Shown: one piece after another, positions 1-64,000 of the stretch
Layout: the number at the start of each line of letters is the position of its first letter
Position numbering within the stretch: position 1 is the first letter of the stretch
Origin: an uncultured Gammaproteobacteria bacterium
GTDB taxonomy: Bacteria; Patescibacteriota; Patescibacteriia; S139-126
Length of the DNA: 64,000 nucleotides
Assembly: GCA_964493305.1 (NCBI GenBank)
Contig: CAZBLW010000001.1
Coordinates: 113,484 to 177,483, forward strand
Direction of reading: 5' to 3'
The notes under the pieces: generated by a model
Seen by the model: only the letters and a program-made list of their open reading frames with translations
Told to the model about the DNA's origin: nothing
Databases searched by the model: none
Made by a program: the position numbers and the translations under genes

Positions 1-9164: not shown

Positions 9165-10421
9165 ATGACCTGGAAACAAAAAATAAAAAAAATATTATCA
9201 CCAAGAGTCATTACTTTTTATCATAAACTCATTGCTATTTTGGCCAATATAATTTATCGTTTTCCGTCGCGACGTTTATTGGTGATTGGGGTAACTGGTA
9301 CCAAAGGAAAATCCACCACAGCCAATTTGATTTGGCAAATTTTAAATCAGGCTGGCAAGTCGACCGGTTTAATTACTACCGCCAATTTTCGTATCCAAAA
9401 GAAGGAATGGATCAATAGCACCAAAATGACCATGCCCGGTAGATTTAATTTACAAAAACTTTTACGTCGGATGGTAAAAGCTGGTTGTCAGTACGCAGTT
9501 ATTGAGACCTCTTCTGAGGGAATTAAACAATTTAGGCATTGGGGAATAAAATATCAAATTGGTGTTTTTACCAATTTATCACCGGAACATATTGAAGCTC
9601 ACGGCAGCTTTGCAAATTATCGAGCGGCAAAGGCAGAACTATTTAAAAATTTACAAGGACTGAAAATCAGTATTTTAAATAAAGATGATGAACATTTTTC
9701 TTTTTATAAAGCGCTACCTGCTAGTCAATATATTTATTATGGTATAAAAAATCAGACTGATTATTATCCGGTTAATTTACAACTTAAACCGACTGGTGCT
9801 CAATTTGAAGTTAAAGGACATAAAATCACGCTTAATTTACCTGGCATCTTCAACGTTTATAATGCTATGGCCGCCATTGCCACCGCCAAGTCCTTGCAAA
9901 TTAACTGGCAGGAAATTAGTCAGGCCTTGGCAGATTTTAAATACATGCCGGGTCGAATGGAAAAAATAAGCTCTCGCAAGGGATTTTTAGTTTATGTTGA
10001 TTATGCTCATACACCAGAAAGTTTAGAGTTGGTTTATCAAACTTTAAAACCGCAAGCCAAAAGATTGATTGCTGTTTTAGGTTCATGTGGTGGTGGTCGA
10101 GATAAAGCCAAGCGCCCGATATTAGGTAAGTTGGCAGCCAGTTATGCTCAGGTAGTAATTATTACCAATGAAGATCCCTACGATGAGGATCCCAAAAAAA
10201 TTATGGATGATGTTTTTGCCGGGACCATTAGTTTTCCCAGTGTTGAGGTTTATAAAATTGAAGATCGTCGCCAAGCCATCAAGCAAGCCGTGCAAATTGC
10301 TCAAGCCGGAGATATTGTGGTAATCAGTGGTAAAGGAAGTGAACAAGTAATTGTCACTGCAGCCGGGAAAATACCCTGGGATGACCGAACTGTGGTTAGG
10401 GAGTGTTTAGCTGAAATTTAA
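9165..10421 (+). CDS. Mur ligase family protein (MurE-like)
   Basis: Walker A GVTGTKGKST; DYAHTPESL motif typical of the Mur ligase C-domain. Confidence 0.6.
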   Translation: MTWKQKIKKILSPRVITFYHKLIAILANIIYRFPSRRLLVIGVTGTKGKSTTANLIWQILNQAGKSTGLITTANFRIQKKEWINSTKMTMPGRFNLQKLLRRMVKAGCQYAVIETSSEGIKQFRHWGIKYQIGVFTNLSPEHIEAHGSFANYRAAKAELFKNLQGLKISILNKDDEHFSFYKALPASQYIYYGIKNQTDYYPVNLQLKPTGAQFEVKGHKITLNLPGIFNVYNAMAAIATAKSLQINWQEISQALADFKYMPGRMEKISSRKGFLVYVDYAHTPESLELVYQTLKPQAKRLIAVLGSCGGGRDKAKRPILGKLAASYAQVVIITNEDPYDEDPKKIMDDVFAGTISFPSVEVYKIEDRRQAIKQAVQIAQAGDIVVISGKGSEQVIVTAAGKIPWDDRTVVRECLAEI

Positions 10422-10535
10422 TGTGGAAAAGTTGTTATAAAAAAATTGTCAATATTTTATATTTTTTCTTTTTTTTGGCTAATAATAAATAAAATTTAGC
10501 CAATATTGACATTATGACAATTTTAGTATCAAATA

Positions 10536-10570
10536 CTTGACTTCAAGCTCGTTTTTTGTTAAAGTTACCA
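10536..10570 (+). promoter_or_regulatory. Candidate sigma-70-type promoter upstream of rpoB
   Basis: TTGACT - 17 nt - TAAAGT in the 260-bp AT-rich intergenic region; preceded by three ATTGACA-like motifs arranged as an inverted repeat. Confidence 0.3.
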
Positions 10571-10682
10571 CATCGTGTTATTGTAAGTAAAAATTTTAGC
10601 TAACTTTACACAAATTGTGTTGATTTATTCAGCCTAAATTAAATATTAAAAACTCTTTTCTCTTTGGGAAGGAGTCATTTTT

Positions 10683-13600
10683 ATGTCTGTAAAAACCACT
10701 TTAAAAGAAAGGAAATATTTTACCAAATATAAGCAGGTATTAAAATTACCGGATTTAATTGAGGTACAGAAGAAATCATATGAATGGTTTTTTGCCGAAG
10801 GACTAAAAGAACTTTTTTCGGAAATAAACCCAATTAAGGATTTTATTGGGCGGGATTTAGAGCTTTATTTTACCGATTATTATTTGGATGATCCTAAGTT
10901 TGACGAACAAACTGCCAAAGAAAAAAACGTTACCTACGAATCACCTCTGCGTACGCAAGTGAGATTGGTCAATAAAAGAACTGGTGAAACCAAAGAACAA
11001 GAAATTTATTTGGGTGATTTTCCTTTAATGACTGACCGTGGCACATTTATAGTCAACGGTATTGAAAGAGTGGTAGTTTCCCAATTGATTCGCAGTGCTG
11101 GTGTATTCTTTACTACCAATGTAATTCGCAGTCGCAAATTTTATGGTGCCAAAATAATTCCTAACCGGGGAGCCTGGTTGGAAATTGAAACAGATATCAA
11201 TGACGTTCTCTATGTCAAAATTGATCGTAAAAGAAAAGTACCAATCACCGCTTTGTTACGAGCTTTTGGTTATGGTAGCGACGAACAAATTATCAATTTA
11301 TTCAAAGATGTAGACAATGATCCTCATCATCATTTTATTCAATCAACTCTAGATAAAGATGTAACCAAAAACGAAGATGACGGTTTGATCGAAGTGTATA
11401 AACGTATTCGGCCGGGAGATTTAGCAACGGCGGAAAACGCTAAGAGTTTAATTCACGCTATGTTTTTCCGATTTGATCGTTATGATTTTGGTCGCGTGGG
11501 TAGATACAAATTAAATCAACGCTTCAATATGCAAGTTGATAATACACCTGACAATCGGGTGTTGCGTCGCGAAGATTTAATTATGATCATCAAGGAAATT
11601 ATTCGTTTAAATATTTTACAAGAGGCAGCTGATGATATTGATCACTTGGGCAATCGTCGTGTTAGAGCGGTTGGTGAATTGATTCAAAATAAATTTAGGG
11701 TTGGTATGACTCGTATGGAAAGGATAGTCAGAGATCGGATGTCTACTCTTGATATCAATACCTTAACTCCTAACCAGTTGATTAATGCTCGACCATTGAT
11801 TGGTGCGATTAAAGAGTTTTTTATGTCTTCGCAGTTATCTCAGTTTATGGATCAAACCAATCCTTTGGCGGAATTGGAACATAAGCGTCGTTTGTCGGCC
11901 ATGGGACCTGGTGGTCTTTCTCGCGAAAGAGCTGGTTTTGAAGTACGCGATGTTCACCAAACTCATTATGGTAGAATTTGTCCAATTGCTACTCCCGAAG
12001 GTCCGAACATTGGTTTGGTGGGCCATTTAGCTAGTTATGCTCGAGTCAATGAATTTGGTTTTATAGAAACTCCATATCGTCATATCTTAAAAGAAGTTAA
12101 CAATGACCCCAAATTAACTGTTGGCGAAATTGTTCGTGAAGATATTGTCGATCCCAAAACCAATAAATTAATTTTGAAAAAAGGTGAAAAAATATCTAAA
12201 GAGTCAGCTCAAGTTTTAGCTAAAAGCGGTGTCAAGAAAGTATTGGTTAAGCCCCGAGTAACTGATGAGATTGATTATTTTGATGCTTTTTCTGAAGATC
12301 GAGTTACCACTGTGCCCGCTACTATCAGACTGGATGATGATGGTTATTTTGTTGATCAGTGGGTTGAAGCTCGGGTAGGACAAAAGCCTACTATTGTTGA
12401 AGCTGATTCAGTTGATTATATGGATGTATCACCCAAACAAATTTTGTCAGTATCAACTTCTTTGATTCCTTTTGTTGAACATGATGACGCGGTGAGAGCT
12501 TTGATGGGAACAAACATGCAACGTCAGGCAGTTTCTGTGGTTAAACCCGAAGCGCCCATGGTTGGTACTGGAGTGGAAAGACGTGCTGCTCATGATTCCG
12601 GACATACTATTATATCAGCGGAAGAGGGTGAGGTAGTTGAAGTAGATGCCCAACATATCGTGGTAAAAAATAAAGAAGGTAAAACCAAGGAATATCGTTT
12701 AGGCAAATTTTTACGATCCAATGCCTCTACCTGTATGAATCAGATTGTAACAGTTTATTTAGGACAAAAAGTAAAAGCTGGTGATGTGTTGGCAGATGGT
12801 CCGGCAACTCAAGGTGGAGAATTGGCTTTGGGGCAAAATATGTTAATAGCTTTTATGACTTGGGAAGGTGGCAACTATGAAGACGCGGTCTTGATTTCGG
12901 AAAAGGTAGTGCGGGATGATCGTTATAGTTCTATTCATATTACTGATTACACTATTGATGTGAGAGATACAAAACTAGGTCCCGAGGTTATTACTCGTGA
13001 TATACCCAATGTCGGTGATGAGAAATTAAAGGATTTGGATGAGGACGGTATTATTCGAATTGGTGCTGAGGTATCATCAGGTGATATTTTAGTGGGTAAA
13101 ATTACTCCCAAAGGTGAAACCGAGTTGTCTGCTGAAGAAAAATTATTGCGAGCAATCTTTGGTGAAAAGGCCAAAGATGTAAGAGATTCTTCTTTGTATT
13201 TAGAACATGGTGAGCATGGTAAGGTAGTGGATATAAAAATATTTTCTAGAGAAAATGGTGATAAACTTTCTGCCGGGGTAATTAAAACTATCCAAGTTTC
13301 AGTAGCTTCCTTACGCAAAGTTCAAGTTGGTGATAAAATGGCCGGTCGTCATGGCAATAAAGGTGTGATTTCTCGCATTGTTCCTGAAGAAGATATGCCA
13401 TTTTTACCCGATGGTACTCCCATTGATATTATGTTAAATCCCTTGGGTATTGTTTCACGTATGAATTTGGGCCAGCTCTTAGAAGTTCATCTTGGTTATG
13501 CTGCCAGTAAGTTGGGCTACAATGTTGCTTCACCTTCTTTAGACGGAGTAACAGTTGCAGAAATAAAATCAGAATTAAAAGACGCTAAATTACCACTGGA

Positions 13601-14066
13601 TGGCAAGATACAGTTGTATGATGGACGTACTGGTAAACCCTTCCAAAACAAAACTACGGTTGGCATTATGTATATGTTGAAATTGAATCATTTGGTTGAA
13701 GATAAAATTCACCAACGTTCAATCGGACCTTATTCTTTGGTCACTCAGCAGCCGTTGGGTGGTAAAGCCCAATTTGGTGGACAGCGTTTTGGCGAAATGG
13801 AAGTTTGGGCCTTGGAAGCTTATGGAGCCTCTTATAGTTTACAAGAAATGTTAACTATCAAATCGGACGATGTACCAGGTAGAAGTAAGGCTTACGAATC
13901 AATTATCAAAGGTGAAGCAATTGAAAAATTAAATATTCCAGAGTCATTTAATGTTTTGGTTAGAGAGTTGAAAGGTTTAGGTCTGGAAGTTGAACTACTG
14001 AAAGACGGTCGGGTAGTTCAAACCGATAGTGAATCGGAAGAAAAAAAGTCAGTCAGAAAAAAGTAA
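10683..14066 (+). CDS. rpoB: DNA-directed RNA polymerase subunit beta
   Basis: 1127 aa with canonical RpoB motifs (e.g. [12 protein letters not shown]). Confidence 0.95.
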
Positions 14067-14083
14067 GTTACTAAAAAAAATTT

Positions 14084-17000
14084 ATGTCACATCCTTCAAC
14101 TACCAAAACTATTTCTACACTTTTCCACGAAGGCGGAAAAGAATTGGAATTCAATGCCATTAGGTTAAGGTTAGCTTCACCAACCGATATTCATCGTTGG
14201 TCAAAAGGGGAAGTAACCAAACCGGAAACTATAAATTATCGTACTCAAAAACCGGAAAAAGACGGTCTATTTTGTGAGCGTATTTTTGGTCCTACCAAGG
14301 ATTGGGAATGTTACTGCGGTAAATACAAAAAAATTAGATATAAAGGAATAATTTGTGATAAGTGCGGAGTAGAAGTAACCAGAAGTTTTGTGCGACGTGA
14401 ACGCATGGGTCATATTGATTTAGCAGCCCCAGTAGCCCATATCTGGTTTTTACGCGGCATTCCTTCACGTATCGGTTTGATGTTGGATATGTCAGCTCAA
14501 GAGTTGGAAAAAGTTGTTTACTTTGCCAATTTTATTATTACTGATGTTGATGAAACACAAAAATCACAATTGTTGGAGCAAATTGCCAATGAGTTTAAAG
14601 GTAAACAAAAAAGTATTGAAGCGGAAACCAGACAGGCAATTGACAATTTAAATAAAGACAAAGCAAAAACTTTTGCTGATATAAATAAAGAAACCATTAA
14701 GTATAAGAAATTGGTTGAAGATTTTGACAATAAAGAGGCGTTGATTCTAGAAAATAAAAATAAGAAATTAAAAGAGTTGGAAAAAGCAGTAAAAATTGCT
14801 CGCAGAGAATTGGAGGAATTGATCGTTAAAAAAGTAATTTCTGAGCATACTTACCAAGATTTATCTTTGAAATACGGACATATTTTCGAAGCTTATATTG
14901 GCGCTGAGGCCATCCACAAAATTTTATCAACGATTGATTTATCTATTTTAGTAAAACAATTAGAACAAGATGTAGTTGAGTCGCACGGCGCTAAGAGAAA
15001 AAAAATTCATCGTCGCTTACAATTAGTTAAAAGTTTGATTCGCAATAATATTCGACCCGAGGATATGGTGTTGACAGTTATTCCAGTTATCCCACCAGAT
15101 CTAAGACCAATGGTACCATTGGACGGTGGTAGATTTGCTACTTCCGATTTAAATGATTTATACCGTCGGGTTATCAATCGTAATAATCGTTTGAAAAGAT
15201 TGATCGAATTAAACGCGCCCGAAGTTATTCAACGCAACGAAAAACGTATGTTACAGGAAGCGGTTGATGCTTTGATTGATAATTCTGCCAGACACGGTAA
15301 AACAGTAACTGCTTCTACCGGTCAAAAACGTCAACTAAAATCCATCGCTGACATGTTAAAAGGTAAGCAAGGTAGATTTAGACAAAATTTACTTGGTAAG
15401 CGCGTAGATTATTCTGGACGTAGCGTGATTGTGGCTGGTTCCCATTTACAAATGCATCAGTGCGGTATTCCCAAAATGATGGCTTTGGAACTTTTTAAAC
15501 CGTTTGTAATTTCTCAATTGATCAAGGATGAGTATGTACATAATGTACGTAGCGCCAATCGCTATATTGAAGCTGGTCACTCAGAAGTGTGGGACATTTT
15601 AGAAAATATTACCAACAATAGTCATGTGATGCTCAACCGAGCGCCAACACTTCACCGACTTGGTATTCAAGCTTTTCAACCAGTGTTGATTGAAGGAAAA
15701 GCTATTCAGTTACATCCTTTGGTTTGTACCGCTTTTAATGCTGATTTTGATGGCGATCAAATGGCTGTTCATGTACCTTTGACGGAAGAAGCTAAAACTG
15801 AAGCTGCGGAAATTATGCTGTCAGCAAAAAATTTATTAAAACCAGCTACTGGTGACCCAGTGGTTACTCCCAATCAAGATATTGTTTGGGGGGCTTACTA
15901 TATGACTTTTATTAATCCTTACACTGATGAAAAGTTGATAAAATATTATGCTTCTTTTACGGAAGCAAAAATGGCTTATGATGCTGGTAAAATAAATTTG
16001 CGAGATGCTATTAAAATAAAAATTGCTGGTCAGTTTGTAATTACCTCAGTCGGTCGTATTTTGTTCAACGAAGTAATGCCCCAGGGTACCATTTTTATTA
16101 ATCAGTTAGTTGATAAAAAGGTGATTCGTGGTATTGTCAGTGATATTATTGATCATCATGGTTTTACTATTGCGGCAAAAACTTTTGATGACATAAAAAA
16201 TTTAGCTTTCAATTATATTACTCAATCAGGCTGGTCTTGGGGGATGGATGATTTACAGATATCTAAAGAAAAATCTGATTTGATGAAATTAGCTGAAGAA
16301 CAGGTTAAAGAAATTTTTTCTCAGTATGAACAAGGTTTATTGACCAATGAAGAACGTCGGGAAAAAGTAATTGATGTATGGACCGAAGTAAAAAATAAAG
16401 TTACCGCTGAAAGTAAAAAAGTGATTGATACCAACGGACCAGTCAGTTCAATGATTGAATCAGGCGCCAGAGGTTCCTGGGGCCAATTGACTCAAATAAT
16501 CGGTATGAAGGGATTGGTGATTAACCCGGCTGGTGATATTATCGAATTGCCAGTGAAATCAAATTTTAAAGAAGGATTTGATGTTTTGGAATATTTTATA
16601 TCCACTCACGGAGCGCGTAAAGGTTTATCTGATACAGCTTTGCGAACAGCCAATGCGGGTTATTTGACTAGAAGATTAATTGACGTTGCTCAGGATATGG
16701 TAGTTCAGGAAGAAGATTGCGGTGACGAAGAAGGTACTTTAGTCACCAAAGTTGATTCGGAAAATATGGGTGAAAATATTGCCAATCGTTTATTTGGCCG
16801 AGTAGTTTTAGAAAATATCAAAGATAAAAATGGTAAAGTAATTGTTAAAAAAGGTGAAACCGTAGGTAAGACTCAAGTTAAACAAATTTCCGACTTGGAG
16901 CTTGAACAGGTAAAAATTAGATCAGTTTATAGTTGTCGTTCGTTGCATGGGATTTGTGCAAAATGTTACGGTTTCGATTTAGCATACAACGAACCGGTAA

Positions 17001-17998
17001 AGATTGGTGCAGCGGTTGGTATTATGGCTGCTCAATCAATTGGTGAACCAGGTACACAGTTGACCATGCGTACATTTCACACTGGTGGTGTAGCCGGTGA
17101 GTCAGACGTGACTCAAGGTTTACCTAGAGTAGAAGAAATTTTTGAAGGTCGCAGTCCTAAGAAAAAGGCTTTTATGAGTGATGTTAGGGGACGGGTCAGT
17201 ATTGAAAGACAACCAAAACAAAAAATTGTCAAAGTAGCCTTTGATGAACCACAGGTAGTAACTTATAAATTGGATGATTTTCAAAATATTAAACTTAGAG
17301 TCAAAGATAAAGATGATGTAACAGCAGGTGATACCATTTTGGTTAGCAGTGATCGCAAAGTAAAAGCAGATTTTAGTGGCCAGGTGAAAGTAACCAAAGA
17401 AGAAGTTGTCTTAGTAGGTGATAAGGGTAGTGTTAAAGAATGGATTATACCTAATGCCTACAATTTAGTAATTGAAGACGGTCAGTTAATCAACGTTGGT
17501 GATGCTATTACCGAAGGTTCACTTGATCTTCATGACCTTTATCGTTTAAAAGGAAAAGAAGCTGTACAAAAATATATTTTGAAGGAAATTCAGTTTATTT
17601 ATACATCCCAAGGTCAGAATTTAAATGACAAACATATCGAAATAATTATTAGACAAATGTTTTCTAGAATTTTGGTTAAAGATCCGGGTGATACCAATTT
17701 ATTGACTGGCGAAGTAGTGGAAAGTTGGGTATTTAGACAAGCCAATGAAAATCTGAAAAAAGGTAAAACTTCAGCCAAAGGCGAAGAACTGTTACTAGGT
17801 ATTACAAAGTCATCTTTGACGGTAGAATCGTGGTTATCAGCCGCCTCCTTTCAAGAAACAGCCAGGGTTTTAATCAGCGCAGCTATTACCGGTCAAGTCG
17901 ATTATTTGCGAGGATTAAAAGAAAATGTAATTATTGGTCGTTTAATTCCGGCTGGTACCGGTTTTGGCAAGTATGCTAAACCTAAACGTATAGAATAG
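14084..17998 (+). CDS. rpoC: DNA-directed RNA polymerase subunit beta'
   Basis: 1304 aa; zinc-binding CxxC...CxxC near the N-terminus; NADFDGD catalytic motif. Confidence 0.95.
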   Translation: MSHPSTTKTISTLFHEGGKELEFNAIRLRLASPTDIHRWSKGEVTKPETINYRTQKPEKDGLFCERIFGPTKDWECYCGKYKKIRYKGIICDKCGVEVTRSFVRRERMGHIDLAAPVAHIWFLRGIPSRIGLMLDMSAQELEKVVYFANFIITDVDETQKSQLLEQIANEFKGKQKSIEAETRQAIDNLNKDKAKTFADINKETIKYKKLVEDFDNKEALILENKNKKLKELEKAVKIARRELEELIVKKVISEHTYQDLSLKYGHIFEAYIGAEAIHKILSTIDLSILVKQLEQDVVESHGAKRKKIHRRLQLVKSLIRNNIRPEDMVLTVIPVIPPDLRPMVPLDGGRFATSDLNDLYRRVINRNNRLKRLIELNAPEVIQRNEKRMLQEAVDALIDNSARHGKTVTASTGQKRQLKSIADMLKGKQGRFRQNLLGKRVDYSGRSVIVAGSHLQMHQCGIPKMMALELFKPFVISQLIKDEYVHNVRSANRYIEAGHSEVWDILENITNNSHVMLNRAPTLHRLGIQAFQPVLIEGKAIQLHPLVCTAFNADFDGDQMAVHVPLTEEAKTEAAEIMLSAKNLLKPATGDPVVTPNQDIVWGAYYMTFINPYTDEKLIKYYASFTEAKMAYDAGKINLRDAIKIKIAGQFVITSVGRILFNEVMPQGTIFINQLVDKKVIRGIVSDIIDHHGFTIAAKTFDDIKNLAFNYITQSGWSWGMDDLQISKEKSDLMKLAEEQVKEIFSQYEQGLLTNEERREKVIDVWTEVKNKVTAESKKVIDTNGPVSSMIESGARGSWGQLTQIIGMKGLVINPAGDIIELPVKSNFKEGFDVLEYFISTHGARKGLSDTALRTANAGYLTRRLIDVAQDMVVQEEDCGDEEGTLVTKVDSENMGENIANRLFGRVVLENIKDKNGKVIVKKGETVGKTQVKQISDLELEQVKIRSVYSCRSLHGICAKCYGFDLAYNEPVKIGAAVGIMAAQSIGEPGTQLTMRTFHTGGVAGESDVTQGLPRVEEIFEGRSPKKKAFMSDVRGRVSIERQPKQKIVKVAFDEPQVVTYKLDDFQNIKLRVKDKDDVTAGDTILVSSDRKVKADFSGQVKVTKEEVVLVGDKGSVKEWIIPNAYNLVIEDGQLINVGDAITEGSLDLHDLYRLKGKEAVQKYILKEIQFIYTSQGQNLNDKHIEIIIRQMFSRILVKDPGDTNLLTGEVVESWVFRQANENLKKGKTSAKGEELLLGITKSSLTVESWLSAASFQETARVLISAAITGQVDYLRGLKENVIIGRLIPAGTGFGKYAKPKRIE

Positions 17999-18030
17999 TT
18001 TTAATTTTGATCTTTTTAGATATAAAAAAT

Positions 18031-18059
18031 AATCCCGCAAAAAGCGGGATTATTTTTTT
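18031..18059. terminator. Bidirectional rho-independent terminator (rpoC / trpS)
   Basis: aatcccgc-aaaaa-gcgggatt followed by a T-tract. Confidence 0.6.
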
Positions 18060-18072
18060 AGGTAAATTATAT

Positions 18073-19053
18073 TTATAATAAACCGATTAACTTCTTAATT
18101 TCCTGTAAATTTTTACTGGCTATAGCTCGAGCTTTTTGAGCGCCAGTTTGTAAAATTTTATTAACTTCCTGGTCAGATATATTTTTATAATTATTTTGGA
18201 TTGGTTGCAAAGTTTGATTGATAGCATCGCTGATAGCAGTTTTTAATTCAACATATTTTAAACTACCCCGTTTGTATTCTTTAAGTAGTTGCTCGTGGGT
18301 GGTAGTTTGGTCTAAATATTCCAGCAAAGCAAAAAGATTTTTTACCCCAGCTGACATAGTTTTTGTTTGAGGTCCGGTATCAGTAACCGCTCGAGAAACT
18401 TTTTTAACTACGGTATCAGCATTATCAAGTAAAGATATATAACTTGCATCACCTAGTTCTTTACTCATCTTTTTATCAGGCATTTGTAAAGACATGATTC
18501 TTTTTGCAGGTGTTACCAGGCCCTGTGGCTCAGTAAAGTATTGTCCGTAACGTTGATTGAATTTTCTAACAATCAATCTCGTGAGCTCCAAATGTTGTAA
18601 TTGGTCTTCCCCGACCGGTACGACTTGCGCATGATAAAGTAAAATATCAGCTGCCATTAGAGCCGGATAATCAAATAATCCCATGTTGATATTTTTTTTG
18701 TGGGTCAGGGCTTTGTCTTTGTATTGGGTCATACGTTCCATTTCCGCAACCGGCACTAAACAATTGAAAATCCAAGCTAGTTCTGTATGTTCCGGTACTT
18801 GCGATTGAACAAATAAAATAACTTTGTCAGGGTCTAGACCAATAGCCAGTAAAATTTTAGCCAGAGTCAGAGAGTTGGCAGTCAGTTCGGCAGGTTTGAT
18901 TGCAATGGTTAAGGCGTGATAATCAACTACCGCATAAATGGCTTGATAATCTTTTTGTAAAACTACCCAATTTTTTAAAGCGCCCAAGTAGTTGCCTAAA
19001 TGCGGGGTGCCAGTTGGTTTGATACCGGAAAAAAGGATTGGTATTTTTTTCAT
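18073..19053 (-). CDS. trpS: Tryptophan--tRNA ligase
   Basis: 326 aa; class I HIGH-like (TPHLGN) and KMSKS motifs. Confidence 0.8.
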   Translation of the reverse strand: MKKIPILFSGIKPTGTPHLGNYLGALKNWVVLQKDYQAIYAVVDYHALTIAIKPAELTANSLTLAKILLAIGLDPDKVILFVQSQVPEHTELAWIFNCLVPVAEMERMTQYKDKALTHKKNINMGLFDYPALMAADILLYHAQVVPVGEDQLQHLELTRLIVRKFNQRYGQYFTEPQGLVTPAKRIMSLQMPDKKMSKELGDASYISLLDNADTVVKKVSRAVTDTGPQTKTMSAGVKNLFALLEYLDQTTTHEQLLKEYKRGSLKYVELKTAISDAINQTLQPIQNNYKNISDQEVNKILQTGAQKARAIASKNLQEIKKLIGLL

Positions 19054-19212
19054 AATTATTCTTTATTTTTATATTGTAACTTTTTATTTTAAGATTGACA
19101 AACAAAGTAAAGGTATATTTTTATAAACAACAACCGTTCCTGGTTGGAACGGCTGTTATAAAATAAAGTAAATTCTGAGTAAAATATTTGGTCAGTTGAA
19201 GATAGTTGGGTG

Positions 19213-21087
19213 CTAAACTTCAATTATTACCGGTAAGATCAGGGGGCGTCGCTCAGTTTTTTGGAATAAGAATTTTCCCAAGTCATTGCGCAGTTTTTCT
19301 TTCAAGAAAGTTTGATTGGCGCTAGTCCTTGGATCTTTGTCTTTCAAGATTTCCCGAGCTTTTTTGCGGGTATCTTCAACCAATTTTTTATTTTCCTTCA
19401 TATAGATAAAACCACGAGAGATAATATCAGGATTACCTATTAATCCTCCAGTTTTACTATCAACTGTAGCGATAATTACCAACATACCCTCACCAGCCAT
19501 TACTTGTCGGTCGCGTAGTACCACATTGGAAATATCACCAATTCCCAAACCATCAACAAAAACATAGTCAGTATTTATTGAACCGTGTATCAGATTTGTT
19601 TTGTGGTTATAAATTTCAAAAATAGAACCATTATCAAGCACGGCAACTTTATCTTTGGCAAAACCTTCATGATAAGCTAGTTTGGCAGCTTCTTTTAAGA
19701 AGTAATGATTGGCATAGACTGGTAAAAAATAATCCGGTTTAATTTCTTTGAGCATTTCAATAATATCAGGTATGGAACTATGACCAGATGAATGAACATC
19801 CATAATGTCTGAGTGGATGACATTATCACTTAAGCGATACAGATTATCTTTCAATCTTTGAATTGATCTTTCATTTCCAGGTATTACCGAAGAAGAAAAC
19901 ACGATCGTATCGGTTTTTTGAATTTTTATATATTTATGTGATCCTTGAATTATCCGATGCAAAACCGCTTGACTTTCACCTTGAGCACCTGTGCAGATAA
20001 CGATTATACGTTTGTCAGGATAATCAGCAATGCGATCAATAGTTATAAGTGTGTCTTTTTTAATTTTGATATAACCTAATTCTTTAGCTACTTCTACATT
20101 TAGACGCATGCTGTATCCATCCAAAGCAACTTTTTTGCCAATTTTTTCGGCGTATTCCAAAATTTCTTTGATTCTTTGGATTTGTGAGGAAAAAGTAGCA
20201 ATAATTGTTCTGCCTGCAGCTTCCGAGATTATTTTTTGCAAATTGGCATGCATTATCTTTTCTGAAATTCTTTGTTTTTGCGAAGTTGAACCTAAACTCT
20301 CTAACAATAAAATTGACGGTCGTTTAACTTTGGCCAATTGGTGGTAAGTCACTGGTTGTCCTCGCAAAGGATCTTTTTCCAATGCCCAATCTCCAGGATG
20401 TAAGACGGTTCCCTGGGGTGTTTCAAGAATAACACCCATCGCGTCCATAATCGAATGTTCTACTTGGAAAAAACCAACTTTAAATCCACCCAAAGTAATT
20501 TTTTGTTCTAAATTTTTTATGGCTAAGGTTTTTAATTTTTGCGAAGAACCTTTTTTATAGTCTTCCTGACGATGTTTGACTAAAGCCAAAGTAAGATCTC
20601 GGCCGATGATTAAGGGATTGCCTAATTTTTCCAGTAAAATTGGGGCGGCGCCAATATGATCCAAGTGACCATGACTAAATATTACCGCTCGGATATTTTT
20701 TTCCTTACCTTTTAGATAGGAAATATTGGGAATAATATAATCAATACCCGGCATATCTTCTTCAGGAAATTGGAGTCCCATATCCAAAACAACAATATCT
20801 TGACCATATTCAAAGACAGTCATATTTCGACCAACCTCTTCCTGACCACCCAAAGGTATAATCCGTAATTTTTTTTCTGATTTAACCAATTTAGTATCCA
20901 AAATTTTAGTTGGTTTTTTACTAATGGCGTGGGTCAGTGGTTTGTTGTAAATTTTTTGTTTACCAAAATTCATTCGGTTGGATTTTTTTCTCTGCGAATT
21001 TTTTTTATGGAAAACTTGATTTTTTTGTTTTTTGGCCGTACTGGTAAGTAGGTTACTTGTGGTATCAGCCAGTGCATTCACATTCAT
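19213..21087 (-). CDS. rnj: Ribonuclease J (beta-CASP metallo-beta-lactamase)
   Basis: HGHLDHIG motif; beta-CASP architecture; ~70-aa Lys-rich N-terminal extension. Confidence 0.8.
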   Translation of the reverse strand: MNVNALADTTSNLLTSTAKKQKNQVFHKKNSQRKKSNRMNFGKQKIYNKPLTHAISKKPTKILDTKLVKSEKKLRIIPLGGQEEVGRNMTVFEYGQDIVVLDMGLQFPEEDMPGIDYIIPNISYLKGKEKNIRAVIFSHGHLDHIGAAPILLEKLGNPLIIGRDLTLALVKHRQEDYKKGSSQKLKTLAIKNLEQKITLGGFKVGFFQVEHSIMDAMGVILETPQGTVLHPGDWALEKDPLRGQPVTYHQLAKVKRPSILLLESLGSTSQKQRISEKIMHANLQKIISEAAGRTIIATFSSQIQRIKEILEYAEKIGKKVALDGYSMRLNVEVAKELGYIKIKKDTLITIDRIADYPDKRIIVICTGAQGESQAVLHRIIQGSHKYIKIQKTDTIVFSSSVIPGNERSIQRLKDNLYRLSDNVIHSDIMDVHSSGHSSIPDIIEMLKEIKPDYFLPVYANHYFLKEAAKLAYHEGFAKDKVAVLDNGSIFEIYNHKTNLIHGSINTDYVFVDGLGIGDISNVVLRDRQVMAGEGMLVIIATVDSKTGGLIGNPDIISRGFIYMKENKKLVEDTRKKAREILKDKDPRTSANQTFLKEKLRNDLGKFLFQKTERRPLILPVIIEV

Positions 21088-21249
21088 AATTTATAGATTT
21101 AATTTTTAATTATTATTGAGTACCAGTAATTACTGGTTTATTATTAGTTGAATTATTATTTTGTTTTAATTAATTAGTTACTTAATATATCGTCTCATCA
21201 AGCTTTAGGTGGGGCTAAAAAGCTAAGTTTATCAATAACCAAGCAAGCT

Positions 21250-21338
21250 TGGTGCCGAAGGGGAGACTCGAACTCCCATGGACTTTAGGTCCACATGGCC
21301 CTGAACCATGCGTGTCTACCAATTCCACCACTTCGGCA
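21250..21338 (-). tRNA. tRNA-Leu (anticodon CAG)
   Basis: Minus strand: GCCGAAGTGGTGGAATTGGTAGACAC..., long variable arm, anticodon loop TTCAGGG, CCA. Confidence 0.8.
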
Positions 21339-21357
21339 AGTTAGAGCTAGTCGTTAC

Positions 21358-23202
21358 TTATTGACTAGAGCTAAATCTTCTTTTGGTTTTGGTGTACCAA
21401 TTGACCGAGTCATTTAGTCGATCGCTTGGTAAATTTATTCTTGTAGTATTAAAGCCCAGTATTTTTTTATTTAGCAAATAGGAATAAGTTGGTTGAAATA
21501 AAAATACGGCAGGTTGGTATTCTAAAATTATATTTTCAAACTGACTAAAAAGTTCAGATTTTTTTTCCAGGTTATTTGTTTGTCTTGCTTGTTCCAGTAA
21601 GGCATCAGCTCTTTTGTTGTTGAAGCTAGTTAAATTGAAGCCAGGATCTTTCAATTGGGAAGAGTGCCAAAAAGGGTAAAAATCAGGATCAGCACCCAAA
21701 ATTTCACCAAATAAAAGTAATTCGTAATTGCGGGATCTGATGGTTTCTCTTTGGATGCTACTGGCGGGGACAATATTTAAATTTATTTTCATCCCAATTT
21801 TTTCCCAAGCAACCCTTATCATGTCAGCCATTTTTATATTGTCCGGGTAATCAACCGTGGTTAGAGTTAGCTCTAATGTTTTGTCATCCTTGGTTAAAAA
21901 AGATTGTTCATCATTTCTTTGCCAGCCTAACTCACTTAAAATTTGTTGAGCTTGCTCGATATTGTACGGATTGGTATTTAGTTCTTGATTGTGTCCAGGC
22001 AAACCTGGTAAAACCGGGCTAGCTAACGCCAAAGCTTCTCCAGCGAATACCGTGTCAATAATTTCATTTTTATCAATTGTTAGTTCCAGAATTTTCCTTA
22101 TTTTTTGTTCTTTTAATAATTCGTTTTTGTCTTCATTGATGAAAATGCCAGTATATTGAGGTAATTGTAGGTTATAAATTTTTAACTGACGTTGATCTGA
22201 TAATGCTTGTTTTTTTTCTTTGGGAATAAAACTAATTCCATCAACATTTTGTTCTTGCAGGGCTTGCCAGGCTAAATCATAATTGGGATAAAATTTAAAA
22301 TTTAAATTATTCAGATAGGGCTGTTTACCATAATATTCACTGTTAGGTGCTAGCGAGTATGCGATTAGATTTCCATCTTTGTTCTTTTTTAAACTGTCAA
22401 ATTGCCAGGGTCCAGAACCAATCGGTTTGAGATTTAGCTCTGCCAATTTATAACTTTGAGCGGAAATATTTTCCCAAGCATGCGCTGGAATAATACCTAC
22501 TGTTAGGCTATGTAAAAAAGGTTCAAACGGTTTGGCTAAAATAAACTGTATTGTTCGATCATCGAGTTGATTGACCGTTACTCCTCTAAAGGCGGGTTCA
22601 AGTGGAGAATTATTTTTGCTATCTTGGATGAGGCCGATGGTGAAGGCAATATCCTTGGTAGTTAATTTTTTGCCGTCATGCCAGGTTAAATCAGGTTTAA
22701 GTATAAAAGTATAAGTTTTTCCATCCGGTGATATCTCATAACTTTCAGCTAAGTCATTTTCTAAATCAAGATTATTATTATATTTCAATAAACCTGAAAA
22801 TATTAGTTTAATCAAATCAGCATCAACGTCATTGGTTGAACCAAATATGGGGTTGATATACTGAGGTGCACCAATTAATGCCTCGGTGTAACTGCCACCC
22901 GCTTTAGGCAGTAGAGTAGTATGGCGCCAAGTGAAACTCAAGACAAATGCCAATAAAGAAATTAAGCCAACCAAGGAAAGTGTTTGCACAATTCTTTTTT
23001 CATTTTGATTGAGAAATCTTGGTAAATATTTTATCTGTTTGAAGCGAGGGAGACGGCTAGGTGATAACTGCCTTACCAGTTGTTCATCAAATTTTTCAAT
23101 TTGGCGAGCAGTAGTATTTTTTTTCACTTTAAAGATATAGGTTATTTTTTTAAACCAATATTGAATAAAGCTGGTGATTTTATTTAACCACGAAAAATTC
23201 AC
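21358..23202 (-). CDS. ABC transporter substrate-binding protein, family 5 (oligopeptide/nickel type) with N-terminal membrane anchor
   Basis: 614 aa; size and pattern of SBP_bac_5 proteins. Confidence 0.55.
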   Translation of the reverse strand: MNFSWLNKITSFIQYWFKKITYIFKVKKNTTARQIEKFDEQLVRQLSPSRLPRFKQIKYLPRFLNQNEKRIVQTLSLVGLISLLAFVLSFTWRHTTLLPKAGGSYTEALIGAPQYINPIFGSTNDVDADLIKLIFSGLLKYNNNLDLENDLAESYEISPDGKTYTFILKPDLTWHDGKKLTTKDIAFTIGLIQDSKNNSPLEPAFRGVTVNQLDDRTIQFILAKPFEPFLHSLTVGIIPAHAWENISAQSYKLAELNLKPIGSGPWQFDSLKKNKDGNLIAYSLAPNSEYYGKQPYLNNLNFKFYPNYDLAWQALQEQNVDGISFIPKEKKQALSDQRQLKIYNLQLPQYTGIFINEDKNELLKEQKIRKILELTIDKNEIIDTVFAGEALALASPVLPGLPGHNQELNTNPYNIEQAQQILSELGWQRNDEQSFLTKDDKTLELTLTTVDYPDNIKMADMIRVAWEKIGMKINLNIVPASSIQRETIRSRNYELLLFGEILGADPDFYPFWHSSQLKDPGFNLTSFNNKRADALLEQARQTNNLEKKSELFSQFENIILEYQPAVFLFQPTYSYLLNKKILGFNTTRINLPSDRLNDSVNWYTKTKRRFSSSQ

Positions 23203-23238
23203 AACTGAAAAATAAGTTTAATGAAGAGACAAAGGTTT

Positions 23239-23463
23239 TTATTCAGCTAAGAAAACCGCTATATAAAAACTTAAGGCAAAAAATATTACGCCTAGAATAA
23301 TAGTAAAATAATATAAAGTTTTTTCGGCACCTCTTTTAGCTCTAAAGACTTGATTGCCACCACCAAACACAGCTCCAGTGCCACTGCCTCTGTTTTGTAA
23401 GATAATTGCTAAAATCAATAGTAAAGCAATTACCATTTGAACTATCAAAAAAGGTTTGATCAT
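23239..23463 (-). CDS. secG: Preprotein translocase subunit SecG
   Basis: 74 aa, two TM helices; LQNRGSGTGAVFGGG matches the conserved SecG Gly-rich loop. Confidence 0.7.
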   Translation of the reverse strand: MIKPFLIVQMVIALLLILAIILQNRGSGTGAVFGGGNQVFRAKRGAEKTLYYFTIILGVIFFALSFYIAVFLAE

Positions 23464-23541
23464 GATTTTGACAATAAAAAAGAAGGTTTAATAACCAGGA
23501 GTTAGTATAACAAATAAAGTTTATTTTGTCAATATAATCTT

Positions 23542-25071
23542 TTAGCCCAAGTTATTTCGTAAATGCGTTTGACGATAATAATTAATGGCAAACCGATGAG
23601 CTTCATCTCTGATATTTTGTATAAGTTTTAAAGCAGGGCTGTGCTGGGTAAGTCGTATACTAGATTTTTCATCAGGTAGAAATATCTCTTCATTTTTTTT
23701 AGCCAAGGCAATAATTGGTAATTTTATTTTTAATTGTTGTAAAGTTTTTTTGACACTTGATAGTTGTCCTTTGCCGCCATCAATTATTATTAAATCCGGC
23801 CAGGCCCAATTAGTATGTCCTCTAAAGCGACGAGCGATTATTTCTGACATCATGGCATAATCATTTATGCCCTGAGTGTATTTAATTTTAAATTTACGAT
23901 ATTCTGATTTAGCTGGTGAGCCATTGATAAATACTACCATTGCTCCCACGGCAAAATTACCTTGAAAGTTGGATATATCATAACATTCGATACGTTGGGG
24001 CAAGGAGTTAAGTCTTAGTTGATTTGCTAAAGCTACAGTCGCTTGTAATAAATCTTTTTCTGTTCTATAAAAAGAAGGAATTTTTTTGGCTAGATAATCT
24101 TGTGCATTAAGTTCACCTAAATCAAGAATTTTTTTTAAACGACCAGTGTTGCCTTGTTTTATTTTTATTTTTTTATTGCCCAGAGATAATTCATTTTTAT
24201 ATAGTTTTAAATTGGTGATAATGATATTTGGCCAATCATTGGTTTGGGTATAATAAGTTTGTATAAATTCTAGTAAAATATGTTTTGGTTCATTGATTTG
24301 ACTGCCAATAGTGAAATTTAGTTTATCAATAATTTTACCCTGACGAATACGAAATAAATTGACTGCATGTAAATTGTTCCAAGTGAATAAACTAAAAACA
24401 TCTTGGTTGGTCATTTTTGTACTGACTATTTTTTGTTGTTGAGAAATTTTTTCTATAGCTTGCAATCGATCACGATAAATACTGGCCAGTTCATAATTTT
24501 TTTGACTAGCTGCTTGCGACATTTGTTTTTTGAGTTGTTTGATGATACTAGTAGTATGACCACGAAAAAAATTTTTAATTTGTTCAACTGTTTTCAGATA
24601 TTCTTTTTGATTGACAGATTTTTTGAAAGTAGCTGGTCCTTTTTGCCAAAATAGTGCCAAGGTTTGTCTAACTGCTTTAGCTGAAAGAAAAGGTCCAAAA
24701 TAAAGAGCTTTATCCGGTTTAATTTGTCTTTCTACACTTATGTTAGGTAATTTTTGTTTAGTTATTTTTACATAACAAAAATTTTTATCATCTTTTAGAT
24801 CAATATTATATTTTGGTTGAAATTTTTTTATTAGGTTATTCTCCAAAAGTAAAGCTTCAGTTTCATTATTGACCACTATAGTTTCAATTGTTTTAATTTC
24901 AGCCACCATCAATTTTTTCATAGGTGACAGGGTATTCTTTTGGTTGAAATAACTTCTGACTCTCTGTTTTATATTTTTGGCTTTACCAATATAGATAATT
25001 TTCCCAGTTTGATTTTTAAATAAATAACAACCTGGTCTGGTAGAAATATTGGTTAAATTTAGTTTGTTCAT
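23542..25071 (-). CDS. uvrC: Excinuclease ABC subunit C (short form, apparently lacking the C-terminal (HhH)2 domain)
   Basis: N-terminal GIY-YIG (GCYLFKN...IYIGKAKN); ends right after the EndoV-like AHRFAINYYR motif. Confidence 0.8.
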   Translation of the reverse strand: MNKLNLTNISTRPGCYLFKNQTGKIIYIGKAKNIKQRVRSYFNQKNTLSPMKKLMVAEIKTIETIVVNNETEALLLENNLIKKFQPKYNIDLKDDKNFCYVKITKQKLPNISVERQIKPDKALYFGPFLSAKAVRQTLALFWQKGPATFKKSVNQKEYLKTVEQIKNFFRGHTTSIIKQLKKQMSQAASQKNYELASIYRDRLQAIEKISQQQKIVSTKMTNQDVFSLFTWNNLHAVNLFRIRQGKIIDKLNFTIGSQINEPKHILLEFIQTYYTQTNDWPNIIITNLKLYKNELSLGNKKIKIKQGNTGRLKKILDLGELNAQDYLAKKIPSFYRTEKDLLQATVALANQLRLNSLPQRIECYDISNFQGNFAVGAMVVFINGSPAKSEYRKFKIKYTQGINDYAMMSEIIARRFRGHTNWAWPDLIIIDGGKGQLSSVKKTLQQLKIKLPIIALAKKNEEIFLPDEKSSIRLTQHSPALKLIQNIRDEAHRFAINYYRQTHLRNNLG

Positions 25072-25166
25072 ATATTTATCATACAGTATTGACTAAGTTT
25101 ATAAAATCAGTTATCTTACAATATTATCACAATCACCTTAACAAAACTAAATAAAAGGAGCCAGTT

Positions 25167-25379
25167 ATGAGCAATGTCATATGTGCTTGGTGTAATTCTA
25201 GCAACACCAAAAAGAAACCGACTGTCGAAACAGTCAAATATGAAGAGTATGTTTGCCAAGATTGTCATAAATCATCATGGCACCAAACTAATTATAATTT
25301 TGAAAAACTTCCCAATTTTCCCAACAAAAGAGAATTTTTTATGTTGGAGCCAGACTGTTTCCCAACAGTCAATCAGTAA
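25167..25379 (+). CDS. Small zinc-ribbon protein (CxxC...CxxC)
   Basis: 70 aa; strong SD (aaaaggag) 6 nt upstream of ATG; two Cys pairs CAWC / CQDC. Confidence 0.45.
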   Translation: MSNVICAWCNSSNTKKKPTVETVKYEEYVCQDCHKSSWHQTNYNFEKLPNFPNKREFFMLEPDCFPTVNQ

Positions 25380-25458
25380 AAATATTTGGTCAAGCTTAAA
25401 GCTTGACCATTTTTTATTCTTGGTATATACTTACTGCTGATTTTTTACTATTTTATTT

Positions 25459-28338
25459 ATGCCAAAAAAAGATAATCTTCATAAACAATATAATAAGATT
25501 GTTATCCGTGGTGCTAGAGTGCACAATTTAAAAAATATCGATGTTGATATTCCCCGTGACAAATTAATTGTAATTACCGGTTTGTCTGGTAGTGGTAAAT
25601 CTTCTTTGGCCTTTGATACGATATACGCTGAAGGTCAAAGGCGTTATGTTGAAAGTTTATCTTCTTATGCTCGTCAGTTTTTAGGTTTGATGGATAAGCC
25701 TGATGTTGATTTGATCGAGGGTTTATCTCCAGCAATATCTATTGATCAAAGATCTGTCTCACATAACCCACGTTCTACGGTTGGTACAGTGACTGAAATT
25801 TATGATTATTTGCGATTACTCTATGCCCGTATCGGCAAACCTCATTGTCCCAAATGTGGTCAGTTAGTAGTGAAACAAACCAAACAGCAAATTTGGCAAA
25901 AGATTGTTTCTTTACCCGAAGATACGCAATTGGTTTTGATGGCCCCAGTAGTACGTGATAAAAAAGGTGAACACAAAGGCGTGTTGGAAAAAATTCAAAA
26001 GGCAGGTTACGTCCGAGTGCGAGTTGATAAGGAAATAATGCCGATTGAAGAAGCTTTGGACAAAAATATTGATAAACAAAAAAGTCATAATATCGAAGTT
26101 ATTATCGACCGTTTTACCGTTAGTAATGATAGTGATGCCAAACAAAGGTTGGCTGAGAGTTTGGAAACCGCTTTAGATTTGGGTGATGGTTTTATTATGG
26201 TGTCGCTGGAAGGTAGTAAAGAAGATTTTATTTACAGTGAACATTTTGTTTGTCCCAAGTGTAATACCAGTTTACTGCCCATTGAGCCGAGAAATTTTTC
26301 TTTCAATTCACCTCACGGTGCTTGCGTCGAGTGTAGTGGTTTAGGAACTAAATTAGAAATTGATCAAGATTTGGTTATTCCCAATAAAAAATTGACCATA
26401 GCTCAAGGAGCAATTCGTCCCTGGGCACGTACCCGCGCTAACCAAAGTTGGTATGTTAGGATTTTGGAACAAGTAGGCAAAAAACACGGTTTTTCAGTCA
26501 ATGAACCATTGGAAAAATTCAACAAAAAACAGCTCAATATATTATTGTTTGGTACTGGTGAAAAAAAATATACAATGGATATAGAAAGTTCTAGTTTTTC
26601 TGGAGAATATGCCACTTATTTTGAAGGGGTGATACCTAACTTAGAAAGACGTTACAAAGATACCGAGTCCGATTATGTCCGCAGTGAGATTGAAAGATAT
26701 ATGCGCGTGCTTAAATGTCCGTTGTGCGATGGTAAAAGATTGAATGCCCAGTCATTGGCTGTAACAGTGGCTGATAAAAATATCAATTCAGTCACCAATT
26801 TTACCGTTAGTGAATCCATACCATTTTTTAAACAGTTGGGTAGTGCCAATCGCAATACAGCTTTAACTGAACGTGAGCAAAAAATTTCTAAACAAATTTT
26901 AAAAGAGATAGTTTCTCGTCTGCAGTTTTTGGAAAATGTAGGATTGGATTATTTAACATTGGATCGACCGGCAGCTACTTTGTCTGGCGGAGAAGCACAA
27001 CGTATAAGATTAGCAACACAAATTGGTTCAGCTTTGGTAGGCGTGCTTTATATTTTAGATGAGCCGTCAATCGGTTTACACCAAAAAGACAATCATAAAT
27101 TGATTAAAACTTTGCAACATTTAAGAGATTTGGGTAATACAGTAATTGTTGTTGAACATGATGAAGATACTATTTTAGCTGCCGATTATGTTATTGATAT
27201 TGGTCCTGGGGCAGGTGAACACGGTGGTCAGGTGGTAGCTTCTGGTACACCGGAACAAATTCAAAAGAATAAAAATTCTTTGACTGGTAAATTTATTGCC
27301 CGAAAGGAAAAAATTGATGCTCCTAAAAAATATCACGAAGGAAATGGTAAAAATATTAAAGTAGTAGGCGCTAGTGAACACAATTTACAAAATATTGATG
27401 TTTCCATACCTTTGGGTAAATTGGTAGCTATTACTGGCGTATCTGGTAGTGGTAAATCAACTTTAATGACCGACATTTTGGCCAAGGCTTTATCCCAATA
27501 CTTTTATCGAGCTAAAGATTTGCCTGGTGCTCATAAAGATATTAAAGGATTAGAAAATTTGGATAAAGTAATCAATATCGATCAGTCGCCTATTGGCCGA
27601 ACGCCGCGTTCAAACCCAGCTACTTACACAGGTTTATTTACACCAATTAGAGAACTTTACGCTGAATTGCCAGAATCCAAAATGCGTGGTTATAGTCCGG
27701 GTAGATTTTCATTCAATGTTAAGGGCGGTCGGTGTGAGGCTTGTCAGGGTGATGGTATGGTACGGATCGAAATGAATTTTTTGCCAGATGTTTATGTCGA
27801 ATGCGAAGAGTGCCATGGACATCGATACAATCAGCAAGCTTTGGAAATTCACTATCGAGGTAAAAATATTTCTGATGTTTTAAATATGACCGTAGAGGAG
27901 GCAATGAATTTTTTTGCCAATGTGCCAGCTATTCATGATAAATTAATTACCTTACACCAAGTAGGACTTGGCTATATTCATCTGGGACAATCAGCCACTA
28001 CTTTGTCTGGCGGCGAGGCCCAACGTATCAAACTTGCTACTGAACTTTCCCGTCGTGCAACTGGCAAGACTTTATATATTTTAGATGAACCCACGACCGG
28101 ACTTCATTTTGCCGATGTTAAAAGATTGTTGTTAGTTTTAAATCAGTTGGTAGAAAAAGGTAACAGCGTATTGATTATTGAACATAATCTTGATGTTATA
28201 AAATCATGTGATTGGATAATCGATTTAGGTCCTGAAGGTGGTAGTAAGGGAGGAAAAATTGTCGCTCAAGGCACACCGCGTGAGGTGGCCAATATTAAAC
28301 AAAGTTTTACCGGCCAGTATTTAAAGAAAATGTTTTAA
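25459..28338 (+). CDS. uvrA: Excinuclease ABC subunit A
   Basis: 959 aa; two ABC ATPase modules ([18 protein letters not shown]) and zinc-finger Cys clusters. Confidence 0.95.
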
Positions 28339-28393
28339 TCAATTATGCCCTCCCTTGGGGGCATAATTTATTTTAATTTGCTACAATAAAGTC

Positions 28394-29272
28394 ATGATCA
28401 GCCAAGACCAATTTAAGAATTTAGTTTTTCATGACATTTTTTCTTACCCGTTAACCGCTTGGGAATTGAAAAAATTTGCCTGGCACGATGATTTTACGTC
28501 ATTAGAAAATCCTGATAATTATCAGCCGGTGTCAGGCTTTTATTGTTTGTCTAATCGTCAATCTATTATCAAGACTAGACATGACAATTTTGTGATAAGT
28601 GTAGCTAAGTTACGTCGAGTTAGACGATTGATAAAATGGTTAAGGTTATTGCCCAGTGTGAAAATGATAGCTATTTGCAATTCTCTCGGTTTTTTAAATG
28701 CCACAGCTGGTAGTGATATTGATTTGTTTATAGTAACCGCACCCAATAAAATTTGGTTGACTAGGTTTTGGTTACAAGGAATTTTAAAATTATTGCATTT
28801 GCGACCGTATGACCGAGGACATAAGAAAGACAGTTTTTGTTTGACATTTTTTTTAAGCCAAGCAGATTTGGATATTAGGAGTTTACAAATAAATAAACCC
28901 GATATTTATTTGGTTTATTGGCTGACAAAGTTATTGCCAATGTATGACCCGGAAAATATTTATCAGAAATTGTGGTCTGCTAATAGTTGGATAAAGCAAT
29001 ATTTACCCCAGGTAGAACCTTTGGAATTGGATAATTTTTGGGTAGTAAAAAAAAGTTTATCAACCCAATTGTTTAGTTGGCTAAATTGGCAAATATGGGA
29101 ACAGCCATTAAAAAAAATTCAACTTAAGTTAATGCCTACCCAACTAAAACAAATGGCCAATCGTGACAGTCGCGTGGTAATAAACGATAAGATTTTAAAA
29201 TTCCATGGTGCGGACGATAAGCGGGAATATTATCAGACATTGTGGAAGGAAAAATGCTTATCAAAAAATTAA
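28394..29272 (+). CDS. Hypothetical protein, possible Pol-beta-type nucleotidyltransferase fold
   Basis: GSDIDLFIV motif reminiscent of the nucleotidyltransferase GS-x-D-x-D; otherwise unrecognised. Confidence 0.3.
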   Translation: MISQDQFKNLVFHDIFSYPLTAWELKKFAWHDDFTSLENPDNYQPVSGFYCLSNRQSIIKTRHDNFVISVAKLRRVRRLIKWLRLLPSVKMIAICNSLGFLNATAGSDIDLFIVTAPNKIWLTRFWLQGILKLLHLRPYDRGHKKDSFCLTFFLSQADLDIRSLQINKPDIYLVYWLTKLLPMYDPENIYQKLWSANSWIKQYLPQVEPLELDNFWVVKKSLSTQLFSWLNWQIWEQPLKKIQLKLMPTQLKQMANRDSRVVINDKILKFHGADDKREYYQTLWKEKCLSKN

Positions 29273-30594
29273 TAATCATGATTCAACAAAAATTAGAAAA
29301 AATTTTAGAATACGGCGTATATTTGTGGATATTTTTATTGCCTTGGCAAATACGTTATTTTTATCAAGCCACAATTAAAGGTGGTGCATGGGAGGGTGGC
29401 AGCACGGCTATTTATGTGAGTGAAATCGTGTTGTTGTTGTTAATATTTGGCAATTTTGTTTTTTGGATCAGACAACCGGCAACAAAAAACAATCATCAAA
29501 ATTTTACCATTACCCAACCAATTTGGTGGTTATTGATTTTTGTAGCTTGGGCTTTTTTGAGTGCTTGGTGGTCAGTTTTTCCAGCTCTAAGTATATATTA
29601 TGGATTGAAATTGTTCTTGGGTTTGGGAGTTATTTGGTTGATTGGTTGGAAAAAAATATCTTTTAACCGGGTGGCAGTTATTTTTGTCGCCAGTGGTTTA
29701 GTGCAAGGTCTATTGGCAATTAGTCAGTTTTTGAATCAGTTTGTTTGGGGAAGTAAATGGTTGGGGATGGCCTGGCAGGATCCGCAAAATTTAGGAGTTT
29801 CAGTGGTTGATACTGGCATTAGGCGTTGGCTTAGAGCTTACGGTTCTTTTTCTCATCCGAATATTTTGGGCGGTTATTTGGTTATCAGTTTAGCTTTTTT
29901 ATTTTATCTTTATGAAGAGGTTAATAAGCTTTGGTTACGATTTAAAAATAAACAGTTGCAGATTTATAAAATAATTCTATTGATAAGTGTCTTAATAATT
30001 TTTTCTGGACTGTTACTTAGCTTTTCCCGCGCCGCTTGGTTGGCGGCAGGAATAGGGTTGTTGTTAATTTTTGTGCAGTTGTTGTTTAAAAAAAGCTCTG
30101 TTAGTTGGCAAACTTTTGCTAGTCTAGTCTTATTAATAATAGTAACTTGCGGTTTATGGATTAGTGTCTATAGCGAACCCTTTATAACACGGATTAAAGC
30201 TCAGGAAAGATTGGAACAATTATCTTTTACTCAACGAGTGGATAGTTATCAAGATGCTTGGTTGTCATTTAAGCAACAACCTTGGTTGGGAACCGGCCTG
30301 GGTGCTTATACTTACAGCTTGCATCAGCAATATCCCGAACGTTACGTGTGGGATTTGCAACCACCGCATAATACTTTTTTATTAATTTTAGTAGAGTTGG
30401 GATTGGTGGGGTTTATAATATTTTTAATAATATTTCTTTTATTGATCAAAAATATTTATTTTCAGTTTTCAAATCTCAACCTATTAATATTATTGGTTTT
30501 CTTAATGTTATTTGATCATTGGTGGTGGTCTTTAGTATCAGGACAATATTTGCTTTATCTGCTGGGAGCTGTGCTTTGGTATAAAAAAACTTAA
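29242..30594 (+). CDS. O-antigen ligase (Wzy_C)-family polytopic membrane protein
   Basis: 450 aa, ~10 predicted TM helices; FSRAAWLAAGIG loop motif typical of the O-antigen ligase family. Confidence 0.55.
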   Translation: MEGKMLIKKLIIMIQQKLEKILEYGVYLWIFLLPWQIRYFYQATIKGGAWEGGSTAIYVSEIVLLLLIFGNFVFWIRQPATKNNHQNFTITQPIWWLLIFVAWAFLSAWWSVFPALSIYYGLKLFLGLGVIWLIGWKKISFNRVAVIFVASGLVQGLLAISQFLNQFVWGSKWLGMAWQDPQNLGVSVVDTGIRRWLRAYGSFSHPNILGGYLVISLAFLFYLYEEVNKLWLRFKNKQLQIYKIILLISVLIIFSGLLLSFSRAAWLAAGIGLLLIFVQLLFKKSSVSWQTFASLVLLIIVTCGLWISVYSEPFITRIKAQERLEQLSFTQRVDSYQDAWLSFKQQPWLGTGLGAYTYSLHQQYPERYVWDLQPPHNTFLLILVELGLVGFIIFLIIFLLLIKNIYFQFSNLNLLILLVFLMLFDHWWWSLVSGQYLLYLLGAVLWYKKT

Positions 30595-30621
30595 AAGCTA
30601 AGATTAAAAACTTGTGGATAA

Positions 30622-30648
30622 TTAGCACTCTTGACGGTAGAGTGCTAA
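30622..30648 (+). promoter_or_regulatory. CIRCE operator (HrcA binding site) upstream of groES
   Basis: Perfect TTAGCACTC-N9-GAGTGCTAA. The spacer contains TTGACG, a possible -35, with TAAAAT ~18 nt downstream. Confidence 0.85.
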
Positions 30649-30772
30649 TTTTGTTAAAATTTATTTTGGTCGTTATCTTAAATTTACCCATAAAATCCCT
30701 TTAAAATTGGACATATTTTTGATTTTAGGGTAAGCTATATTTTCTTATATTTAATAATTAATAAGTTATTTT

Positions 30773-31048
30773 ATGAAAATTAAACCTTTAGGCGATCGGG
30801 CGGTTTTGCGACCAGCCAAAGTAGAAGAAGTAACTAAATCAGGTATAGTTTTGCCTGATACAGTTGATAAAGAAAAGCCAGAACAAGCTGAAGTAGTTGC
30901 AGTGGGCACTGGTGAAAAAATAGTTAAGCTTGGTATTAAGCCGGGTGACAAAGTACTTTGTTCCAAGTATGGCGGTACCGAAGTTAAAATTGATGAGATA
31001 GAGTATAAGGTCGTAGGGGAGGATGATATTTTAGCAGTACTTGAGTAG
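30773..31048 (+). CDS. groES: Co-chaperonin GroES
   Basis: 91 aa; KIKPLGDRAVL... Confidence 0.95.
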   Translation: MKIKPLGDRAVLRPAKVEEVTKSGIVLPDTVDKEKPEQAEVVAVGTGEKIVKLGIKPGDKVLCSKYGGTEVKIDEIEYKVVGEDDILAVLE

Positions 31049-31147
31049 AATTTTTAATTTTGTAATTTTTAATTTTTAAAAATTAGGGATTAAAAATTAT
31101 TTATAAAATTATAAAATTCAAAAATTAAAAATTTTCTTAAATCTTAA

Positions 31148-32821
<1,674 letters not shown>

Positions 32822-33132
32822 ATTTTATTTTAAACAATTAGTTTATTAAAACAACCTTGCTCTAATAGGCGAGGTTGTTTTAATAACCACATGAGTTCAA
32901 TTTTAAATTGTAAAGTTTTAATTTTAAAATAAATTCCAATTTTAAATTTTTAAAATTAATAAATTAAACCGTATTTTTTAGATTGGAAATTGGCGAGCAA
33001 GTATAATTCAATGAATTTAAAATTATTTTCTCTTTTTTGCTTCTTTTTGCTGACAAATAGTAGGGATAAATATGTTTTTCTTTTTTTTCCTTTTTTGCTA
33101 AAATAAATACTGTTAAATATTAATAAAAAGTT

Positions 33133-33459
33133 ATGGATAATGAAAATATGACACCACCAACAGACAACGGTCAACAACCAAATCAAGACGACAAAGCTAT
33201 AATAATTTTATCTTATCTATTTTTGTTGTTTTTGGTACCGCTTTTGACTAAAAGAGATTCAGTCTTTGCCCAGTATCATGCCAAACAAGGGCTTATCTTG
33301 GCAATTTGTTGGATGATTGCTCCGTTCACTCTGTTTCTAGCCCCAGTTGCTTATGTGTTTTGTGTGGTGATGGCGATTATCGGTATCATGAACGTTCTTA
33401 ACAACAAAATGGTACCACTGCCTTTGATTGGACAATTGGCTGATAAATTCAAAATCTAA
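33133..33459 (+). CDS. Small membrane protein (DUF4870-like)
   Basis: 108 aa, 2-3 TM helices; followed by a strong terminator. Confidence 0.45.
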   Translation: MDNENMTPPTDNGQQPNQDDKAIIILSYLFLLFLVPLLTKRDSVFAQYHAKQGLILAICWMIAPFTLFLAPVAYVFCVVMAIIGIMNVLNNKMVPLPLIGQLADKFKI

Positions 33460-33473
33460 AATTGTTTTTTATT

Positions 33474-33501
33474 AAACCCCGCTTTTAGGCGGGGTTTTTT
33501 G
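33474..33501 (+). terminator. Rho-independent terminator
   Basis: aaccccgc-tttta-ggcggggtt + T6. Confidence 0.7.
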
Positions 33502-33543
33502 TTTATGGTATAATTAAATGAGTTATTATTAATAAAATTTTGT

Positions 33544-35928
33544 ATGAACAAAAAGAAAAAATTTGTCTTACGCTTTCGGGAAATTAGAAATACTGATGTC
33601 GAAATTGTTGGCGGTAAAAATGCCTCATTAGGTGAAATGTATTCATTGCTTACAAAAAAAGGTGTCAACATTCCTAACGGCTTTGCCACCACTGCTTACG
33701 CTTATAGATATTTTTTAGATAAAGCGGGCATAAAAAAGGAAATAAGACGAATTTTATCTGATTTAGATGTATCTGACATCAGAAATTTACAAGCCAGAGG
33801 TAAACAAGTGAGAAATTTGATTTTAAGTTGTCAATTGCCAGCAGATTTGGAGCAAGAGATTATTCAGTATTATCATGAGTTATCCAAGGATTTCAAAGTA
33901 GCAGATGTTGATGTAGCCGTGCGTTCTTCAGCGACTGCTGAAGATTTGCCAGATGCTTCTTTTGCCGGTCAACAAGAAACTTATCTCAATATCAAAGGTG
34001 AGAAGGAATTATTGTTAGCAGTTAAAAAATGTATAGCTTCTTTGTTTACTGATCGGGCGATTGCTTATCGAGTAGAAAAAAAGTTTGATCATTTTAAGAT
34101 AGCTTTGACTGTTGGTATTCAAAAAATGGTTAGGTCAGATTTAGCAGCTTCGGGAGTGATGTTTTCGATTGATACCGAATCTGGTTTCAAAGATACCGTA
34201 CTGATCAATGCAATTTATGGTTTGGGTGAATACATAGTTCAGGGTATGGTCACGCCGGATGAATATTATGTTTTTAAGCCCACTTTAAAACAAGGTAAAA
34301 ATGCAATTATTTCCAAAACACTAGGACCTAAGACTAGAAAATTAGTTTACAATTTAAATGGTCCAGAGCCAGTAAAAGATATGACAGTAGCAAAATCAGC
34401 AGCCAATAAATTTGCGCTAACTGACAAAGAAGTAATGCAACTGGCACGTTGGGCAGTAATAATTGAGCAACATTATCAAAAGCCTATGGATATGGAATGG
34501 GCTAAGGATGGTCAGTCAGGAAAGCTTTATATTGTGCAAGCCAGACCAGAAACCGTACAATCACAGAAAAATATGGCAGTGGTAGAGGAGTTTAAATTAT
34601 TACAAAAAGGTAAAGTTATAGTTACTGGTTCCGCTGTTGGCAATAAAGTCGGTACAGGTAAGGTAAGTGTTATCATGAATGTAAAAGATATCCATAAATT
34701 TAAAACTGGTGATATCTTGGTAACCGACATGACTGATCCGGATTGGGTGCCAGTGATGAAAAAAGCAGCTGCTATTGTTACTGACGCGGGTGGGCGTACT
34801 TGTCATGCCGCCATTGTCTCCAGGGAATTAGGGATACCAGCGGTGGTTGGTACCGGTACTGCTAGTGCAGTTTTAAAAACCGGTCAAAAAGTAACTGTAT
34901 CTTGTGCTGAGGGTGAAGTGGGTAAGGTTTATGACGGCAATTTAAAGTATGAAGTAAAACGTACCAATATAAAAAATTTAAAAGCACCTCGAAAAGTCAA
35001 AGTTATGATGAATGTAGGCGAACCTGATCAAGCTTTTAATTTTTCTTTTATTCCCAATGCTGGCGTAGGGTTGGCGCGTGAAGAGTTTATCGTTAACACT
35101 TATATTAAAATTCATCCGCAAGCTTTACTTGATTATAAAAAATTGAAAGATAAAAAAGTTTTAGCCCAGATTGATAAAATTACATTAGGTTATACTGATA
35201 AAAAAAAGTTTTATGTTGATAAGTTGGCTGAAGGTATAGCCAGGATTGCCGCTGCTTTTTATCCCAAAGATGTAATTGTCAGGCTGTCTGATTTTAAAAC
35301 CAACGAATATGCCAACCTAATCGGTGGACTTAGCTATGAACCCAAAGAAGACAATCCTATGTTGGGTTGGCGGGGAGCTTCTAGATATTATGATCCTAAG
35401 TTTGTGGAAGTATTTAAACTAGAATGCGCAGCTTTGAAAAAAGTCAGAGAGGATATGGGACTTACCAATGTAAAGATTATGATTCCTTTTGTCAGGACAC
35501 TAGAAGAAGCAAAAAAGGTAATTGAGATTATGAGTACACAAGGTTTGAAGCGTGGACAGAATAAACTGCAACTTTATATGATGGTGGAAATTCCTTCCAA
35601 TGTCATACTAGCTAAAGAATTTGCTCGGATGTTTGATGGTTTTTCCATTGGTTCCAATGATTTAACCCAATTAACGCTTGGTTTAGATAGGGATGCTGGC
35701 ACCTTGGCTCATATTGGTAATGAACGTAATGAAGCTGTAAAAAGATTGATTGCCGAAGCTATCAAGGTAGCCAAACAATCCAAAACCAAGATTGGTATTT
35801 GTGGTCAAGGACCTTCGGACTTTCCTGATTTTGCCGAGTTTTTAGTCAGAGCAGGGATTGATTCGATCAGCTTAAATCCTGACTCGGTAATCAAGACCAT
35901 GATCATGTTGAATAAGAAAAAGTTATAA
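33544..35928 (+). CDS. ppsA: Phosphoenolpyruvate synthase (pyruvate, water dikinase)
   Basis: 794 aa; phosphohistidine domain GGRTCHAAIVSRELGIPAVVG; PEP-utilising C-domain. Confidence 0.85.
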   Translation: MNKKKKFVLRFREIRNTDVEIVGGKNASLGEMYSLLTKKGVNIPNGFATTAYAYRYFLDKAGIKKEIRRILSDLDVSDIRNLQARGKQVRNLILSCQLPADLEQEIIQYYHELSKDFKVADVDVAVRSSATAEDLPDASFAGQQETYLNIKGEKELLLAVKKCIASLFTDRAIAYRVEKKFDHFKIALTVGIQKMVRSDLAASGVMFSIDTESGFKDTVLINAIYGLGEYIVQGMVTPDEYYVFKPTLKQGKNAIISKTLGPKTRKLVYNLNGPEPVKDMTVAKSAANKFALTDKEVMQLARWAVIIEQHYQKPMDMEWAKDGQSGKLYIVQARPETVQSQKNMAVVEEFKLLQKGKVIVTGSAVGNKVGTGKVSVIMNVKDIHKFKTGDILVTDMTDPDWVPVMKKAAAIVTDAGGRTCHAAIVSRELGIPAVVGTGTASAVLKTGQKVTVSCAEGEVGKVYDGNLKYEVKRTNIKNLKAPRKVKVMMNVGEPDQAFNFSFIPNAGVGLAREEFIVNTYIKIHPQALLDYKKLKDKKVLAQIDKITLGYTDKKKFYVDKLAEGIARIAAAFYPKDVIVRLSDFKTNEYANLIGGLSYEPKEDNPMLGWRGASRYYDPKFVEVFKLECAALKKVREDMGLTNVKIMIPFVRTLEEAKKVIEIMSTQGLKRGQNKLQLYMMVEIPSNVILAKEFARMFDGFSIGSNDLTQLTLGLDRDAGTLAHIGNERNEAVKRLIAEAIKVAKQSKTKIGICGQGPSDFPDFAEFLVRAGIDSISLNPDSVIKTMIMLNKKKL

Positions 35929-35949
35929 TATTTTTTAATTTTTTTTTAA

Positions 35950-35980
35950 AACCCCAGCTAAATTGCCTGGGGTTTTTGTA
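35950..35980 (+). terminator. Rho-independent terminator after ppsA
   Basis: aaaaccccagg-...-cctggggttttt. Confidence 0.65.
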
Positions 35981-36070
35981 TTTACCATTGACAAAAAGTA
36001 ATTTTTATGCTAATATTAAGGCCTTGTTCCTTAATTAATTTATTTTTTACTAAATTTTCGGAGGATTTAT

Positions 36071-36328
36071 ATGTCAAAGAAAATCTCAATCGTACCGGTA
36101 CAAAAGAAAGATCAATCAGCTAATGAAATATTGGCACAAGCTACACAGGGTACCTGTGATTTTTTCTCTCTGGTTTTTTTTGATGATTCAGTAAGAATCA
36201 AAAATATTTGTTGTGACATCATTGTTAATGAAAATGGTTCTGCCAAGCACATACCATGTGCGAGTTCAATTGATTTAATACCGGGACAGAGATTTAAAGT
36301 TAATGAGTTTATGTTTAGAGTAGTTTAA
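36071..36328 (+). CDS. Hypothetical small protein
   Basis: 85 aa; good SD (ggagg) 6 nt upstream; terminator hairpin downstream at 36344-36372. Confidence 0.4.
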   Translation: MSKKISIVPVQKKDQSANEILAQATQGTCDFFSLVFFDDSVRIKNICCDIIVNENGSAKHIPCASSIDLIPGQRFKVNEFMFRVV

Positions 36329-36343
36329 TTAGTTAAAATTATA

Positions 36344-36372
36344 AGCCCAAAGTATACACTTTGGGCTTTTTT
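36344..36372 (+). terminator. Rho-independent terminator
   Basis: agcccaaagt-atac-actttgggct + T6. Confidence 0.6.
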
Positions 36373-36422
36373 CTTGATTTAATTTATAGTTTATAATAAT
36401 ATGTGTAGGCGTAATTAATTAC

Positions 36423-36513
36423 GGAGAGGTCGCATAGTGGTCTAGTGCGGTTGCTTGGAGAGCAACTAACGGTTCATAGCCGTTCGAGGGTTCGAATCCC
36501 TCCCTCTCCGCCA
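36423..36513 (+). tRNA. tRNA-Ser (anticodon GGA)
   Basis: GGAGAGGTCGCATAGTGG..., anticodon loop TTGGAGA, long variable arm, T-arm GAGGGTTCGAATCCCTC, CCA. Confidence 0.85.
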
Positions 36514-36614
36514 GTTCGTGCTAGCACGAACTACTTACGAAAAAGCACCCCATGAAAGGGTGTTTTTCTGTAAGGCTGGATTTTTTTCTTGTTATATTTT
36601 AAGATAACATAGTA

Positions 36615-36836
36615 ATGCAATCACATAATATGAAAGATGAGGCAGTAAAACTTGGAAAGAATCTTAAACGTATCCGTATCGAAAAAGGGATATCACAGGT
36701 TGATATAGCCCGATCTCTTAAAGTTAGTAGAGGTTTTATAAGTAATATAGAAAATGGTAAGACGAATCCTACGTTAGCAACCATTGCTAGAATAGCCAAA
36801 GCAGTGGGTGTATCAACCAATGAGCTTTTAAAATAA
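36615..36836 (+). CDS. XRE-family helix-turn-helix transcriptional regulator
   Basis: 73 aa; GISQVDIARSLKVSRGFISNIENGKTNP HTH_3 pattern. Confidence 0.75.
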   Translation: MQSHNMKDEAVKLGKNLKRIRIEKGISQVDIARSLKVSRGFISNIENGKTNPTLATIARIAKAVGVSTNELLK

Positions 36837-36839
36837 TCT

Positions 36840-38426
36840 ATGAATAAAAAAGATTCAAATTCAAACAGGACAAAAGAACAAGAACGTTCAGAGCTTCATC
36901 GTGCTATTTGGCAAATAGCTACAGATTTACGAGGAAGCGTAGACGGTTGGGATTTTAAACAGTACGTACTGGGTATGCTTTTTTATCGGTTTATTAGTGA
37001 AAATTTGACCAACTATATAAACGATGATGAGAGTCGATCAGGTAACAAGAATTTTGATTATGCCATGCTTTCAGATAAAGAAGCTGAGTTTGGTCGGGCT
37101 GATACAGTAAAAGAAAAAGGTTTTTATATTTTGCCAAGTGAGCTTTTTGTTAATGTTCGTAAAAAAGCTCGTAATGACGCAAACCTTAATGAGACGCTCG
37201 CGTCTGTTTTTAGAAATATTGAAAATTCGGCAAAGGGTGCTAGTAGTGAAGATGATTTGAAGGGCTTATTTGATGATGTTGATGTTAATTCCAATAAATT
37301 AGGAGGAACAGTAGAAAAAAGAAATCAAAAGCTTGTGAAGTTATTAGAAGCAGTTGGTGACCTTAAGCTTGGTAATTACTCTGATAATACAATAGATGCT
37401 TTCGGTGATGCCTATGAATTCTTAATGGCAATGTATGCTTCAAATGCTGGAAAGTCTGGCGGTGAATATTACACTCCGCAAGAAGTTAGTGAATTGCTAG
37501 CAGAAATTACGACAGTCGGTAAAAAAGAGGTAAATAAGGTTTATGATCCAGCCTGTGGTTCTGGTTCTTTACTTTTAAAATTTGCAAAAGTTTTAGGTAA
37601 AGAAAATGTACGTCTTGGATTTTTTGGTCAAGAAATTAACCTGACCACATATAACCTTTGCCGTATTAACATGTTTTTGCATGATATAAATTATAATCAT
37701 TTTGATATTGCTCATGGTGATACTCTTACCGATCCTAAACATTGGGACGATGAGCCATTTGATGCCATAGTGTCCAATCCGCCATATTCAATCAAATGGG
37801 ATGGTGATGCAAACCCTCTTTTGATTAATGACCCTCGTTTTTCGCCAGCTGGTGTATTGGCTCCAAAAAGTAAAGCCGATCTAGCTTTTACAATGCATAT
37901 GCTTTCATGGCTTTCCACCAGCGGTACGGCAGCGATTGTTGAATTTCCCGGGGTCCTGTATAGAGGTGGAGCTGAACAGAAGATTCGAAAATATCTTGTA
38001 GATAATAATTATATTGATACGGTTATTCAACTTCCGCCTGATTTATTTTTTGGGGTTACAATAGCTACATGTATCATTGTTTTAAAAAAGAGTAAGAAAG
38101 ATAATAAGGTATTGTTTATAGATGCTAGTAAAGAGTTTATTAGGGGTGGAAATAAAAACAAATTGAGCGATACAAACCGCACTAAGATTTTAGATACATT
38201 TAAAAATCGTAACGACATAGAATACTTTGCCAAACTAGTAGAAAACAAGACTGTGGCTGAGAATGATTATAATATTGCGGTATCAAGTTATGTTGATATG
38301 CAGGACATTAGAGAAAAGGTGAATATCAAAGAGTTAAATAAAAAAATTGCTGAAATAGTTTCAAAACAAAATGATTTACGTAAGTCTATTGATAAGATTG
38401 TTAATGATATTGAGGGATCTAAGTAA
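36840..38426 (+). CDS. hsdM: Type I restriction-modification system methyltransferase subunit
   Basis: 528 aa; N6-adenine MTase motifs (DPACGSGSLL motif I, NPPYS motif IV); HsdM N-terminal domain. Confidence 0.9.
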   Translation: MNKKDSNSNRTKEQERSELHRAIWQIATDLRGSVDGWDFKQYVLGMLFYRFISENLTNYINDDESRSGNKNFDYAMLSDKEAEFGRADTVKEKGFYILPSELFVNVRKKARNDANLNETLASVFRNIENSAKGASSEDDLKGLFDDVDVNSNKLGGTVEKRNQKLVKLLEAVGDLKLGNYSDNTIDAFGDAYEFLMAMYASNAGKSGGEYYTPQEVSELLAEITTVGKKEVNKVYDPACGSGSLLLKFAKVLGKENVRLGFFGQEINLTTYNLCRINMFLHDINYNHFDIAHGDTLTDPKHWDDEPFDAIVSNPPYSIKWDGDANPLLINDPRFSPAGVLAPKSKADLAFTMHMLSWLSTSGTAAIVEFPGVLYRGGAEQKIRKYLVDNNYIDTVIQLPPDLFFGVTIATCIIVLKKSKKDNKVLFIDASKEFIRGGNKNKLSDTNRTKILDTFKNRNDIEYFAKLVENKTVAENDYNIAVSSYVDMQDIREKVNIKELNKKIAEIVSKQNDLRKSIDKIVNDIEGSK

Positions 38427-38432
38427 GAATGT

Positions 38433-39890
38433 ATGTATATATCAAAAATTAAATTTCATAATTTTAAAGGATTCAAGGGGGATCACGAGCTTAATTTTGA
38501 TAAAGGTATAAATTTTTTTGTTGGTGACAATAATTGTGGTAAATCAACGGTTTTTGAAGCAATCGATTTTATTTGTGCAAAGAAGGAAAGAAATGAAGTT
38601 ATTACTAAAACGGAAATTGAAGGTGATGATTTTGTTTCAGTTGAGATTGAATTTAGGGGTGAGGATATTAAACCTCTTATTGCCACAGAGGCATTAAAGA
38701 AATATGAATCATCTATTATAGAAGCCGCTGACCAGACTATTTTACGGGTGATGCGATCCAGTGAAGAAACAGAAATTACGCAGGGTGGTAAAAAAAAGAA
38801 TCTTGACATTAAGAATGTTCGTGTTTTTAACCCAACTTCTAGCCAGTTTGAAAACCCTACAGGAATTGATAATACAATTACAGCATTATTTGATGCACAA
38901 TTTGTTTGGGCTGATACTAATCCTGGCGATATTTCAGATTTTTCAAAAACTAAAATATGCGGAAAAATTATAAATGTGATCACTCAGGATTTTGTTAACT
39001 CTCAAACTTGGAAAAAATTTAGGGATTCCCATAAAGAAACTTTTGGCGATGGAGCAAATAGTCTAGCCACCACACTTAAACCGATTGAAGAGAAATTAAA
39101 GACTATTTTAACAGAACAGTACGGGGATACTGAGGTTAGATTTAGTTTTTCTCTCCCAGAAATAGAGAGTTTTTTTAAAACCGGAAATATTGATTTGTCG
39201 GAAGATGGTATTGAGACGAAGAGCTCGGAAAAAGGTACGGGTATGCAAAGGGCATTGGCCCTAGCACTTATTCAAGTATATGCTGACATTTCATCATCTA
39301 ATGGGGAAGATATTTCAAAGCCAATTCTATTCTTTATTGATGAACCGGAGACTTTTTTACATCCAAGAGCACAAAATAAGCTTCTTGATGCACTAGAGAA
39401 AATATCGGATAAATCACAAATTTTTATTATCACTCATTCCCCATATTTGTTAAAAAAATATAAAAAAGAAACCCATTCAATGAATGTTTTTTCAAAAGAG
39501 GCAGGATTAAACAAGGCTGAAGAAGGTAAGGAGTTTGATTTATTTGGAACGTCGAGTCCTACATGGGGAGAAATTAACTATTATGCCTTTGGAGTTCTGT
39601 CTGTCGAATTTCATAACGAACTGTATGGTTTTATTCAAGCAAAGGCGATTCTGGAAGATGAAAAAAATTATTTTGAAGAAGAATTCGAAAAGTACTTAGT
39701 TAATAAAGGCATTGTGCAGGATCAGCCATATATCCGTCTGAAAAAAGATGGCACTACAGAAAACCAGACAAGAACTTTACCAACGAAAATTAGAAATATT
39801 ATTCACCATCCAGACAACACATACAATACAAAATATACTGACGAAGAATTAAAAAGCTCTATCGAGTCTCTAATACCGCTATTGAAATGA
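38433..39890 (+). CDS. ABC/AAA15-type ATPase with C-terminal HEPN-like R-N-x3-H motif; PrrC/RloC-like candidate, a restriction-linked ORF nested in the type I R-M operon
   Basis: Walker [10 protein letters not shown] (aa 31-39), Walker B/D-loop [13 protein letters not shown]-loop ITHSP. C-terminal ~150 aa end with [11 protein letters not shown] (R-N-I-I-H-H). Confidence 0.5.
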
Positions 39891-41086
39891 CTAAACATCA
39901 AAGTAAAATTGAAAAATTAATCAATCAGTTATGCCCACAAGGTGTGGAATTTAAAGAGTTGGGGCAAATTTTGGATTATGAACAGCCAACTAAATATATA
40001 GTTAATTCCACTCGGTATAATGATGATTATGAAATCCCTGTTTTAACTGCTGGTCAAAGTTTTATTTTAGGTTACACAGATGAAATTGAGGGAGTATATG
40101 AATCTGGTAAAAAAAATCCAGTAATTATTTTTGATGATTTTACAACATCATTTCATTGGGTTGATTTTAATTTTAAAGTAAAGTCATCAGCAATGAAAAT
40201 GTTGAGGCCACATGAAGATGTTAAAGTAGACTTTAAATTTGTATATTATGCCATGAAGTGCATTAATTATGTTCCGCAAGATCATGCACGTCATTGGATA
40301 TCAAAGTATTCAAAATTTAAGATTCCTTTTCCACCTATCACAATTCAACAGGAAATAGTTCGTGTGCTAGACTCTTTTACAGAGCTGGAAGCAGAGCTGG
40401 AAGCAGAGCTGGAAGCAGAGCTGGAAGCAAGAAAGAGGCAATATGAGTATTATCGAAATGAATTATTTATATTTGATCAGAGCGTGAAATTTAAACATAT
40501 CAAAGAACTTTCTTTAGAAACTTTTTGGATAATGCCAGCAACTCCAAATTTTACATCCGATGGTAATGTGCCATATATCACATCAAAAAATATAAGAAGT
40601 GGTAACATAGATTTTACGAACGTAAAGAAGATATCAAGACAATCTTTTTTAAATATATCTAAAAATCGACCAATAGTTCGAGATGATATTTTGATAAGTA
40701 TGATTGGTACTATAGGTGAAGTTGCACGTGTTAAAGATAGTGATTTGGAGTTTTATGGTCAAAATATGTATCTTGTAAGATTGAATCAGGAGAAGATAGA
40801 CGTAGGTTATTTTTTACACTTTTTTGACTCAGATAAAATGAAAAACTACTTTGGCTCTATAAAGAATAGGTCCAGTCAAGGTTATCTAAAGGCTGGTCAA
40901 GTAGAATCTATTAAAATTCCAGTACCAGTATTAAGTGAACAAAAAAGAATAGCGGCCATATTAGATAAATTCGATGACCTTGTTAATGATATTTCAATTG
41001 GATTGCCAGCTGAAATTAAAGCTAGAAAATTACAGTATGAGTATTACAGAAGTAAACTTTTAACTTTTGCAGAATATGCCAGTTAA
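39887..41086 (+). CDS. hsdS: Type I restriction-modification system specificity subunit
   Basis: 399 aa; two TRDs separated by a central conserved region (…[29 protein letters not shown]) and a C-terminal conserved region ([16 protein letters not shown]). Confidence 0.85.
40382..40429 (+). repeat. Perfect 4x tandem 12-bp repeat (gagctggaagca) encoding (ELEA)4 in the central conserved region of hsdS
   Basis: Directly visible tandem repeat; in-frame (12 nt). Confidence 0.9.
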
Positions 41087-44000
41087 TAAATACAATTTAG
41101 TTGCCGAAAATTCCCAAAGCACAGTAGTAGCGGAATATACACCAGACAAAAAGCGCTCTAAAAATTACCAAAGCGAGGCAGAATTAGAGAGTGCTTTTAT
41201 CGAGTTACTTAAAACGCAGGCCTATGATTATTTGACTATTACGTCTGAGGATGATCTGATATCAAATTTACGCAAGCAGTTGGAAAAACTTAATGGTTTT
41301 GAATTTAGTGATTCGGAATGGAGTCAGTTTTTTGAAAGTGAGATTGCTAATCCAAATCAGGGTATTGAAGAAAAGACAGAAACTATTCAAGAAGATTATA
41401 TTAAAAATTTAACCCGTGATGACGGCACGGTTAAAAATGTATATCTTTTGAAAAAAGATAATATACACGACAATAATTTACAGGTCATTAACCAATATGC
41501 AACTGAGAAGGGTCAACGAGCTAATCGCTATGATGTAACAGTTCTTGTTAATGGTTTACCACTAGTACACATTGAGCTTAAGCGTCGTGGTGTAGCTATA
41601 CAGGAGGCTTTCAATCAAATTAATCGTTACCAACGAGAGAGTTTTTGGGCTGCGTCTGGCCTTTTTGAATATGTACAGTTATTTGTCATTTCCAATGGCA
41701 CTCATACAAAATACTATAGCAACACTACTCGTTTAGAACATATCAAAGAATCAGTTGAAGGATCAGTCAAAAAGGGCAAAAAGACAAGTAATAGTTTTGA
41801 ATTTACAAGCTGGTGGGCGGATGCTACTAACCGTCCAATTATGGATTTAATGGACTTTGGTAAAACTTTTTTTGCCAAGCATGCTATTTTGAATATTTTG
41901 ACTCGCTATTGTGTATTTACAACAGATCGCTTGTTGCTTGTTATGCGACCCTACCAAATTGTTGCAACAGAAAGAATATTAAATAGGGTAGAAGTTAGCA
42001 CAAACTACAAAAAACTTGGCACTGTTGAGGCCGGTGGGTATGTGTGGCATACTACTGGATCTGGCAAAACGTTAACCAGTTTTAAAACAGCTCAGTTAAT
42101 TAGTAAATTGTCAGATGTTGAAAAAGTATTATTTATTGTCGATCGTAAGGATTTAGATTATCAGACAATGCGGGAATATGACAAGTTTGAAAAAGGGGCG
42201 GCCAATAGTAACACCAGTACGGCAATTTTAAAAAAACAAATTGAAAATCCTAATACTCGTATAATTATTACTACTATCCAAAAGTTGGATCGTTTTATCG
42301 CCCGTAACGGAGGCCATAATATTTTCAACGGGCATGTTGTTTTAATTTTTGATGAATGTCATCGTTCTCAATTTGGTGAGATGCACGCAGCCATTACAAA
42401 GTCATTTAAAAATTATCACATCTTTGGTTTTACGGGTACGCCGATTTTTGCAGTTAACGCTTCATCAAGCGGGCGACCAGATTTAAGGACTACCGAGCAA
42501 GCCTTTGGTGATAAACTACATACCTATACTATTGTTGATGCTATTGCTGATAAAAACGTTTTGCCGTTTAAGGTTGATTATGTTTCTACGGTGCGAGAAG
42601 CGGAAGACATCGAAGACAAAAAGGTTAGTGATATTGATCGTGAGGCGGTACTGTCTTCGCCTGAACGTTTGTCTAAAATTGTTGGTTACATTCGTGAACA
42701 TTTTGATCAAAAAACTAAACGTAACAGTTTTTATAAACTAAAAGATAGACGTCTAGCTGGCTTTAATTCCATTTTTGCTGTTTCTTCAATTGACGTTGCT
42801 AAAAAGTATTATGCGGAATTCAAAAAGCAATTGGCTGATTTGCCAAGTGATAAACAGCTTAAAGTTGCTTTGATTTACAGCTTTGGTGTAAATGACGAAG
42901 ACGCTGACGGCATGATTGATGAAAATTTAGAAGATACCAGCGGACTGGATAAAAGTTCACGTGACTTTTTAGATAGTGCTATTTCAGATTATAATTTAAT
43001 GTTTGGCACTTCTTATGACACTTCTTCTGATAAGTTTCAAAATTACTATAAAGATGTAAGTCAGCGGGTAAAAGATAGGGAAATTGATATTCTTATCGTG
43101 GTCAATATGTTTTTGACTGGTTTTGATGCAACAACGCTTAATACTCTTTGGGTAGATAAAAACTTGCGATTGCATGGACTATTGCAGGCTTATTCTCGTA
43201 CCAATAGAATTCTAAATAGCATAAAAACATTTGGTAATATTATTTGCTTCCGTAATTTAGAAAAAGCAACTAATGAATCAATCGCTCTTTTTGGCGACAA
43301 GGAAGCAAGCGGTATTGTTCTTTTGAAATCATACGAGGAATATTATCATGGTTATAAAGACGGTAAAAAAGAAGTACGTGGTTATGAGAGTTTGGTTAAT
43401 GAGCTGTTAGAAAAGTTTCCTGTCAGCGAACGAATCATGGGCGAACAAGATCAGAAAGATTTTATTAGGCTATATAGTGCTATTTTAAGAGTGCGTAATA
43501 TTCTAGTAACCTTTGATGAGTTTGCTGGCAACGAGATTTTAACTGAGCGTGATGTTCAGGATTACCATAGCATGTATATTGATTTGTATAATGAGTTTAA
43601 AAAAGCGGTTGAAAATGAAAAAGAAAATATCAACGAGGATTTAGTATTTGAAATGGAGCTTATTAAACAGATTGAGATCAATATTGACTATGTTTTGGGA
43701 TTGATCAAAAAATATCATGAAGATCATACTAAGAATCGAGAAATTCTATTAGATATAAATAAGGCGATTGATTCTAGTGTTGGGTTACGTAATAAGAAAG
43801 ATCTCATCAATAAATTTATTACCTCCCTTGACGTTCATTCGGTTGTTGATGATGATTGGAAGAAATTTGTTGAAAAGAAGAAGCTTGAAGAGCTTGATGA
43901 AATCATTGCTAAGGAAAATCTTGATCGAGACGCAACTTATAAATTTATAAAAAATGCATTTCGTGATGGAGGTATTGCAACCGCTGGTACGGCCATAACT

Positions 44001-44126
44001 AAAGTTTTACCACCTGTATCTCGTTTTTCTCCGACTGGTGAGCGTAGTAAAAAGCGTGATAGTGTTTTAGGTAAACTAACAATTTTTTTTGAAAGATTCT
44101 TTGATATTTCAGAAGGTAATTTTTAA
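41067..44126 (+). CDS. hsdR: Type I restriction enzyme endonuclease/helicase subunit
   Basis: 1019 aa; Walker [13 protein letters not shown]-box FDECHRS, SF2 helicase motifs; overlaps the hsdS stop. Confidence 0.9.
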
Positions 44127-44134
44127 TATAGTTG

Positions 44135-45463
44135 CTATAGAGATAGTATTTTATTTTTAAAGCTAATTATTTTATTTCTCAATAAAATTTCACCATTTAG
44201 ACAAGCAAGTAAATCTCGCTTCTCCTGATCCTCACCCTCTCTTAAAATAAATTTTGCATAGTTATTAATATCGACGTCATTCACGTCGATATTATCATTT
44301 TTACCCGTAACCATATTTTGAAACTTTTTAAATCTCCGTATATCTGATTTAATCTTGTTTTGCATCGGGGATTTATTGAAATCGAATTCATCCGTGAGCT
44401 TTTGTAGTTGTTTGATCAAATCAGTTTCATTAATATATCCGCTTTTGCAGTACTTGTCTTTGGCTTTGGTGCATCCGTAATATACATGCCGGTTATACTC
44501 ACCGTTTTTCAATTTCTTGAATTTCTCAGTGGCAGAGATGCCTGATCCGCATAAACCGCATTTCATTATCTTGGTAAAAGCAAACTCAATATTTTCTCTC
44601 CTCACCAGTTGCGAGTTTTTCATCTGTTCCTGAACTTGATCAAACAATTCCTTAGTAATAATAGGTTGGTGTTTCCCCTGATACCAATTGCCTGACCCTC
44701 TGGGGTACTCAAACGGCCCGTAATAGAACGTATTCTCCAATAAGCGGTAGATATTACCCAGGCTCAAATGTTTCTTGCCTAGGGCTGTTCTAAAGTTCAA
44801 TTCAAACCGCAGCCAGTGATAGAGTTTTCTGCCTGACCATTTTTCATAGGCGACTTTTTCAAACATCTGCTTAATAACTGGCCCCCTCTCAGGATCAATC
44901 AAGCATTCTCCCTTATGGTCGACTCTTTTCTCTTTTAGATACCCTGTGGGAGGGCAGGTCGGCCATAAGCCCATCTCACATCTCGTTCTCAAACCTCTTT
45001 TGACATTAATGCCTCGGTTATCATTCTCCAGCTTGGCCTGAGAACAAAGTATCATGAGCAAAAACTTTTCATTGGGTGAATTACTGAATGTTTGTCCGAA
45101 TGTTCTGATGCCTAAAAGTTTTTTCGCATCCATAAGATCCACGAGCGATCCTAAATCACCAGCATTTCTTGATAACCTGTCCGGTGCCCAGGTGAGAATG
45201 GCATTGAATTTATCTTCGCGAATATCACGCAGGATCTCCCTAAACACCGGGCGCTTGTCTGAATCCTTGGCTGATTTTGCTTCACGCCGTATATCTATGA
45301 TTTCAAGATTCTCTCGCTCCGCTATCTGGAGCATTTCTTTTACCTGCGAATCAATGGACAGCGCCTGCCGCTCGTCTGATTCAGTGCTTTTCCGGGCATA
45401 TAAACAATACCTCAGCTTATCTGCCACCTGTATGGGATCCTTTTGTTTGGTAGTAATCTCCAT
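44135..45463 (-). CDS. Serine recombinase (resolvase catalytic domain + recombinase domain + zinc ribbon; small member of the large-serine-recombinase type)
   Basis: N-terminal YARKSTESDERQALSIDSQ catalytic Ser/Arg motif; C-terminal Cys cluster CGLCGSG...YYGCTKAKDKYC. Confidence 0.8.
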   Translation of the reverse strand: MEITTKQKDPIQVADKLRYCLYARKSTESDERQALSIDSQVKEMLQIAERENLEIIDIRREAKSAKDSDKRPVFREILRDIREDKFNAILTWAPDRLSRNAGDLGSLVDLMDAKKLLGIRTFGQTFSNSPNEKFLLMILCSQAKLENDNRGINVKRGLRTRCEMGLWPTCPPTGYLKEKRVDHKGECLIDPERGPVIKQMFEKVAYEKWSGRKLYHWLRFELNFRTALGKKHLSLGNIYRLLENTFYYGPFEYPRGSGNWYQGKHQPIITKELFDQVQEQMKNSQLVRRENIEFAFTKIMKCGLCGSGISATEKFKKLKNGEYNRHVYYGCTKAKDKYCKSGYINETDLIKQLQKLTDEFDFNKSPMQNKIKSDIRRFKKFQNMVTGKNDNIDVNDVDINNYAKFILREGEDQEKRDLLACLNGEILLRNKIISFKNKILSL

Positions 45464-45563
45464 GCCCCCATTAATGACAGAACCACCAGATTTGCTAAGC
45501 CCATTGCTGTCGATAACTTGTTGGCAACTTTTCTCTAGTTTTTATTAAGGAATACTAACGTTT

Positions 45564-47027
45564 TTAAATAAAATATATCCTTGGTACACGAGGGGGCTTT
45601 TCAGAAACACTATGTACTAAGTTGGAAAATGCGTCGACTAAATCGTCGTGTTTTTCTACGCCAAAATGAACGATCTGCTGTATCAGTTGTTCGGCTCCTT
45701 TTCTTGGAAACAGTACTTGTCCTGATTTGATGAGGTTAGCGGTCAGCACTAGGCGACTTCTCTTATCTTGATAACCGGGCCGGGTGGTCATGACGTGCCA
45801 CAACCCCTCGCTTTTTAATTGTTGCGGTAGGGCTTTTTGATACGCAACATCTTCGATGATAAACGTCGGAGGCAGACCATCTCTTTCATAACTTTTTTCC
45901 AGTAGCTTACAAGTATCAACGGTTTCGGGGAATGTCATGCGCCTATTGATGATTTTTGGAAGAATATATACACGATAACTCGTTTCAGTTTCATATAATA
46001 ATCCCAGTACCATAGCGGTATAGTCGGCAAGATTACTTTTTGAAATAGCGGGGTCAATGCCAATCCTTACTTCCATATGTGAGGAATAACCACTCTTAAA
46101 TTTTATTGGCGCCGGTATTTCATCATAGAAATGAATCCATTCCGGATAGATAGCTTGATCTTCGTCTGGAATAATATTCAGCAAGAATTCGCGTTGCCAA
46201 GCGATATCATCGCCAACTTTTCTTTTTTCAGCTTCAATGTCCTCACTGGTTGGATATTTGCCGGGCCATAAACATTTCCCTTTATTATCGATCAGGGGGA
46301 AATAAAGAAAGTTACCGTCAATGTTGTTATGTTCAGATTCGTCTTTCAAGCGCATGAGGAGCGAATCCTCGTGCAAGAGATTGCCCACCACGATTAACCG
46401 TGTGTTTTTATCCCCGGCTGGAATAACCTCGCCCTTGAGCCATTGATACGTCTTATTTCTGCCTTCCCGTGTCTTGGTTGAGGTCATATCTTCCACGTCA
46501 TCGCAAATAATCAAATCCGGACGATGTTCATGATGCCGAAGCCCCCGGATGCTTTGCTCAGTGGATGCTACGGTAATGCGCGCATCGGTATTGGAAAATA
46601 CCAGGGAATGCGAGCCCCATTCGTCGTTATCTTCTTGAAACGGGCCAAGGTCTTTTTTTAACAAATCATTATCCTCAAGCTCCCGGCGTAAATTCATCAT
46701 GTGTTGCTTGGCCTGGGTTTGGGTCTGGCAAAAAATGACCACAAACTTTTTTTGTTGTTTGCCTAAGATTGCCCAGATCGGATAAGCCGTGGTGATAACA
46801 GTAGATTTTCCTGATCCGCGGAAGGCGACCACAAACAGATTTTTATGGTCATTTATTTCGAGGAGATGGATAATCTCTTTTTGAAAATCTGCCGTGGCAT
46901 ATTTGACGTAGTGGGCGTAGTAGAAGTGAAAGAAGTAAGAAAAACTTTCCTTAGTGATGGCTATTCGTACTTTCTTGTCTTTCGTCATCTGCTCCACCAG
47001 GTCCTGTGGAATTATTTCGGTTGTCAT
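45564..47027 (-). CDS. terL: Phage terminase large subunit
   Basis: 487 aa; Walker A AFRGSGKST in the N-terminal ATPase; C-terminal RNase-H-like nuclease region with acidic residues (IGIDPA...). Confidence 0.8.
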   Translation of the reverse strand: MTTEIIPQDLVEQMTKDKKVRIAITKESFSYFFHFYYAHYVKYATADFQKEIIHLLEINDHKNLFVVAFRGSGKSTVITTAYPIWAILGKQQKKFVVIFCQTQTQAKQHMMNLRRELEDNDLLKKDLGPFQEDNDEWGSHSLVFSNTDARITVASTEQSIRGLRHHEHRPDLIICDDVEDMTSTKTREGRNKTYQWLKGEVIPAGDKNTRLIVVGNLLHEDSLLMRLKDESEHNNIDGNFLYFPLIDNKGKCLWPGKYPTSEDIEAEKRKVGDDIAWQREFLLNIIPDEDQAIYPEWIHFYDEIPAPIKFKSGYSSHMEVRIGIDPAISKSNLADYTAMVLGLLYETETSYRVYILPKIINRRMTFPETVDTCKLLEKSYERDGLPPTFIIEDVAYQKALPQQLKSEGLWHVMTTRPGYQDKRSRLVLTANLIKSGQVLFPRKGAEQLIQQIVHFGVEKHDDLVDAFSNLVHSVSEKPPRVPRIYFI

Positions 47028-47421
47028 CTGGTTTAATGTTTAATGGTAAAATTTGAGCCAATTGCAAGGCCTTGTGTACAATTTCGGTTTGCGAGGGGGT
47101 TAATTCTCCGGTATCGTCGAATTTGGAAGTGACCTCGACCTTGTCTTTGAATTTTGGATTCCGGTGGCGGAGCCAAAAGCTGATGGCTGACCAGTTTTTC
47201 TCTTTGATGAGCGTGAGGAGTTGGCTCTCGCTCATGTCATTCACTAGCGCCTCACCCTCAGCTAAGGCCTCGTCCATATCCTGACTGAATGTTTTATCTT
47301 CTCGTTTCCAGCGATATACGCTGTTGCGGGAAATACCTGTTTTTTCGCAAGCAACCTGCACAATGGGTATTTTTCGCAGTTCATCGAGAAAACCGTTTTT
47401 TACCTTATTTTTCTTGGCCAT
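46951..47421 (-). CDS. HTH protein, terminase small subunit-like
   Basis: 156 aa; N-terminal HTH (VACEKTGISRNSVYRWKRED); located immediately upstream of terL, with its 3' end overlapping the terL 5' end by ~77 nt in another frame. Confidence 0.5.
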   Translation of the reverse strand: MAKKNKVKNGFLDELRKIPIVQVACEKTGISRNSVYRWKREDKTFSQDMDEALAEGEALVNDMSESQLLTLIKEKNWSAISFWLRHRNPKFKDKVEVTSKFDDTGELTPSQTEIVHKALQLAQILPLNIKPDDNRNNSTGPGGADDERQESTNSHH

Positions 47422-48685
47422 ATACTTTTGCTTTAATACCTGTTAACCGCTCGTACCTCTTTATCGCTAAATCGCAAAAAATCGGTTCAAGCTCCATGGC
47501 ATAGACCTTTCGTTTTAATTGTTCCCCGGCGATAAGCGTACTGGCTGACCCGGAAAATGAATCAAGAATAATATCACCAGGCTTACTGCAGCGCCGGATC
47601 GCTTTTTCGTGGAGTTTCGGCGGCTTGCTGGTGGCGTGTTCGTATTTTTTGCCAGCCAAACGCTTCACCAGCCACACGTCCAGTTCATCCAGGCTTTCTT
47701 CCAACAGGTTATTCCCTGTGGTTATTTCCTTATTTAAGATTTCATTGAGATTTTTGATGGAGGGCGCAATGTATGGTTTTCCTTTCACGCCGTACACGGC
47801 TGGCTCATAGCATTTGTTAAACGCGGTCTGGGGTGTTGGGTTTTGTGAGTTTTTAATCCACAGACAGACACGTTTGTTCGCAATGCCAAGCTCTCGATAC
47901 AGTTCTTGCATCAGGCCTATATATGTCTGGTCGCACCAGTAGAAGATGTGGCAATCCGGCCTTGCCACCGATACGGCGGCAATAAGGGTGTCTTTAATGA
48001 ATTGTTTATATTCCTCATATGATCGGTTATCATTCACCACTCCACCGTAGTCCTTTTTTCCTCCAATGCCCTTGGTGTAATTAAGATTCAAATTATATGG
48101 AGGATCACTATATATAACCGATGCCCGGTCGTTGCCAAAGAGCCGCTTGAGGTTTTTGGGATCGGTTGAACTACCGCAGAGCAGTCGATGTGGTCCTAGC
48201 ACGATTAAGTCACCCAATTTAGTTTTGGGAGTTTTAATTTTTTTGATCTCCTGTTCAATGTCGAAATCTTCGTCTTTCACCTCCAGCTCGTTATCCCACA
48301 GGTGTGAAAGGTCAATCTGATCAAATCCCACATCAAGCAATAGATCCAAGTCAAAAGATTTCAGTTTTTCAAAATCCCAGTCACCGCCCAGGGCGTTGCT
48401 GGCTATGAGGTATTGTTTAGCCTCTTTTTCTGTGAGTTTGCGACTAGGGATACGGACATCAATAACTTCTTCCCCTCTGCCCAGAAATTGTAAGGCCTTG
48501 ATCCGCTGATGCCCGGCTAATATTTTCCCGTTAATATCAATAGCGGGAATTTCAACCAGATTGTATCTGGTGAGACTTTTTTTTAGATCCGACATTTGTT
48601 TGTCGGTGATGGTGCGAGGGTTCACGTCTTGGGGGATAAGATCGTTTACTCGCTTTTGCACGGTGTGCCACGTCAGTTTTTTCAT
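47405..48685 (-). CDS. ParB-like nuclease domain / DNA N6-adenine or N4-cytosine methyltransferase fusion
   Basis: N-terminal ParB/Srx motif (AGHQRIKA); MTase motif IV SDPPY followed by motif I LDSFSGSAST (beta-class order). Confidence 0.8.
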   Translation of the reverse strand: MKKLTWHTVQKRVNDLIPQDVNPRTITDKQMSDLKKSLTRYNLVEIPAIDINGKILAGHQRIKALQFLGRGEEVIDVRIPSRKLTEKEAKQYLIASNALGGDWDFEKLKSFDLDLLLDVGFDQIDLSHLWDNELEVKDEDFDIEQEIKKIKTPKTKLGDLIVLGPHRLLCGSSTDPKNLKRLFGNDRASVIYSDPPYNLNLNYTKGIGGKKDYGGVVNDNRSYEEYKQFIKDTLIAAVSVARPDCHIFYWCDQTYIGLMQELYRELGIANKRVCLWIKNSQNPTPQTAFNKCYEPAVYGVKGKPYIAPSIKNLNEILNKEITTGNNLLEESLDELDVWLVKRLAGKKYEHATSKPPKLHEKAIRRCSKPGDIILDSFSGSASTLIAGEQLKRKVYAMELEPIFCDLAIKRYERLTGIKAKVYGQEK

Positions 48686-48780
48686 ACGATGTTATTAATT
48701 ATTAAAAACTAACTGAGTCGATTATAAAGAAAAAACCGAGGCGTTGTGCTTCGGTTAAAAATATTGTTTAAATGTATAAG

Positions 48781-49725
48781 CTATATTTCTCCTAGTCTTT
48801 TTTTAGTTCTCGTAATGATAGTTCGAATACCATTGGTGGTTAATTTCGGCCATTTCTTTCTCATTTTAGCGAGTATATTAATATCGGTGGCTGTAAAACC
48901 AGAAAGACCTAACTCTCTATTCGGAGTAAGCTTCTTTTTTAATTCTTTATAGAGGTTATATACCATAATATCCCTGTCAAAAGTTTTCCATTCTTTGCTC
49001 TTGCCGATGTAGTCCTTTAACCGTTTTTGTTCCTCCGCTATCTGACCCCAGTTTTCCATGATGTCTTCTTTTTTGGTATGGCCGAGGATTTGCACAAATA
49101 GTTCCATTTGTTCAGTTTTTTCTTTTCGTTTCCAAGCAACATAAAAGTGAGGGGTGCGGTATTCCCTTCTGCCAAAAAAAATATATAGTTCCAAAAAATC
49201 CCTAAACCCTCGATCATTGTAATCAATGCCGAAGTGATTGAGTATCTCGTTGTAGGTTTGCCCATATACGGGTGGCAAGAATTTTTCTCTGAATTCATCC
49301 AACGCATCATATTCTTCGCTGGATATACGTTTTTTTCCGCCGGTAATGCGGAGTTTATTTTGTATGTATTCATCACTTCGCTCCATTTCCGCAAAGCGGT
49401 TCCAGAAATGTTCGTTCCAGGTTTTATATTGTTTATATTTTTTAAACGGTTTTCTGGGCAAGGGGCAACCCACTTCGGCAAAACGTTTCTTGAGCCAATC
49501 GATTTTTTCCAAAAACCATTGGTCCCGGATCATAGCTTGGGCCTTATAGTAGTTCTGGTCGTATATTTTACGGCTTTGCTTATTTTTCTTTATTTTTGTG
49601 GATTTCATGTGGATATTTAGCAGGTTGACAGATGTGGACAGTTCTGTATAATTATATATACCATGAATAAAACGAAAAAGATAGACTTGGCGGGTTACGC
49701 CTATATCCGTAATCAGGTTATCCAT
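48781..49725 (-). CDS. Hypothetical protein (true start probably the internal Met near 49605)
   Basis: 314 aa ORF; the first ~40 codons overlap the divergent repressor gene and its promoter, so a later start is likely; no recognisable motifs. Confidence 0.4.
   Translation of the reverse strand: MDNLITDIGVTRQVYLFRFIHGIYNYTELSTSVNLLNIHMKSTKIKKNKQSRKIYDQNYYKAQAMIRDQWFLEKIDWLKKRFAEVGCPLPRKPFKKYKQYKTWNEHFWNRFAEMERSDEYIQNKLRITGGKKRISSEEYDALDEFREKFLPPVYGQTYNEILNHFGIDYNDRGFRDFLELYIFFGRREYRTPHFYVAWKRKEKTEQMELFVQILGHTKKEDIMENWGQIAEEQKRLKDYIGKSKEWKTFDRDIMVYNLYKELKKKLTPNRELGLSGFTATDINILAKMRKKWPKLTTNGIRTIITRTKKRLGEI
49625..49652 (+). promoter_or_regulatory. Near-consensus sigma-70 promoter giving an essentially leaderless transcript for the LexA-like repressor
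   Basis: TTGACA (49625-49630) - 16 nt - TATAAT (49647-49652); ATG at 49663. Two ATGTGGA(Y)A direct repeats (49607 and 49632) overlap the promoter. Confidence 0.55.
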
Positions 49726-50280
49726 ACCGGGGTAACGCCGTCTTTGCGGGAAATAGGACGGGTTGTGGGTTATAATTCCCCTCGCTCCGTGCAGTTAATG
49801 CTTGAGAGGTTGCAGAGGCAGGGCCTGCTTTCATATGAGGATGGAATAATTAAGCTGTCTCCTCGTAAAAGAAAAAGCCAGGCTGAGCGAACCGTATCTG
49901 TACCCCTGGTGGGATCGGTGGCGTGTGGCATGCCGTCGCTGGCAGAACAGGAACCCGAGGCTATGATAGAGGTGTCAACCAAGTTGGCTACGCCGGGACA
50001 CATATATTTTCTACTCCGTGCACGAGGTACGTCCATGAACAAATCGGGTATTAAGGATGGCAATTTAGTTTTAGTGAGACAACAGCCTACTGCCGAAAGA
50101 GGAGACAAGGTTGTTGCACTAATAAATGATGAGGCAACAATAAAATTATTTTATCCTGAAAAAGATATGGTTGTCCTGAAACCTGATTCGACCGACAAGG
50201 AGCACAAACCAATTATTCTATCTGATGAATTTTTTATACAAGGGGTTGCGGTTGCATCCTTCCCCTCTGATATATACTAA
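49663..50280 (+). CDS. LexA-like / phage CI-like S24 peptidase repressor
   Basis: 205 aa; N-terminal LexA-type winged HTH (TPSLREIGRVVGYNSPRSVQLMLERLQRQGLL); cleavage-site-like VACG; Ser (RARGTSM) and Lys (EATIKL) catalytic dyad. Confidence 0.75.
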   Translation: MNKTKKIDLAGYAYIRNQVIHTGVTPSLREIGRVVGYNSPRSVQLMLERLQRQGLLSYEDGIIKLSPRKRKSQAERTVSVPLVGSVACGMPSLAEQEPEAMIEVSTKLATPGHIYFLLRARGTSMNKSGIKDGNLVLVRQQPTAERGDKVVALINDEATIKLFYPEKDMVVLKPDSTDKEHKPIILSDEFFIQGVAVASFPSDIY

Positions 50281-50298
50281 TCATTAAAATCAATCTTT

Positions 50299-50445
50299 AT
50301 GAGTAAAGGATCAAAAACCTTCCCCCTTGGCAGGGATTCCAAGACTGGCGAATTTATTCCGGTCAAGGAAGCCAGGCAGCACCCCAATACCACTACTGTG
50401 GAACGTGTGCCGAAGCGTGGCTACGGCGATACTAAGAAAAAATAA
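50299..50445 (+). CDS. Unlisted 48-aa small ORF (hypothetical)
   Basis: ATG..TAA ORF below the 60-aa track threshold, filling the gap between the repressor and GIY-YIG genes; no strong SD, so tentative. Confidence 0.25.
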   Translation: MSKGSKTFPLGRDSKTGEFIPVKEARQHPNTTTVERVPKRGYGDTKKK

Positions 50446-50457
50446 CCATCTTAAAGT

Positions 50458-50811
50458 ATGCAATTAAAATGGACAGAGCGGATTCCGCTCACAAAAACCG
50501 GTGTTGATAAGATAAATTCAATTGCCGGCGTGTACCGTTTGATTTATAAAGAATCAGATGATAAGTATTACGTGTATTATGTCGGGCAAACGGACGATTT
50601 AAATGACAGGCTTTCCCAACATCTCTCGGACAACGAGGAAAACGAATGTTGCCAAAAACATCTCGATAAGTATACCTGCTATTTTCGAGCGGCTGCTATT
50701 TCAACGCAAGCCAATCGGGATGGTGCCGAAGTAGCACTCTATAATCAATATAAACCTACATGTGTTGAAAGAGTTCCTGATGTTGATCCAATTGAAATTA
50801 ATTTTGATTAA
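50458..50811 (+). CDS. GIY-YIG domain protein
   Basis: 117 aa; GVYRLIYK...YYVYYVGQTDDLNDRLSQH matches the GIY-X10-YVG...R...H pattern. Confidence 0.65.
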   Translation: MQLKWTERIPLTKTGVDKINSIAGVYRLIYKESDDKYYVYYVGQTDDLNDRLSQHLSDNEENECCQKHLDKYTCYFRAAAISTQANRDGAEVALYNQYKPTCVERVPDVDPIEINFD

Positions 50812-50813
50812 TT

Positions 50814-51125
50814 ATGTCAGAAACCGCATCGCATAAAAACACAAAAACCCGCGGATTGAAAGGCTCAAAAACTGAGATCAAAATCCCCGGGAACCGTCGA
50901 CTTGATGCAGGTACATCAAATCGTGCTCGAGAAGTTGAAAGAAGTGGCAATAAAAAATCGATTGCGAAAGCCGTAAGGCGCCTTAACAGTCAAACTAATA
51001 AGAAAAAGGAATTATTGGTGCCGACGCAAAATCTTGATATGGCAAAATCGGTTGCAAAAAAAGTTGCTAAAGGAAAAATATTGATCCAGAATCTATCTAG
51101 GACTCAGAGACGGTTTGTTGAATAA
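50814..51125 (+). CDS. Hypothetical highly basic protein
   Basis: 103 aa, Lys/Arg-rich, no motifs recognised. Confidence 0.35.
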   Translation: MSETASHKNTKTRGLKGSKTEIKIPGNRRLDAGTSNRAREVERSGNKKSIAKAVRRLNSQTNKKKELLVPTQNLDMAKSVAKKVAKGKILIQNLSRTQRRFVE

Positions 51126-51143
51126 TTTGGTTTGTAAATATTT

Positions 51144-51527
51144 ATGTCTACAACAACTCAGTTTATAACTGCTGATTTTTTGGATGGCGTCATCAAATCC
51201 ACTCTAGCGATTCTTTGGAATATATTTAAAAGTATCTGGCCTTCCATAAAATATTTCCTAATAGGTTTTACAATATATATTGCTGGTGGTGTGCTGTTGC
51301 AAATAATTATGTTGAAAGGTAGTGGCAATCGTCACAAGTTGTCAGCACATTTTAATAAAATAGTTGGCGCTCTCACATATGCCGTCTTTTTTATTTTATA
51401 TCTGTTTATCGCTTATAAAATATGGGGGCCTCAGGTAATTGATGATTTATGGTTTACTCTAATTGGAACGCTCTCTTTTATTTCAACGTGGCTATTTTTA
51501 AGACTCATAGGTTTTTGGTACTATTAG
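51144..51527 (+). CDS. Hypothetical membrane protein (3 TM helices)
   Basis: 127 aa, hydrophobic segments. Confidence 0.4.
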   Translation: MSTTTQFITADFLDGVIKSTLAILWNIFKSIWPSIKYFLIGFTIYIAGGVLLQIIMLKGSGNRHKLSAHFNKIVGALTYAVFFILYLFIAYKIWGPQVIDDLWFTLIGTLSFISTWLFLRLIGFWYY

Positions 51528-51543
51528 TTTATAGGTTATTTAT

Positions 51544-52218
51544 ATGGAGCTATCAGATGAATTAATTCAAAAATTCAAAGATTTAACCGAAAAAAAGCAG
51601 GGTGAAAAAATTTCTTGGGAAGAAGCAAAAGAAGGTGTGAGTAGTTTTTTGCGTCTGATGGAGCTTTTCTATAAACAGGCGACAATTGACCATAAACGTC
51701 AGTTGAAACTAAAGGAACATCCAAAGGGTTTTCATATTGAAGGTCAAGGATATACCTGCGCTATTTGTTATGGCTCCATATCCGATGAGGAAACGTGGTA
51801 TGACAAATGGGGTATCAAATGCCTCTTATGCCAAAAGGCTATAGATAAAAAGATAATCCCGGGCTCAGTAGCTAAAAATGATAACACTTGGTATTCGGAA
51901 CATGATCTCCATACTAGGTTCAATATCGACAAGCGTGCAATGAAAGAATTTGTTAAAGCAGGTGTTTTAAAACCACGTATCGTACCTAACGCTTCCGGTC
52001 GCCCACATGTGTATATTTTTATGATAAAGGATAATAAAGACACGCTCCCACCAAAACACTTAACCGAGTCGGAACATGTGAGTTATAAAGGTGAAGAAAA
52101 AGGCAGAATTCATATTGAGCCGTGGTACAGATTTGTTGATCCGTACAAACATTTAGAGGTGTATAAAATCATGAATTATTTAAATGTTGTAAATAAAAAT
52201 GAAACTCATATCAAATAG
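51544..52218 (+). CDS. Hypothetical protein with CxxC...CxxC zinc-finger motif
   Basis: 224 aa; CAICYG...CLLCQ. Confidence 0.4.
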   Translation: MELSDELIQKFKDLTEKKQGEKISWEEAKEGVSSFLRLMELFYKQATIDHKRQLKLKEHPKGFHIEGQGYTCAICYGSISDEETWYDKWGIKCLLCQKAIDKKIIPGSVAKNDNTWYSEHDLHTRFNIDKRAMKEFVKAGVLKPRIVPNASGRPHVYIFMIKDNKDTLPPKHLTESEHVSYKGEEKGRIHIEPWYRFVDPYKHLEVYKIMNYLNVVNKNETHIK

Positions 52219-53701
52219 AAGATGGAATTTAGATAGTGAAAAAGCCAGTCAAATAAAAAATTGGCTAATTGAGCATGGGGGCACGGCAGACGAAAAAGTT
52301 GGCGAGTATGAAAATTGGCGAGTTAGATATTCTGATGCTGTTTTTACTTACTATACAAAAGGGACTCTTTATGTCACTGACTCTAATGATGGTGCCCTTA
52401 ACGAAGCACACGAATTGGTAGATTCACTTGTCGGATCAAAATTTGTTGAACCTTCAAAAGAAGTTTTAATAGGTTTTGATGAAACAGGTAAAGGTGAGGT
52501 ACTCGGCCATGTGGTATTGGTTGGCGTATTAATTCCTGCTAATCTATATCATGAAATTGAGAAGGTAATAGGTGTCGCGGATACAAAAGTGAGCCATACT
52601 GTGGAGTATTGGGATGATATATTTAACAAAATAGATTTTTTTAGGTCAAAAGGCCTTCAATTTATTATTGAAAAAATTCCCCCATGGCATTTTGATCGTT
52701 ACAATATCAATAAGCTACTAGATATTACTTATCAACGAATTTTGCTGTCATATAGTACAAAATCTAACTTGTCAAAGACTAGGGTTGTTTTTGATGATTA
52801 CGGAATAGGATATAGTCTTAAGAGATATTTAAATGCTATATCTCAGGGAGGAGCAGAGATTATTAAAACAACAAAAGCGGATGATAAATATCTCGAATCA
52901 AGAGTAGCTTCGCTTATTGCAAAACGAGAGCAACAAAAAATAATGGCCGCTATATCCAGTAATCCAGAATTTAAAATAGAAACTCAAAGTATTGGTAGTG
53001 GTAATGCTGGTGACAAAAATACTGTTGGTTGGCTAAAATCCTGGTATGAGACTAATCATGATTGGCCGTGGTTTGTGAAACAATCATTTAAAACAATTGG
53101 AGATATAGAAGGACGTGTAAATAAAATACAAAAGGCCATACCTCCTATCAATGAACACTTATTATCAAAAGAATTCAGGGAAAAATTTGAAAGTGGTGAA
53201 TTAAACATACAATCTTTATCGGTTGTTTGCCCTTGCGGCGCAACTGCAAAAGCAATTAAATTAATTTATAAGGATAAAATTGTTACGGCTATCTGTGCAA
53301 GTTGTAAGAATAAATTACAAGACGCCGCACTGACTTTACGATATTATTGTGGACGCATTATTCCTGATACAAGTGTGATTTCAAGCGGTTTATTATCAAT
53401 GGATTTAGATTCCTCAAAATTTTTTGAAAACTTTACTTTTTTAATACATCCAACAGTTCGGCGTGAAAGTGATACCAAGGGGGGTAAAAGAGAATTTGAG
53501 CGTCTTGCTAATTTTGCGGCCATTGGGAGGATTAAATTGGAAGAGACGGGGTCAATTCTGGATCCAAAAAAATTGGATAACATATCACGTGACGAGTCAA
53601 TACTTATTGGTGCTATTGATTCTAAAGCTATTTTATTGACTAGGGATAATCAAATGAAAGGTATAGCTCAAGCAAAAAACCTTTTTGTAATAGAAGGCTA
53701 A
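52199..53701 (+). CDS. Multidomain protein with an RNase HII-like nuclease core and a C-terminal zinc ribbon
   Basis: Residues ~85-210: IGFDETGKGEVLGHVVLVGV (cf. RNase HII G-x-D-E-x-G-R-G-P-x-x-G-x-V-V), ADTKVS (cf. DSKKLS), VVFDDYG (cf. LIDGN). Later CPCG...CASC. Confidence 0.45.
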   Translation: MKLISNRRWNLDSEKASQIKNWLIEHGGTADEKVGEYENWRVRYSDAVFTYYTKGTLYVTDSNDGALNEAHELVDSLVGSKFVEPSKEVLIGFDETGKGEVLGHVVLVGVLIPANLYHEIEKVIGVADTKVSHTVEYWDDIFNKIDFFRSKGLQFIIEKIPPWHFDRYNINKLLDITYQRILLSYSTKSNLSKTRVVFDDYGIGYSLKRYLNAISQGGAEIIKTTKADDKYLESRVASLIAKREQQKIMAAISSNPEFKIETQSIGSGNAGDKNTVGWLKSWYETNHDWPWFVKQSFKTIGDIEGRVNKIQKAIPPINEHLLSKEFREKFESGELNIQSLSVVCPCGATAKAIKLIYKDKIVTAICASCKNKLQDAALTLRYYCGRIIPDTSVISSGLLSMDLDSSKFFENFTFLIHPTVRRESDTKGGKREFERLANFAAIGRIKLEETGSILDPKKLDNISRDESILIGAIDSKAILLTRDNQMKGIAQAKNLFVIEG

Positions 53702-53868
53702 TTATAAATGTGACAAACGACTGTAACTTTATAATTGATTATAGTGTCACTTTTGTCACCTTTTAAATATTAGGCGCACGAGGATCTTGCTGTATGATAT
53801 AATAAAAGTACTTTGGAAAGCCTTACAGGGGTTGCCTGATTGAGGTTCCAGCCCGAGGTAGCCCGCCA

Positions 53869-53904
53869 TTACTAAAGTTGTGACGTAAGTCACAAGTTTA
53901 GTAA
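53869..53904. other. Near-perfect 16-bp stem hairpin (ttactaaagttgtgac-gtaa-gtcacaagtttagtaa)
   Basis: Inverted repeat read directly from the sequence, just inside the right end of the island. Confidence 0.7.
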
Positions 53905-53927
53905 TAGTGAATGCGGAAGTTGGGATT

Positions 53928-54017
53928 CGAACGGGTGCGAGCGAGATATGAGCGTCAGCGAATAATCGAGCGACAGACAATCCGAGTTGGCACAGGATTG
54001 GCTGGCACCCAGGACAA
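53928..54017 (-). repeat. Conserved ~90-nt core element, copy B (reverse complement of 261-350)
   Basis: 84/90 nt identical to copy A. Bracketed by GGGATTCGAAC (antisense of the tRNA-Ser T-arm) at 53922-53932 and by the sense 19-nt tRNA-Ser 3' fragment at 54038-54056. Confidence 0.8.
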
Positions 54018-54037
54018 GGAGCTAAAAGTTCCGCGTA

Positions 54038-54056
54038 AATCCCTCCCTCTCCGCCA
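54038..54056 (+). repeat. 19-nt direct repeat of the tRNA-Ser 3' end (attR-like) with ~45 nt of tRNA-flank-like sequence after it
   Basis: aatccctccctctccgcca is identical to the last 19 nt of both tRNA-Ser genes. The following ttaaacttcgctaacg...ttaattttttatacatatatttaa is ~80% identical to the 54328-54375 flank. Confidence 0.8.
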
Positions 54057-54140
54057 TTAAACTTCGCTAACGATTCGTTTAATTTTTTATACATATATTT
54101 AATTCAATATTCCAGATTCTTAATTCTATATTCCAATCAC

Positions 54141-54229
<89 letters not shown>

Positions 54230-54315
54230 CCAACTTCGCGCCTGTCGGCGCTTCGCTGGATAGGCGAGAAATTAGATAGTTGATATTGAGTTAAGCGGAG
54301 CAAAGCGGAGTTTAA

Positions 54316-54327
54316 CCCTCTCCGCCA
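54316..54327 (+). repeat. Third partial copy (12 nt) of the tRNA-Ser 3' end plus a flank copy
   Basis: ccctctccgcca followed by tccaacttagctaacgctttacttaattttttatacatacatttaaac. Confidence 0.7.
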
Positions 54328-54389
54328 TCCAACTTAGCTAACGCTTTACTTAATTTTTTATACATACATTTAAACAAATAATTTTTTTA

Positions 54390-55202
54390 ATGTCTGAAGA
54401 CAATTATATAATTTCTGTAGCCAACTTAACTAAAAAATTTACCAAGTTTTTGGCAGTTGATAATATAAGTTTTCAAGTTAAAATAGGAGAAGTCTTTGCT
54501 TTTTTGGGTCCCAATGGTGCTGGTAAAACAACGACAATAAAAATCTTAACCACTTTACTTAATCCTACTAGTGGGAAAATCAACATCGCCAGTTTCAATC
54601 CCAGTAATGAAGCCAATCAAGTTAGACATAATTTTGGTATTGTTTTTCAAGATCAAAGTTTAGATGATGAACTTACCGCTTATGAAAATATGGAGATTCA
54701 TGGAGTCTTATACGGTTTGGCTAAAAAAGTACGTCGTCAACGCATTGAAGAAATGTTGAATTTTGTCGAATTGTGGGAACGACGCGATGATTTAGTGAAA
54801 AATTTTTCTGGTGGGATGCGTAGGCGTTTGGAAGTTGCTCGTGGTTTATTACATCATCCCAAAATATTGTTTTTGGACGAACCAACCATTGGTCTTGATC
54901 CTCAGACTCGGAATCATATTTGGCAATATATCAAAAAGTTAAGTCAAGAAGAAAAGATGACAATTTTTTTTACTACTCACTATATTGAAGAAGCAGATAA
55001 GGTGGCTGATACAGTAGCAGTTATTGATCATGGCAAAATTATTGTTCAAGATTCACCTTCCAATTTGAAACAACAAACTAGCAGTTCAACTTTGGAAGAA
55101 GTTTTTCTAAAATTAACCGGCACTTCTATCCGAGAAGAAGCAGCCAGTAGCATGATGGATTTTAGACATCACGCTAGACTCTGGCAGGGGAGACGACACT
55201 AA
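54390..55202 (+). CDS. ABC transporter ATP-binding protein
   Basis: Walker A GPNGAGKTT, ABC signature FSGGMRRRL, Walker B ILFLDEPT. Confidence 0.85.
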   Translation: MSEDNYIISVANLTKKFTKFLAVDNISFQVKIGEVFAFLGPNGAGKTTTIKILTTLLNPTSGKINIASFNPSNEANQVRHNFGIVFQDQSLDDELTAYENMEIHGVLYGLAKKVRRQRIEEMLNFVELWERRDDLVKNFSGGMRRRLEVARGLLHHPKILFLDEPTIGLDPQTRNHIWQYIKKLSQEEKMTIFFTTHYIEEADKVADTVAVIDHGKIIVQDSPSNLKQQTSSSTLEEVFLKLTGTSIREEAASSMMDFRHHARLWQGRRH

Positions 55203-55948
55203 TGAAAATTATCGGCATACTTTGGTTAAGACAAATCAAACGTTACTTGCGTTCTCGAACCAGGATTATTGGTTCGTTAGGACAACCTCTGCTTTTTTTG
55301 GTAGCTTTTGGCTTTGGTTTTGGTCCGATTTTTCAACGTGCTGGTGGCGGAAATTATATGGATTTTTTAGCACCCGGTGTTATTACTATGGGTATTTTAT
55401 TTACCGCTATTTTTACAGGTATTGAAGTGATTTGGGATAAACAATTTGGTTTCCTAAAAGAAACTTTGGTGGCCCCAGTATCTCGCATCGATATTATGAT
55501 TGGTCGTACTTTAGGTGGAGCAACAGTAGCAACCATGCAAGGTATTATAATATTTTTTATGACGTTACTTATTGGTTTTAGACCTCAGTCGTGGTTATTT
55601 TTACCACTGGCAATTTTTATAATGTTCCTAACTGCTTGGTGTTTTACTGCCTTAGGAACAGCCTTAGCTTCAGTTATGGCAGATATGCAGGGTTTTCAGT
55701 TAATTATGAATTTTATTGTTATGCCGACTTTCTTTTTGTCAGGTGCTTTGTTTCCTTTAAATGATTTGCCAAATGCCTTGCGTTTAGTAACAATTGCCAA
55801 TCCCTTGGCTTATGGGGTAGATGGTTTGCGAGGAACTCTAACCAGCATTCATCATCTTGGTTTAAGTTTAGATTTGGCTATTTTATCTGCTGTTACTATA
55901 ATATTTACCACGGTGGGTGCGTATTTGTTTTCTCGCATTAAAATTTAA
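55202..55948 (+). CDS. ABC-2 type transporter permease
   Basis: 248 aa, 6 TM helices; translationally coupled to the upstream ATPase (ATGA overlap). Confidence 0.75.
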   Translation: MKIIGILWLRQIKRYLRSRTRIIGSLGQPLLFLVAFGFGFGPIFQRAGGGNYMDFLAPGVITMGILFTAIFTGIEVIWDKQFGFLKETLVAPVSRIDIMIGRTLGGATVATMQGIIIFFMTLLIGFRPQSWLFLPLAIFIMFLTAWCFTALGTALASVMADMQGFQLIMNFIVMPTFFLSGALFPLNDLPNALRLVTIANPLAYGVDGLRGTLTSIHHLGLSLDLAILSAVTIIFTTVGAYLFSRIKI

Positions 55949-55992
55949 TGAGTTAATAATTTATTATTAAATTATAACCTAATATTGTTCGT

Positions 55993-56214
55993 ATGTTTTT
56001 TCGGAAAAAAAATTTATTACAATATTTTATAAAAAATATTATTATCGTGGTCGGGATTGTTTTGATTTGGCGTGGTATTTGGTACACTTTAGACTATATT
56101 GATAAGGTATTTTTTGGCGGTGGTCACATCTGGACTGCGGTAGGAGGAATTTTAGTGGGTTTATTGTTTTTGTATTTACCCGACAGAGATTTAAAAGAAA
56201 TTGAAAAGTTATAA
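55993..56214 (+). CDS. Small membrane protein
   Basis: 73 aa, two TM helices. Confidence 0.35.
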   Translation: MFFRKKNLLQYFIKNIIIVVGIVLIWRGIWYTLDYIDKVFFGGGHIWTAVGGILVGLLFLYLPDRDLKEIEKL

Positions 56215-56217
56215 TTT

Positions 56218-56889
56218 ATGAATAAAAAATATATCATCCTCATTTTAGTTTTATTTTTAATTATTTTAGGTGTCTGGTTTGTATTTTTTAAAGATAAAAA
56301 CGAGACCAATCTAAACTTAAATGAAGATATACCTCAAAATAAAATAACTAAACTTGATGATATCAAAAATCCTCAGCTGGTCTTTGAATTGGATTTGAGT
56401 AGTCAAAAGATCAATTCACTACCGGAAAAAGTTTTGTCCTTAACTTATTTGAAAAAATTGAACCTAGCAGATAATCAGATTAAGTCACTGCCAGCAGAAA
56501 TAAATCGTCTGACCAATTTGGAAGAGTTTAATATTGAAAACAATCAATTAACCGGCGCTCTGCCGGCGGAAATTGGTGCTTGGAAAAAGTTAAAAGTTTT
56601 AGACGCTAGTGGCAATAATCTAACTGCTCTGCCGGCGGAAGTTGGTAAATTGGCTGGACTAGCTACTTTGGATTACAATAACAATAGTTTAACTTCATTG
56701 CCTCAAGAAATAGAAAATTTGACCAATCTCAAATATTTATTTTTATCCAATAATCAGTTTACCAAAGTGCCGGAGCAATTGGTAAAAATGACCAATCTCA
56801 AAACTCTCAATTTAACCGGCAATCTCATAAGTCAATCTGAATTGGATAATTTACAAGCCCAGCTTCCTAATACCAATATTATTTACTAA
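56218..56889 (+). CDS. Leucine-rich repeat protein with N-terminal membrane anchor
   Basis: Repeated LxxLxLxxNxLxxLPxEI units (about 7 repeats) after an N-terminal TM helix. Confidence 0.7.
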   Translation: MNKKYIILILVLFLIILGVWFVFFKDKNETNLNLNEDIPQNKITKLDDIKNPQLVFELDLSSQKINSLPEKVLSLTYLKKLNLADNQIKSLPAEINRLTNLEEFNIENNQLTGALPAEIGAWKKLKVLDASGNNLTALPAEVGKLAGLATLDYNNNSLTSLPQEIENLTNLKYLFLSNNQFTKVPEQLVKMTNLKTLNLTGNLISQSELDNLQAQLPNTNIIY

Positions 56890-56999
56890 TTTATTTTATT
56901 CTATCAGAAGATCAATCCCAATCAGGGTTGACTTTTTTATTGTTTAGTATTAAAAATAAAAATTAATCTACCTTAAAAAAATAAAAAACGGAGGAAGTT

Positions 57000-57533
57000 A
57001 TGTCCAAGTTAAGTAATCAGGAGGCCATATTGATTGATCCCAAAAACATTTTGTCAAAATTAAATCAGCTGATTGTAGCGCAGGGGCAGGATAAACTGCC
57101 AGAAGTAAAAAAAGTATTATGTTACAATCCTAAAGTTTATGATTTTTCCGAAGAGCTCTTACAAGAAATTTGTGATCGTTATTGGCAAATTATTGATTTG
57201 GGTCAATTACCGACCATAAAAAATTATTTACGTGACCGTACCGAGGTCAATATTGTCATCAGTACCTGTCCCAACCATATTCAAATCGCCAAACACCAAG
57301 ATAAGCGCATTAGTACTTGCGTACATTATATCTCATTTCGTTACCATGGTATTTATTGGTACAAACCAAAATACAACATAGCCGTGTTGTTACCTAAAAC
57401 CAAAAGTGATTTAGCAGTTATGCTAAAAACCAAAAGCACTTATCTAACAGATATTCTGGCTGATGGTCTAAGCTTGCTCAATTGGGAGCAAGAAAATTTT
57501 ACTGACAATATAATTTCAGCGTTTGCTTTATAA
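57000..57533 (+). CDS. Hypothetical protein
   Basis: 177 aa; SD ggagg upstream; no motifs recognised. Confidence 0.4.
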   Translation: MSKLSNQEAILIDPKNILSKLNQLIVAQGQDKLPEVKKVLCYNPKVYDFSEELLQEICDRYWQIIDLGQLPTIKNYLRDRTEVNIVISTCPNHIQIAKHQDKRISTCVHYISFRYHGIYWYKPKYNIAVLLPKTKSDLAVMLKTKSTYLTDILADGLSLLNWEQENFTDNIISAFAL

Positions 57534-57575
57534 ACAAAAGACGGATTTTTTCCGTCTTTTTTATAATATGTTAAA

Positions 57576-58361
57576 ATGATATTTATGGACATAACTTTAG
57601 TAATCTCTGCTTTTATTGCTGGGATTTTAACTTTTTTGGCTCCCTGCACCTTACCCTTAGTGCCAGGTTATTTGGGTTTTATTAGCGGAGTATCGGTCAA
57701 GCAGTTAAATGATAAAGAATTATTGAACCGCGCTCGAAGAAAAATTTTTTTAAATGGAGTGTTTTATGTTGTTGGTTTTAGTTCGGTTTTTATTTTACTG
57801 GGGTTATTGTTTGGTTTAGGTGGAGTCGGTTTGATTAAATATAGATTAATACTAAGTCGCGTCGGAGGAGTGGTGATAATTATCTTTGGTCTTTATATGT
57901 TACTGTCTGAAATTGGAAAATTCAATTGGTTAAAATTTAATTTTTTAAATAGCACCTGGCACTTTCCAGTAACAAAATATTTACAACCAGGCCGACCTTT
58001 TAGTTCTATGCTTTTTGGTATGGTGTTTGCCTTTGGTTGGACGCCTTGTATCGGGCCAGTTTTAGGAACAGTATTATTGTTAGCTTCGCAATCAGCCACA
58101 ATTATTTCCGGTGGAGTGTTGTTGGCTATTTTTTCTCTCGGTCATGCTGTACCCTTTCTGTTGGTAGCGGCTGGTGTGGGTAGTGGTTTTTATGCTTTAC
58201 GGGATAAACAACTGTTTTTTAAAGTCGTTGGTATTGTGGGAGGAATATTTTTGATTATTATTGGTTTGCTGTTGCTAACCGATGGGCTGGGAACTTGGGT
58301 GACTTATTTTTACAAAATTTTTAGTTTTATTAATTACGAAAATTTACTTAATTATTTATAA
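57576..58361 (+). CDS. ccdA: Cytochrome c-type biogenesis / thiol-disulfide transporter CcdA (DsbD core) family membrane protein
   Basis: 261 aa; conserved Cys in TM1 (LAPCTLP) and TM4 (WTPCIGP), 6 TM helices. Confidence 0.7.
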   Translation: MIFMDITLVISAFIAGILTFLAPCTLPLVPGYLGFISGVSVKQLNDKELLNRARRKIFLNGVFYVVGFSSVFILLGLLFGLGGVGLIKYRLILSRVGGVVIIIFGLYMLLSEIGKFNWLKFNFLNSTWHFPVTKYLQPGRPFSSMLFGMVFAFGWTPCIGPVLGTVLLLASQSATIISGGVLLAIFSLGHAVPFLLVAAGVGSGFYALRDKQLFFKVVGIVGGIFLIIIGLLLLTDGLGTWVTYFYKIFSFINYENLLNYL

Positions 58362-58364
58362 TTT

Positions 58365-59669
58365 ATGATTAAAAAGTATATTGTTATTTTGTCAATTTTG
58401 CTTGTACTATTTTTAATTTTTTTAGGTTGGCGGCAATTAAGAAACTTTGTACCTTTTCTTTTTTCACCCCAAAATAATATTGTCCGATTGCTTGATGATG
58501 CAGATAAATTGACCAAGGAAGTTGATGATTATAATGATTTAATCCAAGAACAACTCAATGATAATAAGGAGATTGTTATCCCGCAATCAACAAAATATTA
58601 TCAACAAGGCCCTTTGACTTTACCAGAAGGTTTTTCAATTACTGTGTTTGCAGAAAATTTAGGCAGTCCTCGGGTAATTGTTCACGCACCCAATGGCGGT
58701 TTTTTGGTCAGTATTCCCAATCAAGGCAAGGTTGTAAAAATAAGAGATACCAATGGTGACGGTAAAGCCGACGAAACAAAAACTGTAATCAATAATTTAA
58801 ATAAACCCCATGGTTTATTGGTTAAATGTTATAGTGAAGACAGTTGCCAATTGTATGTAGCGGAAACTAATCAAGTGTCTTTGTTTAATTATGATTTTAC
58901 TAATGATCAAGCAGTCAATAAAAAGAAAATTATTGATTTACCAGATGGTGGCGGTCACTGGACAAGAACAATTATAGAAACACCGCTTGATGGTCAGGAA
59001 AAAACAGAACTTTTAATTGCTGTCGGTTCAACCTGCAATGTTTGCAATGAAGATGATTGGCGTCGGGCTAAAGTATTAATTGCTGATTTAGATGGGAGTA
59101 ATTTACGTGAGTACACTACTGGTTTACGCAATGCTCCATTTATGACAATTCATCCGGTTACTGGCAAGATTTGGGTAACCGAGATGGGGAGAGATTGGTT
59201 GGGAGATGACTTGCCACCTGATGAAATAAATATTTTACAATCAGGTAAAGACTACGGTTGGCCAATTTGTTACGGTCAGAATATACATGATAATGATTTT
59301 GATAAAAACCAATATATTCAAGACCCCTGCCGTGATAAAGTCCCTGCTTATATTGATATCCCTGCCCATTCGGCTCCTTTGGGACTAGCTTTTATTCCCG
59401 AGGAAGGATGGCCTGAAGACATGTGGTATGATTTGTTAGTGGCTTATCATGGTTCTTGGAACAGATCAAAACCAACTGGATATAAGATTGTACGTTATCG
59501 ACTTGATGCTCAAGGAAATTATCAAAGTGAGGAAGATTTTATTGGTGGTTGGTTGAATAATAATGAGGTTTTAGGTAGACCAGTTGATATTCTAATCCAG
59601 CCTGGTGGTGAGATGTATCTTACCGATGATAAAGCCGGTGTGGTTTATCGCGTAACTTATCAACCGTAA
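58365..59669 (+). CDS. PQQ-dependent sugar (glucose/sorbosone) dehydrogenase-like beta-propeller protein with N-terminal TM
   Basis: 434 aa; PLGLAFIPEEGWPED...AYHGSWNRS pattern typical of the GdhB/sorbosone dehydrogenase family. Confidence 0.5.
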   Translation: MIKKYIVILSILLVLFLIFLGWRQLRNFVPFLFSPQNNIVRLLDDADKLTKEVDDYNDLIQEQLNDNKEIVIPQSTKYYQQGPLTLPEGFSITVFAENLGSPRVIVHAPNGGFLVSIPNQGKVVKIRDTNGDGKADETKTVINNLNKPHGLLVKCYSEDSCQLYVAETNQVSLFNYDFTNDQAVNKKKIIDLPDGGGHWTRTIIETPLDGQEKTELLIAVGSTCNVCNEDDWRRAKVLIADLDGSNLREYTTGLRNAPFMTIHPVTGKIWVTEMGRDWLGDDLPPDEINILQSGKDYGWPICYGQNIHDNDFDKNQYIQDPCRDKVPAYIDIPAHSAPLGLAFIPEEGWPEDMWYDLLVAYHGSWNRSKPTGYKIVRYRLDAQGNYQSEEDFIGGWLNNNEVLGRPVDILIQPGGEMYLTDDKAGVVYRVTYQP

Positions 59670-59689
59670 TTATTTTTTATCCTAAACCC

Positions 59690-60547
59690 ATGCCCGAACT
59701 TCCTGAGGTAGAAACAATTCGACGTGACTTAGTTAAACAAGTTATCAGTAAAAAAATAAAAAAAGTCACCATAAATAAATCAAGATTAGTAAAAAATCCT
59801 GACAGTTTTTTTATAAAAAATTTGCAAGGAAATTCAATTATTAAAATTGAACGAGTAGGTAAGTTGTTGATTTTTGTGTTGAAAAATAAATTGTATTTAT
59901 TGGTTCATCTTAAAATGACCGGTCAGTTGATTTATATTAAAAAAAACAATAAAACCATTGGCGGGCACAGTTACACGTCAGATAAAATGGATTATCCCAA
60001 TCAATATACTTATATTGTTATAGAATTTGTTGATAAAAGTAGTTTATATTTTAACGATATACGCACTTTTGGTTATATGCAGATAGTCAATGCAAAAGAA
60101 TTAGAATTAATCAAAGAAAGATTTGGCATTGAACCTTTGACTAAAAATTTTACTATTTCCCAATGGGAAAAATTATTTAAAAATAGAAAAACCAATCTTA
60201 AGGCATTATTGCTCAATCAGCAGTTAATAGCTGGCATTGGCAACATTTATGCTGATGAAATTTGTTTTGCTGCTAGAATTCGTCCGACGCGAACAGTAAA
60301 TAAATTGACCCATCAGGAAATTAGAGAGTTATTTAAGCAAACTAAAAAAGTTATTCGTCAAGCCATAGCTAAACGAGGTACCACTTTCAATAATTATGTA
60401 GATACTTTTGGCCGGACAGGAAATTTTGTTAAACATTTGCATGTCTATGGTAGAGCTAAGGCTAAGTGTAAAATTTGTAAAACAGCTATCAAGAAAATAA
60501 AATTAGCTGGACGGGGGACGCATTTTTGTCCCCATTGCCAAAAATAG
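59690..60547 (+). CDS. mutM: Formamidopyrimidine-DNA glycosylase
   Basis: MPELPEVETIRR N-terminus (catalytic Pro2/Glu3); C-terminal zinc finger CxxC...CxxC. Confidence 0.9.
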   Translation: MPELPEVETIRRDLVKQVISKKIKKVTINKSRLVKNPDSFFIKNLQGNSIIKIERVGKLLIFVLKNKLYLLVHLKMTGQLIYIKKNNKTIGGHSYTSDKMDYPNQYTYIVIEFVDKSSLYFNDIRTFGYMQIVNAKELELIKERFGIEPLTKNFTISQWEKLFKNRKTNLKALLLNQQLIAGIGNIYADEICFAARIRPTRTVNKLTHQEIRELFKQTKKVIRQAIAKRGTTFNNYVDTFGRTGNFVKHLHVYGRAKAKCKICKTAIKKIKLAGRGTHFCPHCQK

Positions 60548-60654
60548 AATAAAGAATTAAGAATTAAGTATTAGGGTTGATAAAAAGTCAGATTAATTTA
60601 TAATAAAAATACTTAATACTTTATTCTTAAATCTTAAATCTTAATCTAATATAT

Positions 60655-61233
60655 ATGCATACATTACCAGAACTTTCTTATAAATATGATGCTTTGGAAC
60701 CGTATATTGATAAAACTACCATGGAGATACATCACACCAAACATCATCAAGCTTATATTGATAAGCTGAATGCTACTTTGGAAAAATATCCCAATCTTTT
60801 AAATAAACCTTTAGCTGAACTTTTGCAAGAGTTAACCAGTTTACCAATTGATGAAGCAGATAAAACAGCTATTAGGAATCACGGCGGTGGACACGCTAAT
60901 CACAGTTTGTTTTGGGAAATTATGTCACCGGAAAAATCAGTAGATGAAAAATTGCTTAAAGAAATAAGCAATACTTTTGGATCACTTGATGAGTTTAAAG
61001 AAAAATTTAGTCAAAGTGCAATTACTCGTTTTGGTAGTGGTTGGGCTTGGTTAGTAAGAAATAACGCTGGTCAACTAGAGGTTTATTCTACAGCCAATCA
61101 AGATTCACCCTATTTGCAAGGACATACGCCAATTATTGGACTTGACGTTTGGGAACATGCTTATTATTTAAAATATCAAAACCGACGACCAGAATATATA
61201 ACAAATTGGTGGCAGGTTCTAAAATTAATCTAA
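60655..61233 (+). CDS. sodA: Fe/Mn superoxide dismutase
   Basis: 192 aa; HHTKHHQAY and DVWEHAYY metal-ligand motifs. Confidence 0.9.
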
Positions 61234-61249
61234 ACATTTTGAAAAATAA

Positions 61250-61275
61250 AAGTCCCGAAAATTTCGGGACTTTTG
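61250..61275 (+). terminator. Rho-independent terminator after sodA
   Basis: agtcccgaaa-at-ttcgggact + T-rich. Confidence 0.6.
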
Positions 61276-61633
61276 GTTAGTATAAAATTTCAACAACCAT
61301 TGGGTTGATTAGAAAATAAAAAATTAAAAATACTAAAGTTATGATTATGACAATGCTGAAAAAATTTATCAGTATAATTTTACCTCGGGGCATTATTCTA
61401 GTTTTGTGCAATTGATATTGTAGTTCATAAAACCATAATTGTAATTTATTAATTTTTATTTTAGGTTTCATTTTTCCTCCTAGATATTATGTTAAAGAAA
61501 TTTGATTTATAATAAATAATTACAGTTAGTTTGTCAAAAAATTATTTATGTGGACTAACTGTTTAGAATTCACTCTAGACCAAAAACGATATTATAAGCT
61601 AAGATTACCAATGAATAACCTATAAAAACCATC

Positions 61634-63424
61634 TTGGTTATGGATCAAGTACAAGAAATAAAAAATAAACTCAATATTGTCGACGTGGTTAAGGAATATG
61701 TTCCTCAACTCAAACAAGCGGGTAGTAATTGGAAAGGTCTTTGTCCTTTTCACAACGAAAAAACCCCTTCTTTTATGGTGTCTCAAGATAAACAATTTTG
61801 GCATTGCTTTGGTTGTGGTGAGGGTGGTGATGTTTTTGAATTTGTAAAAAAAATTGAAAATATTGATTTTGCGGAAAGCTTGCGTATTCTAGCACAAAAA
61901 GCTGGTGTTGTTTTACAAAGACAAGACCCGAAGTTGCTTGATCTGCGTTCGCGACTGATTGATCTTCACCTGGCTGCTGCCAAATTTTTTATGGCGCATT
62001 TATGGCAAACAAAAGGTGGTAGCGATGCTTTATCTTATTTACATGCTAGAGGTTTGACTGATGAAATTATCCAAGAATGGAAGTTGGGTTGGGCGCCTGA
62101 TAGTTTTGATAAGTTGCGCGATCATCTTCACACCAAAGGTTTTAATGACCACGAAATAAAACAATCGGGTTTGGTATTTATCAAGGAACACGGTGAATAT
62201 TATGACCGTTTTCGCGGACGTATTATGTTTCCGTTGTTTGATAGTCATGGTCAAATAATTGCTTTTACCGGCAGATTGTTACAGGAAGTCAAAGGACAAG
62301 GTAAATATGTTAACTCTCCAGAGACGTTGTTGTATGCGAAAGGACGAGTGCTTTATGGTTTATATCAGGGCAAAGAATCTATCAAAAAAAATCATCGCGT
62401 TATCTTGGTTGAAGGTCAAATGGATGTACTTACCTGTCATCAAGCTGGGTTTGATGATGTGGTTGCTTCATCCGGGACAGCTTTGACAACCGAACAATTA
62501 TCCTTGTTAAAAAGGTATGCAGTAGAAATTGTTTTTGCTTTTGATGCTGACAATGCCGGAGCAAAAGCAATTTTGCGAAGTACGGAGTTAGCATTACAAA
62601 CCGGTTGGCGAATTTATGTTTTAGTACTGCCGTCTGGTGAAGATCCAGATTCATTCGTTAAAATACAACCAACTCAATGGAAAAAAATGGTTATTGATGC
62701 CCCAGAATTTATGGAATATTTTTTTAGTTATTATACAACCAATAACAATTTGACTACTTTGACTGGAAAAAAACAAGCAGCCAAAGAATTGTTAGCGCTC
62801 ATTGCTAAATTACCTGACCCGATAGAAAAAGATTTTTATTTACAAAAATTATCAGCTTTGGTAAATATTTCTGAAAATGCTTTGCGGGAAAGTTTACCTT
62901 CCAGCAATCAATCAAAAACCATCAAGCCGGCTACCAATATTTGGCAGGAGATATCTCAGTCGCAACGCATGAGTCAAAGATATTTAGCTTGGTTGTTAGC
63001 TAAACCTGATTGGTGGGGTACAGGGGTAGAACAGATTTTACCAGAGATGTTATCGGGACATGATGAGCAGGAACTTTACAGACAGTTAATCGTATATTAT
63101 ACTAATAACGCTTCACAATGGTCAGAGAGTTTTTTAACCGATGCTGTTTTGGACAAAAAATTAAATTTAACTGAAACGCAACAAAAAACTTTGAAGGTTT
63201 TACAATTGTTAGTGGCTGATCTTAAAGCTATTGCTAGCGAAGCTGATGCATTAAGAGATTGGGAGCAGTTGATCAAAAATATTCAAAAGTTTTATTATCG
63301 TGAACAACTTCAATTACTTAAACAACAAACGATTAAGGCTGAAGCCAATCATGATGAGGAAGGATTAGCAGAGATATCAACTACGATGAGTCAAATATTG
63401 TCACGACTGGCCAGATTACAATAA
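61634..63424 (+). CDS. dnaG: DNA primase
   Basis: 596 aa; CHC2 zinc finger (CPFHNEKTPSF...HCFGCG), TOPRIM (LVEGQMD). Confidence 0.9.
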   Translation: MVMDQVQEIKNKLNIVDVVKEYVPQLKQAGSNWKGLCPFHNEKTPSFMVSQDKQFWHCFGCGEGGDVFEFVKKIENIDFAESLRILAQKAGVVLQRQDPKLLDLRSRLIDLHLAAAKFFMAHLWQTKGGSDALSYLHARGLTDEIIQEWKLGWAPDSFDKLRDHLHTKGFNDHEIKQSGLVFIKEHGEYYDRFRGRIMFPLFDSHGQIIAFTGRLLQEVKGQGKYVNSPETLLYAKGRVLYGLYQGKESIKKNHRVILVEGQMDVLTCHQAGFDDVVASSGTALTTEQLSLLKRYAVEIVFAFDADNAGAKAILRSTELALQTGWRIYVLVLPSGEDPDSFVKIQPTQWKKMVIDAPEFMEYFFSYYTTNNNLTTLTGKKQAAKELLALIAKLPDPIEKDFYLQKLSALVNISENALRESLPSSNQSKTIKPATNIWQEISQSQRMSQRYLAWLLAKPDWWGTGVEQILPEMLSGHDEQELYRQLIVYYTNNASQWSESFLTDAVLDKKLNLTETQQKTLKVLQLLVADLKAIASEADALRDWEQLIKNIQKFYYREQLQLLKQQTIKAEANHDEEGLAEISTTMSQILSRLARLQ

Positions 63425-63462
63425 ATTAAAAATAATTAAATAACAAAAGTTTTTTTAAAATT

Positions 63463-64000
63463 ATGCCCCCGAAAAAGGCAAAAAAATTAAGTTCATCAAA
63501 AAAACCTGCTTCAAAAAAGCAGAGTAAAAAAACATCTACCAAACGCCCAGCCAATCGGCTGGCGAAAAAAAATACAGCCAAGAAAAAAGCTGTGAAAGCT
63601 TCCAAAGCAAAAACAGGAAGCAAAAAAACTACTACTCGTCGGCAAAAATCTTTGCCACCAATTCAAGCTCAAGTTGAAAGAATGCTGCACAAAGGTAAGC
63701 AGCGCGGTTTTTTAACTGAGCAAGAAATTCTTTTTGTATTTCCCGAGGTAGAAGATTATTTGTCAGATTTTTATGTATTTCTTGATAAATTAGATTTAGC
63801 CGCTGTGCAAGTTATTGAATATAGCGGTGGACTTTTGTCAGAAAAAGAAAAACGAGAGGAAGTATTAAAACACGCCGGTTTTGGTATTGATAAAAAACGA
63901 CTTGATTTGACCGATATTTCCGCTGACTCGATTCAAATGTATCTGCGGGAAATTGGTAAAGTTCCTTTATTGTCTTCCGAAGAAGAATTGCAATTGGCCA
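63463..64000 (+). CDS. rpoD: RNA polymerase sigma-70 factor RpoD (5' partial; runs off the window end)
   Basis: Not in the ORF track because no stop lies within the window. Lys-rich N-terminal tail, then region 1.2 DSIQMYLREIGKVPLLSSEEE; conserved dnaG-rpoD order. Confidence 0.75.
   Translation, partial: MPPKKAKKLSSSKKPASKKQSKKTSTKRPANRLAKKNTAKKKAVKASKAKTGSKKTTTRRQKSLPPIQAQVERMLHKGKQRGFLTEQEILFVFPEVEDYLSDFYVFLDKLDLAAVQVIEYSGGLLSEKEKREEVLKHAGFGIDKKRLDLTDISADSIQMYLREIGKVPLLSSEEELQLA

Follow-up and report, generated by a model that had tools for sequence, protein, structure and literature searches.

A probable serine-recombinase element with satellite-like genes and exchangeable defence cargo at a tRNA-Ser gene of a candidate phyla radiation bacterium

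Several described families of mobile elements resemble the locus considered here. The PLEs are phage satellites that use a large serine recombinase (LSR) as integrase, act against phages and lack structural genes (PMC9638900, PMC9410903). The Tycheposons of Prochlorococcus are tRNA-targeting elements, either cargo-carrying or PICI-like, that occupy tRNA hotspots and leave partial-tRNA remnants; 27 of 937 have an LSR in place of a tyrosine recombinase, replication hallmark genes (primase/helicase) are shared among them, and PICI-like members have TerS or MCP and no cargo (Hackl et al., bioRxiv 10.1101/2020.12.28.424599). SCCmec elements, mobilized by CcrAB, are LSR-driven, insert at the very 3' terminus of a conserved gene, which stays intact, and carry exchangeable cargo. 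Lastly, PICIs and cf-PICIs combine an integrase, a repressor and one or more packaging genes, lack a full virion module and often carry defence genes.

Here, we describe a mobile element that adjoins a serine tRNA gene in the genome of a very small bacterium from the “candidate phyla radiation”. The analysed stretch of 64,000 nucleotides is referred to as the window. Probably, positions 36514–53868 are one LSR-inserted, satellite-like element, made up of a conserved backbone and two cargo bays, with a 19-nt copy of the tRNA end at 54038 lying outside it. The element is like the PLEs in its LSR integrase, its lack of structural genes and its anti-phage role, a comparison made by description rather than by sequence; helper dependence, which has been demonstrated for PLEs, is something that we infer here. 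The target of PLEs is not a tRNA gene but the VCR repeats of the superintegron, and to our knowledge PLEs carry neither a TerL/TerS pair nor an S24 repressor. Tycheposons are alike in targeting tRNA genes, but the present family combines TerL and TerS with defence cargo, has no recognisable replication module and occupies a different host phylum; this separation is drawn from descriptions. SCC elements differ in their target, rlmH rather than a tRNA gene, and in having no terminase or repressor. We considered whether the LSR is a Ccr recombinase; its best NCBIfam match is indeed CcrB, but at 114 bits it falls so far below the equivalog cut-off of 900 that it is not a Ccr. PICIs mostly use tyrosine integrases and have a pri-rep module, together with TerS or, in cf-PICIs, capsid genes; we know of none with TerL and TerS together.

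The island is a genuine insertion. Its target, which forms the left arm of attB and is now part of attL, is a complete tRNA-Ser(GGA) gene on the forward strand (36423–36513), called by ARAGORN and by Rfam (tRNA, 56.5 bits). A sequence-only reading of the window had described this gene and an accessory island integrated at it, and had proposed a search for an empty site in related genomes. Such a site exists in locus L006, from a related Patescibacteria genome, where tRNA-Ser(GGA) is followed by an 85-nt spacer and then by tRNA-Ser(TGA). Both parts can be recognised beyond the island in the window: the ancestral inter-tRNA spacer at 54057–54140, homologous to L006 12967–13051, and the partner tRNA of the original pair, tRNA-Ser(TGA), at 54141–54228 on the forward strand (ARAGORN, Rfam). 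The PEP synthase of L006 is 91% identical to that of the window, and synteny with related Patescibacteria loci covers the genes on either flank (p85 and p73/p223/p177/p261), while none of the 17 island proteins has a match in the related empty loci. Likewise, in L004 the junction between tRNA-Ser and a downstream hairpin is unbroken, with no island in between.

The enzyme that would have inserted the element at the very 3' terminus of tRNA-Ser(GGA) is its own LSR, a 442-aa integrase encoded on the reverse strand at 44135–45463. The protein has the Resolvase, Recombinase and zinc-ribbon domains (Pfam Resolvase, Recombinase and Zn_ribbon_recom; phrog_95 integrase, 6.4e-63), and both the YARKS motif with the catalytic serine and four Zn-ribbon cysteines are conserved in an alignment with relatives. 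No tyrosine recombinase was found in any island ORF with Pfam, PHROGs, NCBIfam or PADLOC, four of the proteins being without annotation. The sequence-only reading had likewise seen no tyrosine integrase, had left the serine recombinase as sole candidate and had suggested HMM searches on it; these searches bear it out. The LSR belongs to a family of elements associated with tRNA genes: its 3' end converges on a tRNA 3' end in 12 relatives, mostly at tRNA-Ser. In five IMG/VR relatives it points toward tRNA-Ser(TGA), Gln, Glu, Asp and Ser(CGA) from 117–890 nt away, with distances of 117–208 nt in L101, L103, L106 and L112. In L172, whose LSR is 94% identical, a cargo cassette separates it from the tRNA-Ser(GCT) on which it converges, and the same holds in L173–176, L178 and L179; these last six loci share one LSR protein, 85% identical to that of the window, and may represent a single element recovered from different metagenomes. 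Because the family lies beside tRNA 3' ends and no tyrosine recombinase appears in the four HMM libraries, the evidence supports the LSR as the enzyme probably responsible. The family is large, with >8,000 proteins at E≤1e-50 and >100 clusters at 81–94% identity, and matches with an organism name are mostly from Patescibacteria; we found no description of this abundant element family in the literature.

An LSR gene 7.6 kb from attL is atypical for LSR elements. The layout is common to L172–179, where the distance is 5.9–9.5 kb, and it arises because a cargo cassette lies between LSR and attL.

Comparison with relatives sets the boundaries of the putative single unit at 36514 and 53868, a length of 17,355 bp. 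The left terminus, or P' arm, is a perfect palindrome, GTTCGTGCTAGCACGAAC (36514–36531), directly 3' of the tRNA CCA. It is identical 3' of tRNA-Ser(GCT) in L172, where the identical GTTCGTGCTAGCACGAACTACTTACG... and the XRE gene follow the tRNA directly (91% over 352 nt), and a related sequence, CATCGTGCTAGCACGAGG, occurs in L173–179. The same left end is thus found at two different tRNAs, Ser(GGA) here and Ser(GCT) in L172. A terminator-like hairpin follows at 36540–36569; its counterpart in short relatives lies directly behind the LSR stop codon. At the other end, the motifs GTGTCACTTTTGTCAC and GCGCACGAGGATCT (53744–53787) are shared with the right ends of the elements in L182 and L103, and the right terminus, or P arm, is GATTGAGGTTCCAGCCCGAGGTAGCCCGCCA (53838–53868). 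Its conserved part, GGTTCCAGCCCGAGGTAGCCCGCCA, is a degenerate mimic of the tRNA-Ser 3' end, so that the element's own repeat would be only the CCGCCA at 53863–53868, which repeats 36508–36513. The elements in L182–184 end in ...GATTGGGGTTCCAGCCCGATGTAGCCCGCCA and are followed by a host terminator; window positions 53838–53870 match the L182 right end at 31 of 33 positions (31 nt of element and 2 nt of host flank), although u224, an element protein, is merely 65% identical between L182–184 and the window. Beyond 53868, the window matches the tRNA-flank hairpin of L004. The sequence-only reading had run the element from 36514 to 54056; its left end at the tRNA stands, but the right end moves from 54037 to 53868, 170 nt before the 19-mer at 54038.

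Relatives also show short crossover identity rather than a long mechanistic direct repeat. The far end of L172 has no repeat of at least 10 nt, and close relatives are without a long tRNA-end repeat. A point against our reading is that the right end of L172 aligns only loosely with the P arm. L103, a complete relative, is bounded by a 13-nt repeat whose copies are 15.3 kb apart; this repeat lies ~24 nt downstream of the tRNA, outside the tRNA gene, so the family is not uniform in its att geometry. Crossover in the window would take place within or beside the terminal CCGCCA, leaving the tRNA intact and duplicating only about 6 nt; its position, down to the exact dinucleotide, is predicted from sequence comparison. 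A circular form would carry an attP in which the P arm (...GGTTCCAGCCCGAGGTAGCCCGCCA) is joined to the P' arm (GTTCGTGCTAGCACGAAC...), predicted as ...GTAGCCCGCCA|GTTCGTGCTAGC..., with the tRNA-Ser 3' end as its partner. Scans of IMG/VR for the element termini found no circular junction or excised form; the element is presumed to be mobile at present.

What, then, is the 19-mer? The sequence AATCCCTCCCTCTCCGCCA occurs at 36495–36513 and 54038–54056, and the sequence-only reading, which had reported this exact copy, took the pair as attL and attR. Taken this way, the locus would be a tRNA island inserted by a tyrosine integrase that was lost or acted in trans, with everything up to 54056 included. 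The repeat is exact and non-random (0 matches expected by chance), and it runs from the T-loop (A58) to CCA; a tRNA 3'-end repeat of this extent is the classical att geometry of tyrosine integrases. The empty site in L006, a tRNA and spacer without the sequence between 53868 and 54057, also fits. This explanation is nevertheless highly improbable, given that the four HMM libraries reveal no tyrosine recombinase and that the conserved terminal arm ends at 53868, with host DNA directly after it in L182. Moreover, the 19-mer at 54038 closes a separate, non-coding “B unit” of 188 nt on the host side (53869–54056, forward strand), consisting of a hairpin (53869–53904), a degenerate copy of the tRNA 3' end in inverted orientation (53913–53932), a core (53928–54019) and the closing 19-mer. 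In L004, tRNA, hairpin and B unit are present without an island; the junction and hairpin there are orthologous to those of the window (88% over 73 nt). Conversely, the B unit is missing from every LSR-element relative examined. Its core recurs, 93% identical, behind tRNA-Gly(TCC) at window positions 218–413, closed by the 19-mer of that tRNA; neither this closing repeat (218–432) nor a similar one at tRNA-Asp in L031 has an island between its copies. The tRNA 3'-end repeat does not mark both ends of the LSR element.

Similar units lie 3' of tRNA-Ser/Asp in other genomes, with no island present. In every such unit a small core is flanked by two copies of the 3' end of the tRNA concerned, one inverted and one direct. 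With ~100 nt between them, these copies can form a stem that reproduces the tRNA 3' end as a duplex or minihelix; the stem of the L031 unit has 18 bp (z = −8.2), and the outer stem decays in older units. Two further copies of the 19-mer, missed in the sequence-only reading together with tRNA-Ser(TGA), lie downstream: a full one at 54210–54228, the 3' end of tRNA-Ser(TGA), and one of 12 nt at 54316–54327, which with 8 nt of flank forms a 20-nt repeat (54217–54236/54316–54335). ARAGORN finds no tmRNA in the B unit, and Rfam at E≤10 returns only chance matches on 53600–54400 and 53900–54056. The likeness of B-type units to folded-DNA att sites (CTXphi/IMEX attP, integron attC) and to the tRNA-like domain of tmRNA is a lead only; neither an Xer or IntI-type enzyme nor an ssDNA phage or RT could be linked to them.

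The LSR element itself has two cargo bays. Bay 1, between attL and the LSR, here holds an XRE-controlled type I restriction-modification (R-M) system with an OLD-like ATPase, all on the forward strand. It is headed by a 73-aa XRE/C-protein-type HTH regulator (36615–36836; Pfam HTH_3, 4.8e-17; PADLOC control protein), shared with L172 at 91% nucleotide identity. The methyltransferase HsdM (36840–38426; Pfam N6_Mtase, 7.8e-117; PADLOC MTase_I), the specificity subunit HsdS (39887–41086; Pfam Methylase_S; PADLOC, 3.9e-108) and the 1019-aa restriction subunit HsdR (41067–44126; Pfam HSDR_N, SWI2_SNF2 and EcoR124_C; PADLOC REase_I, 1162 bits) are all present at full length, and an OLD/AriA/GajA-like AAA ATPase (38433–39890; Pfam AAA_15/AAA_21; PADLOC Old, 1.1e-51) lies between hsdM and hsdS. 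A 12-nt tandem repeat lies inside hsdS at 40380–40427. Bay 2, at the right end, holds an RNase HII-like protein of 500 aa (52199–53701, forward strand; Pfam RNase_HII, 3.6e-18) that shows 50–70% identity across phyla and is elsewhere embedded in R-M loci. A GIY-YIG protein (117 aa; Pfam GIY-YIG, 1.5e-6) is possibly bay 2 cargo as well; it lies at 50458–51527 on the forward strand with two proteins without assigned function (103 and 127 aa), which have no match in Pfam, PHROGs, NCBIfam or PADLOC.

The sequence-only reading had suggested that the island may be composite, a defence module joined to a satellite-like module. Both gene sets are there, but comparison with L172 favours one element with two exchangeable bays. 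Three segments of the window, 36484–36835, 44149–48386 and 51516–52184, are 91–93% identical to L172, and what lies between them is unrelated: bay 1 holds R-M here and an XRE-helicase-WYL cassette in L172, and a 900-aa helicase takes the position of the RNase HII-like protein. L173–179 have type I R-M in the same bay as the window, and in L098, L100 and L103 an R-M system or a reverse transcriptase lies between TerL and LSR. We also considered that a defence island (36.6–44.1 and 50.4–53.7 kb) was later hit by a separate 6.3-kb LSR/terminase satellite (44.1–50.45 kb). GC content does step sharply, as the sequence-only reading had noticed for ~44.1–50.5 kb: windowed GC is 0.42 over 44135–50445 and 0.34–0.36 in the rest of the island and in the host, and the LSR lies at the edge of this block, 8 nt from the hsdR stop codon. 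Against such nesting, the left terminus with XRE (91%) and u224 (92%) travel with the LSR block in L172, at another tRNA in another genome; L173–179 share the order tRNA, cargo, LSR; and the only candidate inner junction is a 9-mer, AGCACCCCA, at 36544 and 50378, which falls inside a 48-aa ORF with a full-length homolog in L112. We therefore give a later, separate insertion little probability. The difference between backbone GC (0.42) and that of both cargo bays (0.34–0.36) is, taken alone, readable as nesting too.

The backbone of the single LSR element comprises the LSR, TerL, TerS, a ParB-methyltransferase, a 275-aa protein, a LexA-like S24 repressor, a 48-aa protein and u224. On the reverse strand lie TerL (45564–47027; phrog_38, 2.5e-83; NCBIfam terminase models), a TerS-like HTH protein (46951–47421; phrog_4044/309/4102), the ParB-domain DNA methyltransferase (47405–48685; Pfam N6_N4_Mtase; phrog_498, 3.8e-84; phrog_620 ParB-like) and the 275-aa protein (48781–49608), which has no assigned function and no match in Pfam, PHROGs or NCBIfam. 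The start of the last follows the gene call in L084/L180, its 314-aa ORF starting too early, and a 277-aa counterpart in L172 is matched by position alone. On the forward strand, the S24 repressor (49663–50280; Pfam Peptidase_S24, 2.1e-23, and LexA_DNA_bind) has homologs in L098, L103, L107 and L114 (tblastn) and an S24-domain gene at the equivalent position of L173. It is followed by the conserved 48-aa protein (50299–50445; gene call) and by u224 (51544–52218), which has no assigned function, 92% nucleotide identity to L172, a homolog in L108 and 214 homologs overall, nearly all from Patescibacteria where named. The island's genes as first read from the sequence, from XRE and the R-M genes with their ATPase through the recombinase, TerL/TerS, ParB-methyltransferase and S24 repressor to the GIY-YIG and RNase HII-like proteins, all hold up in Pfam, PHROGs, NCBIfam and PADLOC.

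Among the island ORFs scanned, none was recognised as a capsid, head, portal or tail gene, and the complete element in L103 has no structural genes either. No primase, helicase or Rep match was found in the backbone, where some ORFs, including those of the 275-aa protein and u224, lack annotation, and no directionality factor was identified in the element. TerS, TerL, LSR and repressor could be what is left of a full temperate phage that lost its structural genes, the locus being a decayed, immobile prophage remnant; the order ParB-methyltransferase, TerS, TerL is typical of phages, and the IMG/VR scans gave no evidence of excision. Yet >15 independent relatives have the same layout without structural genes, with the LSR or defence cargo directly after TerL, and the L103 att repeats are just 15.3 kb apart. 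We regard decay as very improbable. Since the LSR is conserved at 84–94% across many lineages with its catalytic motif intact, the element appears to be under selection rather than debris.

The window, L103 and relatives instead combine an integrase, a repressor and packaging genes without a virion module. That the element is a phage satellite is our conjecture, based on its cleavable repressor, on the presence of the two terminase subunits and on the failure to detect head, portal or tail genes. In this conjectured life cycle, SOS or infection by a helper would derepress the element, the LSR and a directionality factor would excise it, and it would be packaged into the helper's capsids. Across the family, a conserved backbone persists while defence cassettes are swapped in its two bays.

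The window carries a complete tRNA-Ser(GGA) gene at 36423–36513, called by the sequence-only reading and found by both ARAGORN and Rfam. The 19 nt at its 3′ end, AATCCCTCCCTCTCCGCCA, are repeated exactly at 54038–54056, with 0 chance matches expected. A third copy (54210–54228), which that reading did not list, is the 3′ end of a second gene, tRNA-Ser(TGA), at 54141–54228, and a fourth, partial copy lies at 54316–54327. The host belongs to the Patescibacteria and is Paceibacter-like; two island-less relatives, L004 and L006, have the flanking genes p85 and p73/p223/p177/p261 in common with the window. In L006, whose PEP synthase is 91% identical, the order is tRNA-Ser(GGA), 85 nt, tRNA-Ser(TGA), and the spacer is homologous to window positions 54057–54140. 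With the flanks syntenic and none of the 17 island proteins having a homolog in the L004 or L006 loci, this empty site, proposed earlier as a check, establishes an insertion.

The two ends of the insertion can be placed by comparison with relatives that carry elements with a large serine recombinase (LSR; 44135–45463, minus strand, in the window). At the left end, GTTCGTGCTAGCACGAACTACTTACG... follows immediately 3′ of the CCA in both the window and the relative L172, despite different tRNA isoacceptors and genomes; the left junction therefore lies at or within the last tRNA bases. The relatives L173–179 have CATCGTGCTAGCACGAGG at the corresponding position after the CCA. At the right end, the elements of L182–184, in which the conserved backbone protein u224 is 65% identical to that of the window (51544–52218), finish in ...GATTGGGGTTCCAGCCCGATGTAGCCCGCCA, beyond which lie a host terminator and host genes. 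This end matches window positions 53838–53870 at 31 of 33 positions (element 53838–53868 and the next 2 nt of flank). Farther upstream, the motifs GTGTCACTTTTGTCAC and GCGCACGAGGATCT are likewise shared with L182–184, the former also with L103. From 53869 on, the window reads TTACTAAAGTTGTGACG..., orthologous to the sequence immediately 3′ of tRNA-Ser in L004 (88% over 73 nt). Because of the left junction, the L182–184 right end and the L004 flank beyond 53868, we delimit the element as 36514–53868, i.e., 17,355 bp; a boundary at 53836, drawn from the L172 alignment, is superseded by the much better match to L182. The repeat made by insertion is CCGCCA (36508–36513 and 53863–53868). On this delimitation, the empty attB would read tRNA-Ser(GGA)...CTCTCCGCCA joined to TTACTAAAGTTGTGACG, and the circle junction (attP-M2) would read ...CCCGAGGTAGCCCGCCA joined to GTTCGTGCTAGCACGAAC. 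IMG/VR scans with both termini and the P arm, the right terminus at 53838–53868, gave 0 matches, and no circular junction was found.

The P arm resembles the tRNA-Ser 3′ end, matching it at 18 of 32 positions in a hand alignment, best at both ends, as is expected if one protein must bind both attP and attB. No repeat of at least 10 nt marks the far end of L172, which is consistent with serine-recombinase chemistry. In L103, a 13-nt repeat has copies 15.3 kb apart, just downstream of its tRNA; in L097, L101, L106 and L112, distal att repeats were not above chance or the locus was too short.

The sequence-only reading had taken the 19-mer at 54038–54056 for the attL/attR repeat of the island. 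The element ends at 53868, and the 19-mer belongs instead to a small non-coding unit behind the tRNA, the B unit (53869–54056), since closing copies of this kind recur in units without an island and the B core occurs in none of the LSR-element relatives. An element reaching the 19-mer would include the B unit and would form a circle with the junction ...GTTCCGCGTAAATCCCTCCCTCTCCGCCA joined to GTTCGTGC (attP-M1). This model is rejected for three reasons: none of the LSR-element relatives has a B unit; the P arm, a conserved feature, stops at 53868 and in L182 borders directly on host DNA; and B units are found alone at other tRNAs. The B unit is the host-side arm adjoining the LSR element, and the 19-mer closes a 17.5-kb interval only because the element entered between the tRNA and a resident B unit. 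A nested LSR element between copies of the 9-mer AGCACCCCA (36544 and 50378) was also rejected, as the 9-mer does not exceed chance expectation and falls within a 48-aa ORF with a full-length homolog in L112.

The window B unit is discrete and has four parts: a hairpin (53869–53904), a degenerate inverted copy of the tRNA-Ser 3′ end (53913–53932), a core (53928–54019) and the closing 19-mer (54038–54056). A second core, on the minus strand behind tRNA-Gly(TCC) (414–488), is 93% identical over 91 nt to 53928–54018. This solo unit (178–432) has no genes between its two tRNA-end copies; the tRNA 3′ 19-mer (414–432) is followed by a terminator (374–413), an inverted copy from the T-arm (346–358), the core, a further tRNA-Gly 19-mer (218–236) and a second terminator copy (178–217). 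Besides the two window sites (53869–54056 and 218–413), B-type units are located behind tRNA-Ser in L004 (12948–13135), behind both tRNA-Ser genes in L007 (7930–8125 and 8305–8439), behind tRNA-Asp in L031 (5027–5269) and at a tRNA-less site, L087/L088 (526–735 in L088). The cores, 100–130 nt in size, fall into two subfamilies, GGATTCGAACGGG... and GGATTCGAAGGC..., and are flanked by inverted and direct copies of the last ~19–23 nt of the host tRNA. The direct copy begins at about T-loop position 58, and the youngest units also duplicate the tRNA terminator. In L031, a perfect 61-nt direct repeat comprises 20 nt of tRNA and the entire terminator, the 5′ end of the unit is the reverse complement of the last 23 nt of the tRNA at 19 of 23 positions, and the unit folds into a three-way structure with an 18-bp closing stem (z = −8.2). 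In older units, the closing stem is reduced to its inner 6–8 bp. A consensus fold of 5 copies gave a weak signal, with few sequences and L004 misaligned.

Where B units come from is a separate question. A tmRNA fragment or other known RNA was rejected after a negative ARAGORN search and three negative Rfam scans. A scan for the core had 0 matches in IMG/VR and found one element, on two contigs, in metagenomes. The flanks vary with the target tRNA (Ser, Gly, Asp), and the core is up to 93% identical; because the flanks track the target and the core stays constant, the units suggest either insertion by way of an intermediate of folded single-stranded DNA or RNA with the form of the tRNA 3′ end or copying templated by the tRNA (retro-type); a conventional integrase reaction on double strands seems less probable. 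The routes weighed were an att site of folded single-strand DNA, on the model of CTXφ or integron attC; a tRNA-minihelix-like RNA; retro-copying templated by the tRNA, given the start of the repeat near position 58; and a gene-less mini-element mobilized in trans. That B units represent a new kind of gene-less, tRNA-templated element with a mobile core is a tentative idea, and we consider it rather doubtful.

The surroundings of the element are variable as well. An ABC transporter ATPase and permease pair (54390–55948) is also missing from the syntenic L004 and L006 loci, with another gene there in L006, so that variability at this hotspot extends to the entire tRNA-Ser pair. Immediately 3′ of tRNA-Ser(TGA), in 54229–54335, an 80-nt insert is edged by the 20-nt repeat CCCTCTCCGCCATCCAACTT, i.e., the 12 nt of the partial 19-mer copy and 8 nt of flank. 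The insert lacks a B core and probably represents a further recombination scar of the hotspot. The order of isoacceptors differs among close relatives, being TGA-GGA in L004 and L005 and GGA-TGA in L006, L007 and the window. The 5′ ends, 3′ ends and upstream spacers of the swapped genes are unchanged, which suggests conversion of the central part of the tRNA. Short-read contigs from the source samples (L001 end, L002/L003 start, L084 end) break at three sites: the shared 29-nt tRNA-Ser 3′ ends, a 41-nt stretch common to both B cores, and a tandem repeat in the central region of hsdS (12-nt unit CAGAGCTGGAAG, four copies, 40380–40427), where L084 breaks. Island finders run on such assemblies would miss the locus as an intact whole.

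The earlier reading saw no tyrosine integrase and was unsure which recombinase had acted. Indeed, four HMM libraries gave no tyrosine recombinase match, and the LSR is complete and retains the catalytic YARKS motif and the conserved zinc-ribbon cysteines. In five IMG/VR relatives, the LSR 3′ end is convergent with a tRNA 3′ end 117–890 nt off; these tRNAs are Ser(TGA), Gln, Glu, Asp and Ser(CGA). An intact LSR, the lack of a tyrosine recombinase match and LSR relatives beside tRNA 3′ ends identify the serine recombinase as the integrase, and tRNA targeting is a trait of the LSR family. A serine recombinase at a tRNA had been called unusual; it is rare in the literature but has precedent, with an LSR in 27 of 937 tycheposon-type elements (bioRxiv 10.1101/2020.12.28.424599).

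LSR homologs number >8,000 at E<=1e-50 in a large protein database, with >100 clusters at 81–94% identity, and those bearing an organism name are mostly from Patescibacteria. L172, with an LSR 94% identical, and the empty-site locus L006 belong to one MAG. A single LSR protein, 85% identical, is shared by six loci (L173–176, L178 and L179), which may be one element sampled from several metagenomes; L177, the seventh locus of this set, stops short of the tRNA. L172 and the six loci share the layout of the window, with tRNA-Ser(GCT), a cargo cassette on the tRNA strand and convergent LSR-TerL-TerS-MTase. LSR and TerL queries of IMG/VR recovered a recurring order of (S24 repressor), ParB-MTase, TerS, TerL, 0–8 kb of cargo and LSR, sometimes in tandem. 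L100 has two convergent LSR genes back to back (10001–12626), and two contigs each carry two full MTase-TerS-TerL(-LSR) modules (IMGVR_UViG_3300014205_009253, L096/L102; IMGVR_UViG_3300033402_000781, L112/L113), arrangements which suggest that these elements accrete in tandem or head to head. L106 has a T-loop-like fragment, GTTCAAGTCCTATCGGCC, between its tRNA-Asp and the stop codon of the LSR gene (oriented 116–264), perhaps left over from an earlier att site.

Database searches bore out the original gene calls: XRE/C-protein, HsdM, an OLD/AriA-like ATPase, HsdS and HsdR; an LSR with Resolvase, Recombinase and zinc-ribbon domains; TerL (phrog_38, 2.5e-83), TerS and a ParB-methyltransferase; and a LexA-like S24 repressor, a GIY-YIG protein and an RNase HII-like 500-aa protein. 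The GC difference is also real, at 0.42 in 44135–50445 vs 0.34–0.36 elsewhere. Parts of the island do differ, as the proposal of a composite of defense and satellite-like modules had it, but they belong to a single element that shares its backbone with L172 and has had two cargo bays swapped. The DNA of the window and L172 is 91–93% identical in three segments: 36484–36835 (tRNA end, left terminus and XRE), 44149–48386 (LSR to MTase) and 51516–52184 (u224). The segments between are unrelated. In bay 1, the window has a type I R-M system, L172 an XRE-1589-aa helicase-WYL cassette and L173–179 another type I R-M system; in bay 2, the RNase HII-like gene of the window stands against a 900-aa helicase in L172. 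In L098, L100 and L103, R-M or reverse transcriptase genes lie between TerL and LSR. As a cargo-boundary repeat, GCACGAGGATCT was discarded, with a single exact copy in the window. In L182, the motif G(T/C)GCACGAGGATCTATT..ATTTATAA occurs on either side of a 188-aa gene near the right end of the element (7643–7743 and 8311–8458) and may mark a cassette insertion point in cargo bay 2.

The RNase HII-like protein (52199–53701) belongs to a cross-phylum family with 50–70% identity in Bacteria and Archaea, including Zixibacteria, Thaumarchaeota, Kosmotoga and others. Its homologs (L089–L095) are repeatedly found within R-M loci, e.g., between hsdM and hsdS in L092 and L093, and for this reason we regard the gene as defense-type cargo. 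It had no PADLOC match and is a candidate defense gene, stand-alone or R-M-associated. A role as a novel recombinase is rejected for this cross-phylum cargo gene of R-M loci.

The comparisons establish the insertion, its termini, the family and its association with tRNAs, and the exchange of cargo; the life cycle around them can be proposed. The LSR would recombine attP, made up of the P arm and the P′ arm (36514–36531), with tRNA-Ser 3′ ends at or next to the terminal CCA, so that the tRNA stays intact. A LexA-like repressor would hold the element silent until SOS or helper infection, and excision would require a directionality factor besides the LSR. TerS and TerL would steer packaging into the capsids of a helper phage, because no head, portal or tail genes are detectable in the window or in the complete relative L103. 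The ParB-methylase and the cargo bays would protect element and host.

The element is similar to PLE as an LSR-driven phage satellite, to tycheposons as a cargo element of tRNA hotspots, and to SCCmec, which leaves the rlmH 3′ end intact as the element does its tRNA target. It is not a member of these groups on testable features: its target and gene set differ from theirs, the CcrB score of its LSR is far below the cut-off, and the replication hallmarks of tycheposons were not found. A literature search for LSR elements of Patescibacteria or tRNA-appended units returned nothing relevant. The element is an abundant tRNA-Ser-targeting, terminase-bearing LSR element with a tRNA-mimicking attP arm and two defense cargo bays, and its neighbor belongs to a class of small tRNA-appended units.

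It is a working rule that tRNA sites imply tyrosine integrases. The LSR family contradicts this rule, and such elements will be overlooked or wrongly delimited by island finders that insist on a tyrosine integrase or a long tRNA repeat. LSRs that are specific for tRNAs and have short, defined att sites could also serve in genome engineering, and solving the separate puzzle of the B units could bring a new insertion mechanism to light. The mobile elements of Patescibacteria (CPR) are poorly charted, and the window offers a fully delimited example. Judging by the >100 LSR clusters, the family appears to be one of the commonest in Patescibacteria; its LSRs target the extreme 3′ end of tRNAs, mainly tRNA-Ser, via an attP arm that imitates this end, and its cargo bays are a catalogue of defense genes from tiny-genome organisms, the RNase HII-like protein among them.

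Follow-up and report, generated by a model that had tools for sequence, protein, structure and literature searches.

Two described groups of anti-phage anticodon nucleases, PrrC, from the EcoprrI type IC locus of E. coli, and the Rad50-like RloC, combine an ABC ATPase and a C-terminal RNase in a single protein. The ATPase of PrrC belongs to AAA_13 (PF13166), and a small nuclease domain of the HEPN class follows it. Both groups use a catalytic triad, Arg-x3-Glu-x36-52-His, often with a Ser before the His, and PrrC proteins have 341-416 aa (PMC2610378). prrC is reported to be always linked to restriction-modification (R-M) genes (PMC3458546). Linkage is facultative in RloC, which is found with type I or type III systems and on mobile elements, and the regulation of which is presumably internal to its ATPase (PMC2610378).

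A different class of ATPase is at work in the OLD family (P2 Old, class 1 OLD, GajA, the retron Eco8 effector), where it precedes a C-terminal Toprim nuclease. In PARIS the functions are shared between two genes: an ABC ATPase serves as the sensor and, when anti-restriction proteins are present, frees an effector that cuts tRNA (PMC10802454, PMC12409363). Cutting of tRNA by systems made of an OLD-class ATPase and a nuclease has now been described both for the PARIS effector AriB (PMC12409363) and for P2 OLD (bioRxiv 10.64898/2026.07.10.737580). Further fusions of an ABC ATPase to a C-terminal HEPN domain have been catalogued (APECO1_4465, ERFG_01251); these are often found within R-M operons that also contain genes resembling RhuM or Fic/Doc, and within prophages (Anantharaman et al. 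2013, PMC3710099).

Here we consider a gene, named X for convenience, that lies inside a type I R-M operon of the window, that is, the whole stretch of 64,000 nucleotides that was analysed. Comparison of sequences suggests that its product follows the same plan as PrrC and RloC with unrelated parts, among them a probable RNA-cutting domain, and that it belongs to an uncharacterised and widespread family. Searches of literature text for the family as ABC-HEPN, ATPase-HEPN or OLD-HEPN returned noise only, and no experiment on any of its members was found in the searchable literature.

The gene and its operon

The genes of the window follow each other in the order HTH-hsdM-X-hsdS-hsdR as a single operon (Table 1). 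Six nucleotides separate the stop of hsdM from the start of X, while the stop of X and the start of hsdS overlap by 4 nt; no convincing intrinsic terminator was seen between hsdM and hsdR, only weak 5-6-bp stems on the sense strand. X shares its transcript with the type IC-like hsdMSR genes and is translationally coupled to them. A sequence-only reading of this DNA had already placed a 485-aa open reading frame, with a series of ATPase and HEPN-type motifs, between hsdM and hsdS in a type I operon, and the scans for reading frames and motifs bear this out for all the motifs that it quoted. The small XRE-type protein encoded upstream probably controls expression of the R-M genes, and the same HTH is present 5' of hsdM in the related loci L010, L015 and L021. 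The start of hsdR as listed, a TTG codon, is uncertain. A search on both sides of the R-M cassette for att-like direct repeats matching the 3' end of tRNA-Ser gave no convincing case.

Table 1. Features of X and of the surrounding operon, with positions in the window.
Feature	Position	Strand	Residues	Remarks
Small XRE-type HTH protein	36615..36836	+	73 aa	ORF; identical gene on contig L001 has HTH_3/HTH_19/HTH_31 matches
hsdM, type I methyltransferase subunit	36840..38426	+		Pfam N6_Mtase 7.8e-117, HsdM_N 3.1e-20; NCBIfam TIGR00497 3.6e-228
X, ABC ATPase fused to HEPN-like domain	38433..39890	+	485 aa	ATG start; full-length model pLDDT 91.9
N-terminal ABC ATPase of X, OLD/GajA/AriA type	38433..39467	+	aa 1-345	~200-aa insert between Walker A and signature motif
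Walker A	38523..38549	+	aa 31-39	G36 >=90% conserved, K37 invariant
Signature-like GTGMQRA			aa 268-274	
Walker B/D-loop	39330..39365	+	aa 300-311	E304, P305, E306 invariant; D303, H310 >=90% conserved
H-loop ITHSP	39429..39443	+	aa 333-337	H335 invariant
C-terminal HEPN-like domain (predicted)	39549..39887	+	aa ~373-485	Predicted helices 378-386, 391-408, 449-458, 470-484
Second conserved motif EFHNELYG	39606..39629	+	aa 392-399	Start of long helix; conservation over 81 homologues
R454-x4-H459 (HEPN-type) motif	39786..39818	+	aa 452-462	Family signature R-[NH]-x-[IV]-H-H-P-E-N
hsdS, specificity subunit	39887..41086	+		Pfam Methylase_S 2.8e-34; PADLOC Specificity_I 3.9e-108
hsdR, restriction subunit, EcoR124 (type IC-like) kind	41067..44126	+		Pfam EcoR124_C 2.1e-66, HSDR_N, SWI2_SNF2, T1R_D3-like; TIGR00348 9.2e-170

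An ATPase of the OLD type

By its sequence, the ATPase of X is of the OLD/GajA/AriA class (AAA_15/AAA_21). The Pfam matches of the protein at E<=0.01 were AAA_15, AAA_21, SMC_N and AAA_23, and PADLOC ranked Old first (1.1e-51, on the ATPase part only), followed by AriA (3.6e-32) and GajA. The Old model aligned over positions 2-346 of 578 only, and the best phage match, P2 Old itself, was likewise restricted to aa 1-376 of X. Resemblance to the OLD family concerns the N-terminal ATPase: the Toprim nuclease is absent, and aa 373-485 are predicted instead to be alpha-helical and HEPN-like. X had been annotated in the sources as an OLD nuclease; the lack of a Toprim domain rules out that it is one proper. 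Similarly, the AriA-like character of the ATPase recalls PARIS, but PARIS keeps its DUF4435/Toprim effector, AriB, in a second gene, whereas the effector of X is fused and HEPN-like. No AriB-type DUF4435/Toprim gene adjoins X, the neighbours of which in the window are hsdM and hsdS.

The likeness to PrrC is one of plan. In both, a single polypeptide begins with an ABC ATPase and finishes with a small domain of the HEPN class, both sit inside a type IC-like hsd operon, and both fit a second line of defence behind restriction. The parts themselves differ: the ATPase is AAA_15/AAA_21 (OLD-like) in X and AAA_13 in PrrC, and a contiguous canonical Rx4H stands in X in place of the triad, the pattern R-x3-E-x36-52-H being absent when sought as a regular expression over the whole protein. 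With its 485 residues, X is also longer than any PrrC in the range given above. To RloC, X is close in combining, as proposed here, ABC ATPase and C-terminal RNase in one protein, and in the facultative nature of its R-M linkage, its mobile elements and its presumed internal regulation. It departs from RloC in having neither a coiled-coil/zinc-hook insert nor a CxxC motif (cysteine occurs at positions 35, 48 and 176 only; in the structure model the insert of the ATPase is a mixed beta/alpha region with no long coiled coil) and in being about half the size, RloC having 658-897 aa.

Comparison of profiles points the same way. When the C-terminal profile of the X family was aligned with that of AAA_13 by hhalign, the probability was a non-significant 1.8% over 27 columns, and the aligned stretch came down to P-x-x-[IM]-R-N only. 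The positive control was an RloC-like ATPase of 738 aa, encoded by a P2-like prophage in E. coli APEC O1, which matches AAA_13 over the whole model (2e-111), carries the triad as MRNILE...x39...SH, with residues invariant in its own family, and has only the P-loop in common with X. This control was located by its genome position, and that it is possibly of the APECO1_4465 type is a guess on our part. The type of ATPase, the missing triad and the profile comparison rule out that X is an orthologue of PrrC or RloC; the kinship with these proteins put forward in the sequence-only reading finds no support, as there is neither an AAA_13 match, nor a triad, nor a zinc hook.

A HEPN-like C-terminal domain

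HEPN domains are up-down bundles of four helices, in which an insert separates helix 2 from helix 3 and the Rx4-6H motif either closes helix 3 or opens the loop that leads to helix 4 (PMC3710099). The C-terminal domain of X is predicted to have a HEPN-like fold of this kind. In its structure model (pLDDT 94.4), two helices, an insert, a helix with the Rx4H at its end (449-458), a loop and a last helix succeed each other, a layout that matches, at the level of the model, that of HEPN; the insert (aa 410-448) comprises helices 410-424 and a beta-hairpin, 429-448. Such a fold had been anticipated from the letters alone, for a region of about 150 aa ending in the motif. The motif is indeed there, but the part is rather of ~115-140 aa, and 23 residues, forming the last helix, remain beyond it.

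R454-x4-H459 is the sole R-x4-6-H of the protein. From the composition of X, a motif R-[NHQD]-x3-H would be expected by chance ~0.04 times; it rises above chance because it is conserved across homologues, and not because of its single occurrence here. Among 81 homologues (21-83% identity to X), R454, H458 and H459 are invariant, as the earlier reading of an ABC-type ATPase followed by a conserved R-N-x3-H domain required, and position 455 is occupied by N in 66 of them and by H in 13, so that the family displays the HEPN hallmark of an Rx4-6H with a polar residue after the R. Divergent members that lack H458 still keep a His at R+5. In the second motif, H394 is found in 79 of the 81 homologues, Y398 in 76, and E396 and G399 in 74 each; H394 and E396 make up a conserved acidic/His pair on the long helix that precedes the R-N-x3-H motif.

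P460, E461 and N462 are also invariant beside H458. These four residues lie outside the canonical HEPN signature and could indicate another chemistry.

At the sequence level, no tie of the domain to any HEPN family was found with Pfam, PADLOC or PDB profiles. Searched on its own at E<=10, the domain had no match in Pfam, and 40 diverse family members gave no consistent C-terminal match there; PADLOC gave no true match at E<=10 for the C-terminal domains of six diverse members; no model of either library matched the C-terminal 146 aa of X; the sequence-profile search of the PDB was empty, and Foldseek against the PDB returned nothing below E 0.7.

Distribution and gene context of the family

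The domain is present in 566 clusters at 50% identity. It is found only fused to an OLD-type ATPase, as a dedicated fusion: even the unusual or short architectures that were checked (10 out of 10) have AAA_15/AAA_21 upstream of it. The hosts include Patescibacteria (CPR), Gardnerella, Campylobacter, lactobacilli, plasmids of Klebsiella and of lactic acid bacteria, and E. coli prophages.

Of the 78 species-representative loci, 42 have a type I, II or III R-M gene on the same strand directly next to X, the median distance being 3 nt, which agrees with the earlier expectation that homologues would be associated with R-M genes. Counting R-M genes at most two genes away, 24 of 79 loci are of type I, 12 of type III and 9 of type II/IIG/IV, and 34 have none. 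In the type III context the order is mod-res-X; members of the family in the Streptococcus mitis/oralis/suis group adjoin type III R-M genes; type II contexts involve DpnII, or an EcoRI methylase plus GmrSD. Genes for AbiEi/AbiEii, Fic, RhuM, Bro-N and DUF2130 also occur as neighbours. The types of neighbourhood are those described for the APECO1_4465 and ERFG_01251 fusions. About 36 of the 78 loci have no adjoining defence gene. Stand-alone copies flanked by insertion sequences or recombinases are found on plasmids of Lactobacillus, Klebsiella and Weissella, another adjoins the integrase of an E. coli prophage, and some lie among housekeeping genes. No conserved partner gene recurs over 80 loci. 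A defence role for the family is thus suggested by gene context only, and by that of the majority of loci.

Linkage to type I (IC) genes of the PrrC kind is present at our locus, while family-wide it concerns only the 24 loci just mentioned; prrC linkage stands in contrast to that of X, which extends to types I, II and III and to roughly half of the loci. The gene order of the window, different from that of prr, had been read as the sign of a distinct variant. A variant it is, but the order is only partly informative, four homologous loci (L052, L064, L071, L073) having the prr arrangement hsdM-hsdS-X-hsdR.

Proposed mechanism and its alternatives

The explanation that we favour, as a probable one, is that X is a self-regulated, R-M-linked abortive-infection RNase, with an OLD-class ATPase as sensor and switch and a HEPN-like domain as effector. 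The Toprim nuclease usual for OLD/GajA/AriA ATPases would have been replaced by this small domain, in which R454-N-x3-H459 would form a metal-independent RNase site. At rest, an oligomer of the ATPase would keep the HEPN domains apart or occluded. Some infection cue would alter the oligomerisation of the ATPase or its nucleotide state, a pair of HEPN domains would build a composite active site, and cellular RNA, most likely tRNA or another RNA of translation, would be cut; translation would halt and the infection would be aborted. Given its transcription and translational coupling with the type IC-like hsdMSR, X would serve as a second line after restriction. Since its relatives also occur in operons of type II and type III systems, and alone on plasmids and in prophages, control most likely resides in the protein itself, after the manner of RloC or P2 Old, and not in masking by HsdMS, the mode of PrrC.

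A bolder version, which we put forward only tentatively, makes of the whole family a portable single-gene abortive-infection guard and a new HEPN clade (R-N-x-I-H-H-P-E-N), at home with any type of R-M system or alone, that would sense a cue shared by failed and ongoing restriction and cut tRNA or other RNA. Anti-restriction proteins, protected DNA ends or inhibition of RecBCD would be candidate cues, and no particular R-M enzyme would be bound.

Alternatively, X might work in the manner of PrrC, its nuclease being kept latent by binding to HsdM2S/HsdR and freed when a phage anti-restriction factor hits the type I enzyme. The tight junctions of hsdM, X and hsdS do favour co-translation and stoichiometric assembly, the R-M system is EcoR124/type IC-like, the class of the PrrC partner EcoprrI (PMC3710099), and type I linkage recurs in the family, at times in the prr order. 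The arrangement M-X-S-R is moreover retained by most homologues above 70% identity, but type I neighbours are already missing from three loci at 75-79% identity (L008, L013, L014). Further away, the family is also operonic with type III and type II systems that are structurally unrelated, and has members with no R-M neighbour at all on plasmids, in prophages and on chromosomes, where a toxic nuclease dependent on HsdMS masking could not persist. We therefore deem this scenario rather unlikely, and silencing by the R-M complex, as the sequence-only reading had it, is not supported as a general property of the family: its neighbours are of types I, II and III, and about half of its loci have no adjacent R-M gene.

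It is more doubtful still that the C-terminal domain is a DNA nuclease or works by another, metal-dependent chemistry, H394/E396 and H458-H459-P-E-N binding a metal and X degrading or nicking DNA. To be sure, the invariant residues (H394, E396, H458, P460, E461, N462) exceed what a HEPN domain needs, ATPases of this class normally drive DNA-acting Toprim nucleases such as GajA, and action on DNA was long assumed for OLD-family enzymes. Yet even the Toprim effectors of OLD and PARIS are now reported to cut tRNA, and the spacing R-[NH]-x3-H, placed where helix 3 ends, is the pattern of HEPN RNases. The beta-hairpin just before the motif helix superficially resembles a beta-beta-alpha finger, but its residues are poorly conserved and include no conserved His. 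Finally, it is most improbable that the C-terminal domain is a binding or dimerisation module and X an accessory ATPase of R-M systems rather than a toxin: some HEPN-fold domains are indeed non-catalytic binders, and split or frameshifted copies of X in 7 of about 80 loci show that it is dispensable (though they may just as well result from toxicity or from errors of assembly), but non-catalytic HEPN domains have lost the Rx4-6H (PMC3710099), the R and H of which are invariant in this family, and the protein is linked to three mechanistically different R-M types and turns up by itself in IS-flanked stretches of plasmids and at the border of a prophage, as is typical of self-sufficient defence cargo.

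Significance

If X is the self-regulated RNase proposed here, 'suicide' nucleases that join an ABC ATPase to HEPN originated on two occasions or more, once as PrrC/RloC with an AAA_13 ATPase, and once as X, where an ATPase of the OLD/AriA kind had its Toprim domain swapped for HEPN. X would also be a defence gene overlooked by the present detection libraries; neither PADLOC v2 nor Pfam has a match for its C-terminal domain. Members of the family are common and open to experiment, and their hosts include Patescibacteria, for which few defences have been described. The association with three types of R-M partners makes it testable whether direct masking or a shared downstream cue couples the failure of restriction to abortive infection.

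Gene, motifs and operon

The open reading frame that the sequence-only reading had drawn between hsdM and hsdS, here called X, is borne out: it begins with ATG and codes for 485 aa. The Walker A, Walker B/D-loop, H-loop and R-N-x3-H motifs quoted for it are all in their places (see the table), RNIIHH being the sole R-x4-6-H of the protein; from composition, an R-[NHQD]-x3-H would be expected about 0.04 times by chance. The neighbours are also those proposed, with an XRE-type HTH gene, hsdM, hsdS and hsdR flanking X. Only 6 nt separate the hsdM stop from the X start, the end of X and the start of hsdS share 4 nt, and we found no convincing intrinsic terminator inside the HTH-hsdM-X-hsdS-hsdR cluster, which is one operon. 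Because its HsdR carries an EcoR124_C domain (Pfam), the restriction-modification (R-M) system is type IC-like; EcoprrI, the partner of PrrC, is assigned to type IC (PMC3710099).

Features of X, its operon and the surrounding DNA (nt, window positions; aa, residues of X)
Feature	Position	Strand	Remark
85-aa ORF	36071-36328 nt		between ppsA and tRNA-Ser(GGA)
Terminator-like hairpin	36343-36368 nt		strong
tRNA-Ser(GGA) gene	36423-36513 nt		~100 nt upstream of the HTH-hsdM-X-hsdS-hsdR cassette
XRE-type HTH gene	36615-36836 nt		
hsdM	36840-38426 nt		
X	38433-39890 nt	+	
hsdS	39887-41086 nt		
Tandem repeat in hsdS	40380-40427 nt		
hsdR	41067-44126 nt		
G+C-richer segment	44135-~50000 nt	-	directly downstream of hsdR
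Large serine recombinase	44135-45463 nt	-	
Terminase-like protein	45564-47027 nt	-	
N6_N4 DNA methylase	47405-48685 nt	-	
Walker A	31-39 aa		
ABC signature-like GTGMQRA	268-274 aa		
Walker B/D-loop	300-311 aa		
H-loop ITHSP	333-337 aa		
Predicted helix	378-386 aa		
Predicted long helix	391-408 aa		
Predicted insert	410-424 and 429-448 aa		short helices, then beta-hairpin
Predicted helix	449-458 aa		ends in R454...H458/H459
R-N-x3-H-bearing stretch	452-462 aa		
Predicted helix	470-484 aa		preceded by a loop

An OLD-class ATPase with an orphan C-terminal domain

In Pfam, residues 1-345 match AAA_15 (5.5e-31) and AAA_21 (9e-25), with SMC_N and AAA_23 weaker and no match to AAA_13. Old ranks first among PADLOC models (1.1e-51), ahead of AriA, GajA, an ATPase-Toprim model, MADS3, NsnB and PtuA; as the match covers only positions 2-346 of 578, the Toprim half of the Old model is left aside. 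P2 Old is the top phage match, restricted to aa 1-376. The ATPase is apparently active and of the OLD-class ABC type. Sources annotate X as an OLD nuclease, but strictly speaking it is none, as the Toprim domain is missing.

The C-terminal domain is an orphan by sequence. Nothing meaningful came from Pfam, whether searched with this domain alone (E<=10) or with that of 40 diverse family members, from a PDB sequence-profile search, or from PADLOC with six diverse members. When 1.84 billion cluster representatives were searched exhaustively with aa 340-485, 566 clusters matched at E<=1e-3, and nearly every hit was the C-terminal part of a protein of 450-500 aa. AAA_15/AAA_21 lay upstream in 10/10 unusual or short architectures checked, the short ones being N-terminal truncations, and for these reasons the domain is a dedicated partner of this ATPase clade. 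Nearly all members share the signature [IV]-R-[NH]-x-[IV]-H-H-P-E-N. In an alignment of 81 sequences, 21-83% identical to X, there is no variation at R454, H458 and H459; position 455 holds N in 66 sequences and H in 13, and conservation exceeds 90% at P460, E461 and N462. Divergent members losing one histidine retain that at R+5, the canonical Rx4H histidine. A second motif, EFHNELYG (H394, E396, Y398, G399), is conserved almost as well. The OLD-class ABC ATPase of this family is always, and exclusively, joined to the small domain, whose HEPN motif does not vary and sits in the correct place.

HEPN domains are four-helix up-down bundles, often with an insert between helices 2 and 3, and carry their Rx4-6H motif where helix 3 ends or the loop to helix 4 starts (PMC3710099). 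A model of the domain built on the 81-sequence alignment (pLDDT 94.4), whose secondary structure recurs in the full-length model, agrees with this description on each point, and we therefore consider the domain HEPN-like with moderate confidence. The HEPN-type fold of the sequence-only reading is upheld by predicted helices, insert and place of the motif, but not by a sequence-level match in Pfam, PDB profiles or PADLOC. Motif, predicted topology and enrichment of hits together, rather than one strong match, argue for it, again with moderate confidence.

Likeness to PrrC and RloC

PrrC (341-416 aa) and RloC (658-897 aa) are defined by common ABC motifs and a catalytic Arg-x3-Glu-x36-52-His triad, and RloC has a coiled-coil/CxxC zinc hook (PMC2610378). 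Both triad and CxxC are absent from X. A 738-aa ATPase of E. coli APEC O1 (L088, 45933-48149), encoded in a P2-like prophage with the replication-endonuclease and portal genes as its neighbours on either side, served solely as a positive control for this type: it matches AAA_13 end to end (2e-111) and has the triad, as MRNILE-x39-SH, with residues invariant among its relatives. In BLASTP, X aligns with it at the P-loop alone. With hhalign, the C-terminal profiles match at a probability of 1.8%, over the single stretch TLxTyIRNxI (X) against vilPNiMRNIL (control), an R-N overlap that is suggestive and insignificant. By these results and the missing AAA_13 match, X is not a member of PrrC/RloC, whose architecture the sequence-only reading had seen in it. 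Since triad and CxxC are missing, only the P-loop aligns and the C-terminal profiles are insignificant, X is like PrrC/RloC in design, not descent, as far as such tests can see.

Distribution and gene context

The nearest relatives of X (72-83% identity) are abundant in Patescibacteria metagenomes. A survey limited to one genome per species returned 80 loci spanning CPR phyla, the Streptococcus mitis/oralis/infantis/suis group, Gardnerella, Campylobacter, Enterococcus and Lactobacillus, as well as Actinomycetota, Proteobacteria, Spirochaetota, Planctomycetota and Chloroflexota. ORFs were called, neighbours clustered and representatives annotated with Pfam. Association with R-M loci holds beyond the window: an R-M gene lies within two genes of X in 45/79 loci. 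The system is type I in 24/79, ordered hsdM-X-hsdS-hsdR or, in L052, L064, L071 and L073, hsdM-hsdS-X-hsdR; type III (mod-res-X) in 12/79, mainly streptococci; and type II/IIG/IV in 9/79 (Dam-DpnII-methylase-X, EcoRI-methylase-X-(DUF2130)-GmrSD, Eco57I-like fusions). As an R-M gene directly adjoins X on the same strand in 42/78 loci and gaps are short (median 3 nt; 50/53 at most 30 nt), this is operonic embedding, not mere island proximity. The family is thus frequently embedded in operons of three restriction types.

Fic, RhuM, Bro-N, DUF2130 and AbiEi/AbiEii genes recur near X, matching the companions of RloC-like ABC-HEPN genes (PMC3710099). Related type I loci (L007, L015, L021, L044, L064, L073 and others) carry extra passengers between hsdM and X or X and hsdR, among them Fic/DOC, RhuM and Bro-N, and have DUF2130 after hsdR, so that the hsd operon can take up more than one cargo gene at a time.

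The family is also mobile as a single gene. Elsewhere X stands alone among housekeeping genes (guaA, transketolase, the his operon, ABC transporters). Plasmid copies are likewise single genes, with IS elements or recombinases on either side, as in L. helveticus pLH1, a Weissella plasmid and a Klebsiella IncFIB plasmid (between two ISNCY copies). Of 5,426 complete E. coli genomes, 10 have a full-length homologue (38% identity, FIRNHIHHPEN), annotated 'ATP-dependent nuclease', in a cargo position directly behind the integrase of a prophage (L086/L087, near rcnR/yehA). All these solitary, plasmid and prophage copies keep Rx4H.

Two oddities deserve mention. In Candidatus Enterococcus wittei (L047, 5945-11452), the homologue makes up the last quarter of one continuous 1,835-aa ORF, after an N-terminal HTH_3 and ~1,280 aa without Pfam match; unless its start was called wrongly, this is a giant fusion. 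In ~7/80 loci (L022, L049, L050, L056, L058, L062, L077), including the complete genome of Streptococcus oralis E665 and the assembly of cultured Alloscardovia venturai CCM 8604, X is split in two ORFs by a frameshift or stop, which suggests recurrent inactivation, as for a costly or toxic gene, with assembly error possible in MAGs.

Surroundings of the operon

A tRNA gene, such as the tRNA-Ser(GGA) gene here, is a typical site of island insertion; a direct repeat of its 3' end flanking the R-M cassette was looked for and none found. The 85-aa ORF beside it has no match in Pfam, PADLOC or NCBIfam. Within hsdS, a perfect tandem 12-nt repeat, CAGAGCTGGAAG x4, encodes 16 residues of the central conserved region. 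It is similar to the TAEL repeats, four residues each, whose number in type IC HsdS proteins determines the spacer length of the recognition site; slippage here could switch specificity. The segment beyond hsdR has a G+C of 0.40-0.45, against ~0.33-0.36 around, and seems to be an integrated phage-like element, or what is left of one, right beside the R-M cassette.

Proposed function and control

HEPN sites usually need pairing of two copies. The C-terminal domain would be a putative metal-independent RNase, two copies of which would have to pair, held off by the ATPase oligomer until an infection cue; infection would then be aborted by cleavage of tRNA or another translation RNA. We guess at tRNA because of precedent: PrrC and RloC cut it, and Toprim effectors of the nearest ATPase relatives are reported to do so. 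PARIS AriB is one such reported tRNase (PMC12409363, PMC10802454). Another is P2 OLD, described as a tetramer that inhibits itself until Gam or defects of RecBCD set it off (bioRxiv 10.64898/2026.07.10.737580). Masking by HsdMS in the manner of PrrC is possible at the type IC-like locus of the window. However, X often occurs on its own, and the R-M systems that it partners have unrelated structures, so we favour, over such masking, built-in autoinhibition with a trigger common to restriction failure.

An ABC ATPase and HEPN linked to R-M is an established concept (PMC3710099), and the July 2026 preprint on P2 OLD names just PrrC and RloC as ABC-HEPN tRNases (bioRxiv 10.64898/2026.07.10.737580). 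Our literature search found no paper on this family, which comparative surveys may have listed earlier; neither Pfam (2025 copy) nor PADLOC v2 contains its C-terminal domain. The family stands out by an ATPase of another clade, by a HEPN-like clade that is an orphan in sequence and is marked by its HHPEN extension, and by a promiscuous partnership with R-M systems.

Follow-up and report, generated by a model that had tools for sequence, protein, structure and literature searches.

The window analysed here is a stretch of 64,000 nucleotides of DNA from a Patescibacteria (CPR) bacterium, and it carries a Type I restriction-modification (R-M) operon with the gene order HTH - hsdM - ATPase - hsdS - hsdR, made up of intact genes with overlapping junctions. 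The GroEL of this organism has its named relatives, at ~70% identity, among Buchananbacteria and Patescibacteria. The genes of the operon and the parts of hsdS are as follows.

36615-36836, forward strand: 73-aa helix-turn-helix (HTH) protein, 5′ of hsdM (Pfam HTH_3, 4.8e-17; PADLOC Control_protein, 1.8e-14)
36840-38426, forward strand: hsdM, N6-adenine methyltransferase subunit (Pfam N6_Mtase, 7.8e-117; HsdM_N, 3.1e-20)
38433-39890, forward strand: AAA_15 / OLD-like ATPase of 485 aa, between hsdM and hsdS (Pfam AAA_15, 5.5e-31)
39887-41086, forward strand: hsdS, specificity subunit of 399 aa, family IC Type I R-M (Pfam, PDB, PADLOC)
39887-40336, forward strand: N-terminal region and target-recognition domain 1 (TRD1) of HsdS, about residues 1-150 (E. 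coli relative, AlphaFold2)
40337-40465, forward strand: central conserved region of HsdS, residues 151-193 (AlphaFold2, 7bst alignment)
40380-40429, forward strand: perfect tandem repeat, period 12, 4.2 copies (sequence and Tandem Repeats Finder)
40466-40930, forward strand: target-recognition domain 2 (TRD2) of HsdS, about residues 194-348 (Pfam, E. coli relative, AlphaFold2)
40931-41059, forward strand: distal conserved region of HsdS, helices 349-367 and 372-391 (AlphaFold2, linker comparison)
41076-44126, forward strand: hsdR, family IC restriction/translocase subunit (Pfam EcoR124_C, T1R_D3-like, SWI2_SNF2, HSDR_N)

The 399-aa product was assigned to HsdS, as the original prediction had proposed, on the basis of Pfam Methylase_S matches in two stretches (2.8e-34), the EcoR124 HsdS as the best solved relative (PDB 7bst, E=1.6e-76, residues 7-395) and a PADLOC Specificity_I match (3.9e-108). 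With two Methylase_S stretches, an EcoR124-like fold, the operon partners and a 12-bp repeat all present, the protein is classed, by its sequence features, as a family IC HsdS. An exact-sequence look-up of this protein found no record, and its closest full-length relative in a protein search for near-identical alleles has 61% identity. The TRD1 region is 53% identical to that of an E. coli EcoR124-like HsdS. A prediction of the half-sites from the TRDs of the E. coli relatives was dropped, as 53-63% identity is too low to transfer specificity.

Among the operon partners, HsdR carries the EcoR124_C domain (2.1e-66), a marker of family IC, and the T1R_D3-like domain (2.6e-59), with SWI2_SNF2 and HSDR_N also present; its gene, from the ATG read in the sequence, shares 11 nt with the 3′ end of hsdS, and the exact HsdR product is already on record. 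The ATPase gene is also an operon member, its stop overlapping the start of hsdS. The best PADLOC match of the ATPase is Old (1.1e-51, for the ATPase part only, residues 1-357), with further matches to AriA, GajA and mad3; no Toprim nuclease domain was detected in the 485 aa, and the last ~130 residues are without a domain match. The 73-aa HTH gene is separated by 3 nt from hsdM, and its product is a candidate controller-like regulator of the operon. Controller proteins are typical of Type II R-M systems, and such a gene heading a Type I operon is maybe worth attention.

The hsd operon lies inside a ~17.6-kb insertion adjoining tRNA-Ser. A tRNA-Ser(gga) gene is found at 36423-36513, and 19 nt of its 3′ end recur at 54038-54056, while tRNA-Ser(tga) is found at 54141-54228 and a further 12-nt copy at 54316-54327. 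A related genome (GroEL 94% identical; L219) lacks the island and has the two tRNA-Ser genes in the reverse order, separated by 255 nt. The right part of the island (44135-53701), with a GC content of up to 0.40-0.45 against ~0.35 elsewhere, resembles a prophage or satellite remnant and contains the following genes.

44135-45463, reverse strand: large serine recombinase
45564-47027, reverse strand: terminase-like ATPase
47405-48685, reverse strand: N6/N4 DNA methylase
49663-50280, forward strand: LexA/S24 repressor
52199-53701, forward strand: 500-aa protein with an RNase HII domain

The large serine recombinase beside the operon looks like the integrase of the island. On searching the window with HsdS by tblastn, only the self-match was obtained, so the window holds neither a further hsdS nor a fragment of one, and it also has no convincing inverted repeats involving hsdS; a shufflon or a second hsdS copy was rejected on these grounds.

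Direct reading of the window sequence gives four perfect tandem units of GAGCTGGAAGCA at 40382-40429 on the forward strand, where the letters are aca-(gagctggaagca)x4-aga and the units stand in the context GACTCTTTTACA (GAGCTGGAAGCA)x4 AGAAAGAGG. Tandem Repeats Finder reports the run as 40380-40429 (period 12, 4.2 copies, 100% matches, score 100), which is the top-scoring array of the 64-kb window, and no second copy of the exact 12-mer exists elsewhere in the window. Given the first unit, 36 bases are fixed by the four perfect copies, so a chance origin is excluded. The 12-bp unit is in frame with the open reading frame at 39887-41086 (forward strand) and codes for residues 166-181, (ELEA)4, which amounts to 3.75 LEAE repeats in the published register, LEAE being ELEA in the other register. 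No open reading frame of at least 60 aa lies on the opposite strand at the repeat.

Perfect tandem repeats are a classic spot for assembly errors, and the run could in principle be a low-complexity stretch that was wrongly assembled, with a false copy number. By exact look-ups of the HsdM, ATPase and HsdR products, we located the same locus in the public Logan short-read assemblies SRR9016293 and SRR9016294, which are independent of each other and come from the same organism; their contigs are identical to the window over the stretches compared. The Logan assemblies, made with k=31, do not cross the tract; in both samples one contig stops at the last 31-mer, and the next starts at the first, that includes some unique flank. 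A period-12 run must reach 43 nt before any of its 31-mers recurs, so the Logan samples carry at least four copies or a mixture, and the contigs bound the copy number from below only. The shared breakpoints also imply that the repeat is not an artefact of the window's own assembly. Besides these breaks in two independent samples, an artefact has against it that the 50-nt run is shorter than the read length, that the frame is intact and the protein can be aligned over its full length with the EcoR124 HsdS, and that the linker length of the window allele is common to ~45% of the alleles surveyed below; we find it hardly credible. The tandem repeat is real, and the claim of a perfect fourfold in-frame 12-bp repeat at this position is confirmed by the sequence, by Tandem Repeats Finder and by the Logan breakpoints.

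For the place of this repeat in the protein we used an AlphaFold2 model (52 homologues as input; mean pLDDT 89.4), which has two globular domains, a central helix and distal helices at residues 349-391. The central region is modelled as one unbroken 43-residue helix (151-193) with the repeat (166-181) lying mid-helix, and the distal helices cover the same 43-residue span. As seen by homology and in the model, the distal helices are the antiparallel partner of the central helix. The alignment with 7bst has a single indel in this region, where the E. coli chain lacks four residues against one ELEA unit. The placement of the repeat in the coiled-coil central region between the two TRDs, which had been proposed from the sequence, is thus upheld by the 7bst alignment, in which it falls on TAEL, and by the model.

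We measured the linkers from LD-x-F to A/x-R-K and found that the central and distal linkers of the window HsdS are both of 16 aa (LDKF to ARK). In the 120 best homologues, every clean pattern match has a distal linker of 16 aa, and the central linker is mostly of 12 aa, with a minority of 16 aa and one case of 8 aa. The 7bst chain (TALTAELTAELN, two TAEL) has a central linker of 12 aa, and three TAEL correspond to a 16-aa central linker, the same as in the window allele. The systems with three TAEL (EcoR124II, EcoDXXI and EcoPrrI) have N7 sites, and three TAEL are described as an apparent optimum (PMC3874165). Four ELEA have the length of three TAEL, since degenerate units flank the TAEL tract. 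The window repeat is thus in no unusually expanded state and equals in length the three TAEL of EcoR124II, a common symmetric state. From this comparison of lengths the recognition site of the window system is predicted to be half-site-N7-half-site, with three units predicted to give N6 and five units probably giving N8.

The precedent invoked in the original prediction, the 12-bp TAEL repeat of EcoR124I and EcoR124II, is as stated there, an increase from two to three copies by unequal crossing-over having changed the spacer from N6 to N7 (PMC3874165). Tetra-amino-acid repeats (TAEL, LEAT, SEAL, TSEL) are described as a type IC hallmark that sets the spacer length in a passage of PMC10030836 citing Adamczyk-Poplawska 2003. 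In NgoAV, one versus two LEAT repeats lead to N6 versus N7 methylation among natural strains, as seen by PacBio for GACN6TGC and GACN7TGC (PMC6789123). A 12-base LEAE repeat, the same amino-acid repeat as here, is known in the XfaII hsdS of Xylella, where its copy number is reported to range between 0.75 and 3.75 within one allele and to differ between strains, with 11.75 copies in an outlier strain (bioRxiv 10.1101/2022.09.01.506293).

The window system is like EcoR124I/II (and EcoDXXI and EcoPrrI) in fold and domain order, in the EcoR124_C domain of HsdR, in having a 12-bp in-frame repeat of four residues at the same place of the central helix, and in the 16-aa distal linker; its central linker has the length of that of EcoR124II (three TAEL, N7). 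It differs in the repeat itself, which is LEAE/ELEA instead of TAEL and has four units identical in DNA, whereas the TAEL tract of EcoR124 has degenerate flanks; in its TRDs, only 53-63% identical to E. coli relatives; in the OLD-like ATPase between hsdM and hsdS; and in its Patescibacteria (CPR) host, the EcoR124 family being on an enterobacterial plasmid. XfaII is alike in amino-acid repeat, unit length and position, the window allele corresponding to 3.75 of its repeats, but belongs to a different organism, has different TRDs and has two frameshifting poly-C tracts in hsdS, none of which are seen in the window hsdS. NgoAV, whose HsdS is likewise of type IC, shares a central-region tetra-amino-acid repeat, of a different sequence, and has a poly-G tract that truncates HsdS, whereas the window allele is without a homopolymer switch.

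To look at copy number in nature, we searched for the exact two-unit 24-mer, so that the survey is ascertained on the exact 12-mer. The 24-mer was found in 67 species-representative genomes, spread over Patescibacteria, Actinomycetes, Proteobacteria, Bacteroidota, Firmicutes, Chlamydiales and others, and in at least 120 metagenome contigs and 2 viral contigs, and in nearly all cases it stands in the hsdS context LD-x-FT...R-x-x-QY. After merging near-duplicates, the matches listed amount to ~157 distinct hsdS alleles, and on dividing these by unit number, 78 have three units and 71 have four, the remaining ones having two (2 alleles), five (4), six (1) and ten (1). Copy numbers in short-read assemblies may be wrong for long tracts, as for the ten-unit allele (L019; Actinomycetes MAG JAKAZZ010000021.1, ~1029-1136, reverse strand), in which 9 perfect units and 1 synonymous unit of the same 12-mer make up a 121-nt periodic run and a 40-aa ELEA tract, far above the usual 3-4 units and with a short-read copy number that is uncertain. 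This outlier is a parallel to the Hib4 allele of XfaII with its 11.75 repeats. A viral contig (L203; IMGVR_UViG_3300044678_002246, reverse-complement 5494-5733) carries two arrays, one of 12 and one of 7 identical GAACTGGAAGCA units coding for ELEA repeats, outside the hsdS context, with flanks ...EAEADA / ELDAELEAEL..., that is, a different repeat protein with nearly the same unit.

Two allele pairs differ in unit number on a conserved background. In the first (metagenome contigs L078 and L092), four versus three units lie between flanks without a single mismatch (547 nt to the left and 1,248 nt to the right, 1,795 nt in all), and in the second (L105 and L116), four versus three units have 400-nt flanks that are 98-99.5% identical. 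Natural alleles differing in unit number on a conserved background thus exist in the family, and with this very 12-mer. For the window allele itself, no copy-number variant was found by exact protein look-up or by the protein search (best 61% identity), and the locus-specific 36-nt pattern (last unit and right flank) gave 0 matches in metagenome contigs. Judging by the first pair and by the literature on LEAE and LEAT, gain and loss of units, as had been proposed for this locus, does occur in nature in tracts of this 12-mer.

A codon-free search of viral contigs, (GAR YTN GAR GCN)x3, yielded 20 hsdS tracts. The units within each of these tracts are identical or differ in the last unit only, yet six different unit sequences are found between genes. 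Such identity within a gene together with synonymous difference between genes is a signature of concerted evolution, by slippage or by unequal exchange. Eleven further comparisons concern the domains on the two sides of the tract: in 11 allele pairs the TRD1-side flank is at least 96% identical and TRD2 is unrelated, and the unit number differs in most of them. In one group of metagenome contigs (L093, L165, L177 and L185), the 300-nt TRD1-side flank is 100% identical, the unit numbers are 5, 4, 3 and 3, and the TRD2-side flanks are unrelated in the scored pairs (~40% identity). This suggests recombination in or near the tract, and the group looks like a natural case of reassorted TRDs, the breakpoints lying at the repeat or close to it.

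The repeat had also been put forward as a phase-variation switch, and in its strongest form this would be a programmed, reversible switch of high frequency, with three-, four- and five-unit subpopulations in every culture that would bring about different methylomes and states of gene expression, i.e. a phasevarion. The perfect four-unit repeat, the homogenised units within genes and the three-versus-four polymorphism between otherwise identical contigs are all in line with it, as is the mixture that the Logan breakpoints would also fit, and Atack et al. (PMC7383803) raised the idea for tracts adjoining the TAEL repeat, stating that in-frame tracts of this region merit study. As an on/off switch, the proposal does not hold, since 12 nt is a multiple of 3, every change keeps the frame and the tract cannot turn the gene on or off. 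On/off frameshifting by a simple-sequence repeat, one hallmark of phasevarions, is thus absent with this 12-nt unit, and another, shufflon-type switching through extra hsdS copies or through inverted repeats and a recombinase, was not found within the window. Slippage at a 12-nt unit present in four copies is expected to be far rarer than at the mono- to penta-nucleotide tracts of known phasevarions. Moreover, of the 26 close allele pairs (flanks >90% identical on both sides) 24 have the same unit number and 2 differ, so the change is not very fast, and a single four-copy allele fully explains the Logan breaks. We therefore regard a programmed switch as quite improbable.

The opposite explanation is that of a static linker, in which the units are identical owing to a recent transfer of hsdS and the tract is unchanging in the lineage, with no diversifying role. 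The ~17.6-kb tRNA-Ser-associated insertion that holds the operon is absent from the related genome, the break pattern is the same in the two samples, and four units are the symmetric, 'optimal' length (PMC3874165), all of which are in keeping with such a reading. Composition analysis points the same way, as the repeat unit has 58% GC against 30% GC for the hsdS gene and contains the host-rare codons CTG and GAG, CTG accounting for 7.4% of the Leu codons in the window's chromosomal genes and for 0 of 25 in the rest of hsdS. A static tract is nevertheless at odds with the family-wide pattern of turnover (identity within genes, synonymous differences between genes, 2 to 10 units) and with the three-versus-four difference on an otherwise identical background, and we consider it unlikely.

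The composition of the unit is of interest beyond this locus. Among the 157 alleles, the GC content of the flanks runs from 22% to 59%, and Leu is encoded by CTG or CTA in 19 of the 20 tracts from the codon-unbiased search, and by TTA or TTG in none. The simplest reading is a horizontal spread of family IC hsdS modules together with their central region. A bolder reading would make the 12-mer a pan-bacterial DNA recombination joint, at which a TRD swap and a spacer reset occur in one event, giving a population that mixes N6, N7 and N8. It is suggested because the identical 12-mer occurs in >150 alleles whose flanks span this range of GC, is made of host-rare codons here, and is found in alleles that have an identical TRD1 with different TRD2s and unit numbers. 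Such a role at the DNA level is possible, and we hold the full scenario to be rather doubtful; if true, the joint would let distantly related bacteria, many of them CPR/Patescibacteria, exchange recognition domains.

On weighing this evidence, we consider it highly probable that the repeat is an LEAE-type tract of a family IC HsdS, acting as a spacer in the central helix, subject to in-frame turnover of units and serving as a specificity-diversifying element. The repeat forms the middle of the central alpha-helix, paired antiparallel with the distal helix, and by homology and the model the paired helices fix the distance and twist between the two TRDs. How many 4-residue units there are would then set the length of the non-specific spacer, as we infer from EcoR124I/II, EcoDXXI and NgoAV, and with four units the central linker matches the distal one (16 aa), as in EcoR124II, EcoDXXI and EcoPrrI. 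As the units are identical in DNA, whole units may be gained or lost in frame, by replication slippage or by unequal crossing-over. Instability driven by a hairpin was rejected, the single-stranded DNA having no special hairpin potential and folding no better than shuffles (z = -0.05). In the family, the comparative data show that unit turnover is faster than point mutation, and the tract would diversify specificity on population and evolutionary timescales, the target being altered and the gene not switched on or off. The reading first given to this locus is right as to position (7bst, AlphaFold2 model) and mechanism (PMC3874165), both of which are already described for family IC; phase variation stays a candidate role, and four copies are the ordinary symmetric state.

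As this mechanism was already established for family IC in the 1980s and the LEAE repeat is known in Xylella, the window case, a further family IC HsdS repeat in a CPR bacterium, is an added example and adds no new principle. The survey may be of modest use for R-M annotation, showing that tracts of three and four units dominate, that the units are homogenised and that a clean three-versus-four polymorphism exists. Unit number may be read as a predictor of spacer length, and perfect tracts should be treated as unstable. The tract of the window allele is probably changeable. If it varies here, a single slippage in frame would give both restriction and genome-wide methylation a new target, for example N6 or N8 in place of N7, which would be a cheap way of diversifying phage defence for a small-genome Patescibacteria population.

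Follow-up and report, generated by a model that had tools for sequence, protein, structure and literature searches.

A tRNA-associated integrative island of Patescibacteria with a full terminase and no capsid genes, a possible phage satellite

Boundaries and cargo of the island

The window analyzed here is a 64-kb stretch of DNA from a host that RpoB places in the Patescibacteria (CPR), in agreement with the initial annotation. Positions 44135 to 49725 hold a minus-strand block of five genes, encoding a large serine recombinase (LSR), the terminase large subunit (TerL), a TerS-like HTH protein, a ParB-MTase fusion, and the hypothetical protein H275. These previously made gene calls were upheld by Pfam and PHROG, as was the divergent orientation of the block relative to an S24 repressor gene (Table 1). 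The block has a G+C content of 0.40 to 0.45, compared with 0.33 to 0.36 for its flanks, and is the core of an integrative island of ∼17.4 kb (about 36514 to 53878, with an outer repeat at 54056). The element is therefore larger than the 5.6 kb first assigned to it, extending beyond that region on both sides and including a type I R-M system. The remainder of the window outside the island consists of housekeeping genes.

Table 1. Features of the island and its integration site (coordinates are those of the 64-kb window)
Feature	Coordinates	Strand	Evidence
tRNA-Ser(gga), integration target, attL side	36423-36513	+	ARAGORN, Rfam
tRNA-proximal terminus (P′ arm): palindrome GTTCGTGCTAGCACGAAC and conserved motif TCGTGCTAGCACGAG	36514-36540	+	Motif comparison among subfamilies
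XRE-type HTH ORF, 68 aa, island end	36632-36838	+	Sequence reading
Cargo: type I R-M system with embedded ATPase	36840-44126	+	Pfam, PADLOC
hsdM	36840-38426	+	
OLD/AriA-like ATPase, embedded in R-M system	38433-39890	+	
hsdS	39887-41086	+	
hsdR	41067-44126	+	
LSR, integrase	44135-45463	-	Pfam, PHROG
TerL, maximal ORF	45564-47027	-	phrog_38, 2.5e-83
TerS-like HTH protein	46951-47421	-	phrog_4044, 3e-12; phrog_309; phrog_4102
ParB-like N-terminal domain fused to N6_N4 MTase	47405-48685	-	phrog_620, 1.8e-23; N6_N4 MTase, 1.8e-28
H275, hypothetical protein, 275 aa	48781-49608	-	Homologue comparison, AF2
Consensus sigma-70 promoter TTGACA-16-TATAAT with palindrome ACAG-TT-CTGT	49625-49652	+	12/12 match
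LexA/CI-like S24 repressor, divergent from packaging block	49663-50280	+	LexA_DNA_bind, Peptidase_S24
Left arm: five ORFs	50458-53701	+	Pfam, PHROG
GIY-YIG protein	50458-50811	+	
Basic protein, 103 aa	Within 50458-53701	+	
Membrane protein, 127 aa	Within 50458-53701	+	
ZN224	51544-52218	+	
RNase HII-domain protein, 500 aa	52199-53701	+	
Conserved noncoding terminal block, ∼170 nt	53708-53878	+	nhmmer, alignment
Hairpin and GC-rich, well-folding stretch of ∼160 nt; 19-bp copy of tRNA-Ser 3′ end at 54038-54056	53879-54056	+	Folding z = -4.1

Insertion is at the tRNA-Ser(gga) 3′ end, the final bases of this gene being the presumed crossover core. In 15 related loci, a tRNA gene lies in matching position and orientation beyond the recombinase gene (REC) and cargo (8 Ser, 3 Gln, 2 Glu, 1 Trp, and 1 Asp). 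In the subfamilies with Ser, Trp, and Gln targets, the motif TCGTGCTAGCACGAG lies immediately 3′ of the tRNA gene, and its orientation is opposite to that of the far-end block. The sequence from 36484 to 36835 shares 91% identity with that of a related locus, L070, although the cargo alongside differs there.

At the opposite end, the terminal block contains the palindrome GTGACA-N6-TGTAAC, the motif TGTCACTTTTGTCAC, and two CGAGG motifs, and it ends in a sequence resembling a tRNA 3′ end (...GGTTCCAGCCCGAGGTAGCCCGCCA). It was identified by nhmmer in about 45 loci, always in one orientation, and its end covaries with the 3′ end of the target tRNA; together, this end and the opposite terminus make up an inverted repeat. 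Occurrences in IMG/VR were confined to islands, with no recognizable phage in that collection sharing the block. It is probably the P arm of attP together with control sites. An inverted repeat, AGCnCGA...TCGnGCT, is centered on the tRNA 3′ end in eight of nine reconstructed attP sites, and the imperfect inverted-repeat half-sites and short core of a large serine recombinase attP are present.

The segment outside the terminal block (53879 to 54056) represents the outer att repeat or, alternatively, a scar left by another element. Comparable repeats of 19 to 22 bp occur in L086, L090, and L091, and tRNA-end repeats of this length delimit four elements. A close relative, L163, lacks the segment and hence the outer repeat; its tRNA-Ser(tga) gene is occupied by a second island, whereas only a scar is found there in the window. 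Searches of viral and metagenome contigs found no attP or attB junctions; none of the loci examined had terminal repeats, and no excised, circular, or encapsidated form of the island was seen. Vertical conservation without att repeats had been named beforehand as counterevidence to the satellite candidate, but the ends present here are of att type.

The type I R-M system neighboring the block is island cargo. The same system also follows REC in L076, L080, L084, L090, and L145 (82 to 83% identity for hsdR and 86 to 87% for hsdM), and L070 carries other cargo between conserved ends matching those of the window island. Across the family, cargo varies and includes R-M systems, DGRs, and helicases; the defense and DGR cargo occupies two hotspots, an arrangement shared with known satellites.

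Packaging, integration, and regulatory genes

TerL combines an ATPase domain resembling that of T7 gp19, with Walker A, Walker B, and C-motif, and an RNase H-like nuclease with its acidic residues, as is characteristic of terminase large subunits. The motifs FRGSxKST, DLIIxDDxED, GNLLHEDS, GxDxAIS, ExVAYQ, and HDDLxDAF are kept in 83 sequences, and the dN/dS relative to L070 is 0.078; as judged from sequence, the phage DNA-packaging enzyme of this family would still be working. The true start probably lies 10 to 13 codons downstream of the maximal-ORF start; in L156 and L163, the annotated TerL has a length of 477 or 474 aa. The first gene of the operon encodes H275, whose start was placed at an internal Met (a longer ORF call was 48781 to 49725). 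This slot varies from member to member of the family, and the 48 homologues of H275 are restricted to CPR. Its AF2 model (pLDDT 88) is mainly alpha-helical, with no fold match in the PDB and no capsid or portal fold.

The LSR, the sole recombinase in the island, matched Resolvase (1.5e−20), Recombinase (9e−13), and Zn_ribbon_recom (1e−6) in Pfam, all above cut-off, and integrase phrog_95 (6e−63). It thus has the Resolvase domain with nucleophilic Ser, Recombinase domain, and zinc ribbon of phage-type serine integrases. The catalytic motif YARKSTE, including the serine, is kept in 55 homologues, and dN/dS relative to L070 is 0.073.

The repressor carries a Cys-Gly cleavage site, the serine of GTSM, and a lysine (Ser/Lys dyad), and is predicted to be autocleavable and of SOS type. 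A homologue is similarly divergent in 31 loci. The palindrome ACAG-TT-CTGT is a candidate operator of the repressor gene. A repressor of the SOS type is phage-like rather than PICI-like and was counted against the satellite reading discussed below.

In the left arm, no domain matches were obtained for the three proteins encoded between the GIY-YIG and RNase HII-domain ORFs. One of them, ZN224, has more than 214 homologues in CPR and a dN/dS of 0.13 (versus L070). Its model (pLDDT 90) gave weak matches to BldC/Xis-like wHTH proteins and no capsid or portal fold in a model-based fold search.

PHROG and Pfam searches with all ORFs from 44 to 54 kb returned no head, portal, tail, or lysis matches, and no morphogenesis genes were found anywhere in the window. 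The profile searches of hypothetical ORFs proposed in the initial annotation yielded no structural protein, and fold searches with H275 and ZN224 agreed. The initial description of the element as mobile, equipped with a repressor, a recombinase, and a terminase of its own and devoid of morphogenesis genes, was borne out.

The island family, its nearest phages, and known satellites

There were 235 genome matches, and the best 80 of these, at 60 to 99% TerL identity, were almost all from Patescibacteria MAGs; genome loci were compared over ±10 kb around each TerL. With IMG/VR included, more than 90 loci shared a core (TerL identity, 48 to 99%), in which TerL was present in 93 loci, MT in 84, TerS in 69, LSR in 62, and the S24 repressor in 31, while no other protein family exceeded 26 loci. 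The conserved parts of this large, CPR-specific family are the ParB-MTase-TerS-TerL operon, the LSR, the terminal block, and often the divergent S24 repressor, and all other content is exchangeable cargo. Values of dN/dS from 0.07 to 0.17 across island genes (versus L070) indicate purifying selection. The L070 island is 93% identical to that of the window and lies at another tRNA-Ser gene, and identity is mosaic (98.6% for TerL and 83% for MT). Close relatives differ through island gain or loss, with patchy presence across species, demonstrating turnover between relatives. No primase or rep domain was detected in the window island by Pfam or PHROG, and the family shares no replication gene, an SF1 helicase occurring in five loci only.

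CPR account for much of bacterial diversity, yet their genomes are tiny, few members have been cultured, and little is known of their mobilome. No earlier description of such islands in CPR was found in the literature, as the initial annotation had anticipated. This widespread, clearly delimited family offers a tangible means of moving defense systems and DGRs horizontally within CPR, and the orphan LOOT RNA, present in 29 of 90 loci, gains a genetic context. These capsid-less islands are among the "proviruses" called on the basis of TerL in CPR MAGs and IMG/VR.

The nearest true phages are three temperate siphovirus-like IMG/VR entries, L013 to L015 (∼40% TerL identity), in which MT and TerL, in this order, precede genes for the portal, protease, MCP, adaptor, neck, and tail. 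ParB-MTase and TerL are homologous and share their order between phages and islands, the ParB-MTase gene also preceding TerL in L014 and L015; however, islands carry cargo and the LSR after TerL where the phages carry portal, capsid, and tail genes. Homologues of the L013 to L015 structural proteins were absent from the 80 genome loci (best 80 of 235, ±10 kb around TerL), and the most suspicious post-TerL ORFs in relatives were not structural. The portal, HK97-fold capsid, tail, and lysis genes that accompany the terminase in a functional temperate Caudoviricetes prophage are found in L014 and not in the island. The MT-TerS-TerL module appears clearly phage-derived, its evolutionary source being phages represented by L013 to L015. 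No helper phage was identified, the closest phage TerL being only ∼40% identical.

PICIs (SaPI-type and Gram-negative) resemble the island in site-specific integration, a size of ∼10 to 20 kb, a divergent repressor/operon layout, possession of their own TerS in the absence of capsid, tail, and lysis genes, and hotspots that hold accessory or defense cargo. The counterparts of their integrase and flanking att sites are the LSR, the 19-bp outer repeat, and the inverted-repeat arms. In contrast to PICIs, the island has an LSR rather than the usual tyrosine integrase, a putatively autocleavable LexA/CI-type S24 repressor rather than an SOS-insensitive Stl-like one, no recognizable pri-rep or ori module, and a host in the phylum Patescibacteria. 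It also encodes both TerL and TerS, whereas PICIs redirect the TerL of the helper via TerS or Rpp. Because of the serine integrase, SOS-type repressor, missing pri-rep module, and both terminase subunits, the earlier term "PICI-like" stands as an analogy but not as membership.

Having a terminase and no capsid genes had also been called the hallmark of satellites, but classic PICIs have TerS only, and cf-PICIs have TerL together with capsid genes. The latter resemble the island in possessing TerS and TerL, but they also encode portal, protease, major capsid, head-tail connector, and HNH proteins, which are absent from the island and its relatives (portal, protease, MCP, and connector genes being absent from the window and 80 relatives). 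To our knowledge, cf-PICIs are the only described satellites with both TerS and TerL, and we know of no satellite with TerL without capsid genes; the combination is therefore without precedent. Compared at the level of family-level domains, PLEs of Vibrio cholerae and serine-recombinase VEIMEs are like the island in LSR integration, a size of ∼15 to 18 kb, and a defense/interference role. PLEs, however, target VCR repeats and depend on ICP1, whereas the island targets a tRNA gene in Patescibacteria. VEIMEs are marine satellites that include a serine-recombinase type (PMC9618062). By analogy, the island may work like a PICI while falling outside the PICIs, cf-PICIs, and PLEs by membership.

Possible mode of transfer and alternative explanations

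As capsid, tail, and lysis genes are lacking but a packaging enzyme and integrase have been kept, capsids are probably borrowed from a helper phage. We give an even chance to the reading that the island is an SOS-inducible phage satellite with a full terminase and no capsid genes, whose DNA would be packaged with the aid of a helper. The wider proposal falls a little short of an even chance: an unrecognized satellite class specific to Patescibacteria, with a complete terminase (TerS, TerL, and ParB-MTase), no capsid genes, a serine integrase acting at tRNA genes, and SOS inducibility, that shuttles defense systems, DGRs, and the orphan LOOT RNA among ultra-small episymbiotic bacteria. In such a satellite, the autocleavable repressor would keep the packaging operon silent until repression was lifted by DNA damage (RecA*) or a helper-phage signal. 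The LSR and a directionality factor, for which ZN224 is a candidate, would excise the island by recombination between the inverted-repeat arms centered on the last bases of the tRNA. Island DNA would be recognized and cleaved by TerS and TerL and driven into procapsids supplied by a tailed phage of the CPR host, either co-resident or co-infecting. After entry into another cell, LSR-mediated insertion at a tRNA gene would follow, and the cargo (type I R-M and OLD-like ATPase) could protect the host.

The alternative raised initially, a decayed prophage, would make the island a functionless remnant after loss of the morphogenesis and lysis modules. The phage-derived MT-TerS-TerL genes, with homologues in L013 to L015, accord with this, and some copies look grounded, L163 lacking the outer repeat and L004 and L012 having a truncated TerL. 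Decay is nonetheless highly improbable because the same portal-less architecture is found, under purifying selection, at more than 90 loci; catalytic motifs are intact, ends and att architecture are conserved, near-identical copies lie at differing tRNA genes, and independent decay would not halt repeatedly at one gene set. It is also very doubtful that the island is a complete minimal virus with unrecognizable structural proteins. Several of its proteins do lack homologues outside CPR and a known fold, but only the packaging genes, LSR, and repressor are conserved family-wide, the variable proteins are small or defense-type, and H275 is alpha-helical without a capsid-like fold match. Moreover, profile searches usually detect the HK97-type capsid and the portal that are implied by a TerL-type motor.

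A helper-independent or split system could involve capsid genes located elsewhere (GTA-like), capsid-free transfer of island DNA processed by the terminase (for example, natural transformation between attached cells), or in situ packaging of flanking host DNA resembling lateral transduction. The missing conserved replication module suits in situ packaging, competence and pilus systems are common in CPR bacteria, and inspection of ±10 kb around TerL leaves room for morphogenesis genes elsewhere. Caudoviricetes TerL motors, however, act on portal-containing procapsids. Morphogenesis genes are missing from the window and all 80 loci (±10 kb), and patchy presence across species is more in keeping with a mobile parasite than with a host-encoded system; we consider a helper-independent or split system unlikely. 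Comparably low credence is given to a defense or interference island, in which the terminase would serve mainly to sabotage invading phages through DNA cutting, mis-packaging, or procapsid titration, and spread would be occasional and by generic routes. Most of the cargo is defensive (type I R-M, OLD-like ATPase, and type III-like helicases, with DGRs also present), and known satellites use packaging proteins to interfere with helpers (PMC9618062). Yet TerL had no match in PADLOC, interference is compatible with satellite transfer, the known interfering TerS proteins being those of satellites, and self-packaging better explains the strong conservation of TerS and of both the ATPase and the nuclease motifs, as well as the precision of the att ends.

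If the satellite reading is true, a full terminase without a capsid would represent a satellite design not yet described, raising the question of how a foreign TerL docks on the portal of its helper. A share of the "proviruses" in CPR MAGs would then be satellites, and CPR helper phages could be found via portal-TerL compatibility. The serine integrases, with their defined tRNA att sites, and the conserved terminal block are possible tools and possible markers for finding such phages.

Gene content and extent of the island

Domain and PHROG matches bore out the initial annotation of five genes on the minus strand and a divergent S24 gene. The G+C content was 0.40 to 0.45 over 44 to 51 kb versus 0.33 to 0.36 outside, and the remaining window carried housekeeping genes (RpoB/C, UvrA, GroEL, Fpg, SOD, and DnaG). 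As all named relatives of RpoB were from CPR lineages, the host is assigned to the Patescibacteria by protein similarity. No matches to head, portal, tail, or lysis families were identified in Pfam or PHROGs for any ORF between 44 and 54 kb. The hypothetical protein H275 was considered as a hidden capsid protein and rejected on a confident, mostly alpha-helical model without a PDB match; searches with H275 also identified Logan and JGI contigs with the same island, and SRR9016293, SRR6032601, and JGI 3300009868 are among the samples that contain it. The structure model of ZN224, a left-arm protein, had weak BldC/Xis-type winged-helix similarity, and an excisionase-like role is a guess. The RNase HII-domain protein (500 aa) carries CxxC pairs in a long C-terminal extension that matched no family, and among the loci compared the protein occurred only in the same island lineage (L156 and L163).

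Coordinates of island features in the window and, where a locus is named, in related loci
Feature	Position	Strand	Matches or remarks
tRNA-Ser(gga)	36423-36513		3' end, 36495-36513
hsdS	39887-41086		tandem repeat, 40380-40429
Large serine recombinase (LSR)	44135-45463	-	Resolvase, Recombinase, and Zn-ribbon domains; phrog_95, 6e-63
TerL	45564-47027	-	phrog_38, 2.5e-83; ATPase domain aligns to T7 gp19
TerS-like HTH protein	46951-47421	-	phrog_4044, 309, 4102
ParB-like domain + N6/N4 MTase fusion (MT)	47405-48685	-	phrog_620, PF01555
H275, hypothetical protein	48781-49725 as called	-	real product 275 aa, 48781-49608
LexA_DNA_bind + Peptidase_S24 protein	49663-50280	+	divergent from the minus-strand block
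ZN224	51544-52218	+
RNase HII-domain protein	52199-53701
Terminal block	53708-53878		noncoding
GC-rich folding segment	53879-54056		counterparts: L086 3402-3570, L090 222-416, L091 1565-1771
Copy of tRNA-Ser 3' end	54038-54056		19 bp, perfect
tRNA-Ser(tga) and following insert	54141-54380		23-nt direct repeats, 54217-54239 and 54316-54338
DGR reverse transcriptase + bAvd	L003 4423-5481, L114 13869-14222		~10 other loci
LOOT RNA	L091 12246-12373, L071 12473-12591, L109 13974-14092, L113 12041-12162	-	25 further loci

The stretch originally flagged (44135-49725) proved too small to delimit the element, as indicated by comparison with the closest relative, L070 (98.6% TerL protein identity), by the positions of tRNA genes, and by a conserved block and repeats at the far end. 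DNA conserved between the window and L070 comprised 44149-48386, 51516-52184, and 36484-36835, the last spanning the 3' end of tRNA-Ser(gga) through a 68-aa XRE-type ORF. Between this last segment and the LSR gene, the window carried a type I restriction-modification (R-M) system and an OLD/AriA-like ATPase, while L070 had other genes; given different genes between the same conserved ends, the R-M system is cargo. A tRNA gene lay in the same position and orientation beyond the LSR and its cargo in 15 related loci (eight Ser with four anticodons, three Gln, two Glu, one Trp, and one Asp). At the other end, the ~170-nt terminal block was conserved in ~45 loci, in all of which it kept one orientation and lay 0.6 to 8 kb upstream of the MTase gene. 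Approximately 180 nt beyond it lay the copy of the tRNA-Ser 3' end, and equivalent repeats of 19 to 22 bp bounded the islands of L086 (∼14.7 kb, tRNA-Ser), L090 (∼18.6 kb, tRNA-Ser), and L091 (∼18.3 kb, tRNA-Trp). Both 53878 (terminal block) and 54056 (19-bp repeat) were kept as candidates for the far end. An LSR-type inverted repeat, formed on joining the two termini, favors the former, and the island encodes no recombinase other than the LSR; the functional end is therefore placed at ∼53878.

Terminal sequences, attachment sites, and the repressor

In every subfamily, the motif (A/T)TCGTGCTAGCACGAG directly followed the tRNA end. The terminal block finished with ...GGTTCyAGCnCGAGnnnGCCCGC(C)A, and its last bases tracked the 3' end of the targeted tRNA (CCGCCA/CCGCA for Ser, GGCCCGC for Trp, and CCAGC(C)A for Gln). 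When the termini were joined, 8 of 9 loci showed AGCnCGA ... TCGnGCT as an inverted repeat in a shared register, with its center at the final bases of the tRNA gene. The attP of a serine integrase is typically such an inverted repeat, and the joined termini have this expected form. The predicted attP junction is ...GGTAGCCCGCCA|GTTCGTGCTAGC..., and the predicted attB is tRNA-Ser(gga)|TTACTAAAG... or |TTAAACTTCGC.... A search for excised or empty sites with a degenerate attL/attR/attP/attB pattern returned no match in viral contigs and six unrelated tRNA-Ser genes in metagenome contigs, and no terminal repeats were identified among the related loci examined.

The terminal block (alignment A1) contained the palindrome GTGACA-N6-TGTAAC, a near-invariant TGTCACTTTTGTCAC, GTCAC repeats, and two CGAGG motifs followed by bases that varied by subfamily. 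Candidate binding partners are TerS (as a pac site), the ParB domain, the repressor, and an RDF. A structured RNA was rejected, with no Rfam match, no consensus fold from RNAalifold, and mutual information dominated by subclade structure; an att arm or control region fits the block better. Whether the block is a pac site that islands and phages have in common was also considered. In IMG/VR, the invariant core of the block was confined to islands, and the block was therefore rejected as evidence for a helper link.

Between the block and the 19-bp repeat, a hairpin and a GC-rich stretch showed unusually strong folding (z = −4.1). GC-rich folding segments of ∼160 to 190 nt occupied the same interval in L086, L090, and L091, and these, from Ser and Trp targets, shared GAAAGCCGGA, GAGGCGGGGTCG, and GTGACCGA with the window. 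The segment was missing from the close relative L163. Possible readings are the scar of another small element, a miniature hitchhiking element, an extended att arm, and a small RNA.

L163 carried the same island lineage (91 to 95% nucleotide identity) adjoining the same tRNA-Ser(tga) (97%); there, a second island, which has an LSR of its own (61% identical) and R-M cargo, took up the 3' end of that tRNA. At this position the window had a 76-nt insert between 23-nt direct repeats, and the 65 nt after the second repeat resembled the sequence after the repeat beginning at 54038. Since L163 has a whole second island there, the window bears a scar of integration or excision. L163 (3026-4351), L142, L097, L112, L010/L011, and L130 carried two LSR and/or TerL copies, which come from diverged islands and are adjacent or in tandem. 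CPR tRNA genes act as multi-occupancy hotspots.

The S24 protein retained a Cys-Gly cleavage site, as in UmuD, the serine of a GTSM motif, and the conserved lysine, residues read from the sequence and assigned by comparison with LexA. Its gene was preceded by a perfect TTGACA-16-TATAAT promoter with the palindrome ACAG-TT-CTGT between the hexamers; ACAGTTCTGT and GTGACA-N6-TGTAAC are candidate repressor binding sites. An identity as the host LexA was considered and rejected, since the gene is placed within the att boundaries and the high-GC core, and 31 islands from unrelated contexts had a homologue in the same divergent position; it is thus an island gene.

The island family and its possible mode of transfer

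A TerL scan limited to a single genome for each species gave 235 relatives. Identities among the best 80 were 60 to 99%, and nearly all of these came from Patescibacteria MAGs of many lineages; IMG/VR added ∼12. Complete CPR genomes that carry an island include OY970181.1, OY970175.1, JBLYPX010000001.1, and LCGL01000001.1. Clustering of ORFs across loci recovered TerL in 93 loci, the ParB-MTase in 84, TerS in 69, the LSR in 62, the S24 repressor in 31, and a ∼135-aa ORF in 26, with every other family in 11 or fewer. Gene order was constant: terminal block, minus-strand regulator arm, divergent small ORF-MT-TerS-TerL, 0 to 10 kb of cargo, LSR, 0 to 7 kb of cargo, and tRNA. No conserved replication module was identified across the family, and no published description of it was found in the literature searched. 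Many island-bearing MAGs (L070, L074, L081, L082, L090, L098, and others) are titled uncultured Gammaproteobacteria, Flavobacteriaceae, Nanoarchaeia, or Dysgonamonadaceae; their islands and neighboring genes were CPR-like, and the titles probably reflect automated mislabeling or mis-binning.

The Walker A, Walker B, C-motif, and nuclease acidic motifs of TerL were kept in 83 sequences and the catalytic serine motif of the LSR in 55. Relative to L070, dN/dS was 0.078 for TerL, 0.073 for LSR, 0.17 for MT, and 0.13 for ZN224, and identity was mosaic (TerL, 98.6%; LSR, 93%; MT, 83%). The L070 island lies at tRNA-Ser(gct) and that of the window at tRNA-Ser(gga), with different cargo. The initial annotation had offered a decayed prophage as its alternative; one-off decay is excluded by family recurrence, purifying selection, conserved motifs, and mobility, leaving this origin very improbable. 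In the nearest true phages (L013 to L015; TerL, ∼40%), genes for the portal, protease, major capsid protein, adaptor, neck, and tail lay downstream of MT and TerL. Their structural proteins had no homologue in any of the best 80 genome loci, and of the same-strand ORFs that follow TerL in relatives, the ten most suspicious were not structural. Hidden capsid or portal homologues, raised initially as a possibility, were thus not found, and att-type ends and mobility were evident, contrary to a block conserved vertically and lacking att repeats; a virus with cryptic capsid genes is scarcely credible.

The element is of the satellite or genomic-island kind, CPR-wide, and has a novel combination of genes. 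The most economical reading, to which we give about an even chance, is a phage satellite packaged by its own terminase into helper capsids. Beyond gene identities and att architecture, we infer that the repressor would hold the packaging operon off until SOS or helper signals lift repression; the LSR would then excise the island, TerS and TerL would cut its DNA and pump it into helper-phage procapsids, and the LSR would reinsert it at a tRNA gene, the cargo repaying the host. Searches of the loci, viral and metagenome contigs, and IMG/VR revealed neither an excised form of the island nor a helper phage or pac site. A terminase kept for defense or interference is unlikely, and a split or helper-independent transfer system is doubtful to the same degree.

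The earlier comparison with PICIs stands for a mobile, capsid-less element with its own terminase, now extended to a CPR-wide family, and as regards PICIs themselves only for the manner of working: the island differs in its serine integrase, SOS-type repressor, own TerL, and lack of a pri-rep module. TerL is common to the island and cf-PICIs, but only the latter carry capsid genes, whereas PLEs and some VEIMEs have an LSR and no reported TerL. Full structural modules are present in the ordinary CPR prophages described to date. One study gave a 20% "provirus" rate in Patescibacteria MAGs, which may include this family, as several islands are entered in IMG/VR as viral contigs.

Cargo genes and the LOOT RNA

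Cargo occupied two hotspots, TerL-LSR and LSR-tRNA. The type I R-M system of the window was common to five relatives at 82 to 87% identity; other cargo in the family included a DGR reverse transcriptase with bAvd, SF1 and restriction-type helicases, nucleases, an IS256-type transposase, and a Cu-type P-type ATPase (assigned by sequence reading only). The DGR reverse transcriptase and bAvd recurred between TerL and the LSR, and these islands may thus carry some of the "cellular" DGR clade that is specific to CPR.

The LOOT RNA (RF03000, Rfam) was identified in 8 of 10 relatives scanned, and a covariance model built from these matches detected it in 29 of 90 sources and not in the window. Almost without exception it lay within the TerL-LSR interval on the opposite strand to TerL, and it often looked like the 5' leader of a small ORF on the minus strand; no published account of its genomic context was found.

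Within hsdS of the window, a perfect 12-nt repeat (CAGAGCTGGAAG) in 4.2 tandem copies encoded an (ELEA)4 stretch in the central part of the type I specificity subunit. The copy number of such 4-aa repeats (TAEL in EcoR124I/II) changes the spacer of the recognition site, and by analogy the (ELEA)4 repeat may be a specificity switch.

Follow-up and report, generated by a model that had tools for sequence, protein, structure and literature searches.

We identified a gene at the end of a mobile element that is predicted to encode two nuclease heads in one polypeptide, linked through a C4 zinc ribbon. The window, which is the whole 64,000-nucleotide stretch that was analyzed, contains the gene as its own complete ORF. 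We call it RNH-PIN. Its family is undescribed and has spread horizontally, and the gene is a good candidate for an anti-phage gene. On balance, we infer that it is probably a single-gene, R-M-associated defense nuclease that would act on RNA:DNA hybrids. The gene and its domains are as follows.

52199 to 53701, + strand: RNH-PIN, an RNase H3-like/zinc ribbon/PIN fusion; complete ORF with an ATG start, 500 aa
52199 to 52453, + strand (residues 1 to 85): TBP-like substrate-binding N-terminal domain of the RNase H3 type (phmmer, rnhC model, Foldseek)
52454 to 53134, + strand (residues 86 to 312): type 2 RNase H catalytic domain (Pfam, Foldseek, residue mapping, conservation)
53216 to 53314, + strand (residues 340 to 372): C4 zinc ribbon, C344, C346, C366, and C369 (Cys conservation, Pfam, AF2)
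53351 to 53698, + strand (residues 385 to 500): PIN nuclease domain, D390, E423, D425, D465, and D483 (Foldseek, profile-PDB search, conservation)

The ORF is real. Its start is backed by more than 400 full-length homologs, and its N terminus aligns with homologs that begin at the same residue. The AF2 model of the full-length protein had a pLDDT of 90.7 and a pTM of 0.86, and the C-terminal part modeled alone had a pLDDT of 92.3.

The first head (residues 1 to 312) is predicted to be a complete RNase H3-type module, with a TBP-like hybrid-binding N-terminal domain and a catalytic domain with four carboxylates. Pfam RNase_HII (PF01351) matches residues 91 to 299 (E = 3.6e-18), and the score of 66.6 bits against a cutoff of 25.8 bits puts the match far beyond chance. 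By phmmer, residues 12 to 238 of the RNase H3 of Thermovibrio ammonificans (Ta-RNase H3; chain 4py5_A) align with residues 18 to 262, N-terminal domain included. The alignment to the NCBIfam rnhC model begins at residue 15. Foldseek searches with the RNH-PIN model returned 4py5, 3vn5, and 2d0a as the best matches over ~300 columns, with E values of 1e-13 to 1e-8 to RNase H2/H3 structures. The best relatives in sequence and fold are the Aquificae-type RNases H3 (Ta-RNase H3 and that of Aquifex aeolicus, 3vn5) and Bst-RNase HIII (2d0a).

RNH-PIN was mapped onto the published residues of Ta-RNase H3. D94, E95, D199, and D/E228 correspond to D78, E79, D180, and E206. G97-K98-G99 corresponds to the GXG loop, E100 to E84, and K130 to K113. 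These positions (D94, E95, D199, D/E228, G97, G99, E100, and K130) are each kept in at least 190 of 193 homologs. Like RNase H3, RNH-PIN has a Glu (E100) at the Tyr-equivalent position. The tyrosine position of GSGY is N269, and it is Asn (SGN) in 192/193 homologs. The junction-recognition features of RNase H2, the GRG loop and the conserved Tyr, are absent from RNH-PIN, which has GKG and N269 instead. RNH-PIN has the Glu specific to RNase H3, which reads two RNA 2'-OH groups, and lacks the junction-sensing Tyr of RNase H2.

RNH-PIN and RNase H3 have in common the TBP-like N-terminal domain, the type 2 RNase H domain, and the DEDE/DEDD carboxylates. They also share the GXG loop, a Glu in contact with two 2'-OH groups, and the lysine of the DSK loop. 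The two differ in that identity is only ~23%, RNH-PIN has an extra 190-aa zinc ribbon and PIN extension, and its context is of the defense type, not housekeeping. RNase HII (RnhB; PF01351) has the same catalytic fold and the same four acids, and its Pfam domain is matched full length. RNH-PIN differs from RnhB in having GKG for GRG, Asn for the Tyr of GSGY, an added N-terminal domain, and 500 instead of ~200 aa.

The earlier note had described an RNase HII-like core between domains of unknown type. The core is a type 2 RNase H whose acids are conserved in homologs, and the Foldseek search with the predicted full-length structure returned the RNase H2/H3 fold; the likeness is to RNase H3 rather than RNase HII, as seen in the TBP-like N-terminal domain, GKG, E100, and N269. 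The quoted motifs were found where placed (GFDETGKGEVLGHVV at residues 92 to 106, ADTKVS at 127 to 132, and VVFDDYG at 196 to 202). Of the three, ADTK is the phosphate-binding "DSK" loop, with K130 as the conserved residue, and not an acidic motif that binds metal. The list of three missed the fourth carboxylate, D228 (KADD). The acidic positions were to be checked in homologs, and the RNase H acids are kept in at least 190/193. The core does not end at residue 210. The catalytic domain reaches ~312, which leaves an extra C-terminal part of ~190 aa and not ~280. The flanking domains have sequence and Foldseek matches: the N-terminal one is TBP-like, and the C-terminal part is a zinc ribbon plus a PIN domain.

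The zinc ribbon had been proposed from CPCG...CASC, which is present at residues 344 to 347 and 366 to 369. Each of its four Cys residues is conserved in at least 192/193 homologs, so the proposal held. Pfam Zn_ribbon_3 was matched in 11/17 family members, and the region forms two beta-hairpins in the AF2 models.

The second head is predicted to be a PIN domain of the PilT-N/VapC class with its acidic pocket intact. The top 30 Foldseek matches of the C-terminal model were all PIN domains, whose fold is a three-layer alpha/beta/alpha one. The best was 3i8o (E = 7.6e-6; TMt, 0.75; root mean square deviation, 2.0 Å), followed by PINA (5f4h), 3ix7, SSO1118, AF0591, HARP, SMG6, and Nob1. A profile searched against the PDB matched 3i8o (E = 0.0047) and 1o4w (E = 0.0074). 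Pfam PIN (PF01850) was matched in only 3/17 family members (best E = 3e-4). D390, E423/D425, D465, and D483 align with the acids of MJ1533 and AF0591, and these acids are conserved in 174 to 189 of 193 homologs. PIN domains of the PilT-N type (MJ1533, 3i8o; TTHA0540, 3ix7; PINA, 5f4h; AF0591, 1o4w) and VapC toxins have the same fold and four aligned acids. The PIN domain of RNH-PIN differs from them in its identity of ~20% and its position C-terminal to a zinc ribbon and an RNase H3 module, and unlike VapC toxins, it has no VapB-like antitoxin neighbor. The RNase H and PIN active sites are each at least 90% conserved among the 193 homologs, and both are under strong purifying selection.

The RNH-PIN family is rare and patchy. 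Its members occur in many bacterial and archaeal phyla at 40 to 70% identity, with ~25 lineages of the two domains represented at 40 to 58% identity, and identity across domains of life is ~50%. A search of 1.84 billion representatives gave 136 clusters at E ≤ 1e-30. A scan of the genome collection with a single-protein query gave no matches. A scan of the same collection (185,579 species) with an alignment-based degenerate pattern of two peptide motifs retrieved 31 full-length loci, which is not an exhaustive census. No match was obtained by tblastn in 50,697 phage records or 72,556 plasmids, by scanning IMG/VR contigs, or in PHROGs. A phage or plasmid origin was rejected, these searches being empty. 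No family in PADLOC-DB v2, PDC candidates included, matched RNH-PIN at E ≤ 0.1, and assignment to a known defense family was rejected. Full-text literature searches turned up no description of an RNase H-PIN fusion, and none is mentioned in the main text of the PIN superfamily survey.

RNH-PIN scored below the equivalog level of both RnhB (TIGR00729; 74.5 bits against a cutoff of 123.3 bits) and RnhC (TIGR00716; 41.3 bits against 161.2 bits). The remaining RnhB models in the TIGR00729/PRK00015 test scored it at 11 to 36 bits against cutoffs of 167 to 285. The nearest stand-alone relatives are 307 to 320 aa long, are 35 to 48% identical, and lie in conserved gcvP/PBP1/ADH synteny. They look like housekeeping genes. 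The fused form, unlike these relatives, has variable neighbors. The subequivalog scores, the patchy distribution across domains, and the variable defense-type neighborhoods together argue that RNH-PIN is not the housekeeping enzyme, as the earlier note had suspected.

RNH-PIN is the terminal cargo of a serine-recombinase/terminase/LexA-type island that lies beside a type I R-M operon. The surrounding features are as follows.

36840 to 44126, + strand: type I R-M operon with hsdM, an embedded ABC ATPase gene (485 aa), hsdS, and hsdR (Pfam; PADLOC)
44135 to 49725, - strand: mobile-element core with a large serine recombinase, TerL, TerS, a ParB-fused DNA methyltransferase, and p314 (PHROGs, GC3)
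49625 to 49652, + strand: perfect sigma-70 consensus (promoter scan, 12/12 match)
49663 to 50280, + strand: LexA/S24-type repressor gene (Pfam Peptidase_S24 and LexA_DNA_bind)
50458 to 50811, + strand: GIY-YIG gene (Pfam GIY-YIG)
50814 to 51125, + strand: p103, ORF upstream of RNH-PIN
51144 to 51527, + strand: p127, membrane protein, ORF upstream of RNH-PIN
51544 to 52218, + strand: p224, Cys-rich, ORF with a 20-nt overlap with the RNH-PIN start
54038 to 54056, + strand: 19-nt copy of the tRNA-Ser 3' end, AATCCCTCCCTCTCCGCCA, candidate att scar

The R-M operon stops 8 nt short of the recombinase gene, and its embedded ATPase is Old/AriA/GajA-like by PADLOC. PHROGs calls in the element core were integrase, terminase large and small subunits, and methyltransferase. 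The sigma-70 consensus and the LexA/S24 gene head a plus-strand gene block whose last gene is RNH-PIN. From the GIY-YIG gene on (50458 to 52218), p103, p127, p224, and RNH-PIN follow in the same orientation with gaps of 2, 18, 16, and -20 nt. The GIY-YIG protein also weakly matches PADLOC PDC-S14/UzuA and PHROGs phrog_2937. No family matches to p103, p127, or p224 were found in Pfam, PADLOC, or PHROGs. The element contains no replication genes recognizable by Pfam or PHROGs.

RNH-PIN is the last ORF before tRNA-Ser(TGA) at 54141 to 54228. The 19-nt copy nearby is identical to the 3' ends of that gene and of tRNA-Ser(GGA) at 36423 to 36513. The sequence CCCTCTCCGCCA is present in four copies in the window, with 0.08 expected. 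A search for structured RNA or tmRNA at 53.8 to 54.1 kb with Rfam (E ≤ 0.1) and ARAGORN gave only the tRNA, and a 112-aa minus-strand ORF there is probably spurious. The earlier note's placement of the gene at an island terminus is borne out by these tRNA-side features. Pfam, PADLOC, and PHROGs likewise support its view that a mobile element carries the gene, close to a GIY-YIG gene and to a type I R-M operon; an ABC ATPase gene is embedded in that operon.

The GC3 of RNH-PIN was 0.236, compared with 0.42 to 0.49 in the element core and 0.22 to 0.28 in host genes. A diverged element of the same type (locus L045) has a recombinase 62% and a TerL 45% identical to those of the window. Its RNH-PIN homolog lies downstream of an S24 repressor gene, and the genes around it include one for Type ISP R-M and a PycTM gene. 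This homolog is clearly within the element, yet it is lower in GC than the element core, so composition cannot decide element membership. A near-identical copy of the window's element was present in locus L127.

In related loci, genes were called by a crude greedy ORF picker, and hsd genes were annotated with HMMs iterated from the window's own proteins. A type I R-M gene lies within three genes of RNH-PIN in 26/77 dereplicated loci, and hsdM, hsdS, or hsdR is directly adjacent in 22/77. The enrichment was gauged by how rare hsd genes are in general, not by a computed background rate. In the remaining 51/77 loci, no hsd gene was that close; many of these contigs are short, so the true associated fraction is uncertain. 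The gene and the adjacent hsd gene were co-oriented in 20/22 loci, and 16 of the 26 junctions measured -4 to +2 nt. Operon orders included M-X-S-R, M-S-X, and M-S-R-X, where X is RNH-PIN. The associated type I systems were highly diverse (23 to 31% identity). Other neighbors included AlwI R-M, DUF4238, Cas1, GmrSD, DUF4411/IrrE, DUF1156-DUF499, SNF2-NOV_C, and Mrr_N. All-against-all clustering of 31 and then 77 loci found no recurring neighbor family besides hsdM, hsdS, and hsdR. The family is treated as a single-gene module because it has no conserved partner gene. The product of p224 was rejected as a partner; its gene was present only in the near-identical loci L127 and L128. The neighborhoods of homologs, which the earlier note had asked to see, show recurrent placement in or directly beside R-M operons.

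Repeatedly, genes found within type I R-M operons have turned out to be defense genes. PrrC/RloC, TgvAB, HEC, and PDC candidates (Payne et al.) lie, like RNH-PIN, inside hsd operons, co-oriented and translationally coupled. RNH-PIN would be an RNase-type effector, as with PrrC/RloC and other R-M-embedded genes. It is unrelated to that group in sequence and fold, with no ABC ATPase, HEPN, or GmrSD domain, and unlike that group it often occurs away from type I R-M operons. An RNase HII domain is predicted in the lactococcal abortive-infection protein AbiI, and RnlA-family toxins carry a TBP-like N-terminal domain. Among anti-phage proteins, they are earlier examples of an RNase H2 fold or of a hybrid-binding TBP-like domain. 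RNH-PIN differs from them in that no sequence similarity was detectable (no match in PADLOC and none by tblastn in plasmids), and its partner domain is PIN rather than the HEPN or unknown partner of RnlA-family toxins or AbiI.

The earlier note had proposed replication initiation, anti-defense, or defense as the role of the gene. The context favors defense, and the other two are without specific support. RNH-PIN may form a stand-alone defense module with no conserved partner, moved horizontally with R-M systems and on integrative elements. The PIN head would cut a second time, either single-stranded RNA or a flap or displaced strand at that same site. Invader replication would be blocked, or abortive infection would follow. 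The substrates suggested for both heads, and any control of the PIN domain by the RNase H head, are purely conjectural. It is possible, though somewhat doubtful, that RNH-PIN is a new bacterial and archaeal single-gene immune system in which an exapted RNase H3 module would recognize invader-specific RNA:DNA hybrids (origin R-loops, primers, or reverse-transcription intermediates). It would destroy them or trigger abortive RNA cleavage through the PIN domain as a second line behind type I R-M, and it would be the first defense system with a hybrid-specific RNase H3 sensor.

RNH-PIN could instead act in physical association with the type I enzyme, as PrrC does with EcoprrI, and so be an R-M accessory or guard and not an autonomous defense gene. 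Phage inhibition of the R-M complex could release it as a latent PIN RNase, or it could be an RNase H that removes R-loops that would otherwise block HsdR translocation. The position between or after hsdM/hsdS, with the short junctions of most associated loci, is analogous to that of prrC, which is almost exclusively embedded in type I R-M, and such tight translational coupling could mean service to the R-M complex itself. However, most loci, 51/77, have no nearby hsd gene. RNH-PIN also occurs beside type II/IIS/ISP and other systems, the type I systems that accompany it are very diverse, and the window's copy is 8 kb from hsdR within another element. We consider a guard role unlikely. Service to the element, through primer or R-loop processing for its replication or as an addiction toxin with no part in host defense, is less likely still. 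RNase H acts at ColE1-type origins, the element has no recognizable replication genes, and in the window, L045, and L127 a recombinase/terminase/LexA-type element carries the gene, apparently in a repressor-headed block. Most family members are not on such elements and are often in R-M operons, however, and the phage, plasmid, IMG/VR, and PHROGs collections had no match. Neighbor clustering found no antitoxin-like conserved neighbor.

The classic pair for primer removal is an RNase H and a 5'-flap nuclease. RNH-PIN might be a housekeeping RNase H paralog for Okazaki-primer removal or ribonucleotide excision, with PIN as a FEN-like flap nuclease. Every catalytic residue is intact, and the nearest stand-alone relatives look housekeeping. 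The family is sporadic, however, with 31 full-length loci from the nonexhaustive pattern scan, and it combines ~50% identity across domains of life with variable, defense-type neighborhoods. The PIN domain is of the PilT-N/VapC class and not FEN (best fold matches, 3i8o, PINA, and 3ix7), and the H2 junction Tyr required for ribonucleotide excision repair is absent. This role is improbable. Several host immune systems have RNA:DNA hybrid intermediates, and the window's copy is on a mobile element that could use it against host defense, for example, to destroy the guide RNA:DNA hybrids of the host or the cDNA products of retrons or DRTs. The phage and viral collections searched contain no member of the family, which is often housed inside host R-M operons, which makes an anti-defense nuclease highly improbable. 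Defense remains the reading that we prefer.

RNase H enzymes are regarded as housekeeping factors of replication and repair. Here, a predicted complete RNase H3 module is fused to a second nuclease and circulates horizontally in R-M operons of both prokaryotic domains. If RNH-PIN is defensive, RNA:DNA hybrids would join the invader signatures read by immune systems. At 1.5 kb, it would be a compact single-gene system, occurring largely in lineages with many thermophiles and archaea, and it would give the "guilt-by-embedding" approach a concrete case on which to be tested. Even if it is not defensive, a conserved hybrid nuclease with two predicted active sites could serve as a reagent.

RNH-PIN is encoded at 52199-53701 (+). 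It contains 500 aa and has an ATG start. Its homologues share the same first residue (MKLISNR.W...), so the start codon assignment is right. Residues 91-299 match Pfam RNase_HII (E 3.6e-18; 66.6 bits, cutoff 25.8). The closest solved structure by sequence is Thermovibrio ammonificans RNase H3 (Ta-RNase H3; 4py5_A, E 9e-10), followed by archaeal RNases HII. The 4py5_A alignment spans residues 18-262 and therefore covers the N-terminal domain too. The NCBIfam matches were below threshold for both RnhB (74.5 vs 123.3 bits) and RnhC (41.3 vs 161.2 bits; aligned from residue 15). The AlphaFold2 model used 27 homologues and was confident along the whole chain (pLDDT 90.7, pTM 0.86). A Foldseek search of the PDB with this full-length model, as proposed in the earlier note, returned RNase H3/H2 structures first: Ta-RNase H3, Aquifex RNase H3, Pyrococcus RNase H2, and Bst-RNase HIII (E 7e-13 to 6e-11). 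PIN domains were lower in the same list and matched the C terminus. Residues were mapped by sequence alignment to 4py5_A and from the published Ta-RNase H3-substrate structure (PMC4132731).

Residues of RNH-PIN, their Ta-RNase H3 counterparts, and their conservation in 193 non-identical full-length homologues
D94: D78, carboxylate; 191/193
E95: E79, carboxylate; 190/193
G97-K98-G99: GXG loop
E100: E84, contacts two RNA 2'-OH groups; 192/193
K130: K113, DSK loop; 190/193
D199: D180, carboxylate; 192/193
D/E228: E206, carboxylate; 192/193
N269: 192/193
Four zinc-ribbon Cys: at least 192/193 each
D390: 189/193
E423: 185/193
D425: 174/193 (plus 7 E)
D465: 183/193
D483: 185/193

In Ta-RNase H3, E84 occupies the place of the RNase H2 junction-sensing tyrosine (PMC4132731). 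RNH-PIN has E100 as its counterpart and carries Asn (SGN) where RNase H2 has the tyrosine of GSGY. Together with the N-domain alignment, this makes residues 1-312 a predicted RNase H3-like enzyme, not RNase HII. It would be expected to cut RNA in RNA:DNA hybrids as RNases H1 and H3 do, with no single-ribonucleotide incision.

The earlier note had described an RNase HII-like core with three acidic motifs between unknown domains. The quoted motifs are in the sequence and the RNase H core stands, but the HII type does not. VVFDDYG holds the third carboxylate (D199), and GFDETGKGE holds the first two (D94, E95) plus the GXG loop. ADTK is not a metal-binding acidic motif but the DSK phosphate-clamp loop with its invariant lysine. 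The fourth carboxylate, D228 (KADD), was missing from that set. The conservation on which the reading hinged was found, with the RNase H carboxylates retained in 190 to 192 of the 193 homologues. The flanks can be named: the N-terminal part is of RNase H3 type, and the C-terminal part is a zinc ribbon plus a PIN domain.

The C4 zinc ribbon had been recognized correctly. C344, C346, C366, and C369 lie on two beta-hairpins in residues 340-372, and Pfam Zn-ribbon models match 11 of 17 family members. Residues 336-500 were modeled separately (pLDDT 92.3), and the Foldseek matches were almost all PIN domains. The top match was the MJ1533 PIN domain (3i8o; E 7.6e-6, TMt 0.75, rmsd 2.0 A). Others were PINA (5f4h), TTHA0540 (3ix7), SSO1118, AF0591, HARP, SMG6, Nob1, and Utp24. 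A sequence profile of the C-terminal region reached 3i8o and 1o4w (E 0.005-0.007), and in these alignments the PIN acidic residues pair with D390, E423, D465, and D483. The architecture is almost certainly RNase H3-like module, zinc ribbon, PIN. Judged by residue conservation, both nuclease heads look active.

A search of 5.8 billion proteins gave 427 matches. The best 120 were nearly all full length (482-530 aa; 48-72% identity), and named sources among the matches include Zixibacteria, Elusimicrobia, Kosmotoga, Thermoplasmatales, and Ca. Nitrosotenuis. When 1.84 billion representatives were searched exhaustively with a profile, only 136 clusters reached E<=1e-30, and about 20 of these were full length. 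The search also matched 300-320-aa proteins with the RNase H3-like part alone, among them P0138, which shares 48% identity with RNH-PIN across residues 1-313. A sister group of similar length (e.g., P0196; 489-534 aa, ~33% identical) has all zinc-ribbon cysteines replaced and a diverged C terminus. In one-genome-per-species data, the fused form is present in ~31 species from ~15 bacterial and ~10 archaeal lineages, many thermophilic. Archaeal and bacterial members share ~50% identity, which with the patchy distribution points to horizontal transfer of the family. The fused family had no match in PADLOC, PHROGs, 50,697 phage records, 72,556 plasmids, or IMG/VR. The stand-alone clade (L035-L041, e.g., L035:9971-10894; 300-320 aa) is from unclassified bacterial MAGs and is 35-48% identical to residues 1-313. 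Its 307-aa members share gcvP-PBP1-X-ADH-aldolase-ABC synteny in five MAG species (X being the RNase H3-like gene), which looks housekeeping. This clade is likely the housekeeping ancestor of the fused form.

The window island contains the following features.

36423-36513: tRNA-Ser(GGA)
36615-36836 (+): XRE-like HTH ORF, 73 aa, directly after tRNA-Ser(GGA) and 3 nt upstream of hsdM
36840-44126: type I R-M operon (hsdM, embedded ABC ATPase, hsdS, hsdR), upstream of RNH-PIN
38433-39890 (+): the ABC ATPase, 485 aa, between hsdM and hsdS
44135-50280: mobile element
48781-49725 (-): p314
49625-49652 (+): perfect 12/12 sigma-70 consensus (TTGACA-16-TATAAT), 11 nt upstream of the LexA-like gene
51544-52218 (+): p224, with cysteine pairs CAICYG...CLLC, overlapping the RNH-PIN start by 20 nt
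53756-54094 (-): 112-aa ORF, probably spurious
53869-53904: 16-bp near-perfect hairpin, TTACTAAAGTTGTGAC-GTAA-GTCACAAGTTTAGTAA
54038-54056: 19-nt copy of the tRNA-Ser 3' end
54141-54239: region with tRNA-Ser(TGA), 54141-54228

The HTH ORF may encode a controller protein of the operon. The ABC ATPase (AAA_15/AAA_21) matches Old, AriA, and GajA-like models in PADLOC and lacks a Toprim domain. It is itself a candidate defence gene by the "guilt-by-embedding" argument, of the same type as HEC-01..04. A minus-strand block starts 8 nt after hsdR and encodes a large serine recombinase, TerL, TerS, a ParB-fused methyltransferase, and p314. The sigma-70 consensus overlaps the 5' coding end of p314, whose start is 73 nt further on. 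From this consensus runs the divergent plus-strand block of LexA/S24 repressor, GIY-YIG, p103, p127, p224, and RNH-PIN (gaps between the last five, 2, 18, 16, and -20 nt). p224 has no Pfam, PADLOC, or PHROGs match, and the only other contigs in which it turned up, L127 and L128, are near-identical.

The element is also present in contigs L045 and L127. It encodes the serine recombinase, TerL, TerS, ParB-fused N6/N4 methyltransferase, and LexA/S24 repressor, with no capsid, portal, or tail genes. It resembles a phage satellite or decayed prophage. The L127 copy matches the window element at 88-95% nucleotide identity and encodes an identical RNH-PIN protein, also directly upstream of tRNA-Ser(TGA). 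The L045 element is far more diverged (recombinase 62%, TerL 45%, TerS 50% identical). Its defence cargo differs from the GIY-YIG-to-RNH-PIN genes of the window: the RNH-PIN homologue (59%) is downstream of the S24 repressor, among a Type ISP R-M gene, PycTM, and DUF2130. As both elements carry it, RNH-PIN recurs as cargo on elements of this type. The L127 homology ends at 53869, 168 nt past the RNH-PIN stop codon and exactly at the hairpin start. L127 lacks the GC-rich stretch that follows, in which tRNA/tmRNA-like strings occur (GGGATTCGAACGGG); 53869-54037 has no Rfam or ARAGORN match.

tRNA-Ser(GGA) and the 19-nt copy flank the whole 36.5-54.1 kb segment, and RNH-PIN was rightly placed at an island terminus. 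The two tRNA-Ser genes have identical 3' ends, with another copy at 54309-54338. tRNA-Ser(TGA) is flanked on each side by a partial copy of the 3' end plus flank (54038-54109 and 54309-54380; 83% identity across 65 nt). The window has four occurrences of CCCTCTCCGCCA vs 0.08 expected. In L127, a second serine-recombinase and type I R-M element occupies the site beyond tRNA-Ser(TGA). The copies look like att scars of successive integrations, and the locus is a tRNA-Ser integration hot spot.

Homologue neighbourhoods, another proposed check, were surveyed in 126 fetched loci sampled by peptide patterns, with crude ORF calling, iteratively built hsdM/S/R HMMs, and dereplication at 90% identity. 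In this sample, 77 loci had one or more neighbours; a type I gene was within 3 genes in 26 of them and immediately adjoining in 22. The adjoining gene was on the same strand in 20 of 22, and 16 of 26 junctions were -4 to +2 nt. In Ca. Nitrosotenuis, the homologue (X) is between hsdM and hsdS in the order M-X-S-R, with 4-nt and 1-nt junctions. In the main rival to an autonomous role, RNH-PIN would depend on the type I complex, much as PrrC does. No other recurrent neighbour family was found among the clustered loci, which argues that RNH-PIN has no obligate partner. Type I R-M domains led a Pfam census of 129 neighbours, followed by Cas1, DUF4411 with IrrE, GmrSD, N6_N4 MTase with AlwI, and resolvases. 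Single loci also show AlwI R-M with DUF4238, ThiF/E2-like, DUF1156-DUF499, SNF2-NOV_C, and Mrr_N. Roles in element replication, housekeeping, or anti-defence fit the distribution less well.

RNH-PIN has two intact conserved nuclease centres, a predicted hybrid-binding N-domain, an R-M/defence-island location, and no conserved partner. A defence role is modestly favoured. RNH-PIN would act autonomously as a defence nuclease, with the RNase H3 head engaging invader RNA:DNA hybrids and the PIN head cutting a second time, in RNA, a flap, or a displaced strand. This hybrid-targeting mechanism is tentative and rather doubtful. Precedents make the autonomous reading plausible. Among genes embedded in type I R-M operons, TgvAB (PMC11411939) and the HEC systems turned out to be defence systems, and there is the "guilt-by-embedding" argument (bioRxiv 10.1101/2024.01.29.577857). 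The RnlA family fuses a TBP-like hybrid-binding domain to HEPN RNases (PMC3710099), and the abortive-infection protein AbiI has a predicted RNase HII domain (PMC13064643). No description of the fusion, its cross-domain spread, or its type I R-M embedding was found in the searched literature or consulted defence databases. RNase H3, zinc ribbon, and PIN are each well known singly, and RNH-PIN is a good candidate for a new defence family.
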